A stretch of DNA of 64,000 nucleotides from Klebsormidium nitens (GCA_000708835.1 DF237087.1:104016-168015); one strand, 5' to 3'; shown: positions 1-64,000, counted from the first letter of the stretch. Program-made: numbers and translations. Notes: generated from the letters alone by a model not told the origin.

Positions 1-2578
1 TACACATCGCGCCACTTGGCATGCTCTCCTCGTTCCAGTCTGCTCCCCTTTCTCTTGTTGGGCTTGAACTTCACTTCCAACAGAACGTGTGCTGGAACTC
101 TGGTAATCACCAGTCAGGTGCCCGGTTATTAATAACCACGGGCACTCACCCGTTCTTCCTCACTCTCGTCGCTCTTGGCCGGTCGGCGCGCTCGCCAATT
201 GAAGCTTCCCCGCTGCTTCAAACTCTTAAACCCCTCTCCGCTCGGCTGCCTCGCTAAGTCAGCACTTGGCTCCTTTCTCAGTTCCGCTCGTGGCTCCGCA
301 CGAAACCACGCCTCGTCATCGTCGCTCTCTTCATGGTCAGCGCTAACCTGGATCTGAACCCGCTTCTTGACCGCCTTCTTCTTCCGCTTCGTTGACCGCT
401 CGACCCGCTTGCTGAAGATCTCCGAGAACCGCAGCACAGGCTCGCCGCCCGCCTTCTGGAACAGCACCGGAAGCTCTAGGGGTCCCGCAGCCTCAGCCGG
501 CCTCTCCGAAACCTCTAACGCCTCCTCGTCCTCCTCCATAGGAATCCCCTCAGAAAGCCCTTCCGAGCTCTTCGCAACACCTTCCTTCTCCCCCGTCCCC
601 TCCTCGTCGTAATCCTCTTCTTCCGGGGGGGGTACTTGCGGCCACTTTTCTGTGGTGGGTCCCCGCCCCTCCTCATCGTAATCCTCTTCCTCTGGCGCAG
701 CCACGTTTGCCGCTATGATTGGCCCCGGCAAAACTGGTAGTTCCGTTGCTCCCCCATCATCGTCATAATCATCTTCCTCTGCGCCGGGGGCGGCCGGTTG
801 CTGGGGAAGAGGCAGCACAAAGTTTGGCAGGGGGGGTTGTAAGGCGCCAGGGTCGTCAATCACCTCCTGTTCGTCCTCGTAGTCACGTGCGTTCTCTGCT
901 TTCACGTCGTAATCTGCAAGTGAGGCAGAGTGAAAATTGGTGTTGTGACCAGGATTTGAGAAGTTGGAAGATAGCAGCGCAAAAATGAGGTTGACGATGA
1001 CTTCTGGGTCTCTACTTCTACCTCTGAAACCTTGCGGCATCACATTTGCAAGATGTCAGAAGTAAAGCCTTGACGGAAAACGAGAATTAGAGCTGAGAAT
1101 TCGAAGAGATGCCCCAGTATGTCCCAGTGTAAATTCCTGCAGAGCTTGGTTCTACTCGAAAATCAGAACTGTCTGAAAGGAATATTGCCCTTTCCTTTTC
1201 TTTGAGTCACTATGCTTGAGAAAATGCTTCACTTGAGCTGCGGCATCCCAGATCTTGGTCGAGCCCAGACCCAAACGCTGCTTCCCAGAGAAATAAAAAG
1301 TTTGATTTGAGATGCTTTCCAAAGTCTTGGTACCAAGCTGCAGAGCCCATGCACGAAGGATACTTGGAAAGCCCATAATTGACTGGTATCCAATTTCAAC
1401 ACTTTGAGCTAGGACAGGTGGCGACGATGAATCTTAAGACTGACGCTGTTGTGAGCCAGCATGTCTACAATTACATCAAAGATTCTCACCATCATCCTCC
1501 TCGTCCCGGTGATTCTCAGACACGAGCCGCTGCAGGTTGAGCCGTCCACCCAGCCTGGCGCCCAGCTCTCCCAGCTTGTCAATCGCATCCTGGTCAGAAG
1601 AGCACACCAGTGAGCGTGCTGATGATGAAAGTGGGATGATGAACCTTCAGATATCTCCTAGTTGCGAAGGTCTCCCCAGACATTCTGTAGCATCTGGTTT
1701 ATGCTCCGTCTCGCTACAGCTTTTGTTTCTTTTTGACTGATTCAAGAGAACCTGGTTCCTGAAGTTTGTGGCACTTGTATGGTAGATCGTGAAAAAAGGT
1801 GATGTCCAACAAAAGTCCAAAAGTGAGATGGTGTCTGTGCTTCGTGTGCGTCGAGTGCGTTTTCTAAGATCGCAACAAGACCTCGTCACCTTCTTGATGT
1901 CAAGAACAGGGTATAAGCGACCGAAGCCTGTGGTGCTTTTAATCCTTACAGTCAAGTAATCACACAAACCAGGTATGTGGGACAGCAAAAAAGAGGAAGT
2001 TGTAGTGTCAGCAAAAAACAAACAGTTCCGGTGGTTGTCCACAAGCTGCAACTTGGAGATAGAGGTTGAGTAGCCGCAGCCAGAGCAACCTTTAACCTGC
2101 TCTTCGTGTCAACTTGGATTGCTATCAGACTTAGATGGTGACGCAACCAAAAAGTTCTTGGGTTGGTTTCGCAGCCATACAGGATTGTGTTCCACTTGTC
2201 ATTGAAGGAAGAAGAAAGAAGAACTAATAGGTGACTAAATTGCACACTGCGGTCAGACGGCATCTCGGCATATCTCAGAAGCACTTTCAACAAGGAGCCC
2301 ATGAACAAGCATTCAACCTCACACCTCATTCAGCCTGTATTCGTAAGACAAAATGCATGCTGCAGGATTCAGGCAATTGAAACAGTGGTTGCGATGAGGT
2401 GACACGAAAAAAAAGCACCTACTTGGTCAAGATAATTCTCTTCCAGGCGGAGGTTGCGGTCCACGTTCCCAAACATAAACCCTCCCAGCGCGTTTCCTCC
2501 ACCCCCTTCCTCCTTCTTTTCCTCCTCTTCATCTGTGTAACCCCCTTCATCCGTCTGATCGCCCCATGAGGTTGCCAT
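1..2578 (-). CDS. TAF1: TFIID subunit 1, 5' part (runs off the left edge). Exons ~2578-2423, 1589-1490, 913-150, then <=101
   Basis: N-terminal TBP-binding segment GNALGGFMFGNVDRNLRLEENYLDQ|DAIDKLGELGARLG, then DYDVKAENARDYEDEQE and LPVLFQKAGGEPVLRFSEIF, all matching plant TAF1. GT-AG junctions are phase-compatible. Confidence 0.9.
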
Positions 2579-3279
2579 CTCTAAACCACCCTAAATAGGT
2601 GAATTACATGGTGAGCTTCATGCAAGAGCTCACATTTGACCACTACTGGCCAGCACTTCCTCTCGTAAAGTTTACGCCAAAACAGGTTGCAATTAGGAGT
2701 GTGATACGCTGGATGGCCCCATTGATCAATCTCAGCTGTCATGGGCATCTCTGCCAGCAAGCAGCTCGTGCGCCCACCAGAGATAGAAAAACATGCTCAT
2801 TGCTGGAGCAACCAAGCTGATCACCGAAGGGACCTGAGCGGCATTCACAGATGATTCACAAGAAGAGAGCGCCTCCAAGCCAGCGCCAGTGGCAGCAGCG
2901 TCTTGACAATGCTCTCTCAGTCTGGCAACTTGCGGAGTCACAAAGTCTGCTGGCTCTCATTGGCTTATAAGAATTTGAAACTTGAATGTGGTCCGCCTGC
3001 TTCGACGAACTGTACTTACATGACCAATGCGAGCTCGATTCTCAAACGAGTTTCGCAGCAGCTTGCCTGCTCTTCTGCTTTAGAATCAGTGTCCCCTTGT
3101 GGGGAAATCCTGCATGCAGAACGTTGAAACAGAAGTGTTTTTAAATTTACGGTTTCAGCTTCAATTTCAAGTCCGTTTGGTTGTTCAAACTTCAGGGGTC
3201 GGGACGTTTGTGGTGCCTTGCGGCCTTCCTCTAGGTTCATTTCCAACAGGTTTCTCTAGAAAGCTCCTCCGCTGCAATC
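2579..3279. promoter_or_regulatory. Probable bidirectional promoter region between divergent TAF1 and DOHH
   Basis: The two start codons are ~700 bp apart and point away from each other. No specific element was identified. Confidence 0.5.
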
Positions 3280-6200
3280 ATGGTGGTTGCCAGCCCTGAC
3301 GTCGTTGCAAAGCTGCGGGCACAGGTTTTGGACCCAGCAGCGCCCATCGCGCAGCGTTTCAGGACGCTCTTCTCGCTGAGGAATTGCAGTGGGGATGAGG
3401 CTCGGGAGGCCCTGGAAGCTGGTGGGTGAAGCTTGCGCAATATGGAGTTTCATGTACCTATGTACAGCCGTTTGAAGTAGCTGGGTTTCTGAAGAGTGTG
3501 AATTCCGTTTCACATTCTTCATTACCACCATTACCATCATGTCGTTCGAGAAATGTGCATTTTCTGCACCAGACGCTTGGATAGACATTGGAGCTTGACC
3601 TCTAACAACTTTAAGGGTTTCTTGTATTTGGGGGTGGGAGATCTAAGTTGGGATCTAAATGCCAAAGAACTTCGAACACCTTAGCATCTTGCTTGCATGT
3701 GAAATGTCCTCTGCCTTCAGATATATATAGCACTATAGCTACAAAAGTACACACCCAATTTTCGTCTAAAGTTTCTCCTTCGCTGGGTGCTTAAGGATTC
3801 ATAGATTAGCCCTTATCCAGGAGAAACACGGGGGCCACCATGCCTGCAATGTCAGTGTCTGCCAATATGCCCTTGAAACCCTAGAATCTGAAAATCCTTG
3901 CCACCAACTTAAGAGGTGAGAGATTTTGGGGGCCTGTTACAGTGACTACCACCATCGTCGCCATCGCGACGGGTGATACTGTTGCTGACCAGTGCGCCCC
4001 AGTTTTCCCCTCTCCTTTTCAGGATGTCTGTCTCAGTTCAGATCTGGTCGCTAATCCAGATCTCACTGGCACCACAAAATCTGCTCAAGGGCAGCCATCT
4101 CGTTGACCCCTCAATCAAAGGTCATACTAGTGGGGACGTGTAGCCGCAATTGAGTACTATCGGATCAAGCAGTTCTGACTTTCTGTAATGCAGCTATGAA
4201 CGACCCATCAGCCCTGCTGGCCCACGAAGCAGCCTTCTGCCTGGGCCAAATGCAGGACGAGAAAGCAGTGCCTGCCCTCCAGGAGTGCCTCAAGAATGCC
4301 CAAATCCATGCCATGGTCCGACATGAGGTGCGTGCGATTCTGTGATTCCCGTATGGTCAGCTACAAGTAGACTCGACTGTTGGATCCAACTCACATCTCG
4401 CACCGTCAGGAGAGTGTTGCCGTACCTGCTTTTGTATTGGGTATGATGCAGAAGCGTCAGACGCGACAGTTGGGTAGAAGCAGATTATCCTGGTCAAGCT
4501 TTAGATTCCCCGTTGGCCAGTGCGGCTAGTCGACGCTGTTTTTCATGCTAGATGGTTGTCATGAGCTGGCAGTCTTGGAGGTTCTAGCTGAAGCGGGGTT
4601 TGGTGGCAAATTTCGTAACTTTTCGTGTGCATCTTGACCGTGAATAAGATCACTTATGATAGCACCTAAAAGAACACTTCCACACAGTTTGTCAATTCCA
4701 TACAGTATGGCAGTGGATCCTCCCTCGCTGAGCGACAAGTAAACGAGATTAGGGGACTGGTCGTGTGTCATTAGGGGACTGGTCGTGCGTTATTAGGGGA
4801 CTGTCCTGCGTCCTATGTCACTTATCGAAAGCGTGCTCGTTCAATTGGGTCGCAAAGAATGATTGCAAAGCGCCAAGTTCAATTTGACGTACTCTATCTG
4901 GTAGGCTGGGGACTTCTCAGGATCTTGCGAATACGCTGGGCCCTTTTGATGTAACTTCTGCTCAGGCTGGTATGGAAAGTTTCCTACTCCTGCTCAGGCT
5001 GGTATGGAAAGTTCCCTACTCCATTTTTTAAAGTAGCGGGGCCCACTTTCGTACTACCTCACTACTTACATGGCTGGCTGAAGCGCTGAGAGCATTTGAC
5101 AATAGAGCATGCCTCTTCCGGCTGAGGAGAGGGCCTGTGATGCAACTGCAACCGCTTATTGACCCTCGCATCTCTTATGCAGGCCGCAGAGGCGCTGGGG
5201 GCGATTGGCAGCAAGGAGTGCCTTACTTTGCTACAGGAGCGAGCAATCGATGCGGCGCCCGAGGTCGCAGAAACGTGCCAGCTGGCGCTACGGCGGATCG
5301 CGCACAAGCAGGCGGAGTCTGCGGCAAGTACCAGCGGGGATGGGAACTCGCCCTATAAGTCGGTCGACCCGGCGCCGGCCGCCAATCCAAATGCAACGGA
5401 GGCTGAGTTGAGGTGAGCTCCTCTTGTTCATTGTAAACTTGTCGGTCTTACAATTTGCTTGCAAAAATTTAATTCATCTCGCTCTTCGACTACTCAAAGG
5501 TCATCGCTAACTTGTCGATTGATGATGGTTTGTCCAGGTGTTTTACCGCACAAGGATCTGCATAGTCGGCTGCCGGCCGTGTTCTGTTCATGATATATTT
5601 TGCCTACCAGAGATTCGACGCAGGTTGTCAGATTTGAGACCTCCGTGAGACTTTCACAGACCGAAGCAGACTGCTCTGAAGTCGACCGGGGGATGTGACT
5701 GTGGGCATTGTTGAGGCTGCTAATGGCCCCTGCAACCAGCTTCTATCAGCTTGACATCTTCCCTGCCTGTCCGGCTTCAGTTCCAAAAGCCTGCCACAAA
5801 TTCGAGCGTCTAATCCTGGCACTTCTGTGCGTTTCGATGATCTGATTGTATTGTCGCTGCGAGTGGTAGTTCCGTGGAGGACAGTCGGATCGACTTACCG
5901 CTGGAATCATTAGACAAGCGAGTTAAGGCTCTGAGGAACGATATGAGCTTTTCGCTATCAGGCCCCGCTTCAAAAATGTGTCCGAAAGTACGAACCCCTG
6001 GGAGCGTACTTTTTGAGGGAAGCTCCCGTTCGAAGTCTGGCCTCTTCTCTTCCCTCATATCTGAATCAAAGGCTATCTGATTGCTGTGCAGGGCGAGACT
6101 GCTGGACGAAGGCCTCGATCTCTTCGACCGCTACGCTGCCATGTTTGCGCTGCGCAACCGAGGGACGCCGGAGGCTGTCGATGCAATTGTGGACACGTTG

Positions 6201-6963
6201 ACGGCCAAGAGTGCGCTGCTCAGGCATGAGGTGAGCGGCTGCTTATTATCGTGGTCGCATCCTGCTTTTGTATCTTTCTTCATGTTGTCGTAACGTATTT
6301 TCATTCCCCTGGATCCCACTGGGGTCTTAACTTGGAAATGTTCAAATTCTCTTGGTTGTTTTCCGAGTTTCCCCCGGGGTCGGGAGACACCTGTCTGCGG
6401 TGTTCTAGCAAACGGAGCTCTGGTCGCGAGCACTGCTGCGGAAAGTCTCCTAAGCGGCTGAACGATGGGGATTGTCTGGTCAACGCTTCCTTGTCTAGGG
6501 TCCCTACGTTGGTTCTGAGCAGTGCACGGAAAAGCAGGGTCCCTGGCGAATGTGAAGAGAAAGGGCAAGTGTTCGGAAGTTTGTCAACGGCGCTGCACAG
6601 GTGGGTTGCATCTGTCAACGTTGACTCACGGCTTGATTATGTCTGCAGGTAGCATATGTTCTGGGCCAACTGCAGAGCGACCGCGCCACTCGGGCGTTAG
6701 CGGACACGCTCTGCGATGAGTCCGAACACCCTATGGTCCGACACGAAGCGGCCGAGGCTCTCGGTTCCATCGCCGACCTAGCTAGTGTAGAACTACTGAA
6801 AAGGTTTCAGAAGCATTCGGAGCCAATTGTCAGCCAGAGTTGCGAGGTCGCGTTAGATATGCTGGAGAGCGAACAGGCGGGCGAGTTCCAGTATGCCACG
6901 GTGGAGGTTGACCGGATGAACGCAGGGAGTAGTGAACAAACTGCTACGATAGAGGTGTGCTGA
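3280..6963 (+). CDS. DOHH: Deoxyhypusine hydroxylase, 5 exons: 3280-3421, 4194-4327, 5183-5412, 6092-6230, 6649-6963
   Basis: Four His-Glu HEAT-repeat motifs ([41 protein letters not shown]) plus [20 protein letters not shown] and YKSVDPAP. Canonical splice sites. Confidence 0.95.
4748..4812. repeat. ~22-bp tandem repeat x3 (attaggggactggtcgtg..) in DOHH intron 2
   Basis: Visible directly in the sequence. Confidence 0.85.
4958..5022. repeat. 32-bp tandem duplication (ctgctcaggctggtatggaaagtt.cctactc) in DOHH intron 2
   Basis: Visible directly in the sequence. Confidence 0.85.
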
Positions 6964-7963
6964 GTGACTATTGGAACTGCACGAGATTTTTTGGCGAAGA
7001 CCATTGGTTGATAGACTCATACCGAATCTTGTTGTCTGGGAAATGAGCCGCGGCATGTATAACAAGATTGTCCAACAATGACTGCCCGTGATTGCCGAAG
7101 CAAGTGCACTAGCTTGTCGGACCTCAGGTCTTGCATGCCGCAGATCCTGAGTCAAATTGGAAGTGCCGGACGAGGGGCCATTATCGTCGTACATGCCAGA
7201 TGACGGACGTATGCTCAGTGGCAGGCGCCGCGGGTTAATGCAAGCATGCGAACAGACAAGCTGCATGCGTGAGCATTCAAACGTACATTTATGGGACGAC
7301 GGTGCCATAGGAATCAAAGCGGGCTTGAGAATTCCGCGGGCCAGCAGCCATGACATGCCCGGCCGTGCAAGTCTTCACTTACCGTCACCATGAACGGTGA
7401 TCTAGCTTTATATATTGCAATATTACAATTTGCGACCGCATCGACAGCGTCCGACAAGGCGCACCGATGCGGGCCCATGTACAGTTATTGCATAAAATTT
7501 GCCTGCATGATTTGGATGCTTGCTAGAAAAGTGCTAAAGACCGGGTCTCTCATGCAGCCTGAGGCCTTCTCACCATGCATGGCGATACAACGTGCCGAAG
7601 AAGGCAATCAATTACAAAGCATGCCGGCCATGTTAGCCATCTGCCAAAACTGAAACAAGTCCTCATTTCAACAGCTCAGTACGTAATGTCATGCTCGCAT
7701 AATGTGCCGAATGTGCGATGTGAGCCAAGGTTTTTGCACCAGACTGATCGCTTTTGCTTGTGCAGATTTCGAACCCGGTTATCACATCCGGAAAAGTTGC
7801 GAATGCAGATGTCAAACTTATACCGCACTAGCTACGTACTCAACAATTCACTTTATTTTGTTCATGAGTCCTGTCTCCGTCCAAAGCATCCGCTGAAATT
7901 GCACCTCACAACGATGCCTGATCAATCTGCCATTGCACTCATCTGCTTAGACCTACTTCTTGG

Positions 7964-8311
7964 TTAACGCGTTTGTGAACGTATTGACCATCTCCTGACT
8001 TTTGCTTTGATCTTGGGCCCTACCTTGCGCGACCACCCCACAGCGGTCTTTGCAATCCACTCAAGAACGGTCCAGGCGAGGCACGCGCACAGATACAGGC
8101 ACAGCGCGCGCAGCGCGGCATCCACTGGCGGCAGAAAGCGAAAGAGGCCGACGGAAAAAATGAGAATCACCATGTCGATCAGGTCTCGCTCGCCTTGGAT
8201 TGCCGCGCGGAGGGAGGGCCACCCGGATAATGCCGCGACGAACACCTGGACTGTAATTGGGATGCCCAGCTCAGAATCGAACCCGAACAGTCTGACCGAA
8301 AAGAAAACTGA
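7964..8311 (-). CDS. Possible small hydrophobic (membrane) exon or ORF downstream of the F-box gene
   Basis: Open frame with two hydrophobic stretches (MVILIFSVGLF; ALCLYLCACLAWTVLEW). A CTAAC..CAG acceptor lies near 8311. There is no ATG start. Confidence 0.3.
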   Translation of the reverse strand, partial: SVFFSVRLFGFDSELGIPITVQVFVAALSGWPSLRAAIQGERDLIDMVILIFSVGLFRFLPPVDAALRALCLYLCACLAWTVLEWIAKTAVGWSRKVGPKIKAKVRRWSIRSQTR

Positions 8312-8334
8312 GGTTAGTTGTGGTCTGTAAACGG

Positions 8335-10166
8335 TTAAATGAGGTACTCCAGGGAAAGCACCAGGCCAAAGATGACGTCAGCGATGCAGATGCCCCAGAT
8401 CACGCGGTCCGCCGCTCGAAGCGCAACCTCAAACAGGCGTTGTGACCGAATTTCCTGGTTTAGTGGGGTCAGGATTGCGTCCTCGAGGGCGCCCCCGCTC
8501 GGAACCGCAACCGTTTCACCCCGTTCCGCCGCTCCTCTGCGATCCGTTCCGCCCGGAAGTCGTGCCCCGCCCTGGTGCGGCACGATTATTATCCTCTTTC
8601 CCCGCCGTGACGCGCACAGCACCCTGAGTTTTGCGAAGAGCTGCTGTGCCGCAGCTGCGCTCCGCGCATAAAAGGCCGGCCGCAAATGGATGACGAAGCG
8701 GGCGTCGGCGTTTCGCTCCAGAAACTGAGCGACGTAATCAAGGTCCGCCGGAGCCAGCGGAAAGTCGAGCGCAAGCGCTTGCAATCCCTGGCTAGCCTGC
8801 AGCTCTGCGCAGGTCAGAATGGTCCACGCCATGTCATCGTCGCGGGCGAAGTCGTGGCAAAGATGCTGAAAGGTGACGGTTCCGGCGTCGCCCTTGCCAA
8901 GCACAACGGAAAGTGAGCGGACTTCCAAGTAGCTCAGCATGCAGTTGCGAACGACCACGCGGTGAGCGGACGGCGCGCCTCGTAGAAATTTGCCAAGCTC
9001 CTCAAGTAGAGGTTCCTCGAGATGAGTAACGAGGTGCTCGAGGATGACGGTGTAACTGAAAACCTCCGTCGTCGCGCCTCTAGTTTGCGACCCTCCACCG
9101 CCCGTGATTGCTGCTATCTTCGCTCTCTGTTTCACGAGAGAAGAAATCTTCCTCAAGAATCTCTGGTACGCTGCTTCCGAGCCAACGGATTGAGGAGCGA
9201 CTGAAGCAGCGACGCGCTCAAGTTTCGTCTCTCGATCGCCTCAAATGCGCCAAACGGTTCTTGGGCGGGACCCCACGGATTGAATGGCGTCAAACAGTTC
9301 GGCTTCCAGGGGTACGTACCGGACACGTCCTTGAGATTCAGGAGAAATGCACAATCGAGCGCCAGACTTCGAATCACGTCTAACACCGGGTCGTTCGTCA
9401 GGAAACCGGGGTCACCTTCCCCGTCCATTCTAACAGTGACTTGGAACGCCGCTGCTGACAGGGCGATCACGCAGGCCGCGACAAAGTTTGGGGACAACTG
9501 GACCGCTCCAGAGACGTTGAGAAGGACCTCTCTCTTGGCTGACCTCTGTCGTTCAGGCCTTTCCGGCGGACTGCTCGTTCCGTTTCTCACGAAGGCAGAA
9601 TGGCTGCTGCTCACGTTCCGCAGGAAGTTGCAGACGGAGCGGACAGCCAGCGGAATCCGCTGCAGCTGGTCTTCCACCCAGAGCGTGCATGTCTCGAGGA
9701 AGAACCTCACAGAGATCCAGGACTCAGGCACTGCTGTGTACAGAAACCGCAGGGACATCAGCTGCAAATAGATGGCCTCCCTCCAGAGCGACGCCCGCGT
9801 TTTCCGCTTCAGCTGTTCCACCGCCAGTAACTTGGCCATCCTGTGCTTCGTGAAACCCGCGGTGACGTCACCCAGGCTCTCCGCCATTCGCCGTATCTGA
9901 GCTGCGCCTTTCTGCATGCGTGGCTCCAGCCTGATCAGCAGAGACAGAAGCTGGTCCTCCGTGCAAGTTTGCGCGTCCACAGCTCCTAGCTTTATCGCAT
10001 GCCAAAGCTCCGGATCCCGCAGCGCATCCCTGTGGCTCTTGTCCAAGATCTCCAGGCGCAAGCGCTCCTTCAGGCTGATGTCTTTGAGTATCAGACGGAG
10101 GACATCCGCAGGCAGCGCAGCTAACGCCTGCGCTTGTGCAGATGGACGAAGAACCTGAGCCGCCAT
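8335..10166 (-). pseudogene. F-box protein split into two ORFs by an apparent 1-nt frameshift near 9190
   Basis: The N-terminus LAALPADVLRLILKDISLKERLRLEILDKSHRDALRDPELW is an F-box. The second ORF starts at TTG, and its frame stays open ~29 codons back into the first ORF (SEAAYQRFLRKI), as expected for a frameshift. Confidence 0.65.
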
Positions 10167-10677
10167 GGTGCGCGCGCGGGAGTGTAGGCGGTGCTAAGCC
10201 TTTTGATATCCGACGAACTTGCAGATTATATGAAGCGCTTGCAGCTAACGAGCATTATGGGCGAGTAGGACTCAAGCTGCATGGCAGCTACGGTAGCTAA
10301 GGGCCGAAGGGCACAGCTGATGACGTACAGAAGATGTTACAGAAGTTGGTGGATTTTCAAAATCCAACCACTAATAATTCTCCTTTATGAAGCGAGACGT
10401 TCCGCTGTGCGCGCCTTATGTAGCCATTTTGAAGACGTTCCACATACTTTCAGGGCAGTAACAATGTTGATGCGGAGTATGAGGCAGTCAAAGGGCCCGC
10501 TAATTAGTATTACTGGTGCATGCGCTGCCGGCTTGACGATCGGTGCGGTACAAAAACCTGGTTCCGCAACGCGGACCCCAGCGCCAGGCGTCGCATATAC
10601 CTAGTCCGATACCAAGCGGCCGCACCGTACGTGCGACTTGCTCGGCCGGCCGCGGGCGGCGGCGGCTCCTGGCACAA

Positions 10678-10817
10678 CCAGTTGGCGCGACCTTGCATTC
10701 CCACCCAACCCAGCCGGGTACGTCTACCGGGCGGGCCTGGGCCTGGCCCCTCCGGCATACGCTATGAGCCAAAGAGGCTCAGCCCGTGCCGTTACCAAGC
10801 ACTCACAGACCGTTCCC
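10678..10817 (+). promoter_or_regulatory. Conserved non-coding module upstream of header gene A
   Basis: The 38-bp CCAGTTGGCGCGACCTTGCATTCCCACCCAACCCAGCC is identical to 47301-47338. Further boxes (GCATA.GCTAT..GCCA, GTGCCGTTACC, GACCGTTCCC) are shared with C and, more loosely, D. Confidence 0.7.
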
Positions 10818-11177
10818 ATTCAGCACGCCAAAAGAAGACGTCCAGCTTCCTTGCCCATTCAGATGAGCCCTCGCAGTGTGCAAATCAGCCGCAATCTTGC
10901 TCACTTTCCACAGTTCGCTTTCTTCGGTGGCAATTACTTCAGCGGCTTCCGTGTGCGTTAGGCCTCTTGCAGTAGAATGACAGAGCCAAAGCAGGCGGCC
11001 TTAGAGAAGGTGCAGGGCAGATTGGTGTGGCTCAGGGCTTACAGGTTGGCCGGCAATCAATGTCAACAGGGATTGGTGTTCTGTAAAGCGTTGTGGGGGC
11101 GCTTCCTAGTATCAGTCTCATTATCTCTCTTGGTCTTGTAGGAAGCAAATCAGAGCTGGCCCTTCAACTGTGTCGTC

Positions 11178-14100
11178 ATGGCAAGAGGCCGCCCTCATGG
11201 CCGGTCCAAGTCTGACCACAGAGTTTGTCAGGCAGCCCGACATGCGCTAGCNNNNNNNNNNNNNNNNNNNNNNNNNNNNNNNNNNNNNNNNNNNNNNNNN
11301 NNNNNNNNNNNNNNNNNNNNNNNNNNNNNNNNNNNNNNNNNNNNNNNNNNNNNNNNNNNNNNNNNNNNNNNNNNNNNNNNNNNNNNNNNNNNNNNNNNNN
11401 NNNNNNNNNNNNNNNNNNNNNNNNNNNNNNNNNNNNNNNNNNNNNNNNNNNNNNNNNNNNNNNNNNNNNNNNNNNNNNNNNNNNNNNNNNNNNNNNNNNN
11501 NNNNNNNNNNNNNNNNNNNNNNNNNNNNNNNNNNNNNNNNNNNNNNNNNNNNNNNNNNNNNNNNNNNNNNNNNNNNNNNNNNNNNNNNNNNNNNNNNNNN
11601 NNNNNNNNNNNNNNNNNNNNNNNCTGCAGGAGGCGCGGATTGCGGCGGTTAACGTAGAGTGCAACGTGGAAGATGCCCCTCGTAGGCAGCGGGGCCAGAA
11701 GTCTAAGGATCTACAGACCAAGGCATCAGCTGCTCGGGTGTCAGCACAGGGCCATTCTTCCAAGGCAACTGGCAGTGGGAAAAAGAAAGTAAACAAGCGA
11801 TTGGAACATGCGCATGGCAAAGCTGCACAAAGCGGTGAGTTTCTGGTGCATGGCTTCTGGGTTGAATGCTTGGAGTTATGAGGCGGACGCAAAGCAGAAG
11901 CTGGGACGTATTGGTGTGTAAGATAGAAAGGTGAGGGGTGGGTGGCCTTGCAATGTGTACCAAGAAGAGCATGTCTGTTCTTGGTAATGGAAAGGAACGA
12001 AGTTGGTACACACTACTTTCGGTAGCGCGGTCAGAATGGTTTAAGGGTGGCTGGCTCTGCAGTTACTCATAAGATTCTGAGGAGTCTTAGCGGGCATGTT
12101 TGTCCCTGGGACGTACCAGACTTTGCCTCTTTCTCTTTAGGAATAAGAAGCTAATTCTTGGTACATACTGTCATCACAAAGTTCTAAGCAATCTTAGCGG
12201 GAATGGCCGTCCCTGGGATGTACCAGACTTTGCCTCTTTCTCTTTTGAGTATAAGAGGCTGATTCTTGGTACATGCTGGCAATTACAAACCTCCAGCCCC
12301 ACTGCCAGAAGAAAGAGGCATGACTGCAAAAGGCAGGGGCACCCACCAAGTTCTGCATTCATCTCCAAGTTTAGACTCCAGGTTCAACACCCAACCTCTG
12401 CGATTCTTCATTGCAGACTTGCATAGCCTGTACTGCAACGCGTGCGGCGCTCCCGCAGAGTTCGGGCTGCGAGGAAGCAAGGAGGGGGGAAGCGTCAAGT
12501 ACTCGTGCAGAGCGCACACCACGTCGAGTGGTTGCTTTCGAGTCGACCGAGACCGCGCAGGTGAGAGCATTCGGGGAGCCTGCTGTTGACATGGTTTAAC
12601 TTTCATACAACGTTCATAACTGCTCTCCCATTGGTGAGCAGTGAGCCTTTAGAAAAGACTGTCGAGAGCTTTACATGCTCTGTATGCTCCTGCAGCATGG
12701 GCAGAGGACCGAGAGATGCGCCGCCTGAGAGCACAGGAGAGGAGGTTGGAAGAAGAGCTGCGGAACCTGGGAGGGCCCTCCTTCACTGCAAAACCGCCAT
12801 ATGGTAAGCATGCGGCGCAATATCACCCAATCATTTGTGCTCTTATACAAAGCCGGTGGGCAGTGAGCTCACTGTCATACCTCTGGTGCATTTTGCATCT
12901 TCTGCTGTGCCTTGACCCGTTATTCAATGGTGATGGCAATCAATGGTGATGGCAACTTAACGCTTCACTGTTTACTTCTGCAGCTTCGGAAAAGTCCCAA
13001 AGTGTGGGGCCTCAGGCTTCAATGCCCATGAGCCGGTCGCTCATAGGTAAGGCGCTTCGGTTGCAGTTCTGCAACTGCAGTTCACTTGTACGGCTGTTGG
13101 GCTCGCTCTGTATTGCAAGCGCTTGTAGCAGTTAAGCTAATCCTACTTTGACGGTTTTTTAGACAGACTTGGTGCTTTTCGCTCGTGCCGTGATCAGTCC
13201 AGCTTTCAGCATCTAGCGTTCCAATATGTTGTTCCTCACGTGCAGCTGCTCTTCTCATGATGGGTGGGATAGAGATCAACCCCGGCCCTACTGCAGACAA
13301 GGTGAGCCTGGACAGTGAGAAGCAGTTCAGGCGGGACCAGCACTGGTTGTACTCGAGCACCCAGTCGGGCCTCCGCTGTGTAAGCCTTCACCTTGGTAAG
13401 CGAGTTTGTTCAGGAAGATGACCTGTGGAGGGCGCCAAATAATTGGAACCAAACACGATTCCTGGTGTCCACTCGTGCAGGAGATAGAGATGGAAGTGTG
13501 CATCTGGAGGACGCCAGACTTCAATGCGATACCAAAGGGGGAGACAGAGGGGATCCCTACAGACATCAAACTGCTGCCAGACACTGCTGCTGAAGAAGAC
13601 CAGCGCCTGCACTTGCTGAACCAGTTTGGGGAAAAGGAGAGAGTCTTTGTGTGGGGTAGGCCCCTGCGCCCTGGGGGTGAGCCTGTCTTCCGGGAAGTCG
13701 AGCGGGCAAAGGCTTTGAAAGCCCCGCCACTGATGGAGCGGCTGACCCAGCGCCCCCAGATCAAAGTTGTCTCAGGTACGCATATATAAAAATAAAGGAT
13801 TCAAGTCGTGGTGTTGTTGTTCAGCATGTAGCGGCAGGAAAGCTGGGAGAAGATGGCATGGGAAGGGACATGGCTGATTGCCGGGTAGTATAGTTGCTTC
13901 TTTGTCGATCTTGCCGAGGACACTGGTGCATGCTAGGCATGGGGTGTTTCTAGCAGAAGCGGAGTTGCTCTGGAGCAGAAAGCGGTCTGCTGTGCAATTG
14001 TTGGCAGACCAGGTGCAACTCACGAGCATTTAGGTGCTTGTCAGCCGTCACTCTTATGCACTTTTCACTTGCTGGGGTTCTCAACGATCCAACCTCATTT

Positions 14101-17100
14101 GCTGCCTCAAGCATATATGCTGCGTCACCCTGCTCATGAAGCTCTTTGTTGTTGCAGGGGCTGGTCCATCAGCAGTTGGCGAATCCAGCAGTGGGGTGCA
14201 GGTGCGGGGGGAGCAGGTGGGTGAGTGCACCTCCTCCCAAAGTGCCTTTCTTGCCACCAACCAGTGATTGTGCAAACGTGGAATGCAAGTGGGCGCTCCC
14301 TATGGGCAAGCTGTGGTGAGCCATTGGACTAATATTCCATGGCTGTGGAGGTGGGCCACATGCAGGCCCCAGTTGGAGGGGATTTGTTCCAATGAAAATT
14401 GTGGTCCGAGGGTTTCGTTCTTTGTGTGGCCTGCATGATCTTTGTCATGTCAGCGTGCTCACCTGGTTGCACGTCCAACCCAAAGCCTGTTTGGCGATAA
14501 AGTGCTGTTACCTATCTTTGCTGTCGTAGATTGCGTCTTACCTCAAGAGTTGCTCAGCTTGTTGCCAACACGACTGCAGACGTCAAGTAGGACAACAACA
14601 CCTGCATATTCTGCAGACTCGGAGGAAGAAAGTTGCTTGTAATGGTGGCCTTGTCAACCGAAGCTGAGCAGCAGGATGCTTTTCACACTCATTTGCGAGA
14701 CATGCGGTTCATGAAAATCGGTTTCATGGGACAGGTCAGAGGGAGCTGGCTTTCGTTGACCCCTCAATGTCTCTTTTACAGGCCGGAAGGAGTACATTGG
14801 AAGCAGGACGGAGGGCATCAATAACAGAAGCAAGGAAGCCTACTCCTTGAGAACCAAGACTGTAGATGCGGTCATAGATGCAATGGACGAGCAGGGGGCT
14901 ATTCTAGTCAGAGCTCCGCCTCAGAGTGGAAAGACTTCGTTGCTTCAGCTGGTTGGGGACAAGCTGACTAATATGCAAAGCAAGGTCTACTACGTCTCGT
15001 TGGGGCAGTACGATCCGGCAGAACAGGACTCGTTCGAGAGAGTGTGGGCTGAGTACAATCCTGGCACCGTCTTCAACAACATCGTTGTCACTCCGCAAAC
15101 CTCCCCAGAGTCTAACAACAAGCCGGCCCCCCCACCCCAACCTGTGTACCTCCTTGTAGACGAAGCCCAGAAGGCCTTCCCCACTCTAGGACTGGCCCTG
15201 TTCAAGAAGCTAAAGGACATCCAGAGCGGGAGGTCCAAGAGCGGTTTGCGTATTCTACTAGTCTCGTGCTGGGGCAGCAAGAGGATCAAGGCAACGACCG
15301 CCGCTGGATCCGCGTTCTCTACCCCGGGCTCTTGGGACAATCAGACTACGATAGGACTTTGGTAAGCCGCTAACTCACGCACCTGTGATGGTGCTACTTG
15401 TAAGAACACGAGAAGTGAGGCGCCTCTTTGTCTCTGGAGCATGTTTAAGCTTCCTCTTTTCCTATCATGTTTCTCATTTGAGCTTGCAGGACAAGGAGAA
15501 GTGGCAAATGAGTTTTACTTCCTCTTAGCCTCGCAGGAGAAGGTGTTGAGCTGTTTGATTGTCTGTGCCGGAACGTCTAAGCACTTGCTAGTAGCCCACA
15601 CAAGTGACGATGAAGGACTTTCTCAACACAGACGTCTTTTGATTCTGTCAGGCGAGAGCCGGAGTCGAGCGGGCTGGACATAGCGCTCCAGTTCACGTTC
15701 GACGAAGCACAGGAGTACTGGGCGGGCTGGTTAGCTGCCAATGGTTGGAGCGGGTATGCAGCGGATTCGGAGCGCAACTACCTCTTTGTCATAACTCAGC
15801 GTCAGCCTGGCGCACTCTCGCTCCTCCTGGACCGCATCAAGGACCTGGGCCTCCAACCCTCACGAGCCACTGAAACCGAGTGGCATGAGAAAGTGCGGGC
15901 TTGGCTGCTGAGCGAGAACCTCATCAAGGCGGTCGCTGACTTGCGCAGTATGAGCATGTAAGTAGCAGTCCAACAAGCAAGAGCCTGGCTTGCTACACCT
16001 ACTGCTTGGGTATCCCCCCGAGCGCCTCTTGCGTATCACAAAGTTTCCTTAGCTGTTCACCTGCCAATCATCCACTAAGGAACATCGGTTTCTACATTCA
16101 TTTTGTGTACCATCTGACACCCGCCAATTTGATCGAGTAGCTGAAGGCTCACATTCATTGAGACTCGTCCGGTGTATTCTCGCAGGTTAGCGGATGCCTT
16201 TGATCAAGGCATCACCGGTGCTGTCCCTGGGTCTGCCGATGTTCCAGCAGTTGCTGTGAAGGACCTCGTACGGAAGTTGCTGCACGGGGGTGAATTGAAG
16301 GTGATTGTGTTGCAACTGACAGGTAGTTTCCACTGTGTGGAATGCGCTTTGATGCATCAGCAGCCAGGATGCGCTTCCTGTGAAGTTTGCCGCCTGTTTC
16401 ACAATTCTACGTGTTGGTCGGCCAAGCTTGCAGATCGCTGAAGCCGCAGGATTTCGCAGAGTTTCGACAAAGATAGCATCAATCATCGTGATGCTCGTGC
16501 ACTACTCTCTGCACGAGTGAGAAAGTGGATGCACATATCCAAATGAGGTCGCTTTGTTACCAACTTCCTCGTTATGCCGATCTCAGAGTAAGTTGACTTG
16601 GCCTCTACTTCCATGCAGGTCCACTCCAGTCAGCTCGTTCGGTTTGCAGACGAGTATGATGCTGCATTGACGCTGACAAGATTAGGGCAGCTGATCCTAG
16701 AACAGGAGTTCTTCTATCTGCCCTCCATCCTCCACATGCGGTATATGACCCGCCAGTTATATCTGGGCCGTAACCAGGACGCACATGCTATTCTCGAGGC
16801 GGGCATTTTTGAGTTCGTCGTGGTAGTGGTGGAGCGGCTTGATCCTGTCCAATTGAGGAAGTCGGAGTCTCGTCATTCTGCCGAGAGCGCCCTGTATGAG
16901 CGACAGTTCCAGAACTCCTTTTATCAGTGAGTATTCCTGGCACTAGTGGTCTTCATGTTTTTGAGATTGTCGCAAGTCGTTTGCAAGGGCGACCCTTTTG
17001 CTGCATCTGAGAAGCAATCAAACCATTGCTTGTTTGCTTGCTTTTCATTAGGGCCTCAGTGCTTCTTGAGAGAAGGTAACGTACCTTTCTGCAAGTGCGA

Positions 17101-17856
17101 GAGTTTGAGAGAGTCCATGCAGATCCAGATTCTCTCTAGCCCTGATGGATCAATGAGTGTCTCATCAAGCATCCTTGCGGTGTTTGTCGACACGGAGCTC
17201 CATGTTTCTGCAGGGCCGCTATGAGCTACCTACCCCACGATGCGATTCTCTCACCTGATGTCGGGTACCTATATGGAGCCGAAGGCTACCTTGATTTCTT
17301 GCTGGGGCACCCGTTTGCATGGGGATTTGAACTTCTACGAGAAGGTGATAGGCGGCGGGAGCACCTGGCAAGGTAAGTGGCGTGCAGTATGGGCTGTCTG
17401 ATGCACTTGACTTGGTTTTAAGTATAATTTGTTTCGTTTGACGGTGTCTTTGTCGAAGCTGTCCAGATTTCATCACTGCAATTCGCCAGAGAAGACTTCT
17501 TGCCATGAGAGTCCTACTCATTGAGAACGTCTCTGAAGACACATGTTCTGATCAACACTAGCCTTTTGTTTGAGCCATGTGTGTGATTAATCTACAAGTT
17601 GCTTGTCTGGATAGTAATTTGAGCTCAAGCGAGTTGTATGGTTCGCAGGTTTGCTTCTGGAGGGAAGTACTTTCCACTCCTCAATGCCAACGCCGTTAAG
17701 CAATGGGTAGTGTTGGATTTCTGCTGGAAGAGAGGCGCTTTTCCTCCAGAGATCCCACACGGCTTTGTGCACGTTTCATTTTCGGACAACTTCACACAAG
17801 CTGTTGTAACAGCTAGCGACAAGCAGAAGATCGTTGAGTTGAGAGGCCTTAGATAA
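11178..17856 (+). CDS. Header gene A: header + Zn knuckle + 2A-like motif + Crinkler-type P-loop NTPase + REase-fold nuclease (first exon crosses an N gap)
   Basis: Phase-compatible exon chain after the gap: ..-11834, 12417-12560, 12696-12803, 12984-13046, 13246-13301/13379, 13481-13775, 14158-14220, 14782-15361, 15652-15957, 16186-16300, 16619-16926, 17214-17372, 17649-17856. Walker A RAPPQSGKTS, Walker B LLVDEAQ. C-terminus ERQFQNSFYQ..SPDVG..EGYLDF..WGFELLREG..GGKY..VLDF. Confidence 0.75.
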
Positions 17857-19934
17857 GTTTCGCTGATTTACATTGACTTCCGAAACTAAGAACGATCATA
17901 TGCCGCAAGGTCACTTGCCAGCATTTTCTTTGCATAAAAGCCATCCGTGGCAAGAGGATGTAGGAAGCTGCCCGATTGGGGATTTAAGCAGCCGACGGCC
18001 TCCAATTGGGACTTTGTTTGTGTGCCTTTGCAATACAGAGATCATGCATGCTTGTTCATGTTGCGAAGCTATCAAGGTTGCAAGCTTTGGTTGCAAAAAT
18101 GAAGCTGCGGGCTTAAAGCTGCATATTTTATGCATGGCCAGTTTAAGCCGGACACATACAAACCCGGAACGATCCGGCAAGAGTATTAGCCTACTTGAAG
18201 GGCGCCAGATCAGCCTCCAGGACCGTAAGGCACACATTTTTTTGTGGCACTGCATTGGAGTCAGAAGCCCTATCCATTGATGTAGGTTGCCTTACCTATC
18301 AAACACCAACCTAGAAACAAACCGCTATTTTGATTCTTTGTGAGTACCCGGAAAGGCAAGGAATCACCACAAGGATAACTGCTTACTGCATATGTTATAT
18401 CGGTACAGCTTCTCCCGATCAACCTGCTAGTTTTACTGTCATCTAATCTAGACTAATTTCACTCACAAACAGACTGACTAAGTTACACTATATTTTTCAC
18501 TAAAACTAGCAGGTTGCTCGGAACTATAGCTGTATGTATCCGTTCTCTCCAAAAAGAACAGACCGTACTCGTACTTCATCGCGAATGTTCTCAAATGCAG
18601 CGCGGTAAACGCGTAGTCGAGCGGGTTTTGGGTCAGTTTGGGGCTGTGGCTGTCCAGCCATTACCAAAGACTAAGTTCCGGTTCGACTGTACACTGTTAC
18701 CAGTGTGATAAGTGCAAACCGTAGGCTCTAGTTGCTCCGGCCTTGAGGCACGGTGGCACTTTTCATTATTCAGTCTTCAGTACCAGCTCGCAAATGGCCA
18801 CCAGCAGCCCCGGCACCTAGCTTTGGTGCCGCTTACGGCACCGTGCTGATGGTACTCAGCTCGCAATGGCACCTTTTGGTGCATTCATGGCACCCTGCAG
18901 CTGCCATCCACTTGGCTTTCTCTGCTTCTATGCTGACTCAATTGGCCAGGGACTTGAGTCAGCTGGCTTGCATGGAGCTTGACTCACCTGGCTTGGAGCT
19001 TCATTCAGCTAGTCTGGAGCATTTCTGCAAAGTTGCTAAACAGTGTATCTCCATACGTCCTCACGCTGTTAAGGGAAGAGAGGCTGCCCTCATCAGCCAG
19101 GGATTTATGGTGTGCAACCTTGTTTCAAATGCAAGTAAGTCTAATTCCGTAACGGCTGAGTTTGGGGACTAGCCTGAGTCGCTTGATCTTCATGGTACGG
19201 GTGCTCAACGAAATGTCACAGTCAATGCAGAGGGTTGAAGTTCAACAACAGCACTTGGTGAGTAGCATAGTGCTGCCGGCTGGAAAGCCGCACGATGCAG
19301 GGAAAAGAGTAATTTCCGTGAAACTTAGCAAAGTTCAGGCTTTCAAGCATCATTGCCTCCATTTTGGGGGACGCAGATCTCAGGGTTTTGTGCACTCTGT
19401 GGGTGTCAGAAGGGAGCAAAAGATTAGGGATAGCTGGTCCACATGAAGGCTCGTTCAAGCACGTGGTTTTGCATGAGGGCGCAGGTCAATACGCGCAAAG
19501 TTGAGCATCAAAAAGGCTATGTTGCTGCGTATTAGATCATGTGTGTCTTGGGGTCAGAAAAGCTGTTGTCTCTACATACTTGGGCAATATACAATGATGA
19601 TAAGCTGCGAGTCAGTTGTTGGGGACCCAATAGATCAAGTCAAAGATTGGGGGGTTTGAGCTGCCTAATTGCTGCTCAAGGCAGTGCACTCATTTAGATT
19701 TGGGCACCTCAGTTTTCTGGTCTCAGGTCGTTGGCAATCTCCTGAAGTGTCCCTCACAAAGACTGTCTGGATTTAAGGGTTATGATGTCAAATGCTTGAA
19801 GGACTTACATAGACATGGAGAATGGTTGAAAGACAGTAGCGTCAGATTCTTTGCATCAGTGATTGAACACAGTTCTTAAATTGAGTTTACTTTTTTCTTC
19901 ACTTCTTTGTGCTGCAGTTGGGTTCTCTTGGAAC

Positions 19935-22900
19935 ATGGCGAGGACTCGCCCCCCCGGAAGGACCAAGTCTGATCACTGGGTTCGTCAGGCGGCACGACAT
20001 GCGTGCCCCGCAGACGACAGAGACTGCATTACAATCAGCGCCGAGAAGCAGGAGGCTCTCATCGCTGCTGTCAACACGCGAGGCGAGGCTGAACCTACCC
20101 TGTGCCACCGGCGGCGCCAGGAGTTCGAGGGGGTGCAAGCTGCTTGTGGATCCTCGCCATTCCGTCCTGAGGGCGAGCCCATGCTGGGACATGCTCAAGT
20201 AGCTTCCAAGCGGCCCTCCCTCGAGGTGAGCGAGCTTTGACAGCTTCCGTGTTACGAGCTTTTGCTCGGTTTCTCCAAACTTCCTTGGGCTGCGGCCACC
20301 GGGCCAGAAAAGGAGCGGGCCGCCACAAAAGCTAGAGCCAGGCAACAACTGCAACAACTGGTCGCTTTGAGTCTGGTCTAAGTCAAGCCCCCCAAACAGG
20401 CCGAGTTGCATTGTGAAACAAATACGCAGTAAGTGACTGCCAGAGCCTCGAGCAGGTGATCTGCTTGGTTTAGGAAGCATTGAGTATAGAAAAGCCAATG
20501 CAAATTGACTGGCAGCCGCACCGGCATGTTTCTCCCGCAGCATCTTGCTCTTGTAACTGACAGCAGCGGCCAGATTATTTGCTTGGTTTGGGAGCTTCAA
20601 AAGTATAGAAGAGTTGGTGCAAATTGACTGCGGACATGCCCGCCAGTTTCAGACTTGATTCGGAACCATGTTTGTGAGGTCGATGATCACGGTACCTTCT
20701 TCTAACGCGAGGCTTCGATGCAGGACCCATCGCTCGACGCGTGTGCTGCTCAGGGCGTCAGTCCTACGCACTCCCCCCAAGCTGCCCTCGACAACTCGCA
20801 GGACGATGCCTTTAGCTTCTCTACAATCCGGGCGCTCGTGAGAGCCGCGCTGACCGGATCGCCGAATGATTCGAAGAGGGGCCAGCGCGTCTTTCGGAAG
20901 CATGCAGGAACGGTGTGCCGTCGCGCTCGGGAGGAGGCTGGCCCTGCCGGCCTTCTGTGGTCGAGAGCCGCTTGGGAGGGCAGCTTGCATGCAGCGAAGA
21001 CCGGCCTCGAGTGGCTGGCAGAAACGTCGGAAGTCGTTCTGCTGGACGGTTTCAAGGAGGTGCTGGCTGCGACAAAGAGGGCTCACCTTGAGGGGCTCGA
21101 GCAGCCAGCAAGTGCGTCCAGCAGGCCTAGGCATGCGGCAAGAGAGAAGACGGCTGGCATGGCTCGCTCCCCAGCTGGCAATCCTAGAAAGAGAGCGGCT
21201 CAGCGCTCTGCACGTTCACTTGGCAAACCCGCAGACCAAGGTGAGGAGAGCAGCCGATCTGCGAACTTGTCCTTCGTTCAGCTTTTGATTCTCTTCGTTC
21301 AAACCAAGTCTTGAAGTCTGGTCTGGAGAGCAGATGATGCTAGAATGCAGTAACCGGCTGTTTGCATGATCAGTCCTTGTGTCCTGGCGTCTGCTGGAAT
21401 TAGAGTCTGGACTAGCAAGAGTTATTGATGGCAGGTGCTTTGGCTTGACTTGGTGCGCTGGACGTTCCAAAGTGTCGAGCTTCGTAGCTTTTCTGGTGCC
21501 GCTGTGAGCCCCGCGTGCCCCAGTCTATTTGCCTGGCTTAGAAGCTCTAGAGTATAGAAGGCCAGGGCATATTGTCTTGCACCATGCCGCGTGTTTCCGG
21601 ACTTCCCGCTTTCAACTGATGGCGTGGACCAGTTTATTTGCCTGGCTTGGAAGCTCTGAAGTATAGATAAGCCAGTGCAAATTGTCTTGTAACTGATGGC
21701 GTGGACCACTTTATTTGCCTGGCTTGGAGACTCTAAGTATAGACAAGCCAGTGCATATTGTCTTGTAACTGAGTACGTTCGCATATTCCCCATTTGGAGT
21801 GCAGCCCATTGTTGGTACCAGTGTCGTTCTGTAGAATCAATCAAGGCCTTCTATTTAGTGAGTTACTCGACTGCCTCTAGCCTCTAACCCCACCGTTTGT
21901 GTTCTTCAGATGATCTGCATACTCTTCAATGTAACAAGTGTGGCGCCACTGCGGAGTTTGCTCTTCGGGGCAGCAAGGAAGGGGGGCAAGTCAAGTACTT
22001 TTGCGCAGAGCATGGCGGTTCCAACGGCTGTTTCCGCGTTGACAGGGACCGTGCAGGTAAGACCTGGCACGCACGGCTCAAGCATTTGGATCCTCTTCAT
22101 TGCGACGCAAGGCAGTGAAGTCTGCTGCAAAATTTGTCGCACTGTCCACAAACCCCCATATGACCCTTGAAAGTGATTGCGTCCCTGCCCTTGCAGCTTG
22201 GGCGCAGAACCAGGCTGATCTGCGCAAGTTGAGGGCAGAAGTAGCCAGGCTCGGAAAAGAGCTACGGCAAATGGGAGGGGGATCGCCCGCCCCTGAACAT
22301 ACCTGCAGCCAGTCAGGTGAGTGCACACTGGTCTTTCAGGCGGACGAGGCAGACTTGCATCAGTAGTATGCATCCTGGTGAACCGTCTCAGTGAATTGCA
22401 TCAGTTATTGGCGTAAGTGCATGAGTTGATGCGCCAACTGCATCATCAGTAAGTCGCACCACTGAACCGCATCACTTGCATCAGTCTCCATAAACTCCGT
22501 CAGTTGCCTGCATCAGCCATCAGCACTCTGAATCTGCACAGTAGCGCTGCATCAGTGCTTCTGCAAAGGGCTCCGTTTGAGAACATATTCGCCATGTCTC
22601 GTTTGATTCATTCTTCTGGATCAGGTGTCTAGCTCGGGTGCTGGCCATATGTCTCGTGTATTGCAGTCCATATGTCTCGTCTGTTGCAGATCTTTCCCGA
22701 TGTTGCACGCCTGCACGGTGTTCAAGTCTGATTGCTCCTCTCTTTTGCAGCATGCCACGAGCCCTGGCAAAGTGAACCGTACTGGGATACGTCGCCCAAA
22801 CCCAGATGCCTCTTAGGTGAGGCGCATTTCTCGCATCCCTAGCTCTGTCAAGTCGCATGCTGCAAATTCACTCTTCTTTGCCCTTCTCCGATTGTGATCC

Positions 22901-25900
22901 TTTCGTTGGCCAATGTATCCAGCTAGCGTCTTGCCGCCAGTGCGCTCACTTGGAACGTCTCGTCTCCTTTTACAGTAAAGCTGCTGATGATTGGTGGAGT
23001 CGAGAGCAATCCCGGACCTGCATCAGATGAGATGAGCCCGGACAGGGCCAGCCCGGCAGCGCCTGGCGGGCCCATCCCAGAAGATGACGTCAGCGCCGCT
23101 CGAGCTGCTCCCCAGCTGCCGTCCCTTGAGGTGAGCGAGCTTGAAGAGCCCCCATGTGACGGATTTTTTGCGCTTCTCCCCTTAACTGCCATAAGCTAAG
23201 GCCATCAGGGCAGAGAACAAGCGGGCCCTCCACCATAAGCTACAGCCAGATAACAAGCAGTCGCTTTTCAGTCAGACCTCCCAGAAAGGCCGAGTCGCTT
23301 TGTCAATCGTAAGTTTGTAAGTGTCTGCCATAGCCCCGAGCAGATTATTTGCTTGGCTTGGAAGCATTGAAGTATAGAACAGCCAGTGCAAATTGTCTGC
23401 CGGCCATGCCAACCGTTTCCTTGTGAGTGACAGCATGAGCTAGACAATTTGCAAGGCTTGGAAGCTCTTCAAGTATAGAACGGCCAGTGCAAATTGACTG
23501 CCCGCCATGCTGATCGTTCTTTCTCTGGAAGTCATAGCACGATCCAGATATTGACTGGCGGTCATGCCGGGTTGAAACATAAGCTTGTAAGTGACCGCAA
23601 AAGCTGCTTCTTTGCACCGCTTTGAAGCTCCAGAAATTGGAGCGGTCTGTTGCAATGAGTCTTGCGACCAGTCCATCTGCGTTTCACCCAAGATTGCACG
23701 TTTGATTACAGGACCTGATTGCCGAGGCACTGGAGGAAGCCCGGGAGAAAGATGGAGCGGGAGACGGGGGGGAGAGGCTCCTCAAGAGCACAGACAAGGC
23801 CAGCCGGCGCAGGTCGCGGAGGATCGATGACGATCCGGAGGAGGAAGGTCCGCAGTCTTTGCAAAGACGCAGGGTGGTTTTCCTTGAGGACGATGACGAG
23901 GAAGACGGTGGGGAAGTTCCGACGGCCCCGCCTCCTTCAACTGCGGAGGGACGCGAAGCTGAACCTACACAGGTGTGCTTTCCCCTTACATTTCTGCCTT
24001 TGAGCAGAAGTTTCTTGTGATTAGCGTCCGGGCAAGATTCCAAAATTGGAGCACGACCGTCTCTTGGGGCGCAGTCGCCGTACTCCTAAGTAGTACTGCA
24101 TGCACAGCCGCTCGCAAGCTCTTTTCGAAGTAGTATGAAGACCGTACTCTCGCTCGCCGCACAAGAAGTCTGTTGGGGCCTGTTTCGAGTGTCTTATTAC
24201 ACTCATATTGCTCTTGAATGCAGCCACCGGCGTCAGCTGCTGGCGGATCGGGGATGGTCGGTGGCCAGAAACGGTCTTCAGACTGGAGGAGCCCCATGGT
24301 CAACTCCAGAGCTGGTGCCAAGCCCAGATCGGGAGCTCCCAGGGAGGTGAGTAGGACCAATTGTCGTGCTGCGTCACTTTCGAGAGCAAATTATGCACGT
24401 GATGACTCTCTTGCTCCAACCGTGGTCGGATGCACTGTGCACATGCTCGTGCAAACGAGCATGTCGAATGCGGGTTGAATTTGGCTGGTTCTGACAGGCG
24501 GTTTGCCCAAACTAAGGCACGTTGGGGTTGCTGTAGGCTGGTTCGGAGCCGTTCCAACTCGATGCTGCACACGGTCAGGCCCCCAACCCGACGGCAGCCG
24601 GTGAGGAGGCAGAGGAGCTGACGCCGGCGGGCACCCTGGAGGCGGAGCCGACGCCGGCGGACAGACTGGAGGAGGAGCCGGTGCCACCGGATGAGGTAAT
24701 GTCTGCTGACTATCAGAGTTTGCGCTTATAGCAAGTGTGAGCACGATAGGCCAGAGCTGGGCCATAAACGTTACTTAGGAGAATCGGACAACCCAAATTG
24801 AGCACGTTATGGGTTGCACTACCAAGTTCACCGGCCGCTTTGCGCTCTCCAAGCCGCTCAGCAAGGAAGAGCGCGAAACTCTCCTGGCAATACAGCTGCA
24901 CCGTCATATCGAGGGCTCGCTGCCCCCGTACAAGGTCGCAGGAGAATTCGACGTGGCCCTCATTCATGATGACAAGCCTTCTTGTCAGTGCTCGAGATGT
25001 TTCGGGGCTGGTCCGTGTCCATCTTTTCCCCGCTATTGCCAATGGACGCTTTCTCCGAATGGCCGTGCTCTCGTGTGGGACGGAGGGGAGAAGTTCTATT
25101 GCTACCTGGGCTGGTTGAAGTATCTGATGTCACACTTTTTTCTGCCTTGGGGAGTGCAACTGAAGGGGACTGTCAAATGGCGTGGCGATGATAAGAGTGA
25201 TCGTGGCGTGATTGAGATTCATGATAACGCGATCAGTGCGCATGCCATCCCTTGACGATGTGGAGGGTCTTGGCATGTGACTTCTGCGGCGTGCCTTACC
25301 TTGCTGACCTCTTCGTGTGAGTGTAGTTTCCGTGTTCCGCTGTGGTTGGACATTCCGTGTTTTCCCTTGATATAACCAACGGGTCATCTCTTCTTTGTGT
25401 GGGGGCCTTTTGACTATTCTGAGGGGGTTTCGTGACGATTGCTCATCTTTTGCCCCGTGTCTATCATTGCAGGAGGATAGGGGCCGGCCCGTCGAACGAA
25501 GCGCAGAAGAACGGGCTGCGCAGCGAATGTCAACGTCCGTCGGCCCTGGAGCGCATAAGGGCAAGCATGCTGCCAAAAAGAAGCGCAAGTGAGTTCGTCT
25601 GATCCTCCTTTCGGCCTGTGTTCCTGTTGGCCTCCTTAAAGGCTGTTGATTGCCCTACGTGTAGCAGAACCGCGTTCTGAGATAACGGTAAGTGTTCTGA
25701 AAGAAGGCGTGGCTCCTTTAACGATGTTTCTAAGTCCGTGTTCACGTCCGATGAGACTATAAGGCCAGGAACCGTGTTCGGTTATGATAGTGCAAACCCT
25801 GACGACCATGCCAATCCTTGCCTCCGAGCAGATTCTTTGCACGGTTTTTTGAGTCTCTTAGTAAAGACCAGTGGGTGCAATTTGTCTGGTGACCATGCCG

Positions 25901-28900
25901 GCCGGTTTGGACGACATCTTGTAAGTGACGGTAGCGATCAAGCAGATAATTTGCACGGTTTTTGAATCTATAAGTAAAGACCAGTGGGTGCAAATTGTCT
26001 GGCGGCCATGCCGACCTGTTTCCGGCTCCCAAGTTGTAATTGAACGCATGAACGAGTCAATCTGCCTGGCTCGGAAGCACTAAAGTATAGAAGAGTAGGT
26101 GCAGATTGTCTGGCGGCCACTCCGACCTGTTCTTCAACGGCAAGTATCAGTCAACGGGTTGTGTCAACTCTGTTTATGCAACTTCTCGTCTGAGTCCGAG
26201 TCCGCCCTCCATTTGCAGGAAGAAAGCGCAGCCTGCTGCCAACGTGGACCGGGAAGCAGCAGCAGAGGCCGTTGCATCCCACCGACGGACTTTGGAGAGT
26301 CTCACCAGGGTTGCAGGGGTTGCCACAGTGTCCGCTGCCGGTCAGGGCGCTGGGCAACCCCCGAGGCACCAGACGGACATGCGCGACTTTGCTCCGCTGC
26401 CGCCAACTACTCCAACGGTAAGGATGCAAAGCTTGTGCAGGGATTGATCAGACCGTTGACCAGTGCTCACGAAGTGCCATTGCGCCTTTGCAAACTTGGA
26501 TGTACAAACTATGCAGACGCGACACCTTATGCGACATTCATTTGATGTGTCTGATCGATGTGTCCAATCGACTCTGGAGCAGATACACAGCGTTGAACTC
26601 TGATCCGGTTTGCTTTTTGGCACCTAGCTTTGGCCTTTAGCTTTGGCCTTTAGCTTTGGCAGACACAAAAAGAGGAGGCAGGGGCCGTCGGGGCTGATGA
26701 TTGAACAGTGTATTCCGGCTAGCCACCAAATGCTCCCCTTGCTTGCTTTCATCTACCGAATGTTGAGTTTGCAGCTTCGTTCTAAACGATGGATTCTCGT
26801 GTGCAGCCTTTGGTGACTGCCGCTCCGATTCCGAACGTGGGTGAGCTCCACATACGTGTGCAAGAGAAGTGGGCAGCGGACGCGGCCGCCGCGCAAGCAG
26901 AAAGGCTCAAGGTGTACGGACGTCAGCGTCCCCTCGGTCAGCACACCCGGCCGGTTGGAAACGAGCAACCCGTAGCGGACCAGGCCCCCTCTGAGCCCCT
27001 CTCCAACCCAAACCAGTCCCCACAGTCCCCTCAGCCCACTCAGCCCCTCGCACCTTCGGATCAGCCGTCGGCATGTGCAATTGAGGAGCCTTCTGCAGCG
27101 GATGATCAGCCCAACTCTCCGGGCCAGTTCCCTACAGAGCCCTCGAGCCAGCCCTCTAGCCAGCCCTCTGCTCCAGACGCCCCTCTTTCGCTGCCTGCTC
27201 TGGAAGACGAGCCCGGAGCGCCGGATCAGCCAGGCCTCCCCGTGGACCAGCCCACCATTGGAGGCGGAATGCGAGACGGGCGTCCGGGCGGCGCTTCGGA
27301 CCAGCCGGGTCCTGCCCTGGGGGAGCCCGTCGCGGCCGGGCTTGAGCAGCCCTCTACTGGTGACGAGCGCCCTGCAGCGGACAAGCCCGACCCGCCCGAC
27401 CAGCCCAACCAGCCCGACCAGTCTGAGGTACGCATACTTAGGGATTACTTGCTCCATAAAAAGCACACATCTGGACTCTACCATGGAATCCCCAACAAAA
27501 AGCACCTTTTGCCGGGCATCCGGAGTCAGCTTTGAGGGGCGTCAGGCAGCCGTTCGAATGTTGCGACCTGGACAGCCCTTGGCTCTTGTTAGAGACTGCG
27601 ACAACGAGCACGATCCTCATGCTATTGCCATTTATACTGGGGACGAGCAGTGGCTGTCGCTAGGATACATAGGTCGAGACACCAATCGGAGCCAGGCCTT
27701 TGAATTGCTTCTTGCTGGGCAGACATTGCCCGCTGTAGTGCACAGTGTTGGCCAGGGTTATTCGGGATTCTGGGGTTTTACTTTGCGCGTCTGACTAGTT
27801 TGAAGCTTGACTTCCTGAAGCTCGACCGCTCACGTTGATTTCCTTTCCGACGGCCCAACTTTCATCGTGTACCATGCTTTTTGATTGGAGTTTAAGACCA
27901 GTCACGTTGATCTGTAGAACAAGATCTGATGAAGTGCCACTGTGTTTGTTGCTTCGACCTGCGTTCATGTCGAATCATTTCTGACATCTGATCCGCTCTC
28001 TTTCTTGCAGGCGGAGGAAATGGGCCCATGCGATGCGCGCTGGTGTTCCAAGCTGGTCGCGGCGCTCGAGCACATGCAAGCTAACGGGCACAAGATCGCT
28101 GTGGCAAAGGACGTCCACGCTGCTGGCGCGAAGTCGTTCTCGAGCTTCAAGGACTTGGAGTCCCTGGTTGCGTATCGCAAGCAGCTCGGCAGCAGAGCTT
28201 TCCTCAACGAGGTCATCCTCGATGAGGCATGCTGGCGCATCTACTTCGACTTTGACTACAAGGGCGCGGCTGAGGACCCCGACGACTTTAGCAGGCGGCT
28301 TGCCAGCTTCCACCAAGTCAGGGACCAGTTCTTGAGCTCGGTCCTGCACGTCTCTCCGGCGGCCGCCAGCTTCCAATCGAGCGAGGCACACGGCCCCATT
28401 CCCTCGGGGAGTGGCTTTAAGTACAGTGTCCACGAAGTGCTGCGGGGCTACCATCTGAAGGGGTTAGAGGCGAGGAGGGCGTTCGGAAAGGCGTTCGAGA
28501 GCTTTCTTAACGACCCCCCGGACGATCTAAAAGTGAGCGTAGAGCTGCTTAGGAAGGACGGCGGCTCCGACTACCTCTGGGACGCTTCCGTTTATAGCAA
28601 GAACCGGTGCTTCAGGATGCTCCACTCCTCAAAGCTTGGGGACCCTTTCCGCTCTCTCGTTCCCTCAGAAGGCAGCTCCCCCAAACTCGCCGACCACCTG
28701 GTTTGTCTCTACTCGGAGGAGGAGCTGCTAATCTCCACGGAGCTTGATGATGCTGGCCTCCTCAATCCGTGGGCGTCCCCCCAAACGGCAGCCCCTGCCG
28801 CCCCTGTCCCCACCTCCCGTCAAGGAGCCTTCCGGGAGAGGGCTCTGGACATTGACGAAGCGTCTACTTCACGGGGGCTGGAAGAGGGCCTCAGCGAGCA

Positions 28901-31900
28901 GGAGGAGCGCATCCTCCTCGGTCGCTACCAGGAGGACCACCCAGGTGCGGAGGTCGACCGGGTGGTGCAGGAGCGGCCGGGGCTGTTCTTCGTGCACTTC
29001 CGCGCCCCCGAACCGACGTGCTGCATCGCGGGCAGGCGCCACTCTTCCTTGGGCAACCAGAACCCGTACCTGATCTATAAACGGAACGAGCCGCGGGTGG
29101 CCCGCTACCAGTGTTTCGCGAATAGCTGCAGGTAGGTTGACTCTCGAAGTCCTTCAGGATGGAAACGTATCAAAACAAGTACTGCTTTGCAGGATGTGGA
29201 AGTTGGGCACTCGGAATGGTCGCTCCATTGAGCCTTTGGACGCTTCGCACCACTATGCTGGCCGACATTCGTCAGCGTAGCCTTGTTCAAGTAGGGGATA
29301 GTGACAAACCGTGGTTGAATGATCAGGCTGGGTTCATTTCGTTAGTATTCGTAGGCTCTCTTTCAAGCGGGAAACTGTCCAGACTCACGGGCCAGACAAT
29401 TTGCACCCACTTCTCTTTACTCTAGAGTTTCAAAGCCAAGCAAATAATCTGCTCCCCACAATCAATTACAAGTTCTGGTTTGATTTGAAAGTTCAACCGA
29501 CTTTGTGTCCAAGACAATATGCATCTACTTCTCTTTACTTTAGAGTTCCAAAGCCAGGCAAATAATCTGCTCCCTGCAATCAGTTACAGACTTTGTTCGG
29601 TTTTCGAACCGGCTTGTGGGGGGCTTTTGAAAGCTGCCACCGGCTGTGGCTCTTTTGGCTCTTCTGCTTTTCGCCATCAACGAGAGTGTGGTGAGATTGT
29701 CGCCCAGGAGATCTGTCAACCTGCGCGCATTTCACATTAAGGCAAAAGTCGTGAGCATGCTTTACTCCGTTTGTGCAGGGGCGAGTGCCGTGTGCTGCCT
29801 CTGGACATGCAGACCATCTTCGGCTGGACGGAGGACTACGAGGACAACATGCGCATGCAGCCCTATCCAGTCTTCGGGCTCGAGAGGGTCCAGAAGCGGA
29901 CCATCCTGGTCTCGGCCAAGAAAGGGGTTGGAAAGTCCAAGGCTTTCATCAAGTGGCTGATTGAGATGGTCAAGAAGAACCCGGAACTCTCTTTCATTCT
30001 GATCGGAGCCAATATCTCCCTCTCTCGCAAGTACTACCAGGATCTTGTTGATGCGGGCATCGAAGGCGTGGTGCTTTACCAGGAGGCGCCGCCTGGAAAG
30101 ATTGAGGCGGCGCGCGTTGTCTGCTGCATCAACAGCATCCACAGAGTCCGTGCTGGCATGGACATAGTCGGTATGGACGAGATGGACATGGTGCTCACGA
30201 ATCTCAACTCGGAGGTGATGAGCAAGCGGAAGCAGGTGCTGTCGTGCTTGGAGGCGGACGTGGCATCGGCCCGGGTCGTCATCGGCATGGACGCCAACAT
30301 CGACTGCGCGCGGGTGATGGAGTACCTGTTCATGGTGCGTCCGGATGCGGCCCTCTACACCATTCGGAACACTGGGCTTTACCCCGCCTCGAGACGTGCG
30401 ACCATTCGGATCTTCCCACCCGAAAGCTCCATGCTGGCCTGCGTCGACACCGCAGCACGAGATGTCCTCGATCGTGTGGCACGAGGCGTGAAAGTTGTGG
30501 TGAGCCCCATAGTCCGAGGTAGCCCTTCCGTTGACAAAGTTGGAACTCTGTTTCGCTGCTACCCCCCTTCTCTGCTGCTAACCAGCCTCCTAACCAGCTC
30601 TTTGCTGCTAACCAGCCTCCTAACTAGCTGTTTGCTGCTAACCAGCAAGCTAACCAGCTGTTCTGCTGCTAACCGGCCAGGCTTTTGCTACGAATCCTCT
30701 ATTTTATCGTGAACCAACTGCTTACACTGGAATTGCTTCTAACCCTCGGACTGGGTTGGCTTCAAAGACGTCAAAGAAGGCGTTCAAAGCTGCCCATGCC
30801 GCAGTTGCATGGTCCTGGTCTTGGCTGTTGGGTTTGAAATCGTGTGGTTCGACTAGACGTTTTGACTCACGAGATCTGGCCAGCTACATGAGTCGAAAGG
30901 GAAAATCAAAGCACAGAGTTGCGCCACGCAGTCGACTCTTGACAACTTGAGTTCCTAACACTGAGTTCCCTTGTCCAATGCAGAGCCCGTCCACGACTAA
31001 GCGGTACGTCAAGCATCTCGAGCACTTCTTTCTGGAGGAGAACAAGCCGTCTAAATCAGACCGGCAGGGCATATTCCTTCACGCCGACAAGAAGTCCAAG
31101 GAGGACGAGGACTTCTTTCGTCGGGCAATGGCCGACCCCGACAAATACCTTGAGGCTGACTGTGTGGCCTTCTCTCCCAAGTTGGGGCCTGGTGTCTCGA
31201 AGGAGAGGGCTTATGCGGAGGAGACTGTCGCTTTTGCTCTGAACAGTCTGCACGGCCCCACCGTCGAGACCTTGCTTCAGCAGCACGCCCGTTTTCGCAC
31301 GGTTACCGATTCAACTATCTATTACAAGCAGATTGTTTCCCCCGTTGTTGACCTGCCAAAGACCACAGAGCACGTGTTTCTAGCAATTGAGCGTGATGAT
31401 AAGCAGCTTGCAAAGATGCTTGGAGACGTTGCTAGCCTGGATTTTCTAGAGGGTTCCCGAGCTGTCTGTGATCGCTCGTCCGCCAGCTGCGTGCTCTATG
31501 CAAACAATATCCTGGCAAAGGTGGAGAGCTATATCCAGTATATCCCGAAGCTGAAGGCGGACCTGGAAAGGCAAGGGTTCCAAGTGTCGATCGAGTATAT
31601 CGAACCTCAGGTAAGAGCTTGATGAACCCGAGGAAACCAAACCCGGGTTGCAGCTAGGCGCTCTTGTTGGCAGACAGTCTGTTGCACGCCCACTGATTCC
31701 TTCTGCTTGAGAGTGTTCTTGAAGCTTCTGAAGCGTGCTTGATGTAGCCTGCTTCAGTGCCTGCTCTGCTCGAATGCCTGATTGCTTGCATGTCTTGGGC
31801 GGAATGCATCTATATCTTTTGTCAGTATTGCGTACCTTTTGGCTTCAAGTCAGTCCGCTTTTGAAAACTGTCTGATCCATCTCAATCCAATTTCAGGTAA

Positions 31901-33125
31901 AGGGCGCCCCTCCTTCGGAGATACCTCCTGGTTTTGACGAGGGAGACAACCTCATAAGCGACGAGGCCTGGCGGGAGAAGTACGTCATCACTTCTGGCGC
32001 ATATGTGGAGCTGGTCGAGAAGGACGAAGATCCGAGAGAAGACCTGGACGAGAGACAGAAGGTGCAGAAGTACTTATACGAAATGATTCGGTTTTACAAG
32101 GTTGACCCACGCCGTGTCGATCACGCCTTCTACGGCCTATATTGTGCGGACTCCGAGGACGTGAAGGCAACCAAGCAACAGTACGTCAACTATCTTATGT
32201 AAGTCCACAATCCGTCCGCTCGGAGAATTATCTGTAAGCAAACTGGCACTATGCTTGGTCGGCTTTTGCTCTCCGTAGCCAATCAGTGTTCAGTTTAGAG
32301 TCATTCTTTTTTGGGACTTGATTGTTGACCAGGCAGATCGGAATAAAGCTCACATTGTACGTCGCTCAAGCTTGAGCCCTTCAACCTGCACGCATTGCGT
32401 TTTTCGATCTTTCCTGTTTCCGTGTCGATACTCGTGAAGCGAGTCAAGGAGCTGCGTAGAGAGTGTAGTACGCAAACGGTCTTTTCATCCTCTTGCAACC
32501 TTTGCAGTGCGCCACCAGTTTGCGGATCTTGCTTTTAAGGGTGATACTACAGAGCCCTTCTCTTCTTTGCAGCTTCCGAGGGAACCGATTTGACGACCTT
32601 GCAATGGGGCTCGACACCGCTCTTCTGAAGGCCGACAGGGAGGGCGTGACCCAGGAGTATGTGAAGGAGGTCCGCAAGCCCGAAAACCGCGTGCTTTTTG
32701 CTGTGCGTGTGTTGGCGTCGCTGCAGGGTTGCAACGAGCCTGAGCTCGACCACGAGGCAGAGCGGTGGGAAGTGTCGGAGGAACGGGTACAAGCAGCATA
32801 CGTAAAGTATATCGGGGTCAGCGAGCAGCGGCGGAAGACCATATTCAACATGTACAACTTCGTGCAACAGACGAAAAGAGCTTCGAAGTCGAAGAACGGG
32901 AAAGAAAGCAAGCATTGGGGCCAGAAGCGCAATGCTGTATTGAACGTTCTCTTTGCAGGTCTGGGAATTAGAATGGAGGAAAGGGGAAGAAAGAGCAATG
33001 GAATATACCGATCTCCCCACGTGCTTACGCCTGGACCATGGAAGGAGGTGCACTCACGGTATGGCGTGCTACCCGAGAGGCAGTTTGATAGGTCTGAGGA
33101 GGTTTGTATGATCGTACCACGGTAG
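19935..33125 (+). CDS. Header gene B: header + Zn knuckle + 2A-like motif + low-complexity linker + AEP primase + UL9-like SF2 helicase (16 exons, ~1979 aa if fully spliced)
   Basis: Exons 19935-20225, 20724-21240, 21910-22056, 22197-22316, 22751-22816, 22976-23130, 23712-23972, 24224-24346, 25473-25588, 26219-26417, 26807-27427, 28011-29131, 29779-30499, 30984-31610, 31897-32198, 32573-33125. All are GT-AG and phase-compatible, summing to 5940 nt. The 26417->26807 junction is the least certain. Confidence 0.6.
20470..20640 (+). repeat. Hairpin-unit repeat array (intron of B)
   Basis: Core GATTATTTGC..AGTATAGA..GTGCAAATTG.CTG..CATGCC. Confidence 0.75.
21516..21770 (+). repeat. Hairpin-unit repeat array x3 (intron of B)
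   Basis: ATTTGCCTGGCTT..AAGCCAGTGCAAAT units. Confidence 0.85.
23335..23500 (+). repeat. Hairpin-unit repeat array x2 (intron of B)
   Basis: Same core sequence. Confidence 0.75.
24809..25255 (+). CDS. Intronless 148-aa phage/giant-virus-like hypothetical protein, nested in an intron of gene B
   Basis: MGxTTxFxGxF..L start, and CQW..LxWDGGEKFY.Y..WL.YL...F.L.G.V.W.G.D..D.G.I, a pattern I recall from phage/NCLDV hypothetical proteins. Lies between donor 24347 and acceptor 25472. Confidence 0.7.
   Translation: MGCTTKFTGRFALSKPLSKEERETLLAIQLHRHIEGSLPPYKVAGEFDVALIHDDKPSCQCSRCFGAGPCPSFPRYCQWTLSPNGRALVWDGGEKFYCYLGWLKYLMSHFFLPWGVQLKGTVKWRGDDKSDRGVIEIHDNAISAHAIP
25750..26125 (+). repeat. Hairpin-unit repeat array x3 (intron of B)
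   Basis: CAGATAATTTGCAC..GTGCAAATTGTCTG units. Confidence 0.85.
27483..27794 (+). CDS. Stand-alone HIRAN domain protein (103 aa)
   Basis: ASGVSFEGRQ..L.PGQ.L.LVRD.DNEHDPHAIAI..LGYIGRD is the HIRAN signature. Lies inside the predicted intron 27428-28010. Confidence 0.8.
   Translation: MESPTKSTFCRASGVSFEGRQAAVRMLRPGQPLALVRDCDNEHDPHAIAIYTGDEQWLSLGYIGRDTNRSQAFELLLAGQTLPAVVHSVGQGYSGFWGFTLRV
28011..29131 (+). CDS. AEP-superfamily primase (PrimPol/herpes-NCLDV type) exon with C-terminal Zn-binding motif
   Basis: LNEVI..RIYFDFD (DxD), KYSVH, WDASVYSKNRCFRM..SSK, and C..RRHSS..N..Y..YQCF..C. Confidence 0.85.
29385..29590 (-). repeat. Hairpin-unit repeat array, reverse orientation (primase-helicase intron)
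   Basis: CAGACAATTTGCACCC..CAAATAATCTG units. Confidence 0.8.
29779..33125 (+). CDS. UL9/origin-binding-protein-like SF2 helicase exons
   Basis: Walker A SAKKGVGKS, VCCINSIHRV, Walker B MDEMD, VIGMDANID, FSPKLGPGVS and VETLLQQHARFR. The motif GVKVV|SPSTTK is rebuilt across a splice junction. Confidence 0.8.
30570..30680. repeat. ~30-bp tandem repeat (tgctgctaaccagcctcctaaccagct) x3-4 in a helicase intron
   Basis: Visible directly. It explains the spurious LLLTSLLTS tail of ORF 29771. Confidence 0.85.
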
Positions 33126-33344
33126 ACTTTAAATGCTGGTTGGAGTTGATTGAAGGATAAACTTCCGTGTAAAAGTCGTTTTGCGGCCACTTGTGTATGC
33201 TCATGCTCGGACCGGTTTCCGATGTGGCTCTTGCCGTCCACCACTTCCAAATGGCATTTAAGTACGGTTGCTTTGCACGGGCCACTCCGTAAGTAATTGA
33301 TCTATATCCGAATGCAATTTAGGGCTGACGAAATTAGCTACGAC

Positions 33345-33670
33345 TGATGGAACCGCAGTGACATGCCAGCATGATGCCAGTCAATCTGCACTGGCCGTTT
33401 ATACTCCAGAGCTTCCAAGCCAGGTAATAATCTCGTTCACGCCATCAGTTACAAATTGAAAAAATACCGGCATGTCATGGTGCCAGTCAATTTGCACTGG
33501 CCTTCTATACCCCAGAGCTTCCAAGCCAAGCAAATAATCTTGTTCACGCCATCAGTTACAAATTATAAACATACTGGCATGTCATGGTGCCAGTCAATTT
33601 GCACTGGCCTTCTATACTCTAGAGCTTCCAAGCCAGGGCAAATAAACTGGTTCACGCGGTCAACTACAAG
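33345..33670 (-). repeat. Hairpin-unit repeat array x3, reverse orientation, ~109-bp period
   Basis: GCCAGTCAATTTGCACTGGCC..GAGCTTCCAAGCC..GTTCACGCCATCAGTTACAA. Confidence 0.9.
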
Positions 33671-33755
33671 TTGAGAGTCGTGCAATTGTGCGCTGTGAGT
33701 TTGATCTGCGCAGCAATTGATTTTCCAGCCGTATTGTCAATAGAAGACTCTCAGC

Positions 33756-34268
33756 ATGGACGTGATCCTTGACTTTCAGCCACGTGATCAGGTTGCTATT
33801 GCTGAAATGGATCGACGAACACTGGAGTCGGTGAGGCTTGCAATAATACGCACCCACACTGAGCTTGGCATCTTAAGTACTATGCTGGACGTTGGAACTT
33901 TAGCTGGCTCACGAGCCTTGTGTAGGCCGTTCAGCTTGAAGCACATATGTCGAAAGGTTGTACGTTCATTGAGAAACGAAGGTTTTGAGGCAAGTTGGGA
34001 TCGAACCAACCTTTTCGGGAGTCCGTATATGGTATATGTATCATGGACGAATGCGTTGAAACGAACCAAACGGACGAGAAAAGAACGTCGATCACATCGA
34101 AGTGAGAACGCCCCGCTTTTGAGTGATCACAGAATTCATGAGCTGGAAAGTGGATTGTTGCCGCCTTACGCTAGCCGTCTTTGGGATGAAAATTCCGAGG
34201 CCATGGATCTCAATCTCGATGCACTTGTCAACCCATCAAAGGTTCGTAAAGTGACCATCGTAGAGTGA
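33756..34268 (+). CDS. Intronless hypothetical protein, 170 aa, possibly NCLDV-like
   Basis: Clean ATG ORF. ICRKVVRSLRNEGF..YMVYVSW resembles the L..NGF.V..L.ISW ending of a conserved NCLDV hypothetical family (from recall). Confidence 0.5.
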   Translation: MDVILDFQPRDQVAIAEMDRRTLESVRLAIIRTHTELGILSTMLDVGTLAGSRALCRPFSLKHICRKVVRSLRNEGFEASWDRTNLFGSPYMVYVSWTNALKRTKRTRKERRSHRSENAPLLSDHRIHELESGLLPPYASRLWDENSEAMDLNLDALVNPSKVRKVTIVE

Positions 34269-34309
34269 ACCATGCAGCTTTCGAATTTGCTGTTGTACTG
34301 TTAAGATGC

Positions 34310-34903
34310 CTAAACGTCGTGTATTTCGTTCATATTTGGCTTCGTTTCCGCGGTGATTGTTTTTTTACGCAAAGCGGCTTTGCTTCCTACCGGGCGGGAT
34401 CTGACGTCGTCGTCAGAAAACGAAAACATCATGCCACGTGTCCGGCGTTTAGCCCGATGCATTGCTCTGTAAAAGTCTTCCACTTTCATCTTGAGGGCGG
34501 TTGTTTTATAAGAGCCCTGGAACGATATTCGCTCAGAAGCTCGCTTTTCAATGGGTAAGCTGTTTAAGGTAACTTCGTATGCATACCGTTTTTGACGGCT
34601 TCCTCTGGTCGTCTCTTCTGCAAGGACTCCCGTTTTGTATGGCAGTCGAATTGATTCTTGACCTTTGAGTCTTTGGTAGAGCATGCTGCCGGCACGGGTA
34701 CCAACTTGAGAAACTCGGCCATTGCTTGCGCTAATGAGGAATCGACCGTTATTCAGAAGACTTGATCGATCTACTGCTGAGCTTCTGGACATATCAAAAG
34801 CACCTAGAATACGAAAAGATCGGCAGTTGCCGCTTTCGGCTGTAGAATGCTGGGACCCCTGATCATCCATTGGCTCCGTAGTAGAAATGATGAAAAAACG
34901 CAT
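34310..34903 (-). CDS. MC1-like DNA-binding protein of NCLDV type
   Basis: GRF..G.RAG..LY..EETTRGSRQKRYAYEV..L..ISF..YKT matches the ETTxGSxxKxYxY pattern of viral MC1-domain proteins. Confidence 0.6.
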   Translation of the reverse strand: MRFFIISTTEPMDDQGSQHSTAESGNCRSFRILGAFDMSRSSAVDRSSLLNNGRFLISASNGRVSQVGTRAGSMLYQRLKGQESIRLPYKTGVLAEETTRGSRQKRYAYEVTLNSLPIEKRASERISFQGSYKTTALKMKVEDFYRAMHRAKRRTRGMMFSFSDDDVRSRPVGSKAALRKKTITAETKPNMNEIHDV

Positions 34904-35284
34904 TAGCCTTTCAAAGGCTCCTGCAGCAAAACAAGCGTGTCCACGTTGGTTTCAAAAGAGCATTTGCTAGCACCAGAAGCAAGGACCCCTGATGCATTAA
35001 ATTCGTGAACACCCTCCGTCACTAATTCTGGCGTCTCTGGATAATTTCGCGAAATTCTCTGGTCTATATCCTCATCCCTATGTCGTTTTTACCAAACGGA
35101 ACAATTAAATTGAGATCATCATCTCAGAAATCACGACCCACGTGACTCACAATTCTAGAATATCATGTATAATCCTTAATTTAATGACATATAACCTCTC
35201 TGAGAAGAGTTAAATCCGGATACCCAATTGGGCGCGTTTCAATAATTGTAGAATTATTTTCTTGCAGGAGATCACGACACAGCA

Positions 35285-36387
35285 ATGGCATATGAGCAAA
35301 GCAGCGGAGAAGCACGTGAAAGCGGGCTGGCAAAGGACGTGAGGGTGGTCCCACTGTGTGGCGAGCAGGTTCATCTCAACGTTCTACGGGATGGATCCCA
35401 TCGTGCCGAAACAACTTGCACCCAATATCTCAACAGTCTAAGGCTCGTATACCGCTTGGTTGCAGGCAACGAGAAAGCGGAGTTGCCAGATGACATAGAT
35501 TGGATCAAAGAAGCGGGCACCATTGTGAACGCCGTACGAGAACGCCAAAGTAACACAGCAAATGCTGCATGGTCTCCAGGAAGCCTTTGCAACAAGCTTA
35601 CACCCCTGATGGCCATCTCAAGCTTCGAAAATGGGATGAAGCGTATGATCAGTATTTTGCGGCGTTCCTTTTGGCCAAGAACAAGCAGAACAACCAAACC
35701 ATCAGTCAAACGCCCACTCAACGGGAGCAAGACAATTGGATTGAAATGACGGAAATCAAAGCAAAACTGGAAGACCTCGGACGTAAAATCAGACGCCAGA
35801 TCGTCCACACTTACCAACTCGGAAGACCGCTGGAACGGGACGACATCAAGACGACATTTCAGCATCTCGTTCTGGCCGCGAATACACTCGAGCCACCAAA
35901 ACGCCGAGATTACAGCAATCTCCCTTTACAGAAGCCAGATGGTTCCTTCTATAGCGCCGAAGCGCAGGGTGTGTACGAGCAATCCGGCAACGTGCTGAAG
36001 GAATGCTCCAAAGACTCTTACGTCTTGACGCTCACGAGCTTCAAGACCGCCTCAAAGCATGGGCGTGTGGAATTCGAATTGAGCAAACGGCTGTCGACCT
36101 ACATCAAAAGGTCTTTGATTCTCGTTCCAAGGCCGTACTTTCTGACACGGCTCAATGATCTGACGGTGCCCATGTCAGACAATTATCTAAGTCGATTCGT
36201 CGCAGAAATTGAATTCAGCAGAGGACGGTATCTTACCATGAACCACCTGAGACACGTCTACATATCCGACGCCTTCAAGGGCGATCACTCGATTAGTCAA
36301 CGAGAGGCTGTTGCCAAACGGATGCTTCACGATTGGTCCACAGCCATGAAAAGCTACGAACGAAAGCATCGTGCGATGCCACATTAG
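35285..36387 (+). pseudogene. Tyrosine recombinase (PLV/virophage/NCLDV type) with a 1-nt frameshift at ~35620
   Basis: Catalytic set PPKRRDY (R), FKT (K), NHLRH (HxxR-like), MLH (H), SYE (Y). The N-terminal part (TQYLNSL..NKLTPLMAIS) is in a different frame. Confidence 0.75.
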
Positions 36388-36611
36388 TGACCCATAGGAC
36401 GTAACTTGGAAGATTCCTACCGTCCCTAGCTTCCACCGCGTGCACCCTCCCTACACTAATTGTACCGCAACGGGTCCGTGCCGCTTGGGGTTGATCTAGC
36501 TGAGCCATTTATGCTGCATAAAACGCTCGTTCAGCAGCTCTCTGTGGCTCTACTGGATCCAGCCTCTTTTCAAAAAGCTTACACCGGCGTATTGCGATGG
36601 TAATTTGGTTT

Positions 36612-36935
36612 CTAGGACTGAACCGATAGGAAAGCAGCTACGTTATCTTGCTTTTGGTCTAGGATCGGTGAATTTGTAGCTGGAGATGGGACCTTCACAG
36701 GGAAACCAGCATCAAACAGCCGTTGTAAGGTCTTTTGTTGTGACGAACGCCCCTGCTGATAGCGTTCAAAGGCTTGCCTTAGTAGGATCTCGGTCCTCTT
36801 TTTCGTGTAATGGCGCTTCATGTACGTTTTATGCGCATTTGGATGTCGTTCGTGAAAGTGCTTCAGATAAAGGCAATTCTTGCAGCTACAGCCGATGTTG
36901 GTCGTTTCTCTGCTGGTAAGGTTGGCTAGTTCCAT
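36612..36935 (-). CDS. Small basic hypothetical protein (107 aa)
   Basis: Clean ORF with YMKRHYTKKRTEILLRQAFERYQQGRSSQQKTLQRL, reminiscent of small basic ORFs of PLV/virophage-like elements. Confidence 0.45.
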   Translation of the reverse strand: MELANLTSRETTNIGCSCKNCLYLKHFHERHPNAHKTYMKRHYTKKRTEILLRQAFERYQQGRSSQQKTLQRLFDAGFPVKVPSPATNSPILDQKQDNVAAFLSVQS

Positions 36936-37291
36936 GGATTGCTCCTACTTTCTTGCGCAGAAAATATGCATGGGTTCAAACGCAACCGCGTTCGAAAAGC
37001 CTCGTGAAAAAATCTTGGGACAATATACTAAGAGATGGAGCCCGCCGTGGTCAGCACCTTCGAAAACGTTGTGCTAGCAAATGGCTCAAGGTCTTCTGAA
37101 ACCCTTGGAGATGTTGCTTTGACCACAGCACCACCATTTGAAGTGCCTAAGCCACAGCAAAACATGCTGAGTATGCACGCTTCACAGAGGAACCCTGGTT
37201 CATCAATTGACATGCCGGAAAACGCCGACAATGGGCTGCTGGTAATCGATCAAAATGGGGTACTTTTCGAACCAAAAGATACTACCATCAT

Positions 37292-40033
37292 ATGCCTGGA
37301 AAATCCATCAGCAGACATAAATACCCTCTGGTAAAGTCGATCCGATCGCTGTACAAGCAAGGCATGTATGCCATTCCGTTAAGGCTCGAAATGGAAGAAG
37401 GGAAAAAAAAGGCGTTCTTCAATAAAGGAGGGTATCTAGCATTAACCACATCCATAGATGCATATAAACAGAGGATCAACACCTATGTTTGCCAAGCTCA
37501 ATCAAACATGAACGCTTTGGCGGTTCTCTGTGGAATATCGGATATATTTTTGCTTGATATAGACGCAGAAGGGAAACCTGCCACAAAAACGAACGCTGCG
37601 AAGGAGGCCGGAATAAAACTGTGGCAGAAACTGATAAACAAACACGGTGACATCGCGACATTGAAGGCAAGAACAGGTTCAGGAAACGGTTTGCACTATC
37701 TCTTCTGCGCAAGCAAGATCAAAGGGCTCCTCAATACATCAAACTTTGCGACGATCGTTTACAAAGGTACTACATGGGCGATTGATGGTCGTGGAAGCAA
37801 CGCCGGACTGGCTTTTGTAAGCCCCTCGAGTTACCAAGATAACAAGGGCAGAACCTTTGGTTATTCTTGGATAGAAGGTGATGAAACCACACCACGGGTT
37901 GCTATTCCGCCGTGGTTGGTTCGATTTCTGAACGACACGTCAGCAAAGGCAGTCGGTAGTACAACGGGAAATGTAGAGGTCAACAAGAGCCTTAGCGACT
38001 CGAATAGGCCCATCAGCTCGCCCAGCAATCAGTACACGCAAGCTGAAGAATCGACAGGGGGCTCGGAATTGAACATGGATTCCCTTTTGCCGGGGTTGCA
38101 GCCCGCCCTAACTGCAATCGGAGAGATGCTGCAAAACGCTTTGCCAAGTGACCAGAGTCGTTTCAATGGTGTCGGTACGAGGACTCAAACAGGCTGGCAA
38201 GTTCTGAAATTCAAAACGGTTGGCACACGAACGTGCTTGAATGGGTGCGAACACGTCTCGAACAACTTTAGCATCTTGAGCAATGGTGGAATCCTGCTCT
38301 ATCGGTGTCTCAGTTCGGAGTGCATCAAACGCCCGGGGTGCTTGCTTGGGGTTTATTACTGGCCCGAGTGCTTGCCGCTGAGGGCAGATGCGTCCATGAT
38401 CCGAGAATGTGAGCGCTATTTGGTTCCGAGAAGCGATGAAACGAAGAAGCTCAGTAAAGAGGAAGCGGCTGAAAGGAAGAAGCGCAAGAACGACATGCAC
38501 GATCTACTTATCAAGGTGATGAATGCTTATTTTGCGGTTGTGATTGGAGGCAACAAGACGGTTTATACCGAAATCGTCTTTTGCCGTGACAAAGATGGCA
38601 ACCTCCAGCGAGAAGAGGTCATAGAGAGGCCGGGCCACAACTTTATTGAGCGGTGCAGGAACATCCAGCTGGATTGTCTGCCCGGCAAGAGCAAGGAAGC
38701 TGCGAAGTTCTGGGAGAGCAACTCAAAACGACGTGAGTATGACAGGATCGTCTTCGAACCGGATCCGTTCAAAACCAATCCACGGCACTTCAACCTATTC
38801 TGCGGTTTGGAGTTTGAGCCGCTTCAACACAAGCTCAAACCCTCCGAGATGGCCGAATGTGAGCAGCAAATGCCGATGCTCATGTGGCACATCCGTTACA
38901 TCCTTAGTGACGGTTGCAACGAACGATTTACTTTCAACATCAAATGGATGGCGCACGCGGTTCAAAGACCGGGGCGCAAGATTGGAGTTGCATTGGTCTT
39001 TCGCGGGCCTCAAGGTTGCGGAAAGTCCTTGACATTCGATTTCGTTGGCATGAAAATCATTGGAAATATGAACTACCTTTACTGCAATGAGATCGAAAAG
39101 GTTATTGGTCAATTCAACGCATTGTCTGCGAATCGATTGTTGATTGTTTTTGACGAAGCGGGCAGTTGGGGCGGTGCTTACAAGATGAACGACCGGATGA
39201 AGTCACTCATTACGCAGCCGGATGCTTGTTTGGAGAAGAAGGGATTTGATTCGATCAAGACCCGGGACGTCAGCAACATCGTTTTCACAACCAACAATCA
39301 ATGGCCAGTCAAACGAGAGCCAGGGGACCGTCGTTACTCCTGCCAGGAATGCTCGGGCGCCATGGTTGGAAACAAAGAGTACTTTACCGGTCTCCTTCAG
39401 GAGCTTGAAGACCCACAGACAGCCTCAAACCTCCACAAGTACCTGTCTTCGATCGATATCTCCGACTGGAATCCGGAAATGATCCCAAGCACCACTTGGG
39501 GAGAGACTTTGAAAGATCATTCTATCCCCCCGTACATCAAGATGGTTCAAGCGCTGCTTGAAAACGGCTGCTTTCATCCTTCGGTAGAAACCTGGGTGGC
39601 TTCGAAAGATATCAAAGCAACTTATGACATGTTTCTTGCAACTCTTGACATCAAAGAGGATCGCCACATGGATGTCAATGTTCTGATTAGTAACCTTAAT
39701 GGCAAATTTGGCATGCGACCGCAAGCACGAAGCATCCAAGAGATACCAAAACACAAGGGATGGTGGTTCCCTCCAGAAGGGTCCGTATGCAAAGCGCTGC
39801 ATTCTGAAAAGACATGGTCGTCGACCATTGAATGGGTAGGCCGCTGGTGCCGGATTTTCGGCTATACAGAAGATGAAGGCTGCCATTGGATAGCCAAAAA
39901 GGACTCCACAAACGCCCCGACCATCAAGCGATCTCCGAAGGGTTTGCCATTGTGCACGAATTGGTCAAAGAGTCACGTGCGCGCTCCAGATGAAGAGGAG
40001 CCAAGTTCTGAAAGTGCTCTTTCTAAGACATAA
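37292..40033 (+). CDS. Intronless bifunctional primase-polymerase (Prim-Pol) + Zn finger + D5-like SF3 helicase, 913 aa
   Basis: LLDIDAE (DxD), RTGSGNGLHYLF, IDGRG..FVSPS, C..HVSN..YRC..C, Walker A GPQGCGKS, Walker B LIVFDEA, motif C FTTNN, DRRY. Confidence 0.9.
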   Translation: MPGKSISRHKYPLVKSIRSLYKQGMYAIPLRLEMEEGKKKAFFNKGGYLALTTSIDAYKQRINTYVCQAQSNMNALAVLCGISDIFLLDIDAEGKPATKTNAAKEAGIKLWQKLINKHGDIATLKARTGSGNGLHYLFCASKIKGLLNTSNFATIVYKGTTWAIDGRGSNAGLAFVSPSSYQDNKGRTFGYSWIEGDETTPRVAIPPWLVRFLNDTSAKAVGSTTGNVEVNKSLSDSNRPISSPSNQYTQAEESTGGSELNMDSLLPGLQPALTAIGEMLQNALPSDQSRFNGVGTRTQTGWQVLKFKTVGTRTCLNGCEHVSNNFSILSNGGILLYRCLSSECIKRPGCLLGVYYWPECLPLRADASMIRECERYLVPRSDETKKLSKEEAAERKKRKNDMHDLLIKVMNAYFAVVIGGNKTVYTEIVFCRDKDGNLQREEVIERPGHNFIERCRNIQLDCLPGKSKEAAKFWESNSKRREYDRIVFEPDPFKTNPRHFNLFCGLEFEPLQHKLKPSEMAECEQQMPMLMWHIRYILSDGCNERFTFNIKWMAHAVQRPGRKIGVALVFRGPQGCGKSLTFDFVGMKIIGNMNYLYCNEIEKVIGQFNALSANRLLIVFDEAGSWGGAYKMNDRMKSLITQPDACLEKKGFDSIKTRDVSNIVFTTNNQWPVKREPGDRRYSCQECSGAMVGNKEYFTGLLQELEDPQTASNLHKYLSSIDISDWNPEMIPSTTWGETLKDHSIPPYIKMVQALLENGCFHPSVETWVASKDIKATYDMFLATLDIKEDRHMDVNVLISNLNGKFGMRPQARSIQEIPKHKGWWFPPEGSVCKALHSEKTWSSTIEWVGRWCRIFGYTEDEGCHWIAKKDSTNAPTIKRSPKGLPLCTNWSKSHVRAPDEEEPSSESALSKT

Positions 40034-40303
40034 GAGGACACCTCTCAGCAAAATAACAATTGATTTCCTTATTACCCTCTTATTACTCATATAACTCATA
40101 TAACTATATACACACACACATGACTCAACCCATCAACCAGCGCAAACCCGGATTCCATATGATCCTATTACCCTGTGACCCGCTTATTTGAGAGAAAACT
40201 CGGTTTTCCCATGATTGCCACGCGTTAGTGGTCAGGCGCCGAAAGCGTCCGGGACCTCAAAAGTGGGTGATAGAGTAATACGGTCATAAGAGCAAAATGA
40301 CGG

Positions 40304-43300
40304 TTAGCAGCGAGACGCCCTGATCGATTCCCGTAGCGGGCTGCTCTCAACATTGCTTTGAGCCCAATAATACACTGCAAACTTTGATCTCTCAAACAGC
40401 GTATCGAGAATCGTCGTGACTCTACTCATGAGCCGACGTATGCTCGTGATTTGCTGGAGACTAGCCGCCGATCGCTTCAAGCCCGAGTTGATCCCTTCGC
40501 TAGCTGTCGTTATGGTATGGTCGTGCTGCGGATAGGAGTCGATAAACAGAGTTGGCGAGCAGGTGTGCGTCGCGTATCGCTTGGCCGCTCCAGCAGGCGC
40601 GCAGCTGATTGGGCCTGAGTGGAAGCGATCGACAAGGAACAGCATGAACTTGGCCAGCTGCGGTACCCTGCAGAAAAGAGGGTCGTAAGGATTGTTAGTC
40701 AAGGACATGAACGGATTGAAATGCATGCAAAAGGCATTTGACCACCAAAACTCAACAGAAGCTTCAAGGCCCACGTTAATGCATCGAAAATCAGTGCATG
40801 GATATGCACAAACCGTGGATCGATCACGGGTTGGTCAACTCGTAGATCACTCACCGGTTGAGAAACCACTCCTGGGCATTGCAAGCGGCATCCTCGATGA
40901 TCGTCAGGCCCCGGAGCGTCTTGAAAGGTAAGCGTGTGAGTGCGGCGGTCCCTAGGTCGGACACGCTTTCCCCGCCCTTCAGCCAATGGTACCCAAGAGG
41001 CGCCCGATGTTGACAGCATGCTATAAATATCCCCGCTCGGCCCTTAGCCGAACGAGGATTTGGGGCCCCACAGTGCTGGGCGAGCCGCTCCTCGGAGCCT
41101 TTCTTCCCCCGACCGGATGCGTCCTCCCAATTCGTGAATTGCGGCCGCCCGTAGAGCAGCGGGTGAAAATCGTAGATTGATACGGTTCCCACACGCTCCC
41201 TATAAGTTGTCGAGGCCTCTCGTAGAAAGCCGTCAGAATCGTAGCATTGAGGCTCTCGCACCTCAAGCTCGAAGAGGAGAGCGTTGGCGGCCCCCTTGAG
41301 CGCAATTCCACGCTGTTCCGCATAGACCATGCCAGGATCTCCTAAGTTGCCTAGAGACCGAAGCCTCTCACACTCCAAGGCCCACAGATGCTCCGTAGCA
41401 TCATGGAGCGTCGCCAGAGGGGACCGACCGGAGGCGCTAGGGCGGTTGGCACTCGGTTCGAAGCAGAGGAGGTTGGTTGCGTAGATGTCCCGGAGGAGCG
41501 GACGCAGTGCCGCTGGGAGGGCGTACAGTCGAGGACCCGTTTGCACTTCACCAATTGAGTGCAGCCGGAGAATGGCTGCTAGCATTGGCCCATCGTTGGC
41601 GAGGTAAGCAAGCCCCAAGTTGTCAACCGGCCCCTCGAGCAACAGATGTCGAAGCAGCTTCAGCGTCACGATGTGCCCAAATACCCAGCTGTAGCGGGGT
41701 ATCAAGAGAGCGTGCAGGAGGGCTGCGTATGGCTGGAAGTGGGTTGGGCACCAACCCGTGGGCGCTACTGGGCCCCCCTTCAAAACTCCGTCCATCCAGG
41801 GCCTCCGGGGCACGGCCTTGCAGACCGCACAAGTCGTAGGGTCGGAGCAAGTTCCCGACTCCGTCGCAAGGTCGATCAGGGCCCTCAGGTTTGCCGGCAA
41901 CCCCTCACGCATGGCCACGAATTCCTCCGCCGAGAGAGGCGTGTTTGACCCTTGAGCAGGCGCCTTGCGGAAGTTGCACCAACGGAAGGCCGCTGCTCGT
42001 ACGGCCGGCCTCAATTCCGACAGCCCGTTTCTAAACTTCCAAGGGCAGTCGATCCCCTCGAGCGGGACGTTCGAAGGCCGCACCCCACCGATGCTCAGAG
42101 GGGTGAAACCCCCTGCCACGCGAGGTGCGCCCGGGTCCGGCTCACATATGCTATGCAGAGAGGCCTCGCTGCTGTCCCGCATAGCACTGGAGTTGGGAAA
42201 AAATGTGCCGTCGAACGTGATGACCTTATCCCGGCTGAAGGCGTAGGTTGAAAGGTTCAGGGGCGACCCCTCTGTCCGCTCCGGTTTGAGCGGGCACTCA
42301 GCTCCCTCTGCCTCTGCCTCAGCAGCTCGAACTTCAGACGTGTACAGATGAGCGCAATCAGGACGTTTGCAGACGTGCTGGATCCGAGAGCGGGCTGCCA
42401 AATCGTTGAAGGCTTGCATCGCGGCGTCGAAGACGCGATCGTCCAGCCTGGGAGCATCCGGCCCTTCGAGACTCCTGGTGGCCATGTCGTTGGCGTCAAA
42501 GTTGAGGCTATGGGATGCACCTAGGGCCGCCGCAAAGTGGTTGCGCAGCAGGAGGCCGTGCGAGATGAGCGTCGTGCCGGAGAAGTTGAAGATACCGTCT
42601 TCCTGTGCAAGGAAATAGAGAGATACATTCAATCATTCAAATCCTACGTTTGAAACCAACCAGTTGTTTTGATCGGTGTCTTAAAGGGACAACCATGGCT
42701 GCAAATGAGATGTTCGCCTCCGTATTGAGCGTCGTCGGTCAAAAGGGTGCCCTTTCTCTTCGAGACTTGGCAGCTTCCGCATCAACCTGCAAAGACGCCC
42801 AAGCGTATATTGGAGGTGTGATGCACGAATTCCCGGTGCCTTTCAATCCGACACCTGGTCCCAAACCGCTGATGGAGATCCGACCGTGGCAAGCTTGCTC
42901 CAAGTGCGGTCGTCTTAATGATTTGGTGTGGCCGTTGCCTCCCCACGAGGAGCTTGTAGTCTGCGATTATTGCATTCATACAGGGTACGTGTCGCTACTT
43001 GGCTGCTTGACCACTCTTGAGGCGCGCAAGTTGTATCACGTTCAAGACTTGTCCAGCTTGCAATGGGTGCCGCATCCAGAAAAGAGGCTAAAGACCCGGT
43101 ATTATCTAAAATCCGACGTGCATAAGCTTGCCATTCGGAAACACGGCGGGCCAGATTGCTTCAAAGCATTCCAAGATGCTAAGACTAAAAGGAAAAAGCA
43201 ACGGCGTGCACAATGTGCAATAAACACTGAGCAATCGGTAATCGGTCCAGGTGGCATTGAGAACTAGATCTTACCTGACCGTCGTAAGCCACCGAGCAGC

Positions 43301-45167
43301 ACGCAGCCTCCCGTCCTGGAGCGATCCTGCAAACCCGTCGGTACGTCATCACCGGATAGCGCGCCCCAGCCGTATAGAGCGATCCACTCCTGCTCTCCAG
43401 TTGCCATGGCCGCCTGCAAGGTGAGAGCGATTCAACGGGCCTTGGAGCGCAAAAGTACTCTGCCTCGTTCCGTTCACGCACTCCCTCGTCCCCCCAGCGC
43501 TCGCAGAGGCTCGTGACTTGCTGCCCACCCCTGCTCATGACTGTGTCGATCTTCTTGTGGCTGTGCCCCATGTCCAAGGCTGCTGCAGGGAGGCACTCCC
43601 ACTCCTCGAGCGTCGTGTCTTCATGCACGCACGCAACCTTTGAGTCGGGCCTTCGACACACGGGGTCGTTGCAGACCCAGAGCTTCATCTGCCCCGACGC
43701 TCTAAGGGCCGACCTCTCGGCACGCTTGTCCGAATTCGTTGCTTCTCTCTGCACGTCTGCCCTGGTCGCCTCCGAACCAGGCCCAATCTGAACCCCGTTT
43801 CCTTCCCCTGTTATCGAAAGCACCCTCTGTACGTGCGGACACCGCTCCTGCTCCGAGCATCTGTCGCAGAAGGCGCTCCTTCCGGCGAGCACGCAGACCG
43901 CCGGAGAGTCATCGGCTCCCTCAGAGGTCACAAAGACGCGCAGCTGCGGCCCCACCCAGGCCTCCGCATTGAGGCCAGTAAGGGGCACCCCAAGGTGGCC
44001 GTCCCGATCGAGTGGGAGTACCCGGGCTGCAAGCCCACTACCCGTTACCTCGCGTACGAAGCTCTTTCCGCCGCTGAACGAGCCGAAGAGAGGCTCGACC
44101 TCCTCCGAAACCCTCTGCCACCATCCGTCCATGAAGGCCGTGTCTCTGAGAAATCCAACTTCGTGCTCTCTGCACGCTCTCTGGCCGCACATGCACTTGT
44201 AGTCACCCAGATGGTCCACCTGGACGAGCCTGGGAACGTTGACGGGCCTTCCGTCCCTCAACGAGATGTCGAGAAGCCGGCAATTGACGTCCAGTTGCGG
44301 GAGGAGAAAGAGGCCGGGTGCGATGATTGTTGGAGGGACCGCGCTCCGCTTCAACTCTCCAAGGATCGCAGTCGGCCCGAGTTCCTTTGGAGTCGGCCCC
44401 AATTCGAGCCGCTTCCTTTCGGGGGACCCCCGGTTCTTCTTCTTGCAGTATGGGCATGCGAACAGATCTCGCCTCTGGACGAAGAACTGGTGCCCCCCCG
44501 GCACCGCAGGCTGCCCCAGCTGCGCTTCTCTTAGCTCCTCCGAGGCGGGAAAGGCCTCGTACTTCCTGAAGAGGTCACCGCGGTCAACGACCTCCCCCGT
44601 GGCGGTCGAAACGAACGGCCGACCCCCAGCATACATGGCGTCCAAGCAGCGGAGGCACAGCAGGTGACCTCCTCCGCCAGGACAAATGATCGCACCACCC
44701 CGATTTCGCTTTCGATCCCAGAGGAAAGGATCCAAACCGCGGGAGTAGATGGGCACCTTGCCCTTGCAGGTGCTCCCGATGCACGTGGACCCAAAGCCCC
44801 GCTTAGTGAACGCCTCTGATTGCCGAAAGCAAAAAGCGTACCCATAATCGAAAAAGAAATCGTCGTTTGCTCGCTGAGCCGCATACGACGGCTGGCCCCC
44901 CCGAACCCCTCCGGCGTTCGGCAACGGCGATACGGCTACAGGAACGCTTCTAAGGTCCGAGAAGAGGACGTTACGGCCGGGAAGGGGGGCGCAGCCGCTA
45001 GACCCTCCAATCGTGACAGCAGCGAGGGCTCGTACTGGATTGCCCGCAGCGAGAGTGCTGTGCAGGCGGGCGTTTGGCGCTGGTGCGGTCGAGGTGAGCA
45101 GCAGAGGTCGGGGCACGATGTCGAGTTCGTGGAGTTTCCTCTTCAGCAAGGACGCCATCCTGCACAC
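40304..45167 (-). CDS. CxC-domain KDZ (Kyakuja-Dileera-Zisupton)-type transposase, 3 exons: 45167-43275, 42602-40855, 40667-40304
   Basis: SWIM-like CDRC..RCPH, Cys clusters, ITFDGT, AGIFIACCQH, IEDAACN..FLNR|VP..FLVDRFH..HTC and SEGINS. Both junctions are GT-AG and phase-compatible. Confidence 0.75.
42695..43267 (+). CDS. Intronless 190-aa protein with C4 Zn finger and XPA-C-like DNA-binding domain, antisense inside transposase intron 1
   Basis: CSKC..CDYC, then LTTLEARKLYHVQDL..RYYLKSDVHKLAIRKHGG..KRKKQRR, which parallels the XPA minimal DNA-binding region. A degenerate F-box-like N-terminus is possible. Confidence 0.65.
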   Translation: MAANEMFASVLSVVGQKGALSLRDLAASASTCKDAQAYIGGVMHEFPVPFNPTPGPKPLMEIRPWQACSKCGRLNDLVWPLPPHEELVVCDYCIHTGYVSLLGCLTTLEARKLYHVQDLSSLQWVPHPEKRLKTRYYLKSDVHKLAIRKHGGPDCFKAFQDAKTKRKKQRRAQCAINTEQSVIGPGGIEN

Positions 45168-45254
45168 CGAAATAAAGATGTGAGTTGGGCGCGTAACGTC
45201 TCCCTAAGTACGTGAAACTCGGAGGCAGGCCGAACACAGCAAAGTGAAGGCACC

Positions 45255-46330
45255 CCGGAAGCAAATTATTTGCACTGCAGATTATGCTTTGAGTAAAGAA
45301 CATTGGGTGCAAATTGTCTGCCCCGGCCATGCCTTCAACTTTCTATGTTGACAGCGTCTTGTAGGAGATGGCACCAAGCCGAGTTTTTGCACCGGACTTC
45401 AATCTACGAGTAAAGAACACCCCGTGCAAATTGTCTGGCAACCATGCCCCCGGCTTTTTGGGGGGCGTCTTGTAAGTGATCGCACCAAGCCGATTTTTTG
45501 CACCGGACTTCAATCTACGAGTAAAGAACGCCCCGTGCAAATTGTCTGGCAACCATGCCCCCGGCTTTTTTGGGGGGCGTCTTGTAAGTGATCGCACCAA
45601 TCAAATTATTTGCACTGCAGNNNNNNNNNNNNNNNNNNNNNNNNNNNNNNNNNNNNNNNNNNNNNNNNNNNNNNNNNNNNNNNNNNNNNNNNNNNNNNNN
45701 NNNNNNNNNNNNNNNNNNNNNNNNNNNNNNNNNNNNNNNNNNNNNNNNNNNNNNNNNNNNNNNNNNNNNNNNNNNNNNNNNNNNNNNNNNNNNNNNNNNN
45801 NNNNNNNNNNNNNNNNNNNNNNNNNNNNNNNNNNNNNNNNNNNNNNNNNNNNNNNNNNNNNNNNNNNNNNNNNNNNNNNNNNNNNNNNNNNNNNNNNNNN
45901 NNNNNNNNNNNNNNNNNNNNNNNNNNNNNNNNNNNNNNNNNNNNNNNNNNNNNNNNNNNNNNNNNNNNNNNNNNNNNNNNNNNNNNNNNNNNNNNNNNNN
46001 NNNNNNNNNNNNNNNNNNNNNNNNNNNNNNNNNNNNNNNNNNNNNNNNNNNNNNNNNNNNNNNNNNNNNNNNNNNNNNNNNNNNNNNNNNNNNNNNNNNN
46101 NNNNNNNNNNNNNNNNNNNNNNNNNNNNNNNNNNNNNNNNNNNNNNNNNNNNNNNNNNNNNNNNNNNNNNNNNNNNNNNNNNNNNNNNNNNNNNCCAAGC
46201 AGATTATTTGCACCGGAATTCAGTCTATGAGTAAAGAACACCCCATGCAAATCGTCTGCCACCATAGGATCATACCGTCGGCTTTTCTGGGGGCTTTTTG
46301 TTGATAGCACCAAGCAGACAACTTGCACTG
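45255..46330 (+). repeat. Largest hairpin-unit array, collapsed into an N gap
   Basis: Near-identical units lie on both sides of the 45621-46194 gap. Confidence 0.85.
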
Positions 46331-47300
46331 GAATTCATTCGACATGTGCAGCGCGGCCAGGTTAAGTACGCTTTTCAATGAGACGTGCTATCACTGTGCT
46401 ATGGTTAACTGCATGAATGCATATGGTATATGGATCAAGGTGTGCCACTCACCTCTAGATGCTGGCATTCAAACCCGCAATCACTGCCGGACTGTGACGG
46501 GATGTGCTGTCATCAGCACCAAAGGTATAGGCTGTCATCAGCATCGAAGCTGCCTCTTTTCCGTCGTTGTCAGTGTGTCCTCAGCTTCTCAGCTTGTATG
46601 CTGCCAGTAGTGCAAGTTGAGGAATCATGGGGATTTGTCGCAAGTTCCAGCTCTCAGGCTTACTTCCAGGTTCCAAGTCCGAGCTGAGATCATGTCAGAG
46701 GCAGTGCGGCGGCCCAAATACCGTTGAAGGTTCCATCGAATGCAACTTGACTGAGTACAAACTGCAAGCTAAATGATCTACTGACTCACTGCGGCTCTTC
46801 AGGCTCTTTTTGCAGAACCAATGATTGACATGTCTCTTGCGGCCGACCTACCACAGTCCACTTTCCCACTTGCTCACGGGAAGGAAAGGAGAAGGCGTAG
46901 ATATTTGGCAAACGATGGTAGAGATCTGAGGGACATTTGGCCTTACATTGTGGCACAGGGACCTAAGAAAGTTGAGAAGCGAGCCCAGGCTCAGCACCTC
47001 AGCAATGCACCTGAACTGTACGAGTTTGGGTCCTTCGAAGGTCTGAATCTCAATATCACATAATCGCTCACGGGCTATAACGAGCACAAAGCATCTGGAG
47101 CCGTCAATTTTTGCCTGGTCGTCAGTTGTCGTCCATCGACGGTGACCGACTCATCGAAGCTAGGCCAAACCGGGCACTCGCTATGTGCATGGGGATCCCT
47201 CTAAAGACATCTCGAATGGACGGTGCACGGAAGGGCGTCCTTCTCACGGACGGTCCCGATGAAAACCCTAGGTTGGGTGGGATTGTAGCCTCGCGCCCGC

Positions 47301-47439
47301 CCAGTTGGCGCGACCTTGCATTCCCACCCAACCCAGCCCGGTCAGTCTACCGGGCACCCGGGAAGAGGCCGCTTGTAGCATAGGCTATGTGCCACATTGT
47401 ACCTGGCGTGCCGTTACCGCATCACATTGGACCGTTCCC
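47301..47439 (+). promoter_or_regulatory. Conserved non-coding module upstream of header gene C
   Basis: 38 bp are identical to 10678-10715, and the downstream boxes are shared. Confidence 0.7.
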
Positions 47440-47631
47440 GATCACATTGAAGGCCGGCAAGCTGTGCACAGTTGGAAGTCGCATTCTAACAGACAGACGC
47501 AGGCGTTTGCTTTAAAATAGATCTGCTTCAGGGTCCTGCGACTCTGCTTCAGCTCGACTCTGAGCAATCCTCCATTCCTTGCTTCTGTGTCCTCGCAGCC
47601 GTCATCAGTAGATGTAAGTGCTTGATAGACA

Positions 47632-50600
47632 ATGGCAAGAAGTCGTCCTATTGGTTGGACGAAGTCAGACCACCGGGAATGTCAGGCAGCTCGGTATGCA
47701 CGGGCCGCAGACTACAGAGAGCGTATCTCAATCAGCGTTGAAAAGCAGGAAAGGTTGTTCGCTGCTCTCAATGCTCAAACAGCCGAAATACCGGTCCCTC
47801 GTCGCCGGCGAGGCCAGAGCTCCAAGGATTGTAAGGTTGAGGCAGCTGAACCACCCGGCCCCCACAGGTCACAGGAGCAGCCAGCTGGCAAGATCCCACG
47901 AGGTCGTGACTCAAGTGCTGCTGACGAGAAAGCAAAGCACTATGATGCACAGGTACTCCGAGAAGCTGTGCAATGTGGTGCAGAACAGGGTGAGCAAAAG
48001 CCTGTTCAATTGTCTCTCCTTCAAGCATGGCCAGGTTGAGATCATAATGGGCCACTGTCCTGGTACGGCGCCAGAAGTTGGTGGCATGGTTGTGCCTGTG
48101 CAGGGAACCGTACCAGATTCTGGCCAAATCTTTCTTCAGATAGTAACAGGTCACTTCCTGGTACAGCATGGAAAGTTGATGGCATTGCTGGGTGTGCCTT
48201 GGGATTTGTACCAGGTTTCAACCACTTTTGCTTGAACAAAATAATGGCGGCAGAGCTTGATGTGATTTGACTGGGCGTGCGCAGGGAAGTGTACCAAGTT
48301 CTGGCCAATTGTTTTTGAAGATCATGTTACGTTAATTCTTGGTACAGTGCCAGAGGTGGCCGGTCTCGTGAAGGCAGGTGTGTTGGGTTTTTTTGGTCCC
48401 TGATTCTCGTTACCTGCATCTCTTTTTCAGACCCACACGCCGTTCACTGCGACGAGTGCATCAGGATCGCAGAGTTTGGGCTCCGCGGCAGCAAGAACGG
48501 AGGGAAGGTCCGATACTTCTGCAAGTTCAATGGCCCAACAAAGGGCTGTTTTCACATCGACAGGGACCGAGCGGGTAAGAGGAGACGCACACACCCCGCT
48601 TGTGTGCAAGAGGAGGCAAGGTTGACCTTGATACTTGGCATGGCCGCTGCACCTGCAGCTCTGGACTGATCATGCCCTTTTCGCATTGCAGCATGGGTTC
48701 AGGCTCGGGAGGAGGCGCTGCAGAAGGCGAACTCCGCCTGTCATAAATGCAAGCAGGAGAGGAAAGGGTCAGGATCATCTGCCCCTCCTTGGTCATGGGC
48801 AGGATCAGCAGGTGAGCACCAAGCCAAAGGTCCAATCATTACTTTGCATACCCCCGAGCTACAAACCGTTGGCAGGTGTCACGCAACGAGGTGAAGAAAA
48901 CGAGATTTCTTTTGCTGGAGTCGTTGGGCTCAGATGGCTATTTTTTGTTCATCTGGAGGGGCTCCTAGCGGCGTATCAAAAGTTGCGCACTAAAGAAGAA
49001 GCGTTCGATGGTACATCTTTCGCGATTTGGCCAACTTTGCAGCTCTTTGAGACCATGTACTATGATGATTATTACATTCTACTCTTTAGAATTTGGGTTT
49101 TTGTATTTTATTATTATACCAGTTGGTTGTTCTCTTGTATACAGTTCAAGACAGTAAGGTCTCTGTCATGCCTCTGATGCGCTATGAATCATTTGGCTGT
49201 GCATTTAACACACAAATCATGAACAATCCCAATCCAACTCTTTGCTGTTTTCCCCTGCAGCTTCTCAAAAAAAGGGGGTTTGGGCTTCCATGCCCATGAG
49301 CCAGTCGCTGATAGGTAAGGCACTTTGATAGCAACTCTGGATCTGCAGTCTGTTGGAAAGCAGTAGGGCTTCATCTGAACATGCAAACACCTGAAGAGCA
49401 CTTGGGCTTGTCCTAATACGTCCTATCTGTTGACTTGTGTTTGGTATTTGCTGATTGCTTTTTGGATGAAGCCAGCAGGTCGCATATGCAGCATCTGACC
49501 GTGGCATCCTTCCGTGCAGTGACGCTTTTGAACATTGGCGGTGTCGAACCAAACCCTGGACCTTCTCCCGAGGAGGTGAGCGTTGACAAGGGGATGTCTC
49601 GCCAGCAGTTCAGGGCCAGAGCAGCACGAGTTGTATTCAAGCATGACAGAGCAACTTCTCTTCGTGTTCATGCTACCAGAACAGCGGCGTGTGCGTTGTT
49701 GTGCTGATCCTTCAATGTCTTTCCCCCACAGATTGCGCGAGATTGGCAGGAAGCGTATCCAAAGATCGACCCTCCGCTGCTGAGTTTCCTGGCAGAGAAG
49801 ATGACCACCTTGGAGAGTTGGAGAGAGTCCACAATCGAGCACCGCACCACCGCCCTGTACCTGTGGGCACGCCTGTACACAGGGCAATGGTCAGGGAACT
49901 GGGATTTGTTTCTCTTGGGGATTCCAGGTGAGCAGCTCCCTCTTTGATCGAGTAGGCTAGCTTTGACGGAAATTGTCAGAGACCAGCAATTGAGATTGGG
50001 GTAAGAATCAAGCATTCTAATGCTGCTGTATGGCATGTCTCGGTCTGTCAAGGGGGATGGCTAGATGGCTGGAGTGTTTTTCTCGAAAGCATTCCAGGTA
50101 AGCAGTTCCCTCTGTGGAATTGCTAAAGTGCACCCCCGATCAGTGGAGTAGGCTAAGCGGTCCGCTTGAAGAGCAGGACCAGAGGTTTACATCGATCCGA
50201 TGGTGATTCATCCGAGTGTGAGTGTTGGTTGTCAGCATGGAGCGGCAAGGAAGCTCGAGGAAGATGGCATAGGGAGGACACTTCTGACTGGCAGGTGGTG
50301 TCTGGCAATATATCCACTAATCTCTCATTCTTGCTGAGAACACTAGTGCCTGTTAGGCATGGATGTTCCCTTGCAGAAGTGGAGTTACTCTGGAGTGAAA
50401 GTCGCTTGCTGTGCGCTGGACGGCAGATCAGCTGTGAACAATGAGATGCAGGGTGCTTCTCAACCGTCACCCTGGTGCAGTCTGCAGAAGGCTTGTTCTT
50501 TTGTTTGCTCGCTGCTCCGGATTTGACATATTCGAGACCCTAATCTGCTCATTCTTCTGCTGCAGTTGAAAAGAAGAGTCAGCATGCAGGAGTGGGCCCA

Positions 50601-53600
50601 TCTGCCGATGTGGAGATGCAGGATGCTGACACAAGTAACCAGAGTCGTGAGTTTTGCCGATCATCTTCTGTGGCGTTGCGGCGCGGCATGTATTTGTTGA
50701 GTGCTTGTTGAGGTTGTTTGTAGCTTGCTCAGTGCTCATGATTACCAACACCGCAAAGCAGAGTCGGATTGACTGTCGATGGCCTTAGTCGAAGACAATT
50801 GAGGTCAAACCAAACCTCGAACCGGCACTTCTGTTGTCAGAAAGGTGACAGGCTCGAAAGGTGGACATACCTTTTCCCCCTACTTGCCGCCTTGCTTTCC
50901 GGCACCTGACGAACTAACCATGGAGGGGTTAAGCAAGCTAGCAACAACCGCATACCTGCCTCTTGTCCGCCTTGAATTTCTTAGTGATGTGATTGCGTTC
51001 CGCCTTCGCCTAGTAGTGACGCTGCCCACAAGCCGCTGCATTCTCAAGCTATGCTTCTATTTTGGCTAAGTTTGTGCGAGTGCCTCTATGCAGGTGCACG
51101 GAGTGACATCCTGGCGTTGGAGAAGTCGGTGGCTGTCTCAACACATCTGGAGGTCAGTGAACTCTGCCAAAATTCTCTCTTACGTCAATCGCACGCAAGA
51201 GCTGGAAGGGCCTCCTCCCTCATGCCTTCAATTGAATCTCAAGTTCCAGTCACTTCTACAGTAGTGTCCCTGTTTCCTGCTTGCTGGTGTAATAGAAGAG
51301 AGTTTGCTGCGTTACTGTGCGAGTCCTGACAGCTTTGAAGGTGCTTGTGCGGGGTTCTGCACCTCTTCGGGCATAGAACGGTAACTTGCGGAGTGCATTC
51401 TATTGCAGCCGACCTCTGGAGATCGGACGTGGGAGGAGGAGAGCATGCTGTCCAAGAAGCGCAAGCAGGCCAGTCCGCACTTTGTAGGTCAGTCATCAAG
51501 CCCGCGGTTGAATTTACAATGAGAGCGTCTATTTTGAGGATAGAACACGCAAGGCCAAGAACGACAGAGCTCTAAGTCTATCAAAGGACGGCAGAGTCAG
51601 AGACGATTTTGTGGAATTGTTGAGCTTTGCTTTATCGTTCTGAACGCAGTTCTTCAGAGGAAGAAGAGGCTGACGCTGGAAGGCGGCTTGTACGTAGAAA
51701 TTACGCTCCGCCTACAGTTCCTCGTCGCACTTCACTTGGGCGAGCTTCAGAGGATGCTCTCATCTATGCACATCTCTCGCAACCTCTTGTGTTTGATACA
51801 GTGGTGCATTCATCAGAAGGACAAGTCTTCGATGCATGGGTCGTCCTTTGCTGCTGCTTGTTGATTCCTGACAAACTCTCTTCTCTCCAGCTGAGCGGCT
51901 CTCAGAGCTCTTTGGAGGTCTCTACGACAAGGATGTTGGTCGAAGGATGGAAGAACTGACAAACAATCGAGTTGGCAGAATCCAACCAGGGGCCAACGGA
52001 CTGGTGGAAAACATTGGGAGCCGCTTCAAGCTGGCGGGCTATAACGAGTTCCTGGTTGACCTTTTAAAGTGAGCTCGCCATCTAAACCTTTGAAACGGCA
52101 CGTGCCAGGTCTCTGCCTTATCTCCTCATTCAGCTGACGCCAAGTAGGTCTACCGAGCTGACTTACTGTAAAAGTGCTATACTGATTGGAGAATTTGGAG
52201 AGTCTTCTGCCAAGTGTCCGCACTTAGTGGTGCACCTGTGTGGGGACAGTTCGCCAGCAGATTCTCGGGATCTGGAAGGTTTGAAACTTGTGCTTGTCCA
52301 GCATCTCAGTATTCTACTTCGGCCAAGGAGGTAGGGTTGGAAACAGTGGTTGTCAAGAGCTCCAAAGGGTGATAGCGGCTCTTGATACCTCCTATCTGTT
52401 TTGCAGCACAATTGCTGCCCTGGTTGAGCGGCTTGACAGCAACGAGGTGGCGCCTCAAGAGAAGATTGAGAGTGCTCTGCATCTCGGACGGATCATTGCC
52501 GGCCCTGGCCTGGGGAAGTCGACCGTGCTTCAAGAAAGCTGGATCCACCTCCATAAGCTAGTGACGAGTCTCTCCGAAGAGGACAAGAGGAGGGTTTTCG
52601 AGAAGAATCCACGACTGTTGAAAGCGCTGCACACGTGCCTCAGCCGTGAGAGGATGCTGGTGTTCAATCTGTCCTTCCAGAACCCAGGTGCGGTTCCCCT
52701 TGCGTCAACTTTACACCTGTCTTGATCAAAAGTACGCTGATCTGACACTGCTCACTCTCCAAGAGCCAACTTACTTCGCTTCCAACGGAAGTTGCTGTTC
52801 TTACACCACGGCGCTCCAAAGCATATGTCCTCCTTAGCTCTGTCTGGTCTCGAAAAGTTTCAATCCATCTTTCACGCTAAAACTCTTGGTCTGACAAACC
52901 TACAGAGCAGCCGAAGCACGTTGTTTGCATCAGCCCTGTAGGCAGGGTCATGCCGATGTGTAGTGAAGGGGCCCAATGGAGTCAGGGAGATCTGCTTTGG
53001 CGATGCGTCAGAAAAAGAGTCTGACCCTCTGGATCAACGTGCTCCATCTCTCATCTGCAGATCAAGGGAAGTATCACCCGTTCGAGCAAAAGCTCCGAGA
53101 GAGAGACCAGGATTGGGACAGAGTGCTAGCCCTGCGCCTGCTGCACGCCTGCCTAGCGAAAGCGGGGGGAGGGGGGAAGCGAGGCACGGAAGAAGAAGGG
53201 GGGGGAGAAGAGTCGATCAGGGACTACGAGCGGTTCTGGGAGACCTTCATGGAGCAGGAGGAGGACCTGCTTGAGAAACTCAGCTCGATGAAGGTGCTCG
53301 ACTTCATCAGAAGGAGGGCCAATTTGGCTGATGACCAGCACGCTCTCATCGTGTTCACCTTCGATGAGCTGGAGGCCATCAATCACACCCCAAAAACCAA
53401 AAACGACGCCACTATCGGCCAGCACCTTATGTCGGCTTTCGCCCGCCTGCGACAGAGACTCCATACCCTGCAGTGTAGGCAGGGCACGCATGGGCGAACG
53501 TTTGCCATCAGCCTCGCTGCGAGTACAAGGGCATCAGCAACGACTCTCAGGTGTTGCACGTACCTCTCTGTCACTTCGCTCATCAAGTGGCCTGTGTGAT

Positions 53601-56398
53601 GCATGTGCATTTGATGGCACCCGCGAAAAACGTGCTCTTCTTCGCACATGTAGGCTCGCACAAGGACCGAACGAGTTGGAAATGAATCAGCTCTCTCTCC
53701 TGCACCTCGATCGAAAGTGTGGATCGCCTGGTGGGTCAAATGCTACTGAGTGCATTTTCTGCCTCCTTTTGCTGAATGGATGCTCACTCTAACCTCTATT
53801 CCTCTCTCCAGTTTGACTGCATCCGAGAAAGCCGGCATCCTGGACCTGCACGTTCCCATCCAGACCTACTTGAGTCTCAAGTCCATTTCTCTAGACCTGT
53901 TCCGGCGGAGCAACATCCCCATTCACAAGGGCAACATGTCGGCGACCTTCAAGGCCTGTCTCCGTTTCTTGGGGGGTGTTCCGCGGACGTTGGATCGTCT
54001 GTTAGTGGCACTGTCGGGTGGAGACGCAAACGAGTCTATCAGGAAACTCGACTTGGGTGCGATTCTGTACCTCTGTAATACTCTTGCTCCCAAGCCAATT
54101 TTTTGCGTATACAACCACTCTTCTTAGCACGTCCGTTGGGCTGGCCAGATCTTAGATTGTGCGAGGTATAAGCTGAACCTGTTGCCAATGCATATATGTA
54201 GTCTCTACTGCCCTGGTTGCTGGTTCTGGATCCAGGATTCTCGTGGAAACCTCTTCTGTCTGTCCACGTGAGTCTCTAGCAAGCAATAAAGCCGATGTCA
54301 AGTGGAGACAGTTGTAAAGGAGGTGGGCCCACTTACTCTCTCGGTTCTTCTGATCTGTAAAGATCCTGGCCACTTGCTCCGCAGCTTGAAAGCTGCTGAT
54401 CAGATTGTCTTCCTCCTCTCAGGGAAACTGCGAGAAGTTCTGCAGGCCAACATCAACCCCAAATTGGCGCTGCGTGAGGTGCTGGACGCTTATCAAGACG
54501 ACACGAACATGCGGCGCTGGAAGGAAGATCCAGTGAAACGCGAGATGATGGAGAGCATGCTTGCGCATGGGTTGACGGGGGAGACGGTGTTCAGAGACGC
54601 CTTTGTGGACAGCAAGGAGAAGATCACTTGGCAAATGCTGGAGAGCGACGGCTTCATCCACCTCGGGATCGAGAAGAAAGAGCCCCAAAGTGAGCAATTC
54701 TGGTTGCGTGGGGGGCTGAGAAGTGAAGGAAGGCGAACTATTGGTGTGTGAGCACCTGCTGAGTACAAGTTGAGGCGTCTGCTTCGAAGCACATTAGTCT
54801 GGGCAGCATTTTGAGCAGGGGTGCGCCTGCTCACAGTTCTTACCTAATGAGCAATCTCAATGCAGCAGACGCATCGAGCTGGACCGTCCGATAGGACTAT
54901 GATTCGTCTGGAATATGAGGGTTCATGTCTCAGCATCGTTTCCACATATCAGGACGTTGCCTGCTGGTCTTTCCTTGTTAATCGCATGCCCTGTGACTTG
55001 CTAACAACCTCGCTTTCTCCTGGGTATGCTTAGCTGGAGTCTGCTTTGCTTTGAAGTGAATGGGACATCTCTTAATGCGGGTGTCTTTTTGCAGCTCAGG
55101 AAGGTCGGCGAGACTCGGCTGGGTCAGTCGACCTCACGCCAAGGGAGTCCGATGCAGCAGGAGGAGAAGGAGCAAGCGGCCAGGCAGTGCTAGTAGGTGG
55201 CGATCCAGCGGCGGCTGGAATCCACAAATCGAGGAGCCAAGGAAAGGAGCAAGGAAGGGCAGGAGGTCCGCGGGCAAGAGCGCAGGAGAAAGATGGGGGG
55301 TGGGAGAGCGGAGAAGGAGCTCCATCCGTCAAACCGCGCGCACAAGACAGGGACAGAGTGAACGAAGGAGCAGTCAGCGAAGCTGTTGACGATGACGATG
55401 CTGAGGCCCACGGGAATGACCCAGTCAGTCGCTACAGGAGGATAGTATCTTTGCTTAGTGGCAAGCAGAAGCGTCGTGCAAAGACGCAGCAGAGGTACTC
55501 TGTTCAGGTTTGCCCCATCATCTTCTTTGCGGGGGCAGACTATCATCCTATGACCCGGCAGATGTGGCTCCCCATCTTCCACGCATTGGACATCGAGTGG
55601 CGCAACAGGGAGGAGACGGACCTCCAGATTCCGATGCTGAAGCTGTACGTGTACAAGAAGTTCTTCCACAGGAGCACAGTGCAGCTTCGACAGCTGTTCC
55701 CTGGTCTGCCGGAAGATTTGGCAAGGGTGAGAATAGTGGTTCCAAATGGCGGGTGGGAGCGAAGGAAGGACCAGAGAAAATATGACAAGGAAGACATGCT
55801 CAGGCTGAAGTCTGAAGCGACCCTCGAGAGAAATTGGGCCCACCTCGGGCCTGGAAACTACGGTTGGGATGGGGTGTATTTCTTCTTCCGTGCATCGGAG
55901 GAAGAGGAGGCAGAGGAAGAAAGCGCAGAATTTGCGCCAGAGGAAGCAGGAGAGGAGAGCCTGGAGCTTGTGGCAGAGGCGGGGGCCGTTGAGAGGTCAT
56001 CATCACAAGCGGGGGGCACCGGCGGTCGTGCAAGGGAACGCGAAAGCGGGACAGGAAGTAGGGAAGCTGAAGCCCTAAAATTCCAGACGAGAGTGCAATC
56101 GAAGAAGAGGGTCAGGAATCCGACAGGTTCAGCAGAGGAAGACTCAATGGTTTGGGCTCCCCAGAAGGTGAAAGCCAGCACGATCAACTGGGAGATGGAC
56201 GCGGAGCAAGAGAAACAGGGCAGGTCAGATTTGATTGTGTATGTGACGGACCACCGCCTTGATTCGGACCGCAGCGAGCTCTCGGAGAACATCACTGTTG
56301 TAGATGCAGCCCTCATTCCGCTGTACTACGGCCCATTTTTTTACATGAAAGATGCTTTAGACGCGGCATTCCATGGGGCAAACCGCCGCTACGAGTAG
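47632..56398 (+). CDS. Header gene C: header + Zn knuckle + 2A-like motif + second type of Crinkler NTPase + REase-fold nuclease
   Basis: Phase-compatible chain (some boundaries approximate): 47632-47989, 48431-48574, 48692-48811, 49261-49314, 49520-49575, 49732-49927, 51094-51152, 51409-51487, 51891-52068, 52302-52687, 53061-53550, 53654-53715, 53812-54055, 54423-54689, 55095-56398. Walker A AGPGLGKS, Walker B FTFDELE, GGVPRTL, WQMLESDG, NYGWDG, VQSKK, LYYGPF. Confidence 0.7.
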
Positions 56399-57176
56399 CT
56401 CGCGACGAGAAGTAGGGGTGCTCTTCATAGATCATAGGAAGACTTTGTAAGGCTGTCGTGAGATGAGAAGTAGCCACACAAGATTATCTTTGCATAGGCG
56501 GCTAGAGGCCGTAAGGCCGGTAGGGATAAAGTGCTGGCTCCAAGCAATAATTGGTTTCGCTCTACATGCCTGATCGACTTGTAAGATTTAAGCGAAGGCC
56601 GAGTCTTTAATACAGAATTGTGCGACGCATGTGTGTGGTTGTATACCTGTATTGTGGATCAAAGCATGAAAGTAAGCGTGTAAAGGTTCGATTTTGGTGG
56701 ATTCTTTTCGGCTCCATCTCTCCAAGTAGCAAGTAAATGCCGTCAAAAATATCGTTGCAAATCATTTGCGAGTAATTTTCGATTGGATTGGGGATAGTCT
56801 TAATTCTGAACACAGCCCGCCTTGCACGACGCTCCTAAAGCTTGGCAAAGTCTTTTGCAAACACTGATTGAAAATCATGTACATTGACGGCAGTCCTAAA
56901 GAAAGAGTACATAGATGGGCAACGAGCAGGATATGCCCCTTGTATGAGCAACCATATTCACGTGACATTGATGCGTGAGCTCATGCTAGCTGCACATGTT
57001 GCATGAGGAATTTGTCCAAGCTAGGCCTTTTTGGAGCATAAAGAGTCCGTGCGTGATCGACACTTTGCAAGCCCGAGAAGGTTGCTTCATAGACTCAACG
57101 AGTGCCTATATTGGCTCGCCTCTCCCCAGGGGGGAGGGCAGCCGTGGGGATAGGGTTTTTTGCCACTGTACGACTG

Positions 57177-57302
57177 CAGTTGGCGTGACATTGCATACCC
57201 CGCCGGGGAGATCGCCCAGAGCATAAGCTATCAGCCATAAGGAGCCGGCACTGCCTCAAGGGCCCAGCACTCACCATTACCGCGCTGTGGTGGACCGTTC
57301 CC
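57177..57302 (+). promoter_or_regulatory. Diverged copy of the upstream module, in front of gene D
   Basis: CAGTTGGCGTGACATTGCATACCC, GCATAAGCTATCAGCCA and GGACCGTTCCC appear in the same order as in A and C. Confidence 0.6.
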
Positions 57303-57539
57303 ACCCCATTTCCGAGTCCGTCGGACCAGAGCACTCCCTGGCCTGGCCCTGGCCCTGGGCCTCAGCAAGCATGAGGTCCCCACAAACATCAGAGCAGCAA
57401 GGATCCACGAAGGAAGGAAGGGAGCCTGGCTAGGAAGTCCTCATCACGGGGCGTGTCAGCTATTATTTATGCTGTTTGCGTTCTTGATCAGAAAATTCTA
57501 GAGGTGACTCAGATTCCAGGTCACCAGGTACAGGTGGCA

Positions 57540-60500
57540 ATGGCAAGGTCTGGCAAGTTTGGCACCCTGCGGCGGATCTTGAACTCGCTTGGTATGCTGC
57601 CAAATGTCCTTCTACGCAAGGAGATGCTTCTCTGAGTCAGCAGGGAGTCAGCATCTGATGACTTGGCACAGTTGGTGGCAGCACCCAATGGCGGCCCCTG
57701 GCGGCCTTTGGATGCTTTTTGAGCTCGTTTTGATGGGGTGCAATGGTCTCCACCTTCATTTCTCGAAAGAACAAAGGGTCACTTTCTGGAGGGAGCTCTC
57801 TGGCGAGCTCAGAAGCTGGCAGCCTGTGGTCAGCGCATCGTGCACGCAGACGTCGGGACATGCTCAGGTAAGAGCAATTTGCCTTTCATTTATCTTGGCA
57901 ATCCTGAGGGCCTGTGCTGTGTGCTTCGAGTGCATTCTTCCAAGTGTTTGTGCTCTTGCAAAAAGGGGCCTTGTTTGCGGTGAAAGCAGTGCACGTTGAC
58001 GCATGGCGAGGTCTGCCTGACAGGTGTTATCAACATGAACGTGCAATTGTGCTGCCATTTAGCAACATGTAATTATCTTGGCAATCCAACAATACATCTT
58101 GCATGCATGCATGTCTGTGCATATTGCTTCATTATCTTGGTGCAGGCTGTTTGCTTTGCGACAGCAGAGCGTGTGGGCATCGGCGCTGCGCACCAGGTTT
58201 CAAGGTGAGCCCTCGTGCCCAGCCTTTTACGCTTCTTCAGCTGGCTGACCTGCACACCTGCAGGCTTGCAGGATTGTGCTTACAAAGTGGGACTGATCTC
58301 GGCTGATGGCCTACATCAATCCTCACCTGAGATCAATTGCTCGCCAATGCGTCATTGAACTGCGAGGGATCCCTCTGAGTATTGTCTGGTCATATCTTGC
58401 AGCAGATGGCAGAGACGACCACACCACAGCAGCAGGAGGCGGCAACCTCGCCGTTTGCTGGCAAGAAAGGCACCCCTGCTGCTGAATTGCTTCCTTCCAC
58501 TATGGTGAGCCCACCAAGCCCGGAGGCTCAGATTCTGCTGTGTGGGAGGAGCGTAGAGTCAATTTCTGAGATATGGCATGGATCAAGGAAGCGATACGTG
58601 CTGTACGTGCGGGGTGCTGACAAATTGCATTGGTTGAGAAGCTTCATTGCATAGACAAGTGGGTGCAAATTGTCAGCCCCATGCCAGGCACTCTTTCCGG
58701 GTTTACTGGGAGCGTTAGAGCGAGGTTCTGACAATCTGCATTGACCTAGAAGGTTGAAGTGTATAGACCTGCTGGTGCAGATTGTCAGCCCCATGCCGGG
58801 CACTTTTCTGGTGCTCAGTGCTTGATGGAGCGAGGTTCTGACAATCTGCATTGGCTTAGAGACTTCAAATGTATAAACCAGCTGGTGCAAATTGTCAGGC
58901 CCATGCCGGGCGCTTTCCTCGTTTCTTCTGAAGTTCATGTAGTGAGGATCTTACAATTTGCATTGGCTTAGAGACTTCAAATGTAAAGACCAGCTGGTGC
59001 AAATCGTCAGGCCCATGCATGGCACTTTTCTTGGCCGCCATTCACCCAGCTTGCTTTCCTTCTGGTGACATGAATGTTCGCTGCACTGAGGCACTCTATT
59101 TCCCTGCAGGGCACATCTGGCGCATCCTGCAATGATGCTGTCCCGCCGTTACCCATCAGAGCGCTCGTGGCGAGCGCGTCCAGAGGCTTCCTCACCAACT
59201 CCAAGAGAGGCCACCGCATCTCTCGGAAGGTGGCGGGGGCCGTGTGCCAGCGCGCTCGAGAGGAGCTCGGTTCTAAAGGCCTTCTCTGGTCAAAGGCCGC
59301 CTGGGATGGGAGCCTGCATGCCGCGATGGCTGGTCTCAAAGAGCTCGCGGGGACTTCGGACGCGGGCCTGCAACAGGGCTTTGAAAAGGTGTTGATGTCG
59401 ACCAGGCAGGCCCATCTGGAGGGGCTGCAGCGATCAGCAAGCGCCTCCCATGGAGCTCGCAGAACTACCGCGAGCCCAGCGCCTGCGCGCCCAGCAGCCA
59501 CAAACAATGCCCGGCCCCCACCTGGCGGCGCATCCAAGAAAGCCAGGAAGGCGAGGGAGCAGCTGGCCAGCTACCTATTTGCGGACAAGGGTGAGAGCAG
59601 CACCTTGATTGAGCAGGCTTGCTCGATGTACCTGGTCAGGCCTTTGCAGGAAGAATTCAGTTCTTTGCGGGACTTACTGCTTCATGGTCAGGAAGTATGC
59701 AATTATGTACAGGTATGAAGACAGGACTTCGTATAGGACTTTGCTTCTATGTTTATGGCCAAGGATGCCAAAGAAGGCGAGCCTCTACGCCCACATGTGA
59801 TTCACAGGTGTTCCAACTCTGATCCCAAGTCTTCATGCTTTCCTTGCAGTTCCACACAGTCTCCTCTGCGAAGAGTGCAGCTTTCCCGCAACCTTTGCGG
59901 TGCGCGGGGGCAAAGAAGCGGGCAACCTCAAGTACTTTTGCGGTGTGCATCGCCTGTTCAAACCTGGTTGCTTCAAGATTGAGACGGCCCGAGCAGGTGA
60001 GTTCTATGCTGCGTTGTGCCGGCGCGCCATAGCCTCCATAGTTTGTCCTCTGCACAGATTACTCGTCCTAGAGCTGTGCTAGTCCAAGCATGCGAACATG
60101 CGAGTTTGCAAGTGCACATAATGGCTATCGTCCACAAGCCTGGACCTGTTCTGCATGTGAGCGCTTATCACTTGAAAAACATGTTTTTCGTGCCCGTTTT
60201 CAGAGTGGGCACGTGACTGCGAAGTGTACAAGTTAAAGGAAGAGCTGGCGCGGGCGCTTGACGAGGAGGCGCGTCTCAAGGACAGTCGGGGTGAGGGTTT
60301 GTAAGCCTTTGGACAGTGCTGTTGAAGAAATGTGCCTCTTACTTTCACAATCCTTGATTCGGTCCTGCTTGGATTTTGCGGCCAGTGCAACTACGGAAAG
60401 ACTGGCAGGCTCTCCTCTATGCTGCCTCCCGTTGACCCTGAGAATGCTCGGAAAGCTCGAAATCATTTGAGCTCGTTGCTGAGTCTGCGAGTTCTCTGTG

Positions 60501-62345
60501 TGTCATGCTCGGTTCAAACACCTTCTCTCTTCTCCACAGGTTGCACCGATTGGCAGCAAAACGAACGCTGGTGGGATCCAACTCCTAAAAGCAGAGACCT
60601 CATTGGTAAGTCCAACTCTAGACGAGTCAATTCTGGTCTCATTCTGACGGACACGAGGTCAAGCCTGGGCACCAAGTCTAGCGCGTGCCTGGTCATTCAT
60701 TTAAGAGTGACCAAGGCAGGTCCTTGTTCTGCTTAACCTGGTAGCAGGACACTCAATTGGAGACCGCTCCAACGTGTTCAATCGCGAAAAATCTCGGTGA
60801 AAGCTGCCTGCTCCTGCTTAGCCGCTCTCCTTTGATGGTCATGTGTCCAGGGGTTTATGGACGTCGGAAGTATTCTGTCCGTTGCCCTTTTGCAGAAAAG
60901 CTCTTGATTATCGGCGGGGTCGAGAGCAATCCGGGATTCCCACCAACCGAAGGGGACCGTCCCCTAGCATCAGGAGGGGACATGCCAGTGGATGACGTTG
61001 GCGCGGCAGGAGTAGTCGCTCAGCCATCTCTCCACGATGTGAGCAAGCACCCGTACGGGAGTGTTTCAGAGTGATTGTTGTTGCTGGATCAGGGCCCAGA
61101 CAAATTGCACTGGCTTGAAGAAGTGTTTGTATAGAACCTGAGGTGCAGATTGACGGCACCGCTGGGGTAGTGTTTTCGAACCCATTTTTGTTGATGACTT
61201 AGGGCCAGGCATTTTGCATTGGTTTGAAAAAGTTGCTGTGTAGATTGACGGCGCCCGTCCAGTAGTGTTTTTAGAGCAGTCTTGCTGATTGATTTGGGTC
61301 CAAACGATTTGCACTTACTTGAAGAAGTGACTGAATTAATCATGAGGTGCAAATTGTCAGCCTACGCATTTCGCACTCCCCCCCCCTCTAAGTCACGTTG
61401 ATTCCGATGTGGTGCGCAGAATGATTGCCCTTAGCCCACGTAAATTGACTGCCAATAATGCTGTATCTTGTTTTAGCCAGGCTAAATCATGGGCGAGGTC
61501 GGTGTTCGACAGACTGCGTGTGCATCATTTCTGCAGGCAAGAGGCGACCGTGAGGTTTTGCAACATGCCAGCGAGGACCAGTTGCAAGGCTCGGCATCCG
61601 ATGTCGGCACGAAGAGGCTGCCAGAGCAGGTTAGAGCCCCCACTGCATTTGGTGTACTTCCCTCCACCATTTTGAGGCTTTCCTCAGCCGCGCTTCTTGA
61701 CCAGGCTGCCAAATTCTGGTCGTTGCTTCAGATAAGCTAGGCAGCACGTGACCGCTTGATTGCATCAGCCGGCTTACTGGAGAGAATCCGGTGTGCAGGT
61801 GCCATCAGGAGCAGCAGAAGCGTCGAGAAGGAGGAAGAGGGGAAGACTCGTCAAGCTCTCCGAACTTGCCAGCAGAGCCCCTACAGACCTTGCTGCAGGC
61901 AACGTGATCGAACCGGCTACTGGCGCTCGCACAGAGTAAGCACCTGTGCCACGCGCATTGCATATCAGCTAGAGCATCAGTCCCATGTAAATCGCTATGA
62001 TGATTTGTGCCCGTCACAGAGAGACTGCTGCAGCGATTGTGTTGTGCAGTTCTACGAATCAAGAGCCCATCAAGCCATAAGCCACTTCTAATCTTGCTCT
62101 CCTTCCCCTCGATATCCAGGGAAGCAGGAGAGCTGAAGGAAGACCTCAGTGAAACGTCCGAGCGGACTGCAGGCAACGGGCGCAGGGCCAGGAAGGAGCG
62201 GGCGGTTGCCGCGTTTTTTGCAGGTTGCGAACAGCGGAGAACTGTATGGGCTGCCAGAGAGGAGGAGGAGTTTGGTCCGCCCTCTCCAACGGCGCAAGAC
62301 GATTCTGCTACAGACATGCCAGATCTGGAGGCCTCGGAAACGTGA
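57540..62345 (+). CDS. Header gene D, closest paralogue of B, possibly degenerate; 3' extent uncertain
   Basis: Exons 58403-58504, 59110-59590, 59850-59996, 60204-60290, 60540-60605, 60896-61038, 61537-61629, 61799-61936, 62121-62345. The RALV..SKRG.R..RAREE.G..GLLWS.AAW.GSLHAA exon is shared with B. The motif reads GGVESNPGF. The first exon appears frameshifted. Confidence 0.55.
58605..59035 (+). repeat. Hairpin-unit repeat array x4 (intron of D)
   Basis: CTGACAATCTGCA..TGCAGATTGTCAG units. Confidence 0.9.
61085..61345 (+). repeat. Degenerate hairpin-unit array (intron of D)
   Basis: CAAATTGCAC..GTGCAGATTG units. Confidence 0.7.
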
Positions 62346-63829
62346 GGCCCTCTCTATCATTGCTTAACAGCAGACTGCGTCTTTTGAAGTAGCCGCAATT
62401 TACGAAAGCTTCTGGTAGGGCAATAAACCGATCTCACTCGCGATTCCGACTCGCATGCTTTCAGTACTTTGCGGTCTTGAACTGTGTCATTCGTCTTTGC
62501 ACACGCTGTCACAGAATTGTTGGACCAGGGCTTAACCGACAGCTCCTTGCTGCAGCGACGATGTCGAGGCCCGAGTACGTGAGTCCAGTCGAGAAGTTGC
62601 CGATCTCGGCGTTTCCTATGAAGGGGTAAGGGTGCCTCCGCCCACCCTAAGCCTTGCCAGAATCTGCCACCTGCAGGTCTGGGACGTATAGAGTTGTGTT
62701 CTTGACAGTTTACTCAAACTGGATGAGCGCTCGAAACGTGGTTCTGCGTTGCAGATGAAACGGTTTCCTTGTGCTCTGGGTTCACACCGATTACAAGCTG
62801 ACCTTGACGTACTTGGCTCTCCCCCGAGAATTCCACAGATTCATCCATCGCTTGCTGCTTGTGATCAGGTGCCTTCAGGGGAAGCACGGGCGCAAACGGA
62901 CGTCCTGCCGGCAGGCGCGTTGGAGTCGGCGGCGGCGCCATCAGCTGGAGACATGGGAGCAACAGTGAGTGTCGTCTGAATTCGTCGCTGCTTCGCGCCT
63001 TTATAGGACCACTGTGTGCGCCTTTTGGCAAGCTCGAAGGGACAGCGTCACTTGCACGCCCCTCATCTTACGCCCAGTGCCTCATGGGTGCTCGTTGACG
63101 TCGCGCTTCGCACGGTGGCTAGTCGGAGTGGGCTGCAACCTGAGCTTCATGTTCCTGGGACCCAGCTAACCACACCTGTTAAGGGCATTCGGACTACTGC
63201 GATTGCGGGTGCTCACCTTAATGTAACCAGTTTGCCAACCCGTTTGCCTCTAGGTACGGGACGAGGGCAGCGGAGCAAGGTCTGCAGCGCCAAAGGCTAG
63301 TCCGGCGGCTCAGAAGAGACGACGGTGAGCTCGAACGTTGACCCGGTATCACTTGCCGCCACTTTTCCACATGAAGGTGTGTCTGTCGCCTTCGGTGCTC
63401 TCTGACGATTGCATACAGCAAGGGCACCCCTTTAGATTGAGGCCCGGGTTTATTCCAGACCGCCCCAATGTGTTGATTGTTTCAGCAGCTTTCCAGCCAT
63501 TCGTGTTCAATGCTGCAGAAATTTCCTGTGCCGACCAACCCCTCTCTTTATTTCACAGCAAACGCGCCAGAGCGAACCCTGCCCCGATGGACGAGGCAAC
63601 TCGTGCGGCCGGTCGAACGGCTGCGGCAGCTCATCTCCAAGCTGTGGGGGCGTTGAGGCCCTCGAGAACGCAGCGCGAGGGGCGTACCGTTCATCAAACG
63701 GAGCTGGGTGATTTCGGAGGCCCGCCTCATGCACCCCCCTTCGTGAGTTGCCATGGAGAATCATTTTCTCCTGCAGCGTTCGGAGTACACTTCTGTATCT
63801 GAAGTTTAACTTTAAAGTTCCACCAGATC

Positions 63830-64000
63830 TAGGCTGTCTGGGGGGGGCGGTTAGGTTGGTTTCAGGTCTGCTCTGGGCACCTGGTTTCGGGGCCGTGGTC
63901 AAGCTGATTTGGGGTCGCAGGCAGGCTGTTTTGGGGGGGGCGGTGAGGTTGGTGTCGGGTCTGCTGTGGGCCTGGTTTTCGGGGCTGGTTTTGGGGCCGC
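63830..64000. repeat. G-rich ~95-bp tandem repeat beginning at the window edge
   Basis: gggggggcggt.aggttggt.tc.ggtctgct.tggg occurs twice. Confidence 0.7.

Follow-up and report, generated by a model that had tools for sequence, protein, structure and literature searches.

The leader exons and 2A-like motif that occur four times in this part of the Klebsormidium nitens genome belong to a resident, spliced and expressed gene family, specific to Klebsormidium and built by exon shuffling, in which StopGo is most likely active in those copies that carry NPGP; we consider this reading probable, if by no means assured. The window analysed was a 64,000 nt stretch of scaffold DF237087.1, with the paralogues A, B, C and D on one strand (+), and a six-frame scan of it located four 2A-like motifs, all of them on the same strand (Table 1).

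Table 1. Features of the four paralogues and their surroundings in the window
Gene	Feature	Position	Strand	Details
A	Conserved non-coding block upstream	10678–10895	+	Possible 5'UTR exon or cis-element
A	Exon 1 (MAR/basic)	11178–11834	+	Spliced alignment to P0031, P0001; starts with MARxRPxGxxKSDH; assembly gap 11252–11623 inside
A	Zn-ribbon-like exon	12417–12560	+	144 nt, phase 1–1, AG/GT borders, CxxC..CxxH..C
A	Coiled-coil exon	12696–12803	+	108 nt; helix in AlphaFold2 model of paralogue P0001
A	Small exon (..SMPMSRSLI)	12984–13046	+	63 nt
A	2A exon	13246–13301	+	LLMMGGIEINPGP; 56 nt, phase 1 to 0; motif at 13266
A	First post-2A exon	13481–13775	+	K. subtile transcript ORF P0031 matches at 93 % identity (its residues 231–329)
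A	Payload, P-loop NTPase + Crinkler-type nuclease end	14782–17853	+	Spliced alignment to P0040, P0031
A	Payload exons	14782–15361, 15652–15957, 16186–16300, 16619–16926, 17214–17372, 17649–17850	+	
B	Exon 1 (MAR exon)	19935–20225	+	Starts with MARxRPxGxxKSDH; ends ..PSLE/gt, phase 0
B	N2 helical-domain exon	20724–21240	+	In frame with exon 1 and Zn exon; shared with D
B	Zn exon	21910–22056	+	147 nt
B	Coiled-coil exon	22197–22316	+	120 nt
B	Small exon	22751–22816	+	66 nt
B	2A exon	22976–23130	+	LLMIGGVESNPGP ... PSLE/gt; motif at 22996
B	Payload, AEP/PrimPol-like 400-aa open frame	27933–29132	+	Three AEP-like motifs, alignment to P0035
B	Payload, UL9-type (Herpes_ori_bp) SF2 helicase piece	29741–30709	+	Pfam PF02399
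	Assembly gap 2	45621–46194		In ~110-nt repeat array between genes; touches no family exon
C	Conserved non-coding block upstream	47301–47440	+	
C	Exon 1 (KFL_001380230)	47632–47989	+	Exact threading of GenBank protein P0034; starts with MARxRPxGxxKSDH
C	Zn exon	48431–48574	+	144 nt
C	Coiled-coil exon	48692–48811	+	120 nt
C	Small exon	49261–49314	+	54 nt
C	2A exon	49520–49575	+	LLNIGGVEPNPGP; 56 nt; motif at 49540
C	Post-2A W-rich all-helical domain	49732–49927	+	SAM-like in model
C	Payload, 9 exons: P-loop NTPase of unclassified type + long C-terminal region	50566–56398	+	
D	Exon 1 (N2 domain, without MAR exon)	59074–59590	+	Spliced alignment to P0021, P0006
D	Zn exon	59850–59996	+	147 nt
D	Coiled-coil exon	60204–60290	+	87 nt
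D	Small exon	60540–60605	+	66 nt
D	2A-like exon, NPGF	60896–61011	+	Predicted inactive; motif at 60916
D	Downstream exons	61498–63736	+	Homology-guided splicing to P0021; run off window

The exon series was the same in all four paralogues, a Zn exon being followed by a coiled-coil exon, a small exon and a separate 2A exon, with canonical AG/GT borders and, as the original prediction had held, phase-1 introns at equivalent positions; the lengths that it gave for the Zn exon (144–147 nt) and the small exon (54–66 nt) were recovered in each of them. The leader exons are symmetric (phase 1–1) and the 2A exon passes from phase 1 to phase 0. The motif MARxRPxGxxKSDH, previously noted as clear in A, B and C, opens all three, and D begins with another helical domain of ~160 aa (N2) that is also found in B (20724–21240 in B vs 59113–59590, or on a wider delimitation 59101–59604, in D, 48 % identity). 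The Zn exons of A–D matched each other by blastp at 1e-11 to 1e-25, which on sequence comparison is far above chance; DNA identity (70–77 %) is limited to the exons, and the similarity among the paralogues is, by the same comparison, old. The Cys/His pattern of the Zn exon is CxxC-x20-CxxH-x5-C, a spacing that is not that of a retroviral-type CCHC knuckle (CX2CX4HX4C), although a Zn knuckle had previously been proposed, and only sub-threshold Zn-ribbon matches were obtained. The final ‘G’ of the exon ending first read as DRDRAG/ETARAG was found to be read-through into the GT of the intron. Across the family, leader modules comprise the basic MAR exon and/or the helical N2 domain, the Zn-ribbon-like and coiled-coil exons and a short W..P(M/K)S(R/K)xLI exon; the structured leader before the 2A is 170–430 aa long. 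Neither leader nor post-2A pieces gave any Pfam match, including to the N-terminal Ubl ‘Crinkler’ header PF20147 (LxLFLAK), and because the leader belongs to no recognisable family any function ascribed to it is a guess.

The block upstream of gene A contains an upstream ATG, terminates at GT and includes ~40 nt that are identical in A, C, KFL_005970030 and KFL_001970180. Exon 1 of A is interrupted by an assembly gap (gap 1), on both sides of which the K. nitens paralogue P0001 could be aligned (residues 1–25 to 11178–11252 and residues 39–106 to 11627–11830), and ~13 codons of this exon are therefore unread. At its nominal 372 N the gap places its flanks in different frames, and the length stated for it must be wrong if this exon runs uninterrupted, as those of B and C do. 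The A payload matched Pfam AAA_22 (29.5 bits), and the A-type payload P0011 matched a Rhizophagus ‘Crinkler effector protein’ (E 1.5e-6) and a Glomus protein (89 % coverage), with an alignment over the full length. This homology to glomeromycete ‘Crinkler effector’ C-termini agrees with the earlier assignment of A as a CRN NTPase-REase.

In gene B, the 3' end of the 2A exon and the next intron duplicate the end of exon 1 and intron 1 (20193–20631 vs 23098–23501). The payload had been described as an AEP primase joined to a UL9 helicase, and the helicase part was confirmed by a match to Herpes_ori_bp of 61.3 bits (Pfam cut-off 20; E 6.6e-17), as well as by matches to PHROG replication families. 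The primase part stands less firmly: the frame has motif-like blocks (DxD, sxH and D..Y..R..sK) in its alignment to P0035, a weak sequence match to human PrimPol (E 0.47) and PrimPol among the top Foldseek matches of a low-confidence model (pLDDT 47), and it gave no Pfam match and a negative hhalign result. No GenBank gene model is on record for the B payload region.

The GenBank model of gene C, KFL_001380230, could be threaded exactly through 15 GT-AG exons, which place the payload in the same ORF as leader and 2A. The W-rich domain that follows the 2A is common to at least nine paralogues, and its AF2 model (pLDDT ~85) had the LEAFY SAM-like domain as best PDB match. C had been interpreted as a second type of CRN NTPase-REase; the NTPase portion of that interpretation is borne out by a Walker A (GPGLGKST) and a Walker B (FDELE) motif, beyond which nothing was seen to back it. 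The C payload gave no Pfam, PADLOC or PDB match, and no relation to the A-type payload was detectable except for the P-loop. Gene D, for its part, does not end in a short disordered tail at 62345 as first supposed, since a donor lies at 62341/gt and the gene is spliced onward past that position; the syntenic contig L002 of a related species, which carries the D orthologue, runs on into AEP and UL9 sequences.

When a profile of the Zn exon was searched against 1.84 billion representatives, 26 matches were obtained, and all 20 that were looked up were Klebsormidium or Klebsormidium-like; at the level of sequence this shows the leader-2A family to be specific to Klebsormidium. About 30 family loci were seen, with at least three classes of payload: P-loop (STAND or AAA-type) NTPases, some of them with a nuclease end of Crinkler type, the AEP-like primase with UL9-type helicase as in B, and, at loci other than A–D, a Prim-Pol with a D5/SF3 helicase. 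The joining of a constant leader and 2A to unrelated enzymes, for which many copies with diverse payloads had been named as support, holds genome-wide and not just in the window. The phylogeny of the leaders was at odds with payload type: one clade, formed by C with P0007, P0008 and P0033 (support 100/99), unites an NTPase payload with UL9 payloads, and P0002 and P0033 have payloads that are 55 % identical and leaders in different clades. Related contigs have different partners at syntenic positions, and intron 1 is rearranged between species. This conflict and these swaps, together with the symmetric phase of the leader exons, the intron 1 rearrangement and the duplication within B, support the exon shuffling that had been suggested.

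The payloads themselves suggest another origin, in which a selfish element, be it a virus-like replicon of endogenous kind or a transposon of large size, has left these genes behind as remnants or in domesticated form, with the NTPase-nuclease and primase-helicase genes as its integration and replication modules and leader-2A as a means of polyprotein processing. This would be compatible with active StopGo. Herpes_ori_bp helicase, Prim-Pol with D5/SF3 and AEP-like primase are hallmarks of selfish replicons; modules of NTPase and REase go back to transposons (reviewed in PMC5289972), and the best-known natural cellular carriers of 2A are retrotransposons (PMC3708506). A tandem of an NTPase-type gene and a UL9-type gene recurs (A-B, C-D via the orthologue, and KFL_005970030 with its neighbour), many members of the primase/helicase classes are partial or lie on 5–25 kb scaffolds, and a 940-aa Prim-Pol ORF as well as the B payload are missing from the recorded gene calls. 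However, the copies are diverged and of old date, with one member in each 90 % cluster except that of P0027 (four members); gene positions are syntenic in a related species, with the A-B and C-D intergenic regions at ~70–80 % nucleotide identity in a related environmental genome; the genes have many canonical introns (12–15) at conserved positions; and sequence and domain scans revealed no terminal repeats, integrase, transposase, reverse transcriptase or capsid gene. On balance we regard a selfish-element origin as possible but rather unlikely.

The motif itself agrees closely with known StopGo peptides. A, B and C match the tested consensus LLxxGG(V/I)ExNPGP and D has NPGF; the consensus and its upstream LL/Gly requirement are experimental (PMC12846837; bioRxiv 10.64898/2026.09.24.754024). 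The core (D/G/C/N)(V/I)ExNPGP, with the LL cluster and G11 upstream of it, was present in 24 of the 35 family sequences, the remaining 11 (D and 10 others) having NPG(W/F/L), and the orthologue of D, with TPGP, is a 12th variant sequence; all of these variants are predicted from sequence to be inactive. Upstream, L(-5) is invariant, L(-6) was found in 31/35 and G(-2) in 34/35 sequences, with the spacing of T2A. Information content was highest at L, G, E, N, P and G (4.1–4.3 bits) and fell to ≤2 bits right past the G/P junction. The invariant residues are encoded by two to four synonymous codons among the genomic copies, and comparison of these copies shows purifying selection on the 2A peptide. 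The claim that homology ends soon after NPGP does not always hold: conservation collapses past this junction, but two post-2A modules recur family-wide.

The variants invite the reading that NPG has been conserved as a structural motif or linker instead of an active StopGo site, and that leader and payload stay one multidomain protein in all copies. About one third of the copies keep LLxIGG(V/I)ExNPG and have the obligatory Pro replaced by W, F or L; 2A peptides that have been assayed lose their activity when NPGP is altered (PMC12846837; bioRxiv 10.64898/2026.09.24.754024). The change to W occurred in two leader subtypes or more, and W and F are each two base changes away from a Pro codon. 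Retention of the rest of the motif in these copies and in the TPGP orthologue could mean that it has another role. The block nevertheless fits the experimentally defined 13-residue consensus, spacing included, conservation ends exactly at the junction, and the variants are with one exception confined to the disordered class and the primase/helicase classes. Different disabling changes in two species of the D lineage, moreover, look like the decay of a once-active site. This reading is improbable in our view.

Joining of leader and payload in one ORF is shown, by sequence, for the NTPase class. K. subtile Trinity ORFs rated ‘complete’ (818–911 aa) contain leader, NPGP and payload together, P0027 (K. 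subtile) is 92–100 % identical to the exons of K. nitens over the stretch that leads from Zn to post-2A, and reading in frame past the 2A into a product starting with Pro was found in GenBank C, in the K. subtile ORFs and in the homology-guided A model. For the primase/helicase classes the joined form comes from ab initio GenBank models only. That predictors and Trinity misjoined separate neighbouring leader and payload genes is very unlikely: Trinity isoforms are indeed mosaics, with identical blocks in common and exon 1 mismatching the locus of the later exons, the transcript ORF P0040 is a payload alone that begins at a conserved Met in the linker, and P0001 and P0043 are short leader-only models, but P0043 is truncated by a scaffold end, exon phases in A–D, L007 and L008 are compatible on either side of the 2A exon, that exon is stop-free with its donor 8–50 codons past NPGP, and the order of leader and payload is repeated on independent contigs.

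Under the shuffled-family reading that we favour, the ribosome would most likely skip the Gly-Pro bond in copies with (G/C)(V/I)ExNPGP, as suggested by the motif. A single mRNA would then give rise to two proteins, a free leader that ends in NPG and probably binds nucleic acid, and a payload of its own with Pro as first residue, an outcome resembling a eukaryotic two-gene operon of fixed order; copies with NPG(W/F/L) or TPGP would remain fused or be decaying. A role of the family in genetic conflict or in the handling of selfish DNA may be inferred. The ‘expression control’ by the leader and the toxin role that were originally proposed are speculation; C-termini are variable, and no adjacent candidate immunity gene was identified. 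A more elaborate version, to which we give little credence, would have a native StopGo ‘operon’ in which the released leader is partner, regulator or antidote to the shuffled DNA enzyme, the NTPase-nuclease/primase-helicase pair is a module of selfish-DNA origin that serves in conflict or defence, and the NPG(W/F) copies are deliberately fused.

The family shares with class-A viral 2A/StopGo sequences (T2A/F2A) the core (G/C)(V/I)ExNPGP, the LL cluster at T2A spacing, the Gly before the core and a position inside a long ORF with helicase or NTPase proteins downstream. In contrast to these, one third of its copies lack the Pro, and the motif is found in a streptophyte alga, in nuclear genes that are spliced, where it occupies a separate 56-nt exon and is multiplied ~30-fold. 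The sea-urchin NLR genes (PMC4981915) are likewise a cellular multigene family, only part of which carries a 2A-like sequence upstream of STAND/NACHT-type NTPases; there the 2A stands at the very N-terminus, where it also serves as a signal peptide, whereas in Klebsormidium it follows the long leader, and primases and helicases are among the payloads too. As in non-LTR retrotransposons, a non-viral 2A would part a nucleic-acid-binding N-terminus (coiled coil, Zn) from an enzyme, but the family has many introns and copies syntenic between species, and no domain scan of it found an RT or APE endonuclease domain. Crinkler/CR effectors, as described by Zhang et al. 2016 (via PMC5289972), also combine a constant header with variable enzymatic C-termini, and the A-type payload shows homology to the NTPase and REase C-terminus of Rhizophagus and Glomus Crinkler proteins; the Klebsormidium header is, however, unrelated (without Ubl/LxLFLAK), a 2A motif stands between it and the payload, the host is a free-living alga and the payload set has replication enzymes. 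In the main text of two catalogues of predicted eukaryotic 2A sequences (PMC12338488; PMC13405545) neither this family nor a leader/payload architecture appears, and the typical eukaryotic 2A described there is near the protein start, without an N-terminal domain; since both scanned UniProt-scale data, their supplements may list the K. nitens proteins of this family.

According to recent work, StopGo is rare in cellular genes, and no natural use by a plant virus has been found (PMC12846837). If skipping is confirmed, a streptophyte-alga family of ~30 genes with the 2A on an exon of its own would be among the largest natural cellular uses of 2A. The family would then offer native 2A peptides from the plant lineage, with natural Pro-to-W/F/L variants, as a ready test set. 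Exon shuffling, too, is clearly exemplified by it, one leader having been joined to Crinkler-type nucleases and to replication enzymes of viral type, and this bears on the domestication of conflict-system and selfish-DNA genes in eukaryotes.

Scanning all six frames of the window located four 2A-like motifs and no more, one per gene in A-D and each on the plus strand. Upstream of the motif, the exon order was identical in the four genes and splice sites were canonical throughout: a Zn exon (144 or 147 nt), a coiled-coil exon (87-120 nt) and a small exon (54-66 nt, C-terminal end ..P(M/K)S(R/K)xLI) were separated by phase 1 introns, and the 2A peptide occupied an exon of its own (phase 1 to phase 0). 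The original prediction of four paralogues sharing an exon series with phase 1 introns was thus upheld, as was that of the motif MARxRPxGxxKSDH, which starts A, B and C. D starts with a helical domain of ~160 aa (N2), which was also found in B as an additional in-frame exon between the MAR and Zn exons, indicating that the leader is itself modular. Two details of the Zn exon required revision: the final G of its reported end, 'DRDRAG', is not exon-encoded and represents read-through into the intron GT, and the metal-ligand spacing, CxxC-x20-CxxH-x5-C, is a Zn-ribbon-like pattern instead of a CCHC knuckle. No Pfam family scored above threshold with this exon. The features of the leader are a basic helix, a putative Zn site and a coiled coil. 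DNA similarity among the four paralogues (70-77 %) was confined to exons, and they are judged from sequence to be old. A fifth Zn-like frame had just 21 % identity, lacked the ligand pattern and was dropped.

Location of the features of the window and of related contigs (window positions unless a contig is named)
Feature	Position	Strand	Detail
2A-like motif, gene A	13266	+	LLMMGGIEINPGP
2A-like motif, gene B	22996	+	LLMIGGVESNPGP
2A-like motif, gene C	49540	+	LLNIGGVEPNPGP
2A-like motif, gene D	60916	+	LLIIGGVESNPGF
Exons of gene C	47632-56398		15 exons, GT-AG
Gene D, bypassed stop	62345		donor 62341
Gene D, exons extend to	63736		continues off window
Rejected Zn-like frame	18047-18187
Gap 1	11252-11623		first exon of A
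Gap 2	45621-46194		intergenic
Duplication in B, exon 1 end + intron 1	20193-20631
Duplication in B, 2A-exon end + intron	23098-23501
Repeat clusters (~110 nt unit)	20448-20650, 21511-21772, 23336-23521, 25824-26134, 29391-29588, 33370-33674, 45242-45617, 46195-46343, 58609-59031
Tandem gene pairs	A-B; C-D; KFL_005970030 + neighbour; L007 10001-16454 + 18115-26454; L002		one strand within each pair
Upstream non-coding block	10678-10895 (A), 47301-47440 (C); L007 ~9410-9710; L008 ~9400-9700
Prim-Pol open frame	37211-40030	+	940 aa, intronless
Lower G+C stretch	33-40 kb		about 47-50 %
Annotated gene with two long frames	40304-45158	-	1331 aa
HEAT/PBS-lyase repeat exons	5141-5413, 6637-6960	+
RING-like open frame	17867-18277	+	E 5.7e-4

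The deposited GenBank model of C (KFL_001380230, here P0034; 1303 aa) is a single ORF for leader, 2A and payload, and threaded exactly onto the window; this match assigns the window to K. nitens scaffold DF237087.1, from contig position 104016, and led to rejection of a dinoflagellate or brown-algal origin. In the NTPase class, 'complete' Trinity ORFs of Klebsormidium subtile (818-911 aa) also hold leader, NPGP and payload, with the caveats that Trinity isoforms are mosaics with identical blocks in common and that one ORF (P0040) comprises the payload alone, starting at a conserved Met in the linker. P0027, one of these K. subtile ORFs, was 92-100 % identical to the Zn, coiled-coil, small, 2A and post-2A exons of K. 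nitens gene KFL_001970180, the model of which is cut short solely by the end of its scaffold. For the primase/helicase classes, the joining of leader and payload was in every case taken from ab initio models (P0002, P0033, P0035, P0037-39 and a 1833-aa model in contig L007), and no gene model is on record for the B payload.

One exon of the A payload was identified as a P-loop NTPase (Pfam AAA_22, 29.5 bits), and the payload as a whole could be aligned with paralogues from K. nitens and K. subtile. A-type payloads also aligned over their full length with 'Crinkler effector' proteins of Rhizophagus and Glomus (E 1.5e-6 and 2e-4), in which the PF20147 header is present; this homology supports the label 'CRN NTPase-REase' given to A. 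The C payload possesses Walker A and Walker B motifs and had no match in database searches, including a PDB sequence search, which also returned no significant match for the A-type payload. When the two were compared by hhalign, the P-loop alone matched and no further relation was detectable. For C, 'CRN type 2' is at most a putative label.

The payload of B had been described as an AEP primase plus UL9 helicase. The UL9-type helicase was confirmed (Herpes_ori_bp, E 6.6e-17) and was the sole part recognised by PHROGs. The AEP assignment is plausible: a 400-aa frame with AEP-like motifs lies upstream of the helicase and matched human PrimPol weakly, by sequence and by low-confidence fold, and comparing this domain with Prim-Pol profiles by hhalign gave no match, the profiles being too shallow. 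The linker that joins the 2A exon of B to its primase frame is poorly conserved, making the alignments with P0035 and P0022 unreliable there. The short disordered tail attributed to D could not be retained, since a splice donor bypasses the stop, a pattern also present in the homologous model P0021, and the exons of D run on and leave the window. The D orthologue of a related species lies on the syntenic contig L002 (about 75 % nt identity across the C-D intergenic region); there the gene extends through a primase-like frame to a UL9 helicase, and both are colinear with the payload of B. A third payload class elsewhere in the genome joins leader and 2A to Prim-Pol and a D5/SF3 helicase (P0037 and P0038), and the same combination was present on contig L003. 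Homology had been thought to stop shortly after NPGP, which is not always the case, as two recurrent modules follow the 2A peptide. The first, a W-rich domain of ~70 aa shared by C and other members of the NTPase class (at least nine in total), had five helices in its predicted model (pLDDT about 85), and the top PDB match of the model was the SAM-like LEAFY oligomerisation domain (prob 0.94, E 0.54). The second is an acidic linker, EDIEGxEF..EETSQDR, in the primase/helicase classes.

Across 35 family sequences, information content peaked at L(-5), G(-2), E, N, P and G (4.1-4.3 bits) and dropped to ≤2 bits directly past the G/P junction. For each invariant residue the genomic copies used between two and four synonymous codons, which indicates selection at the peptide level. 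The motif conforms to the StopGo core (D/G/C/N)(V/I)ExNPGP, an experimentally expanded consensus (PMC12846837), and upstream of this core the LL cluster and Gly, both necessary by deep mutational scanning (bioRxiv 10.64898/2026.09.24.754024), are present with the spacing of T2A. The final Pro was kept in 24 of the 35 sequences and replaced in 11 (W in eight, F in two including D, L in one; copies P0007-9, P0019, P0022, P0026, P0033, P0039, P0006, D and P0010). Leu was the only replacement reachable by a single base change. With one exception, these copies are members of the helicase/primase or disordered classes, and the W variant occurred in at least two leader subtypes. NPGP is reported to tolerate no substitution, and the NPG(W/F/L) and TPGP copies are therefore predicted to be inactive. 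TPGP was found in the D orthologue of the related species; the disabling changes in the D lineage thus differ between the two species (NPGF versus TPGP).

A search of 1.84 billion representative proteins with a profile built from the four Zn exons gave 26 matches, 20 of which were looked up: 16 were K. nitens models, three were from a single JGI metagenome and the remaining one was from a Logan assembly. Leader-based searches added further K. nitens models and K. subtile Trinity ORFs, and, among the matches looked up, neither search gave a significant one beyond Klebsormidium or Klebsormidium-like sequences. Two metagenome loci from a Zn-profile pattern scan carried archaeal-type Zn fingers and were spurious. 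In K. nitens, a charophyte green alga, about 30 loci of the family were identified, including A, B and D and one further gene in L007; with at least three payload classes among them, the expectation of further header copies with differing payloads was borne out genome-wide. PADLOC gave no matches for nine family proteins, and Rfam and tRNA scans over the window found nothing.

Several features support exon shuffling. The leader exons are symmetric (phase 1-1). In the leader tree C, with its NTPase payload, clustered with P0007, P0008 and P0033 of the UL9 class (support 100/99); P0002 fell in a different leader clade, although its payload and that of P0033 are 55 % identical. On L003, a B-orthologous upstream region and MAR exon are joined to a Zn-to-Prim-Pol gene, the K. 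nitens counterpart of which lies on another scaffold (KFL_006270020) without a MAR or N2 exon; the join was produced either by rearrangement within intron 1 or by chimerism of the metagenome contig. Within B, the end of exon 1 (its last ~30 nt) and intron 1 are a ~70 % copy of the end of the 2A exon and its intron, both with the identical donor CTCGAG/GTGAGCGAGC, which looks like a recombination footprint. A repeat unit of ~110 nt occurs in tandem clusters dispersed over the family's introns and the DNA between its genes, and one of the intergenic arrays contains gap 2, which leaves the family genes untouched. At gap 1, family protein P0001 aligned with A to the left (residues 1-25) and right (residues 39-106), leaving about 13 codons unread; the flanks are out of frame with each other at the nominal 372 N, so the stated gap length is wrong if exon 1 of A is continuous as in B and C.

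Four NTPase-class members share a non-coding block 320-500 nt 5' of the ATG, of which about 40 nt are identical; the coding exons of these genes are just 50-75 % alike. The block holds an upstream ATG, and its end coincides with a potential GT donor; it may represent a cis-regulatory element or a 5'UTR exon common to the four genes, and was not found 5' of B or of the primase/helicase-class genes examined. A further open frame of the window, within a stretch of lower G+C, encodes Prim-Pol and DUF5906/D5-like helicase domains and is not preceded by a leader; exact look-up gave no record of it and it is absent from recorded gene calls. The annotated minus-strand gene had no Pfam, PHROG or PDB matches, and PDB sequence searches with the two large minus-strand frames gave no significant match. 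The HEAT/PBS-lyase repeat exons belong to an ordinary host gene resembling deoxyhypusine hydroxylase, and an open frame directly 3' of A gave a weak RING-like match.

A recurrent tandem arrangement was observed, in which a leader-2A-NTPase(-nuclease) gene is directly followed on the same strand by a leader-2A-primase/UL9-helicase gene. This pairing and the payload repertoire fit a selfish-DNA origin; the synteny with the related species speaks against copies being mobile at present. The precedents closest to the family are viral class-A 2A peptides, 2A in non-LTR retrotransposons (PMC3708506), sea-urchin NLR genes with an N-terminal 2A (PMC4981915) and Crinkler effectors, with their header-plus-variable-toxin logic (PMC5289972). 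The Klebsormidium family differs from Crinkler proteins in lacking their defining header, and falls outside the RT/APE definition of the retrotransposons. Klebsormidium was never paired with NPGP or 2A-like in a literature search; the proteins may be among those listed in supplements of large 2A catalogues. Most likely, this is a resident, lineage-specific family in which one mRNA encodes a leader and an interchangeable DNA enzyme, the two probably being separated co-translationally in copies that retain NPGP.
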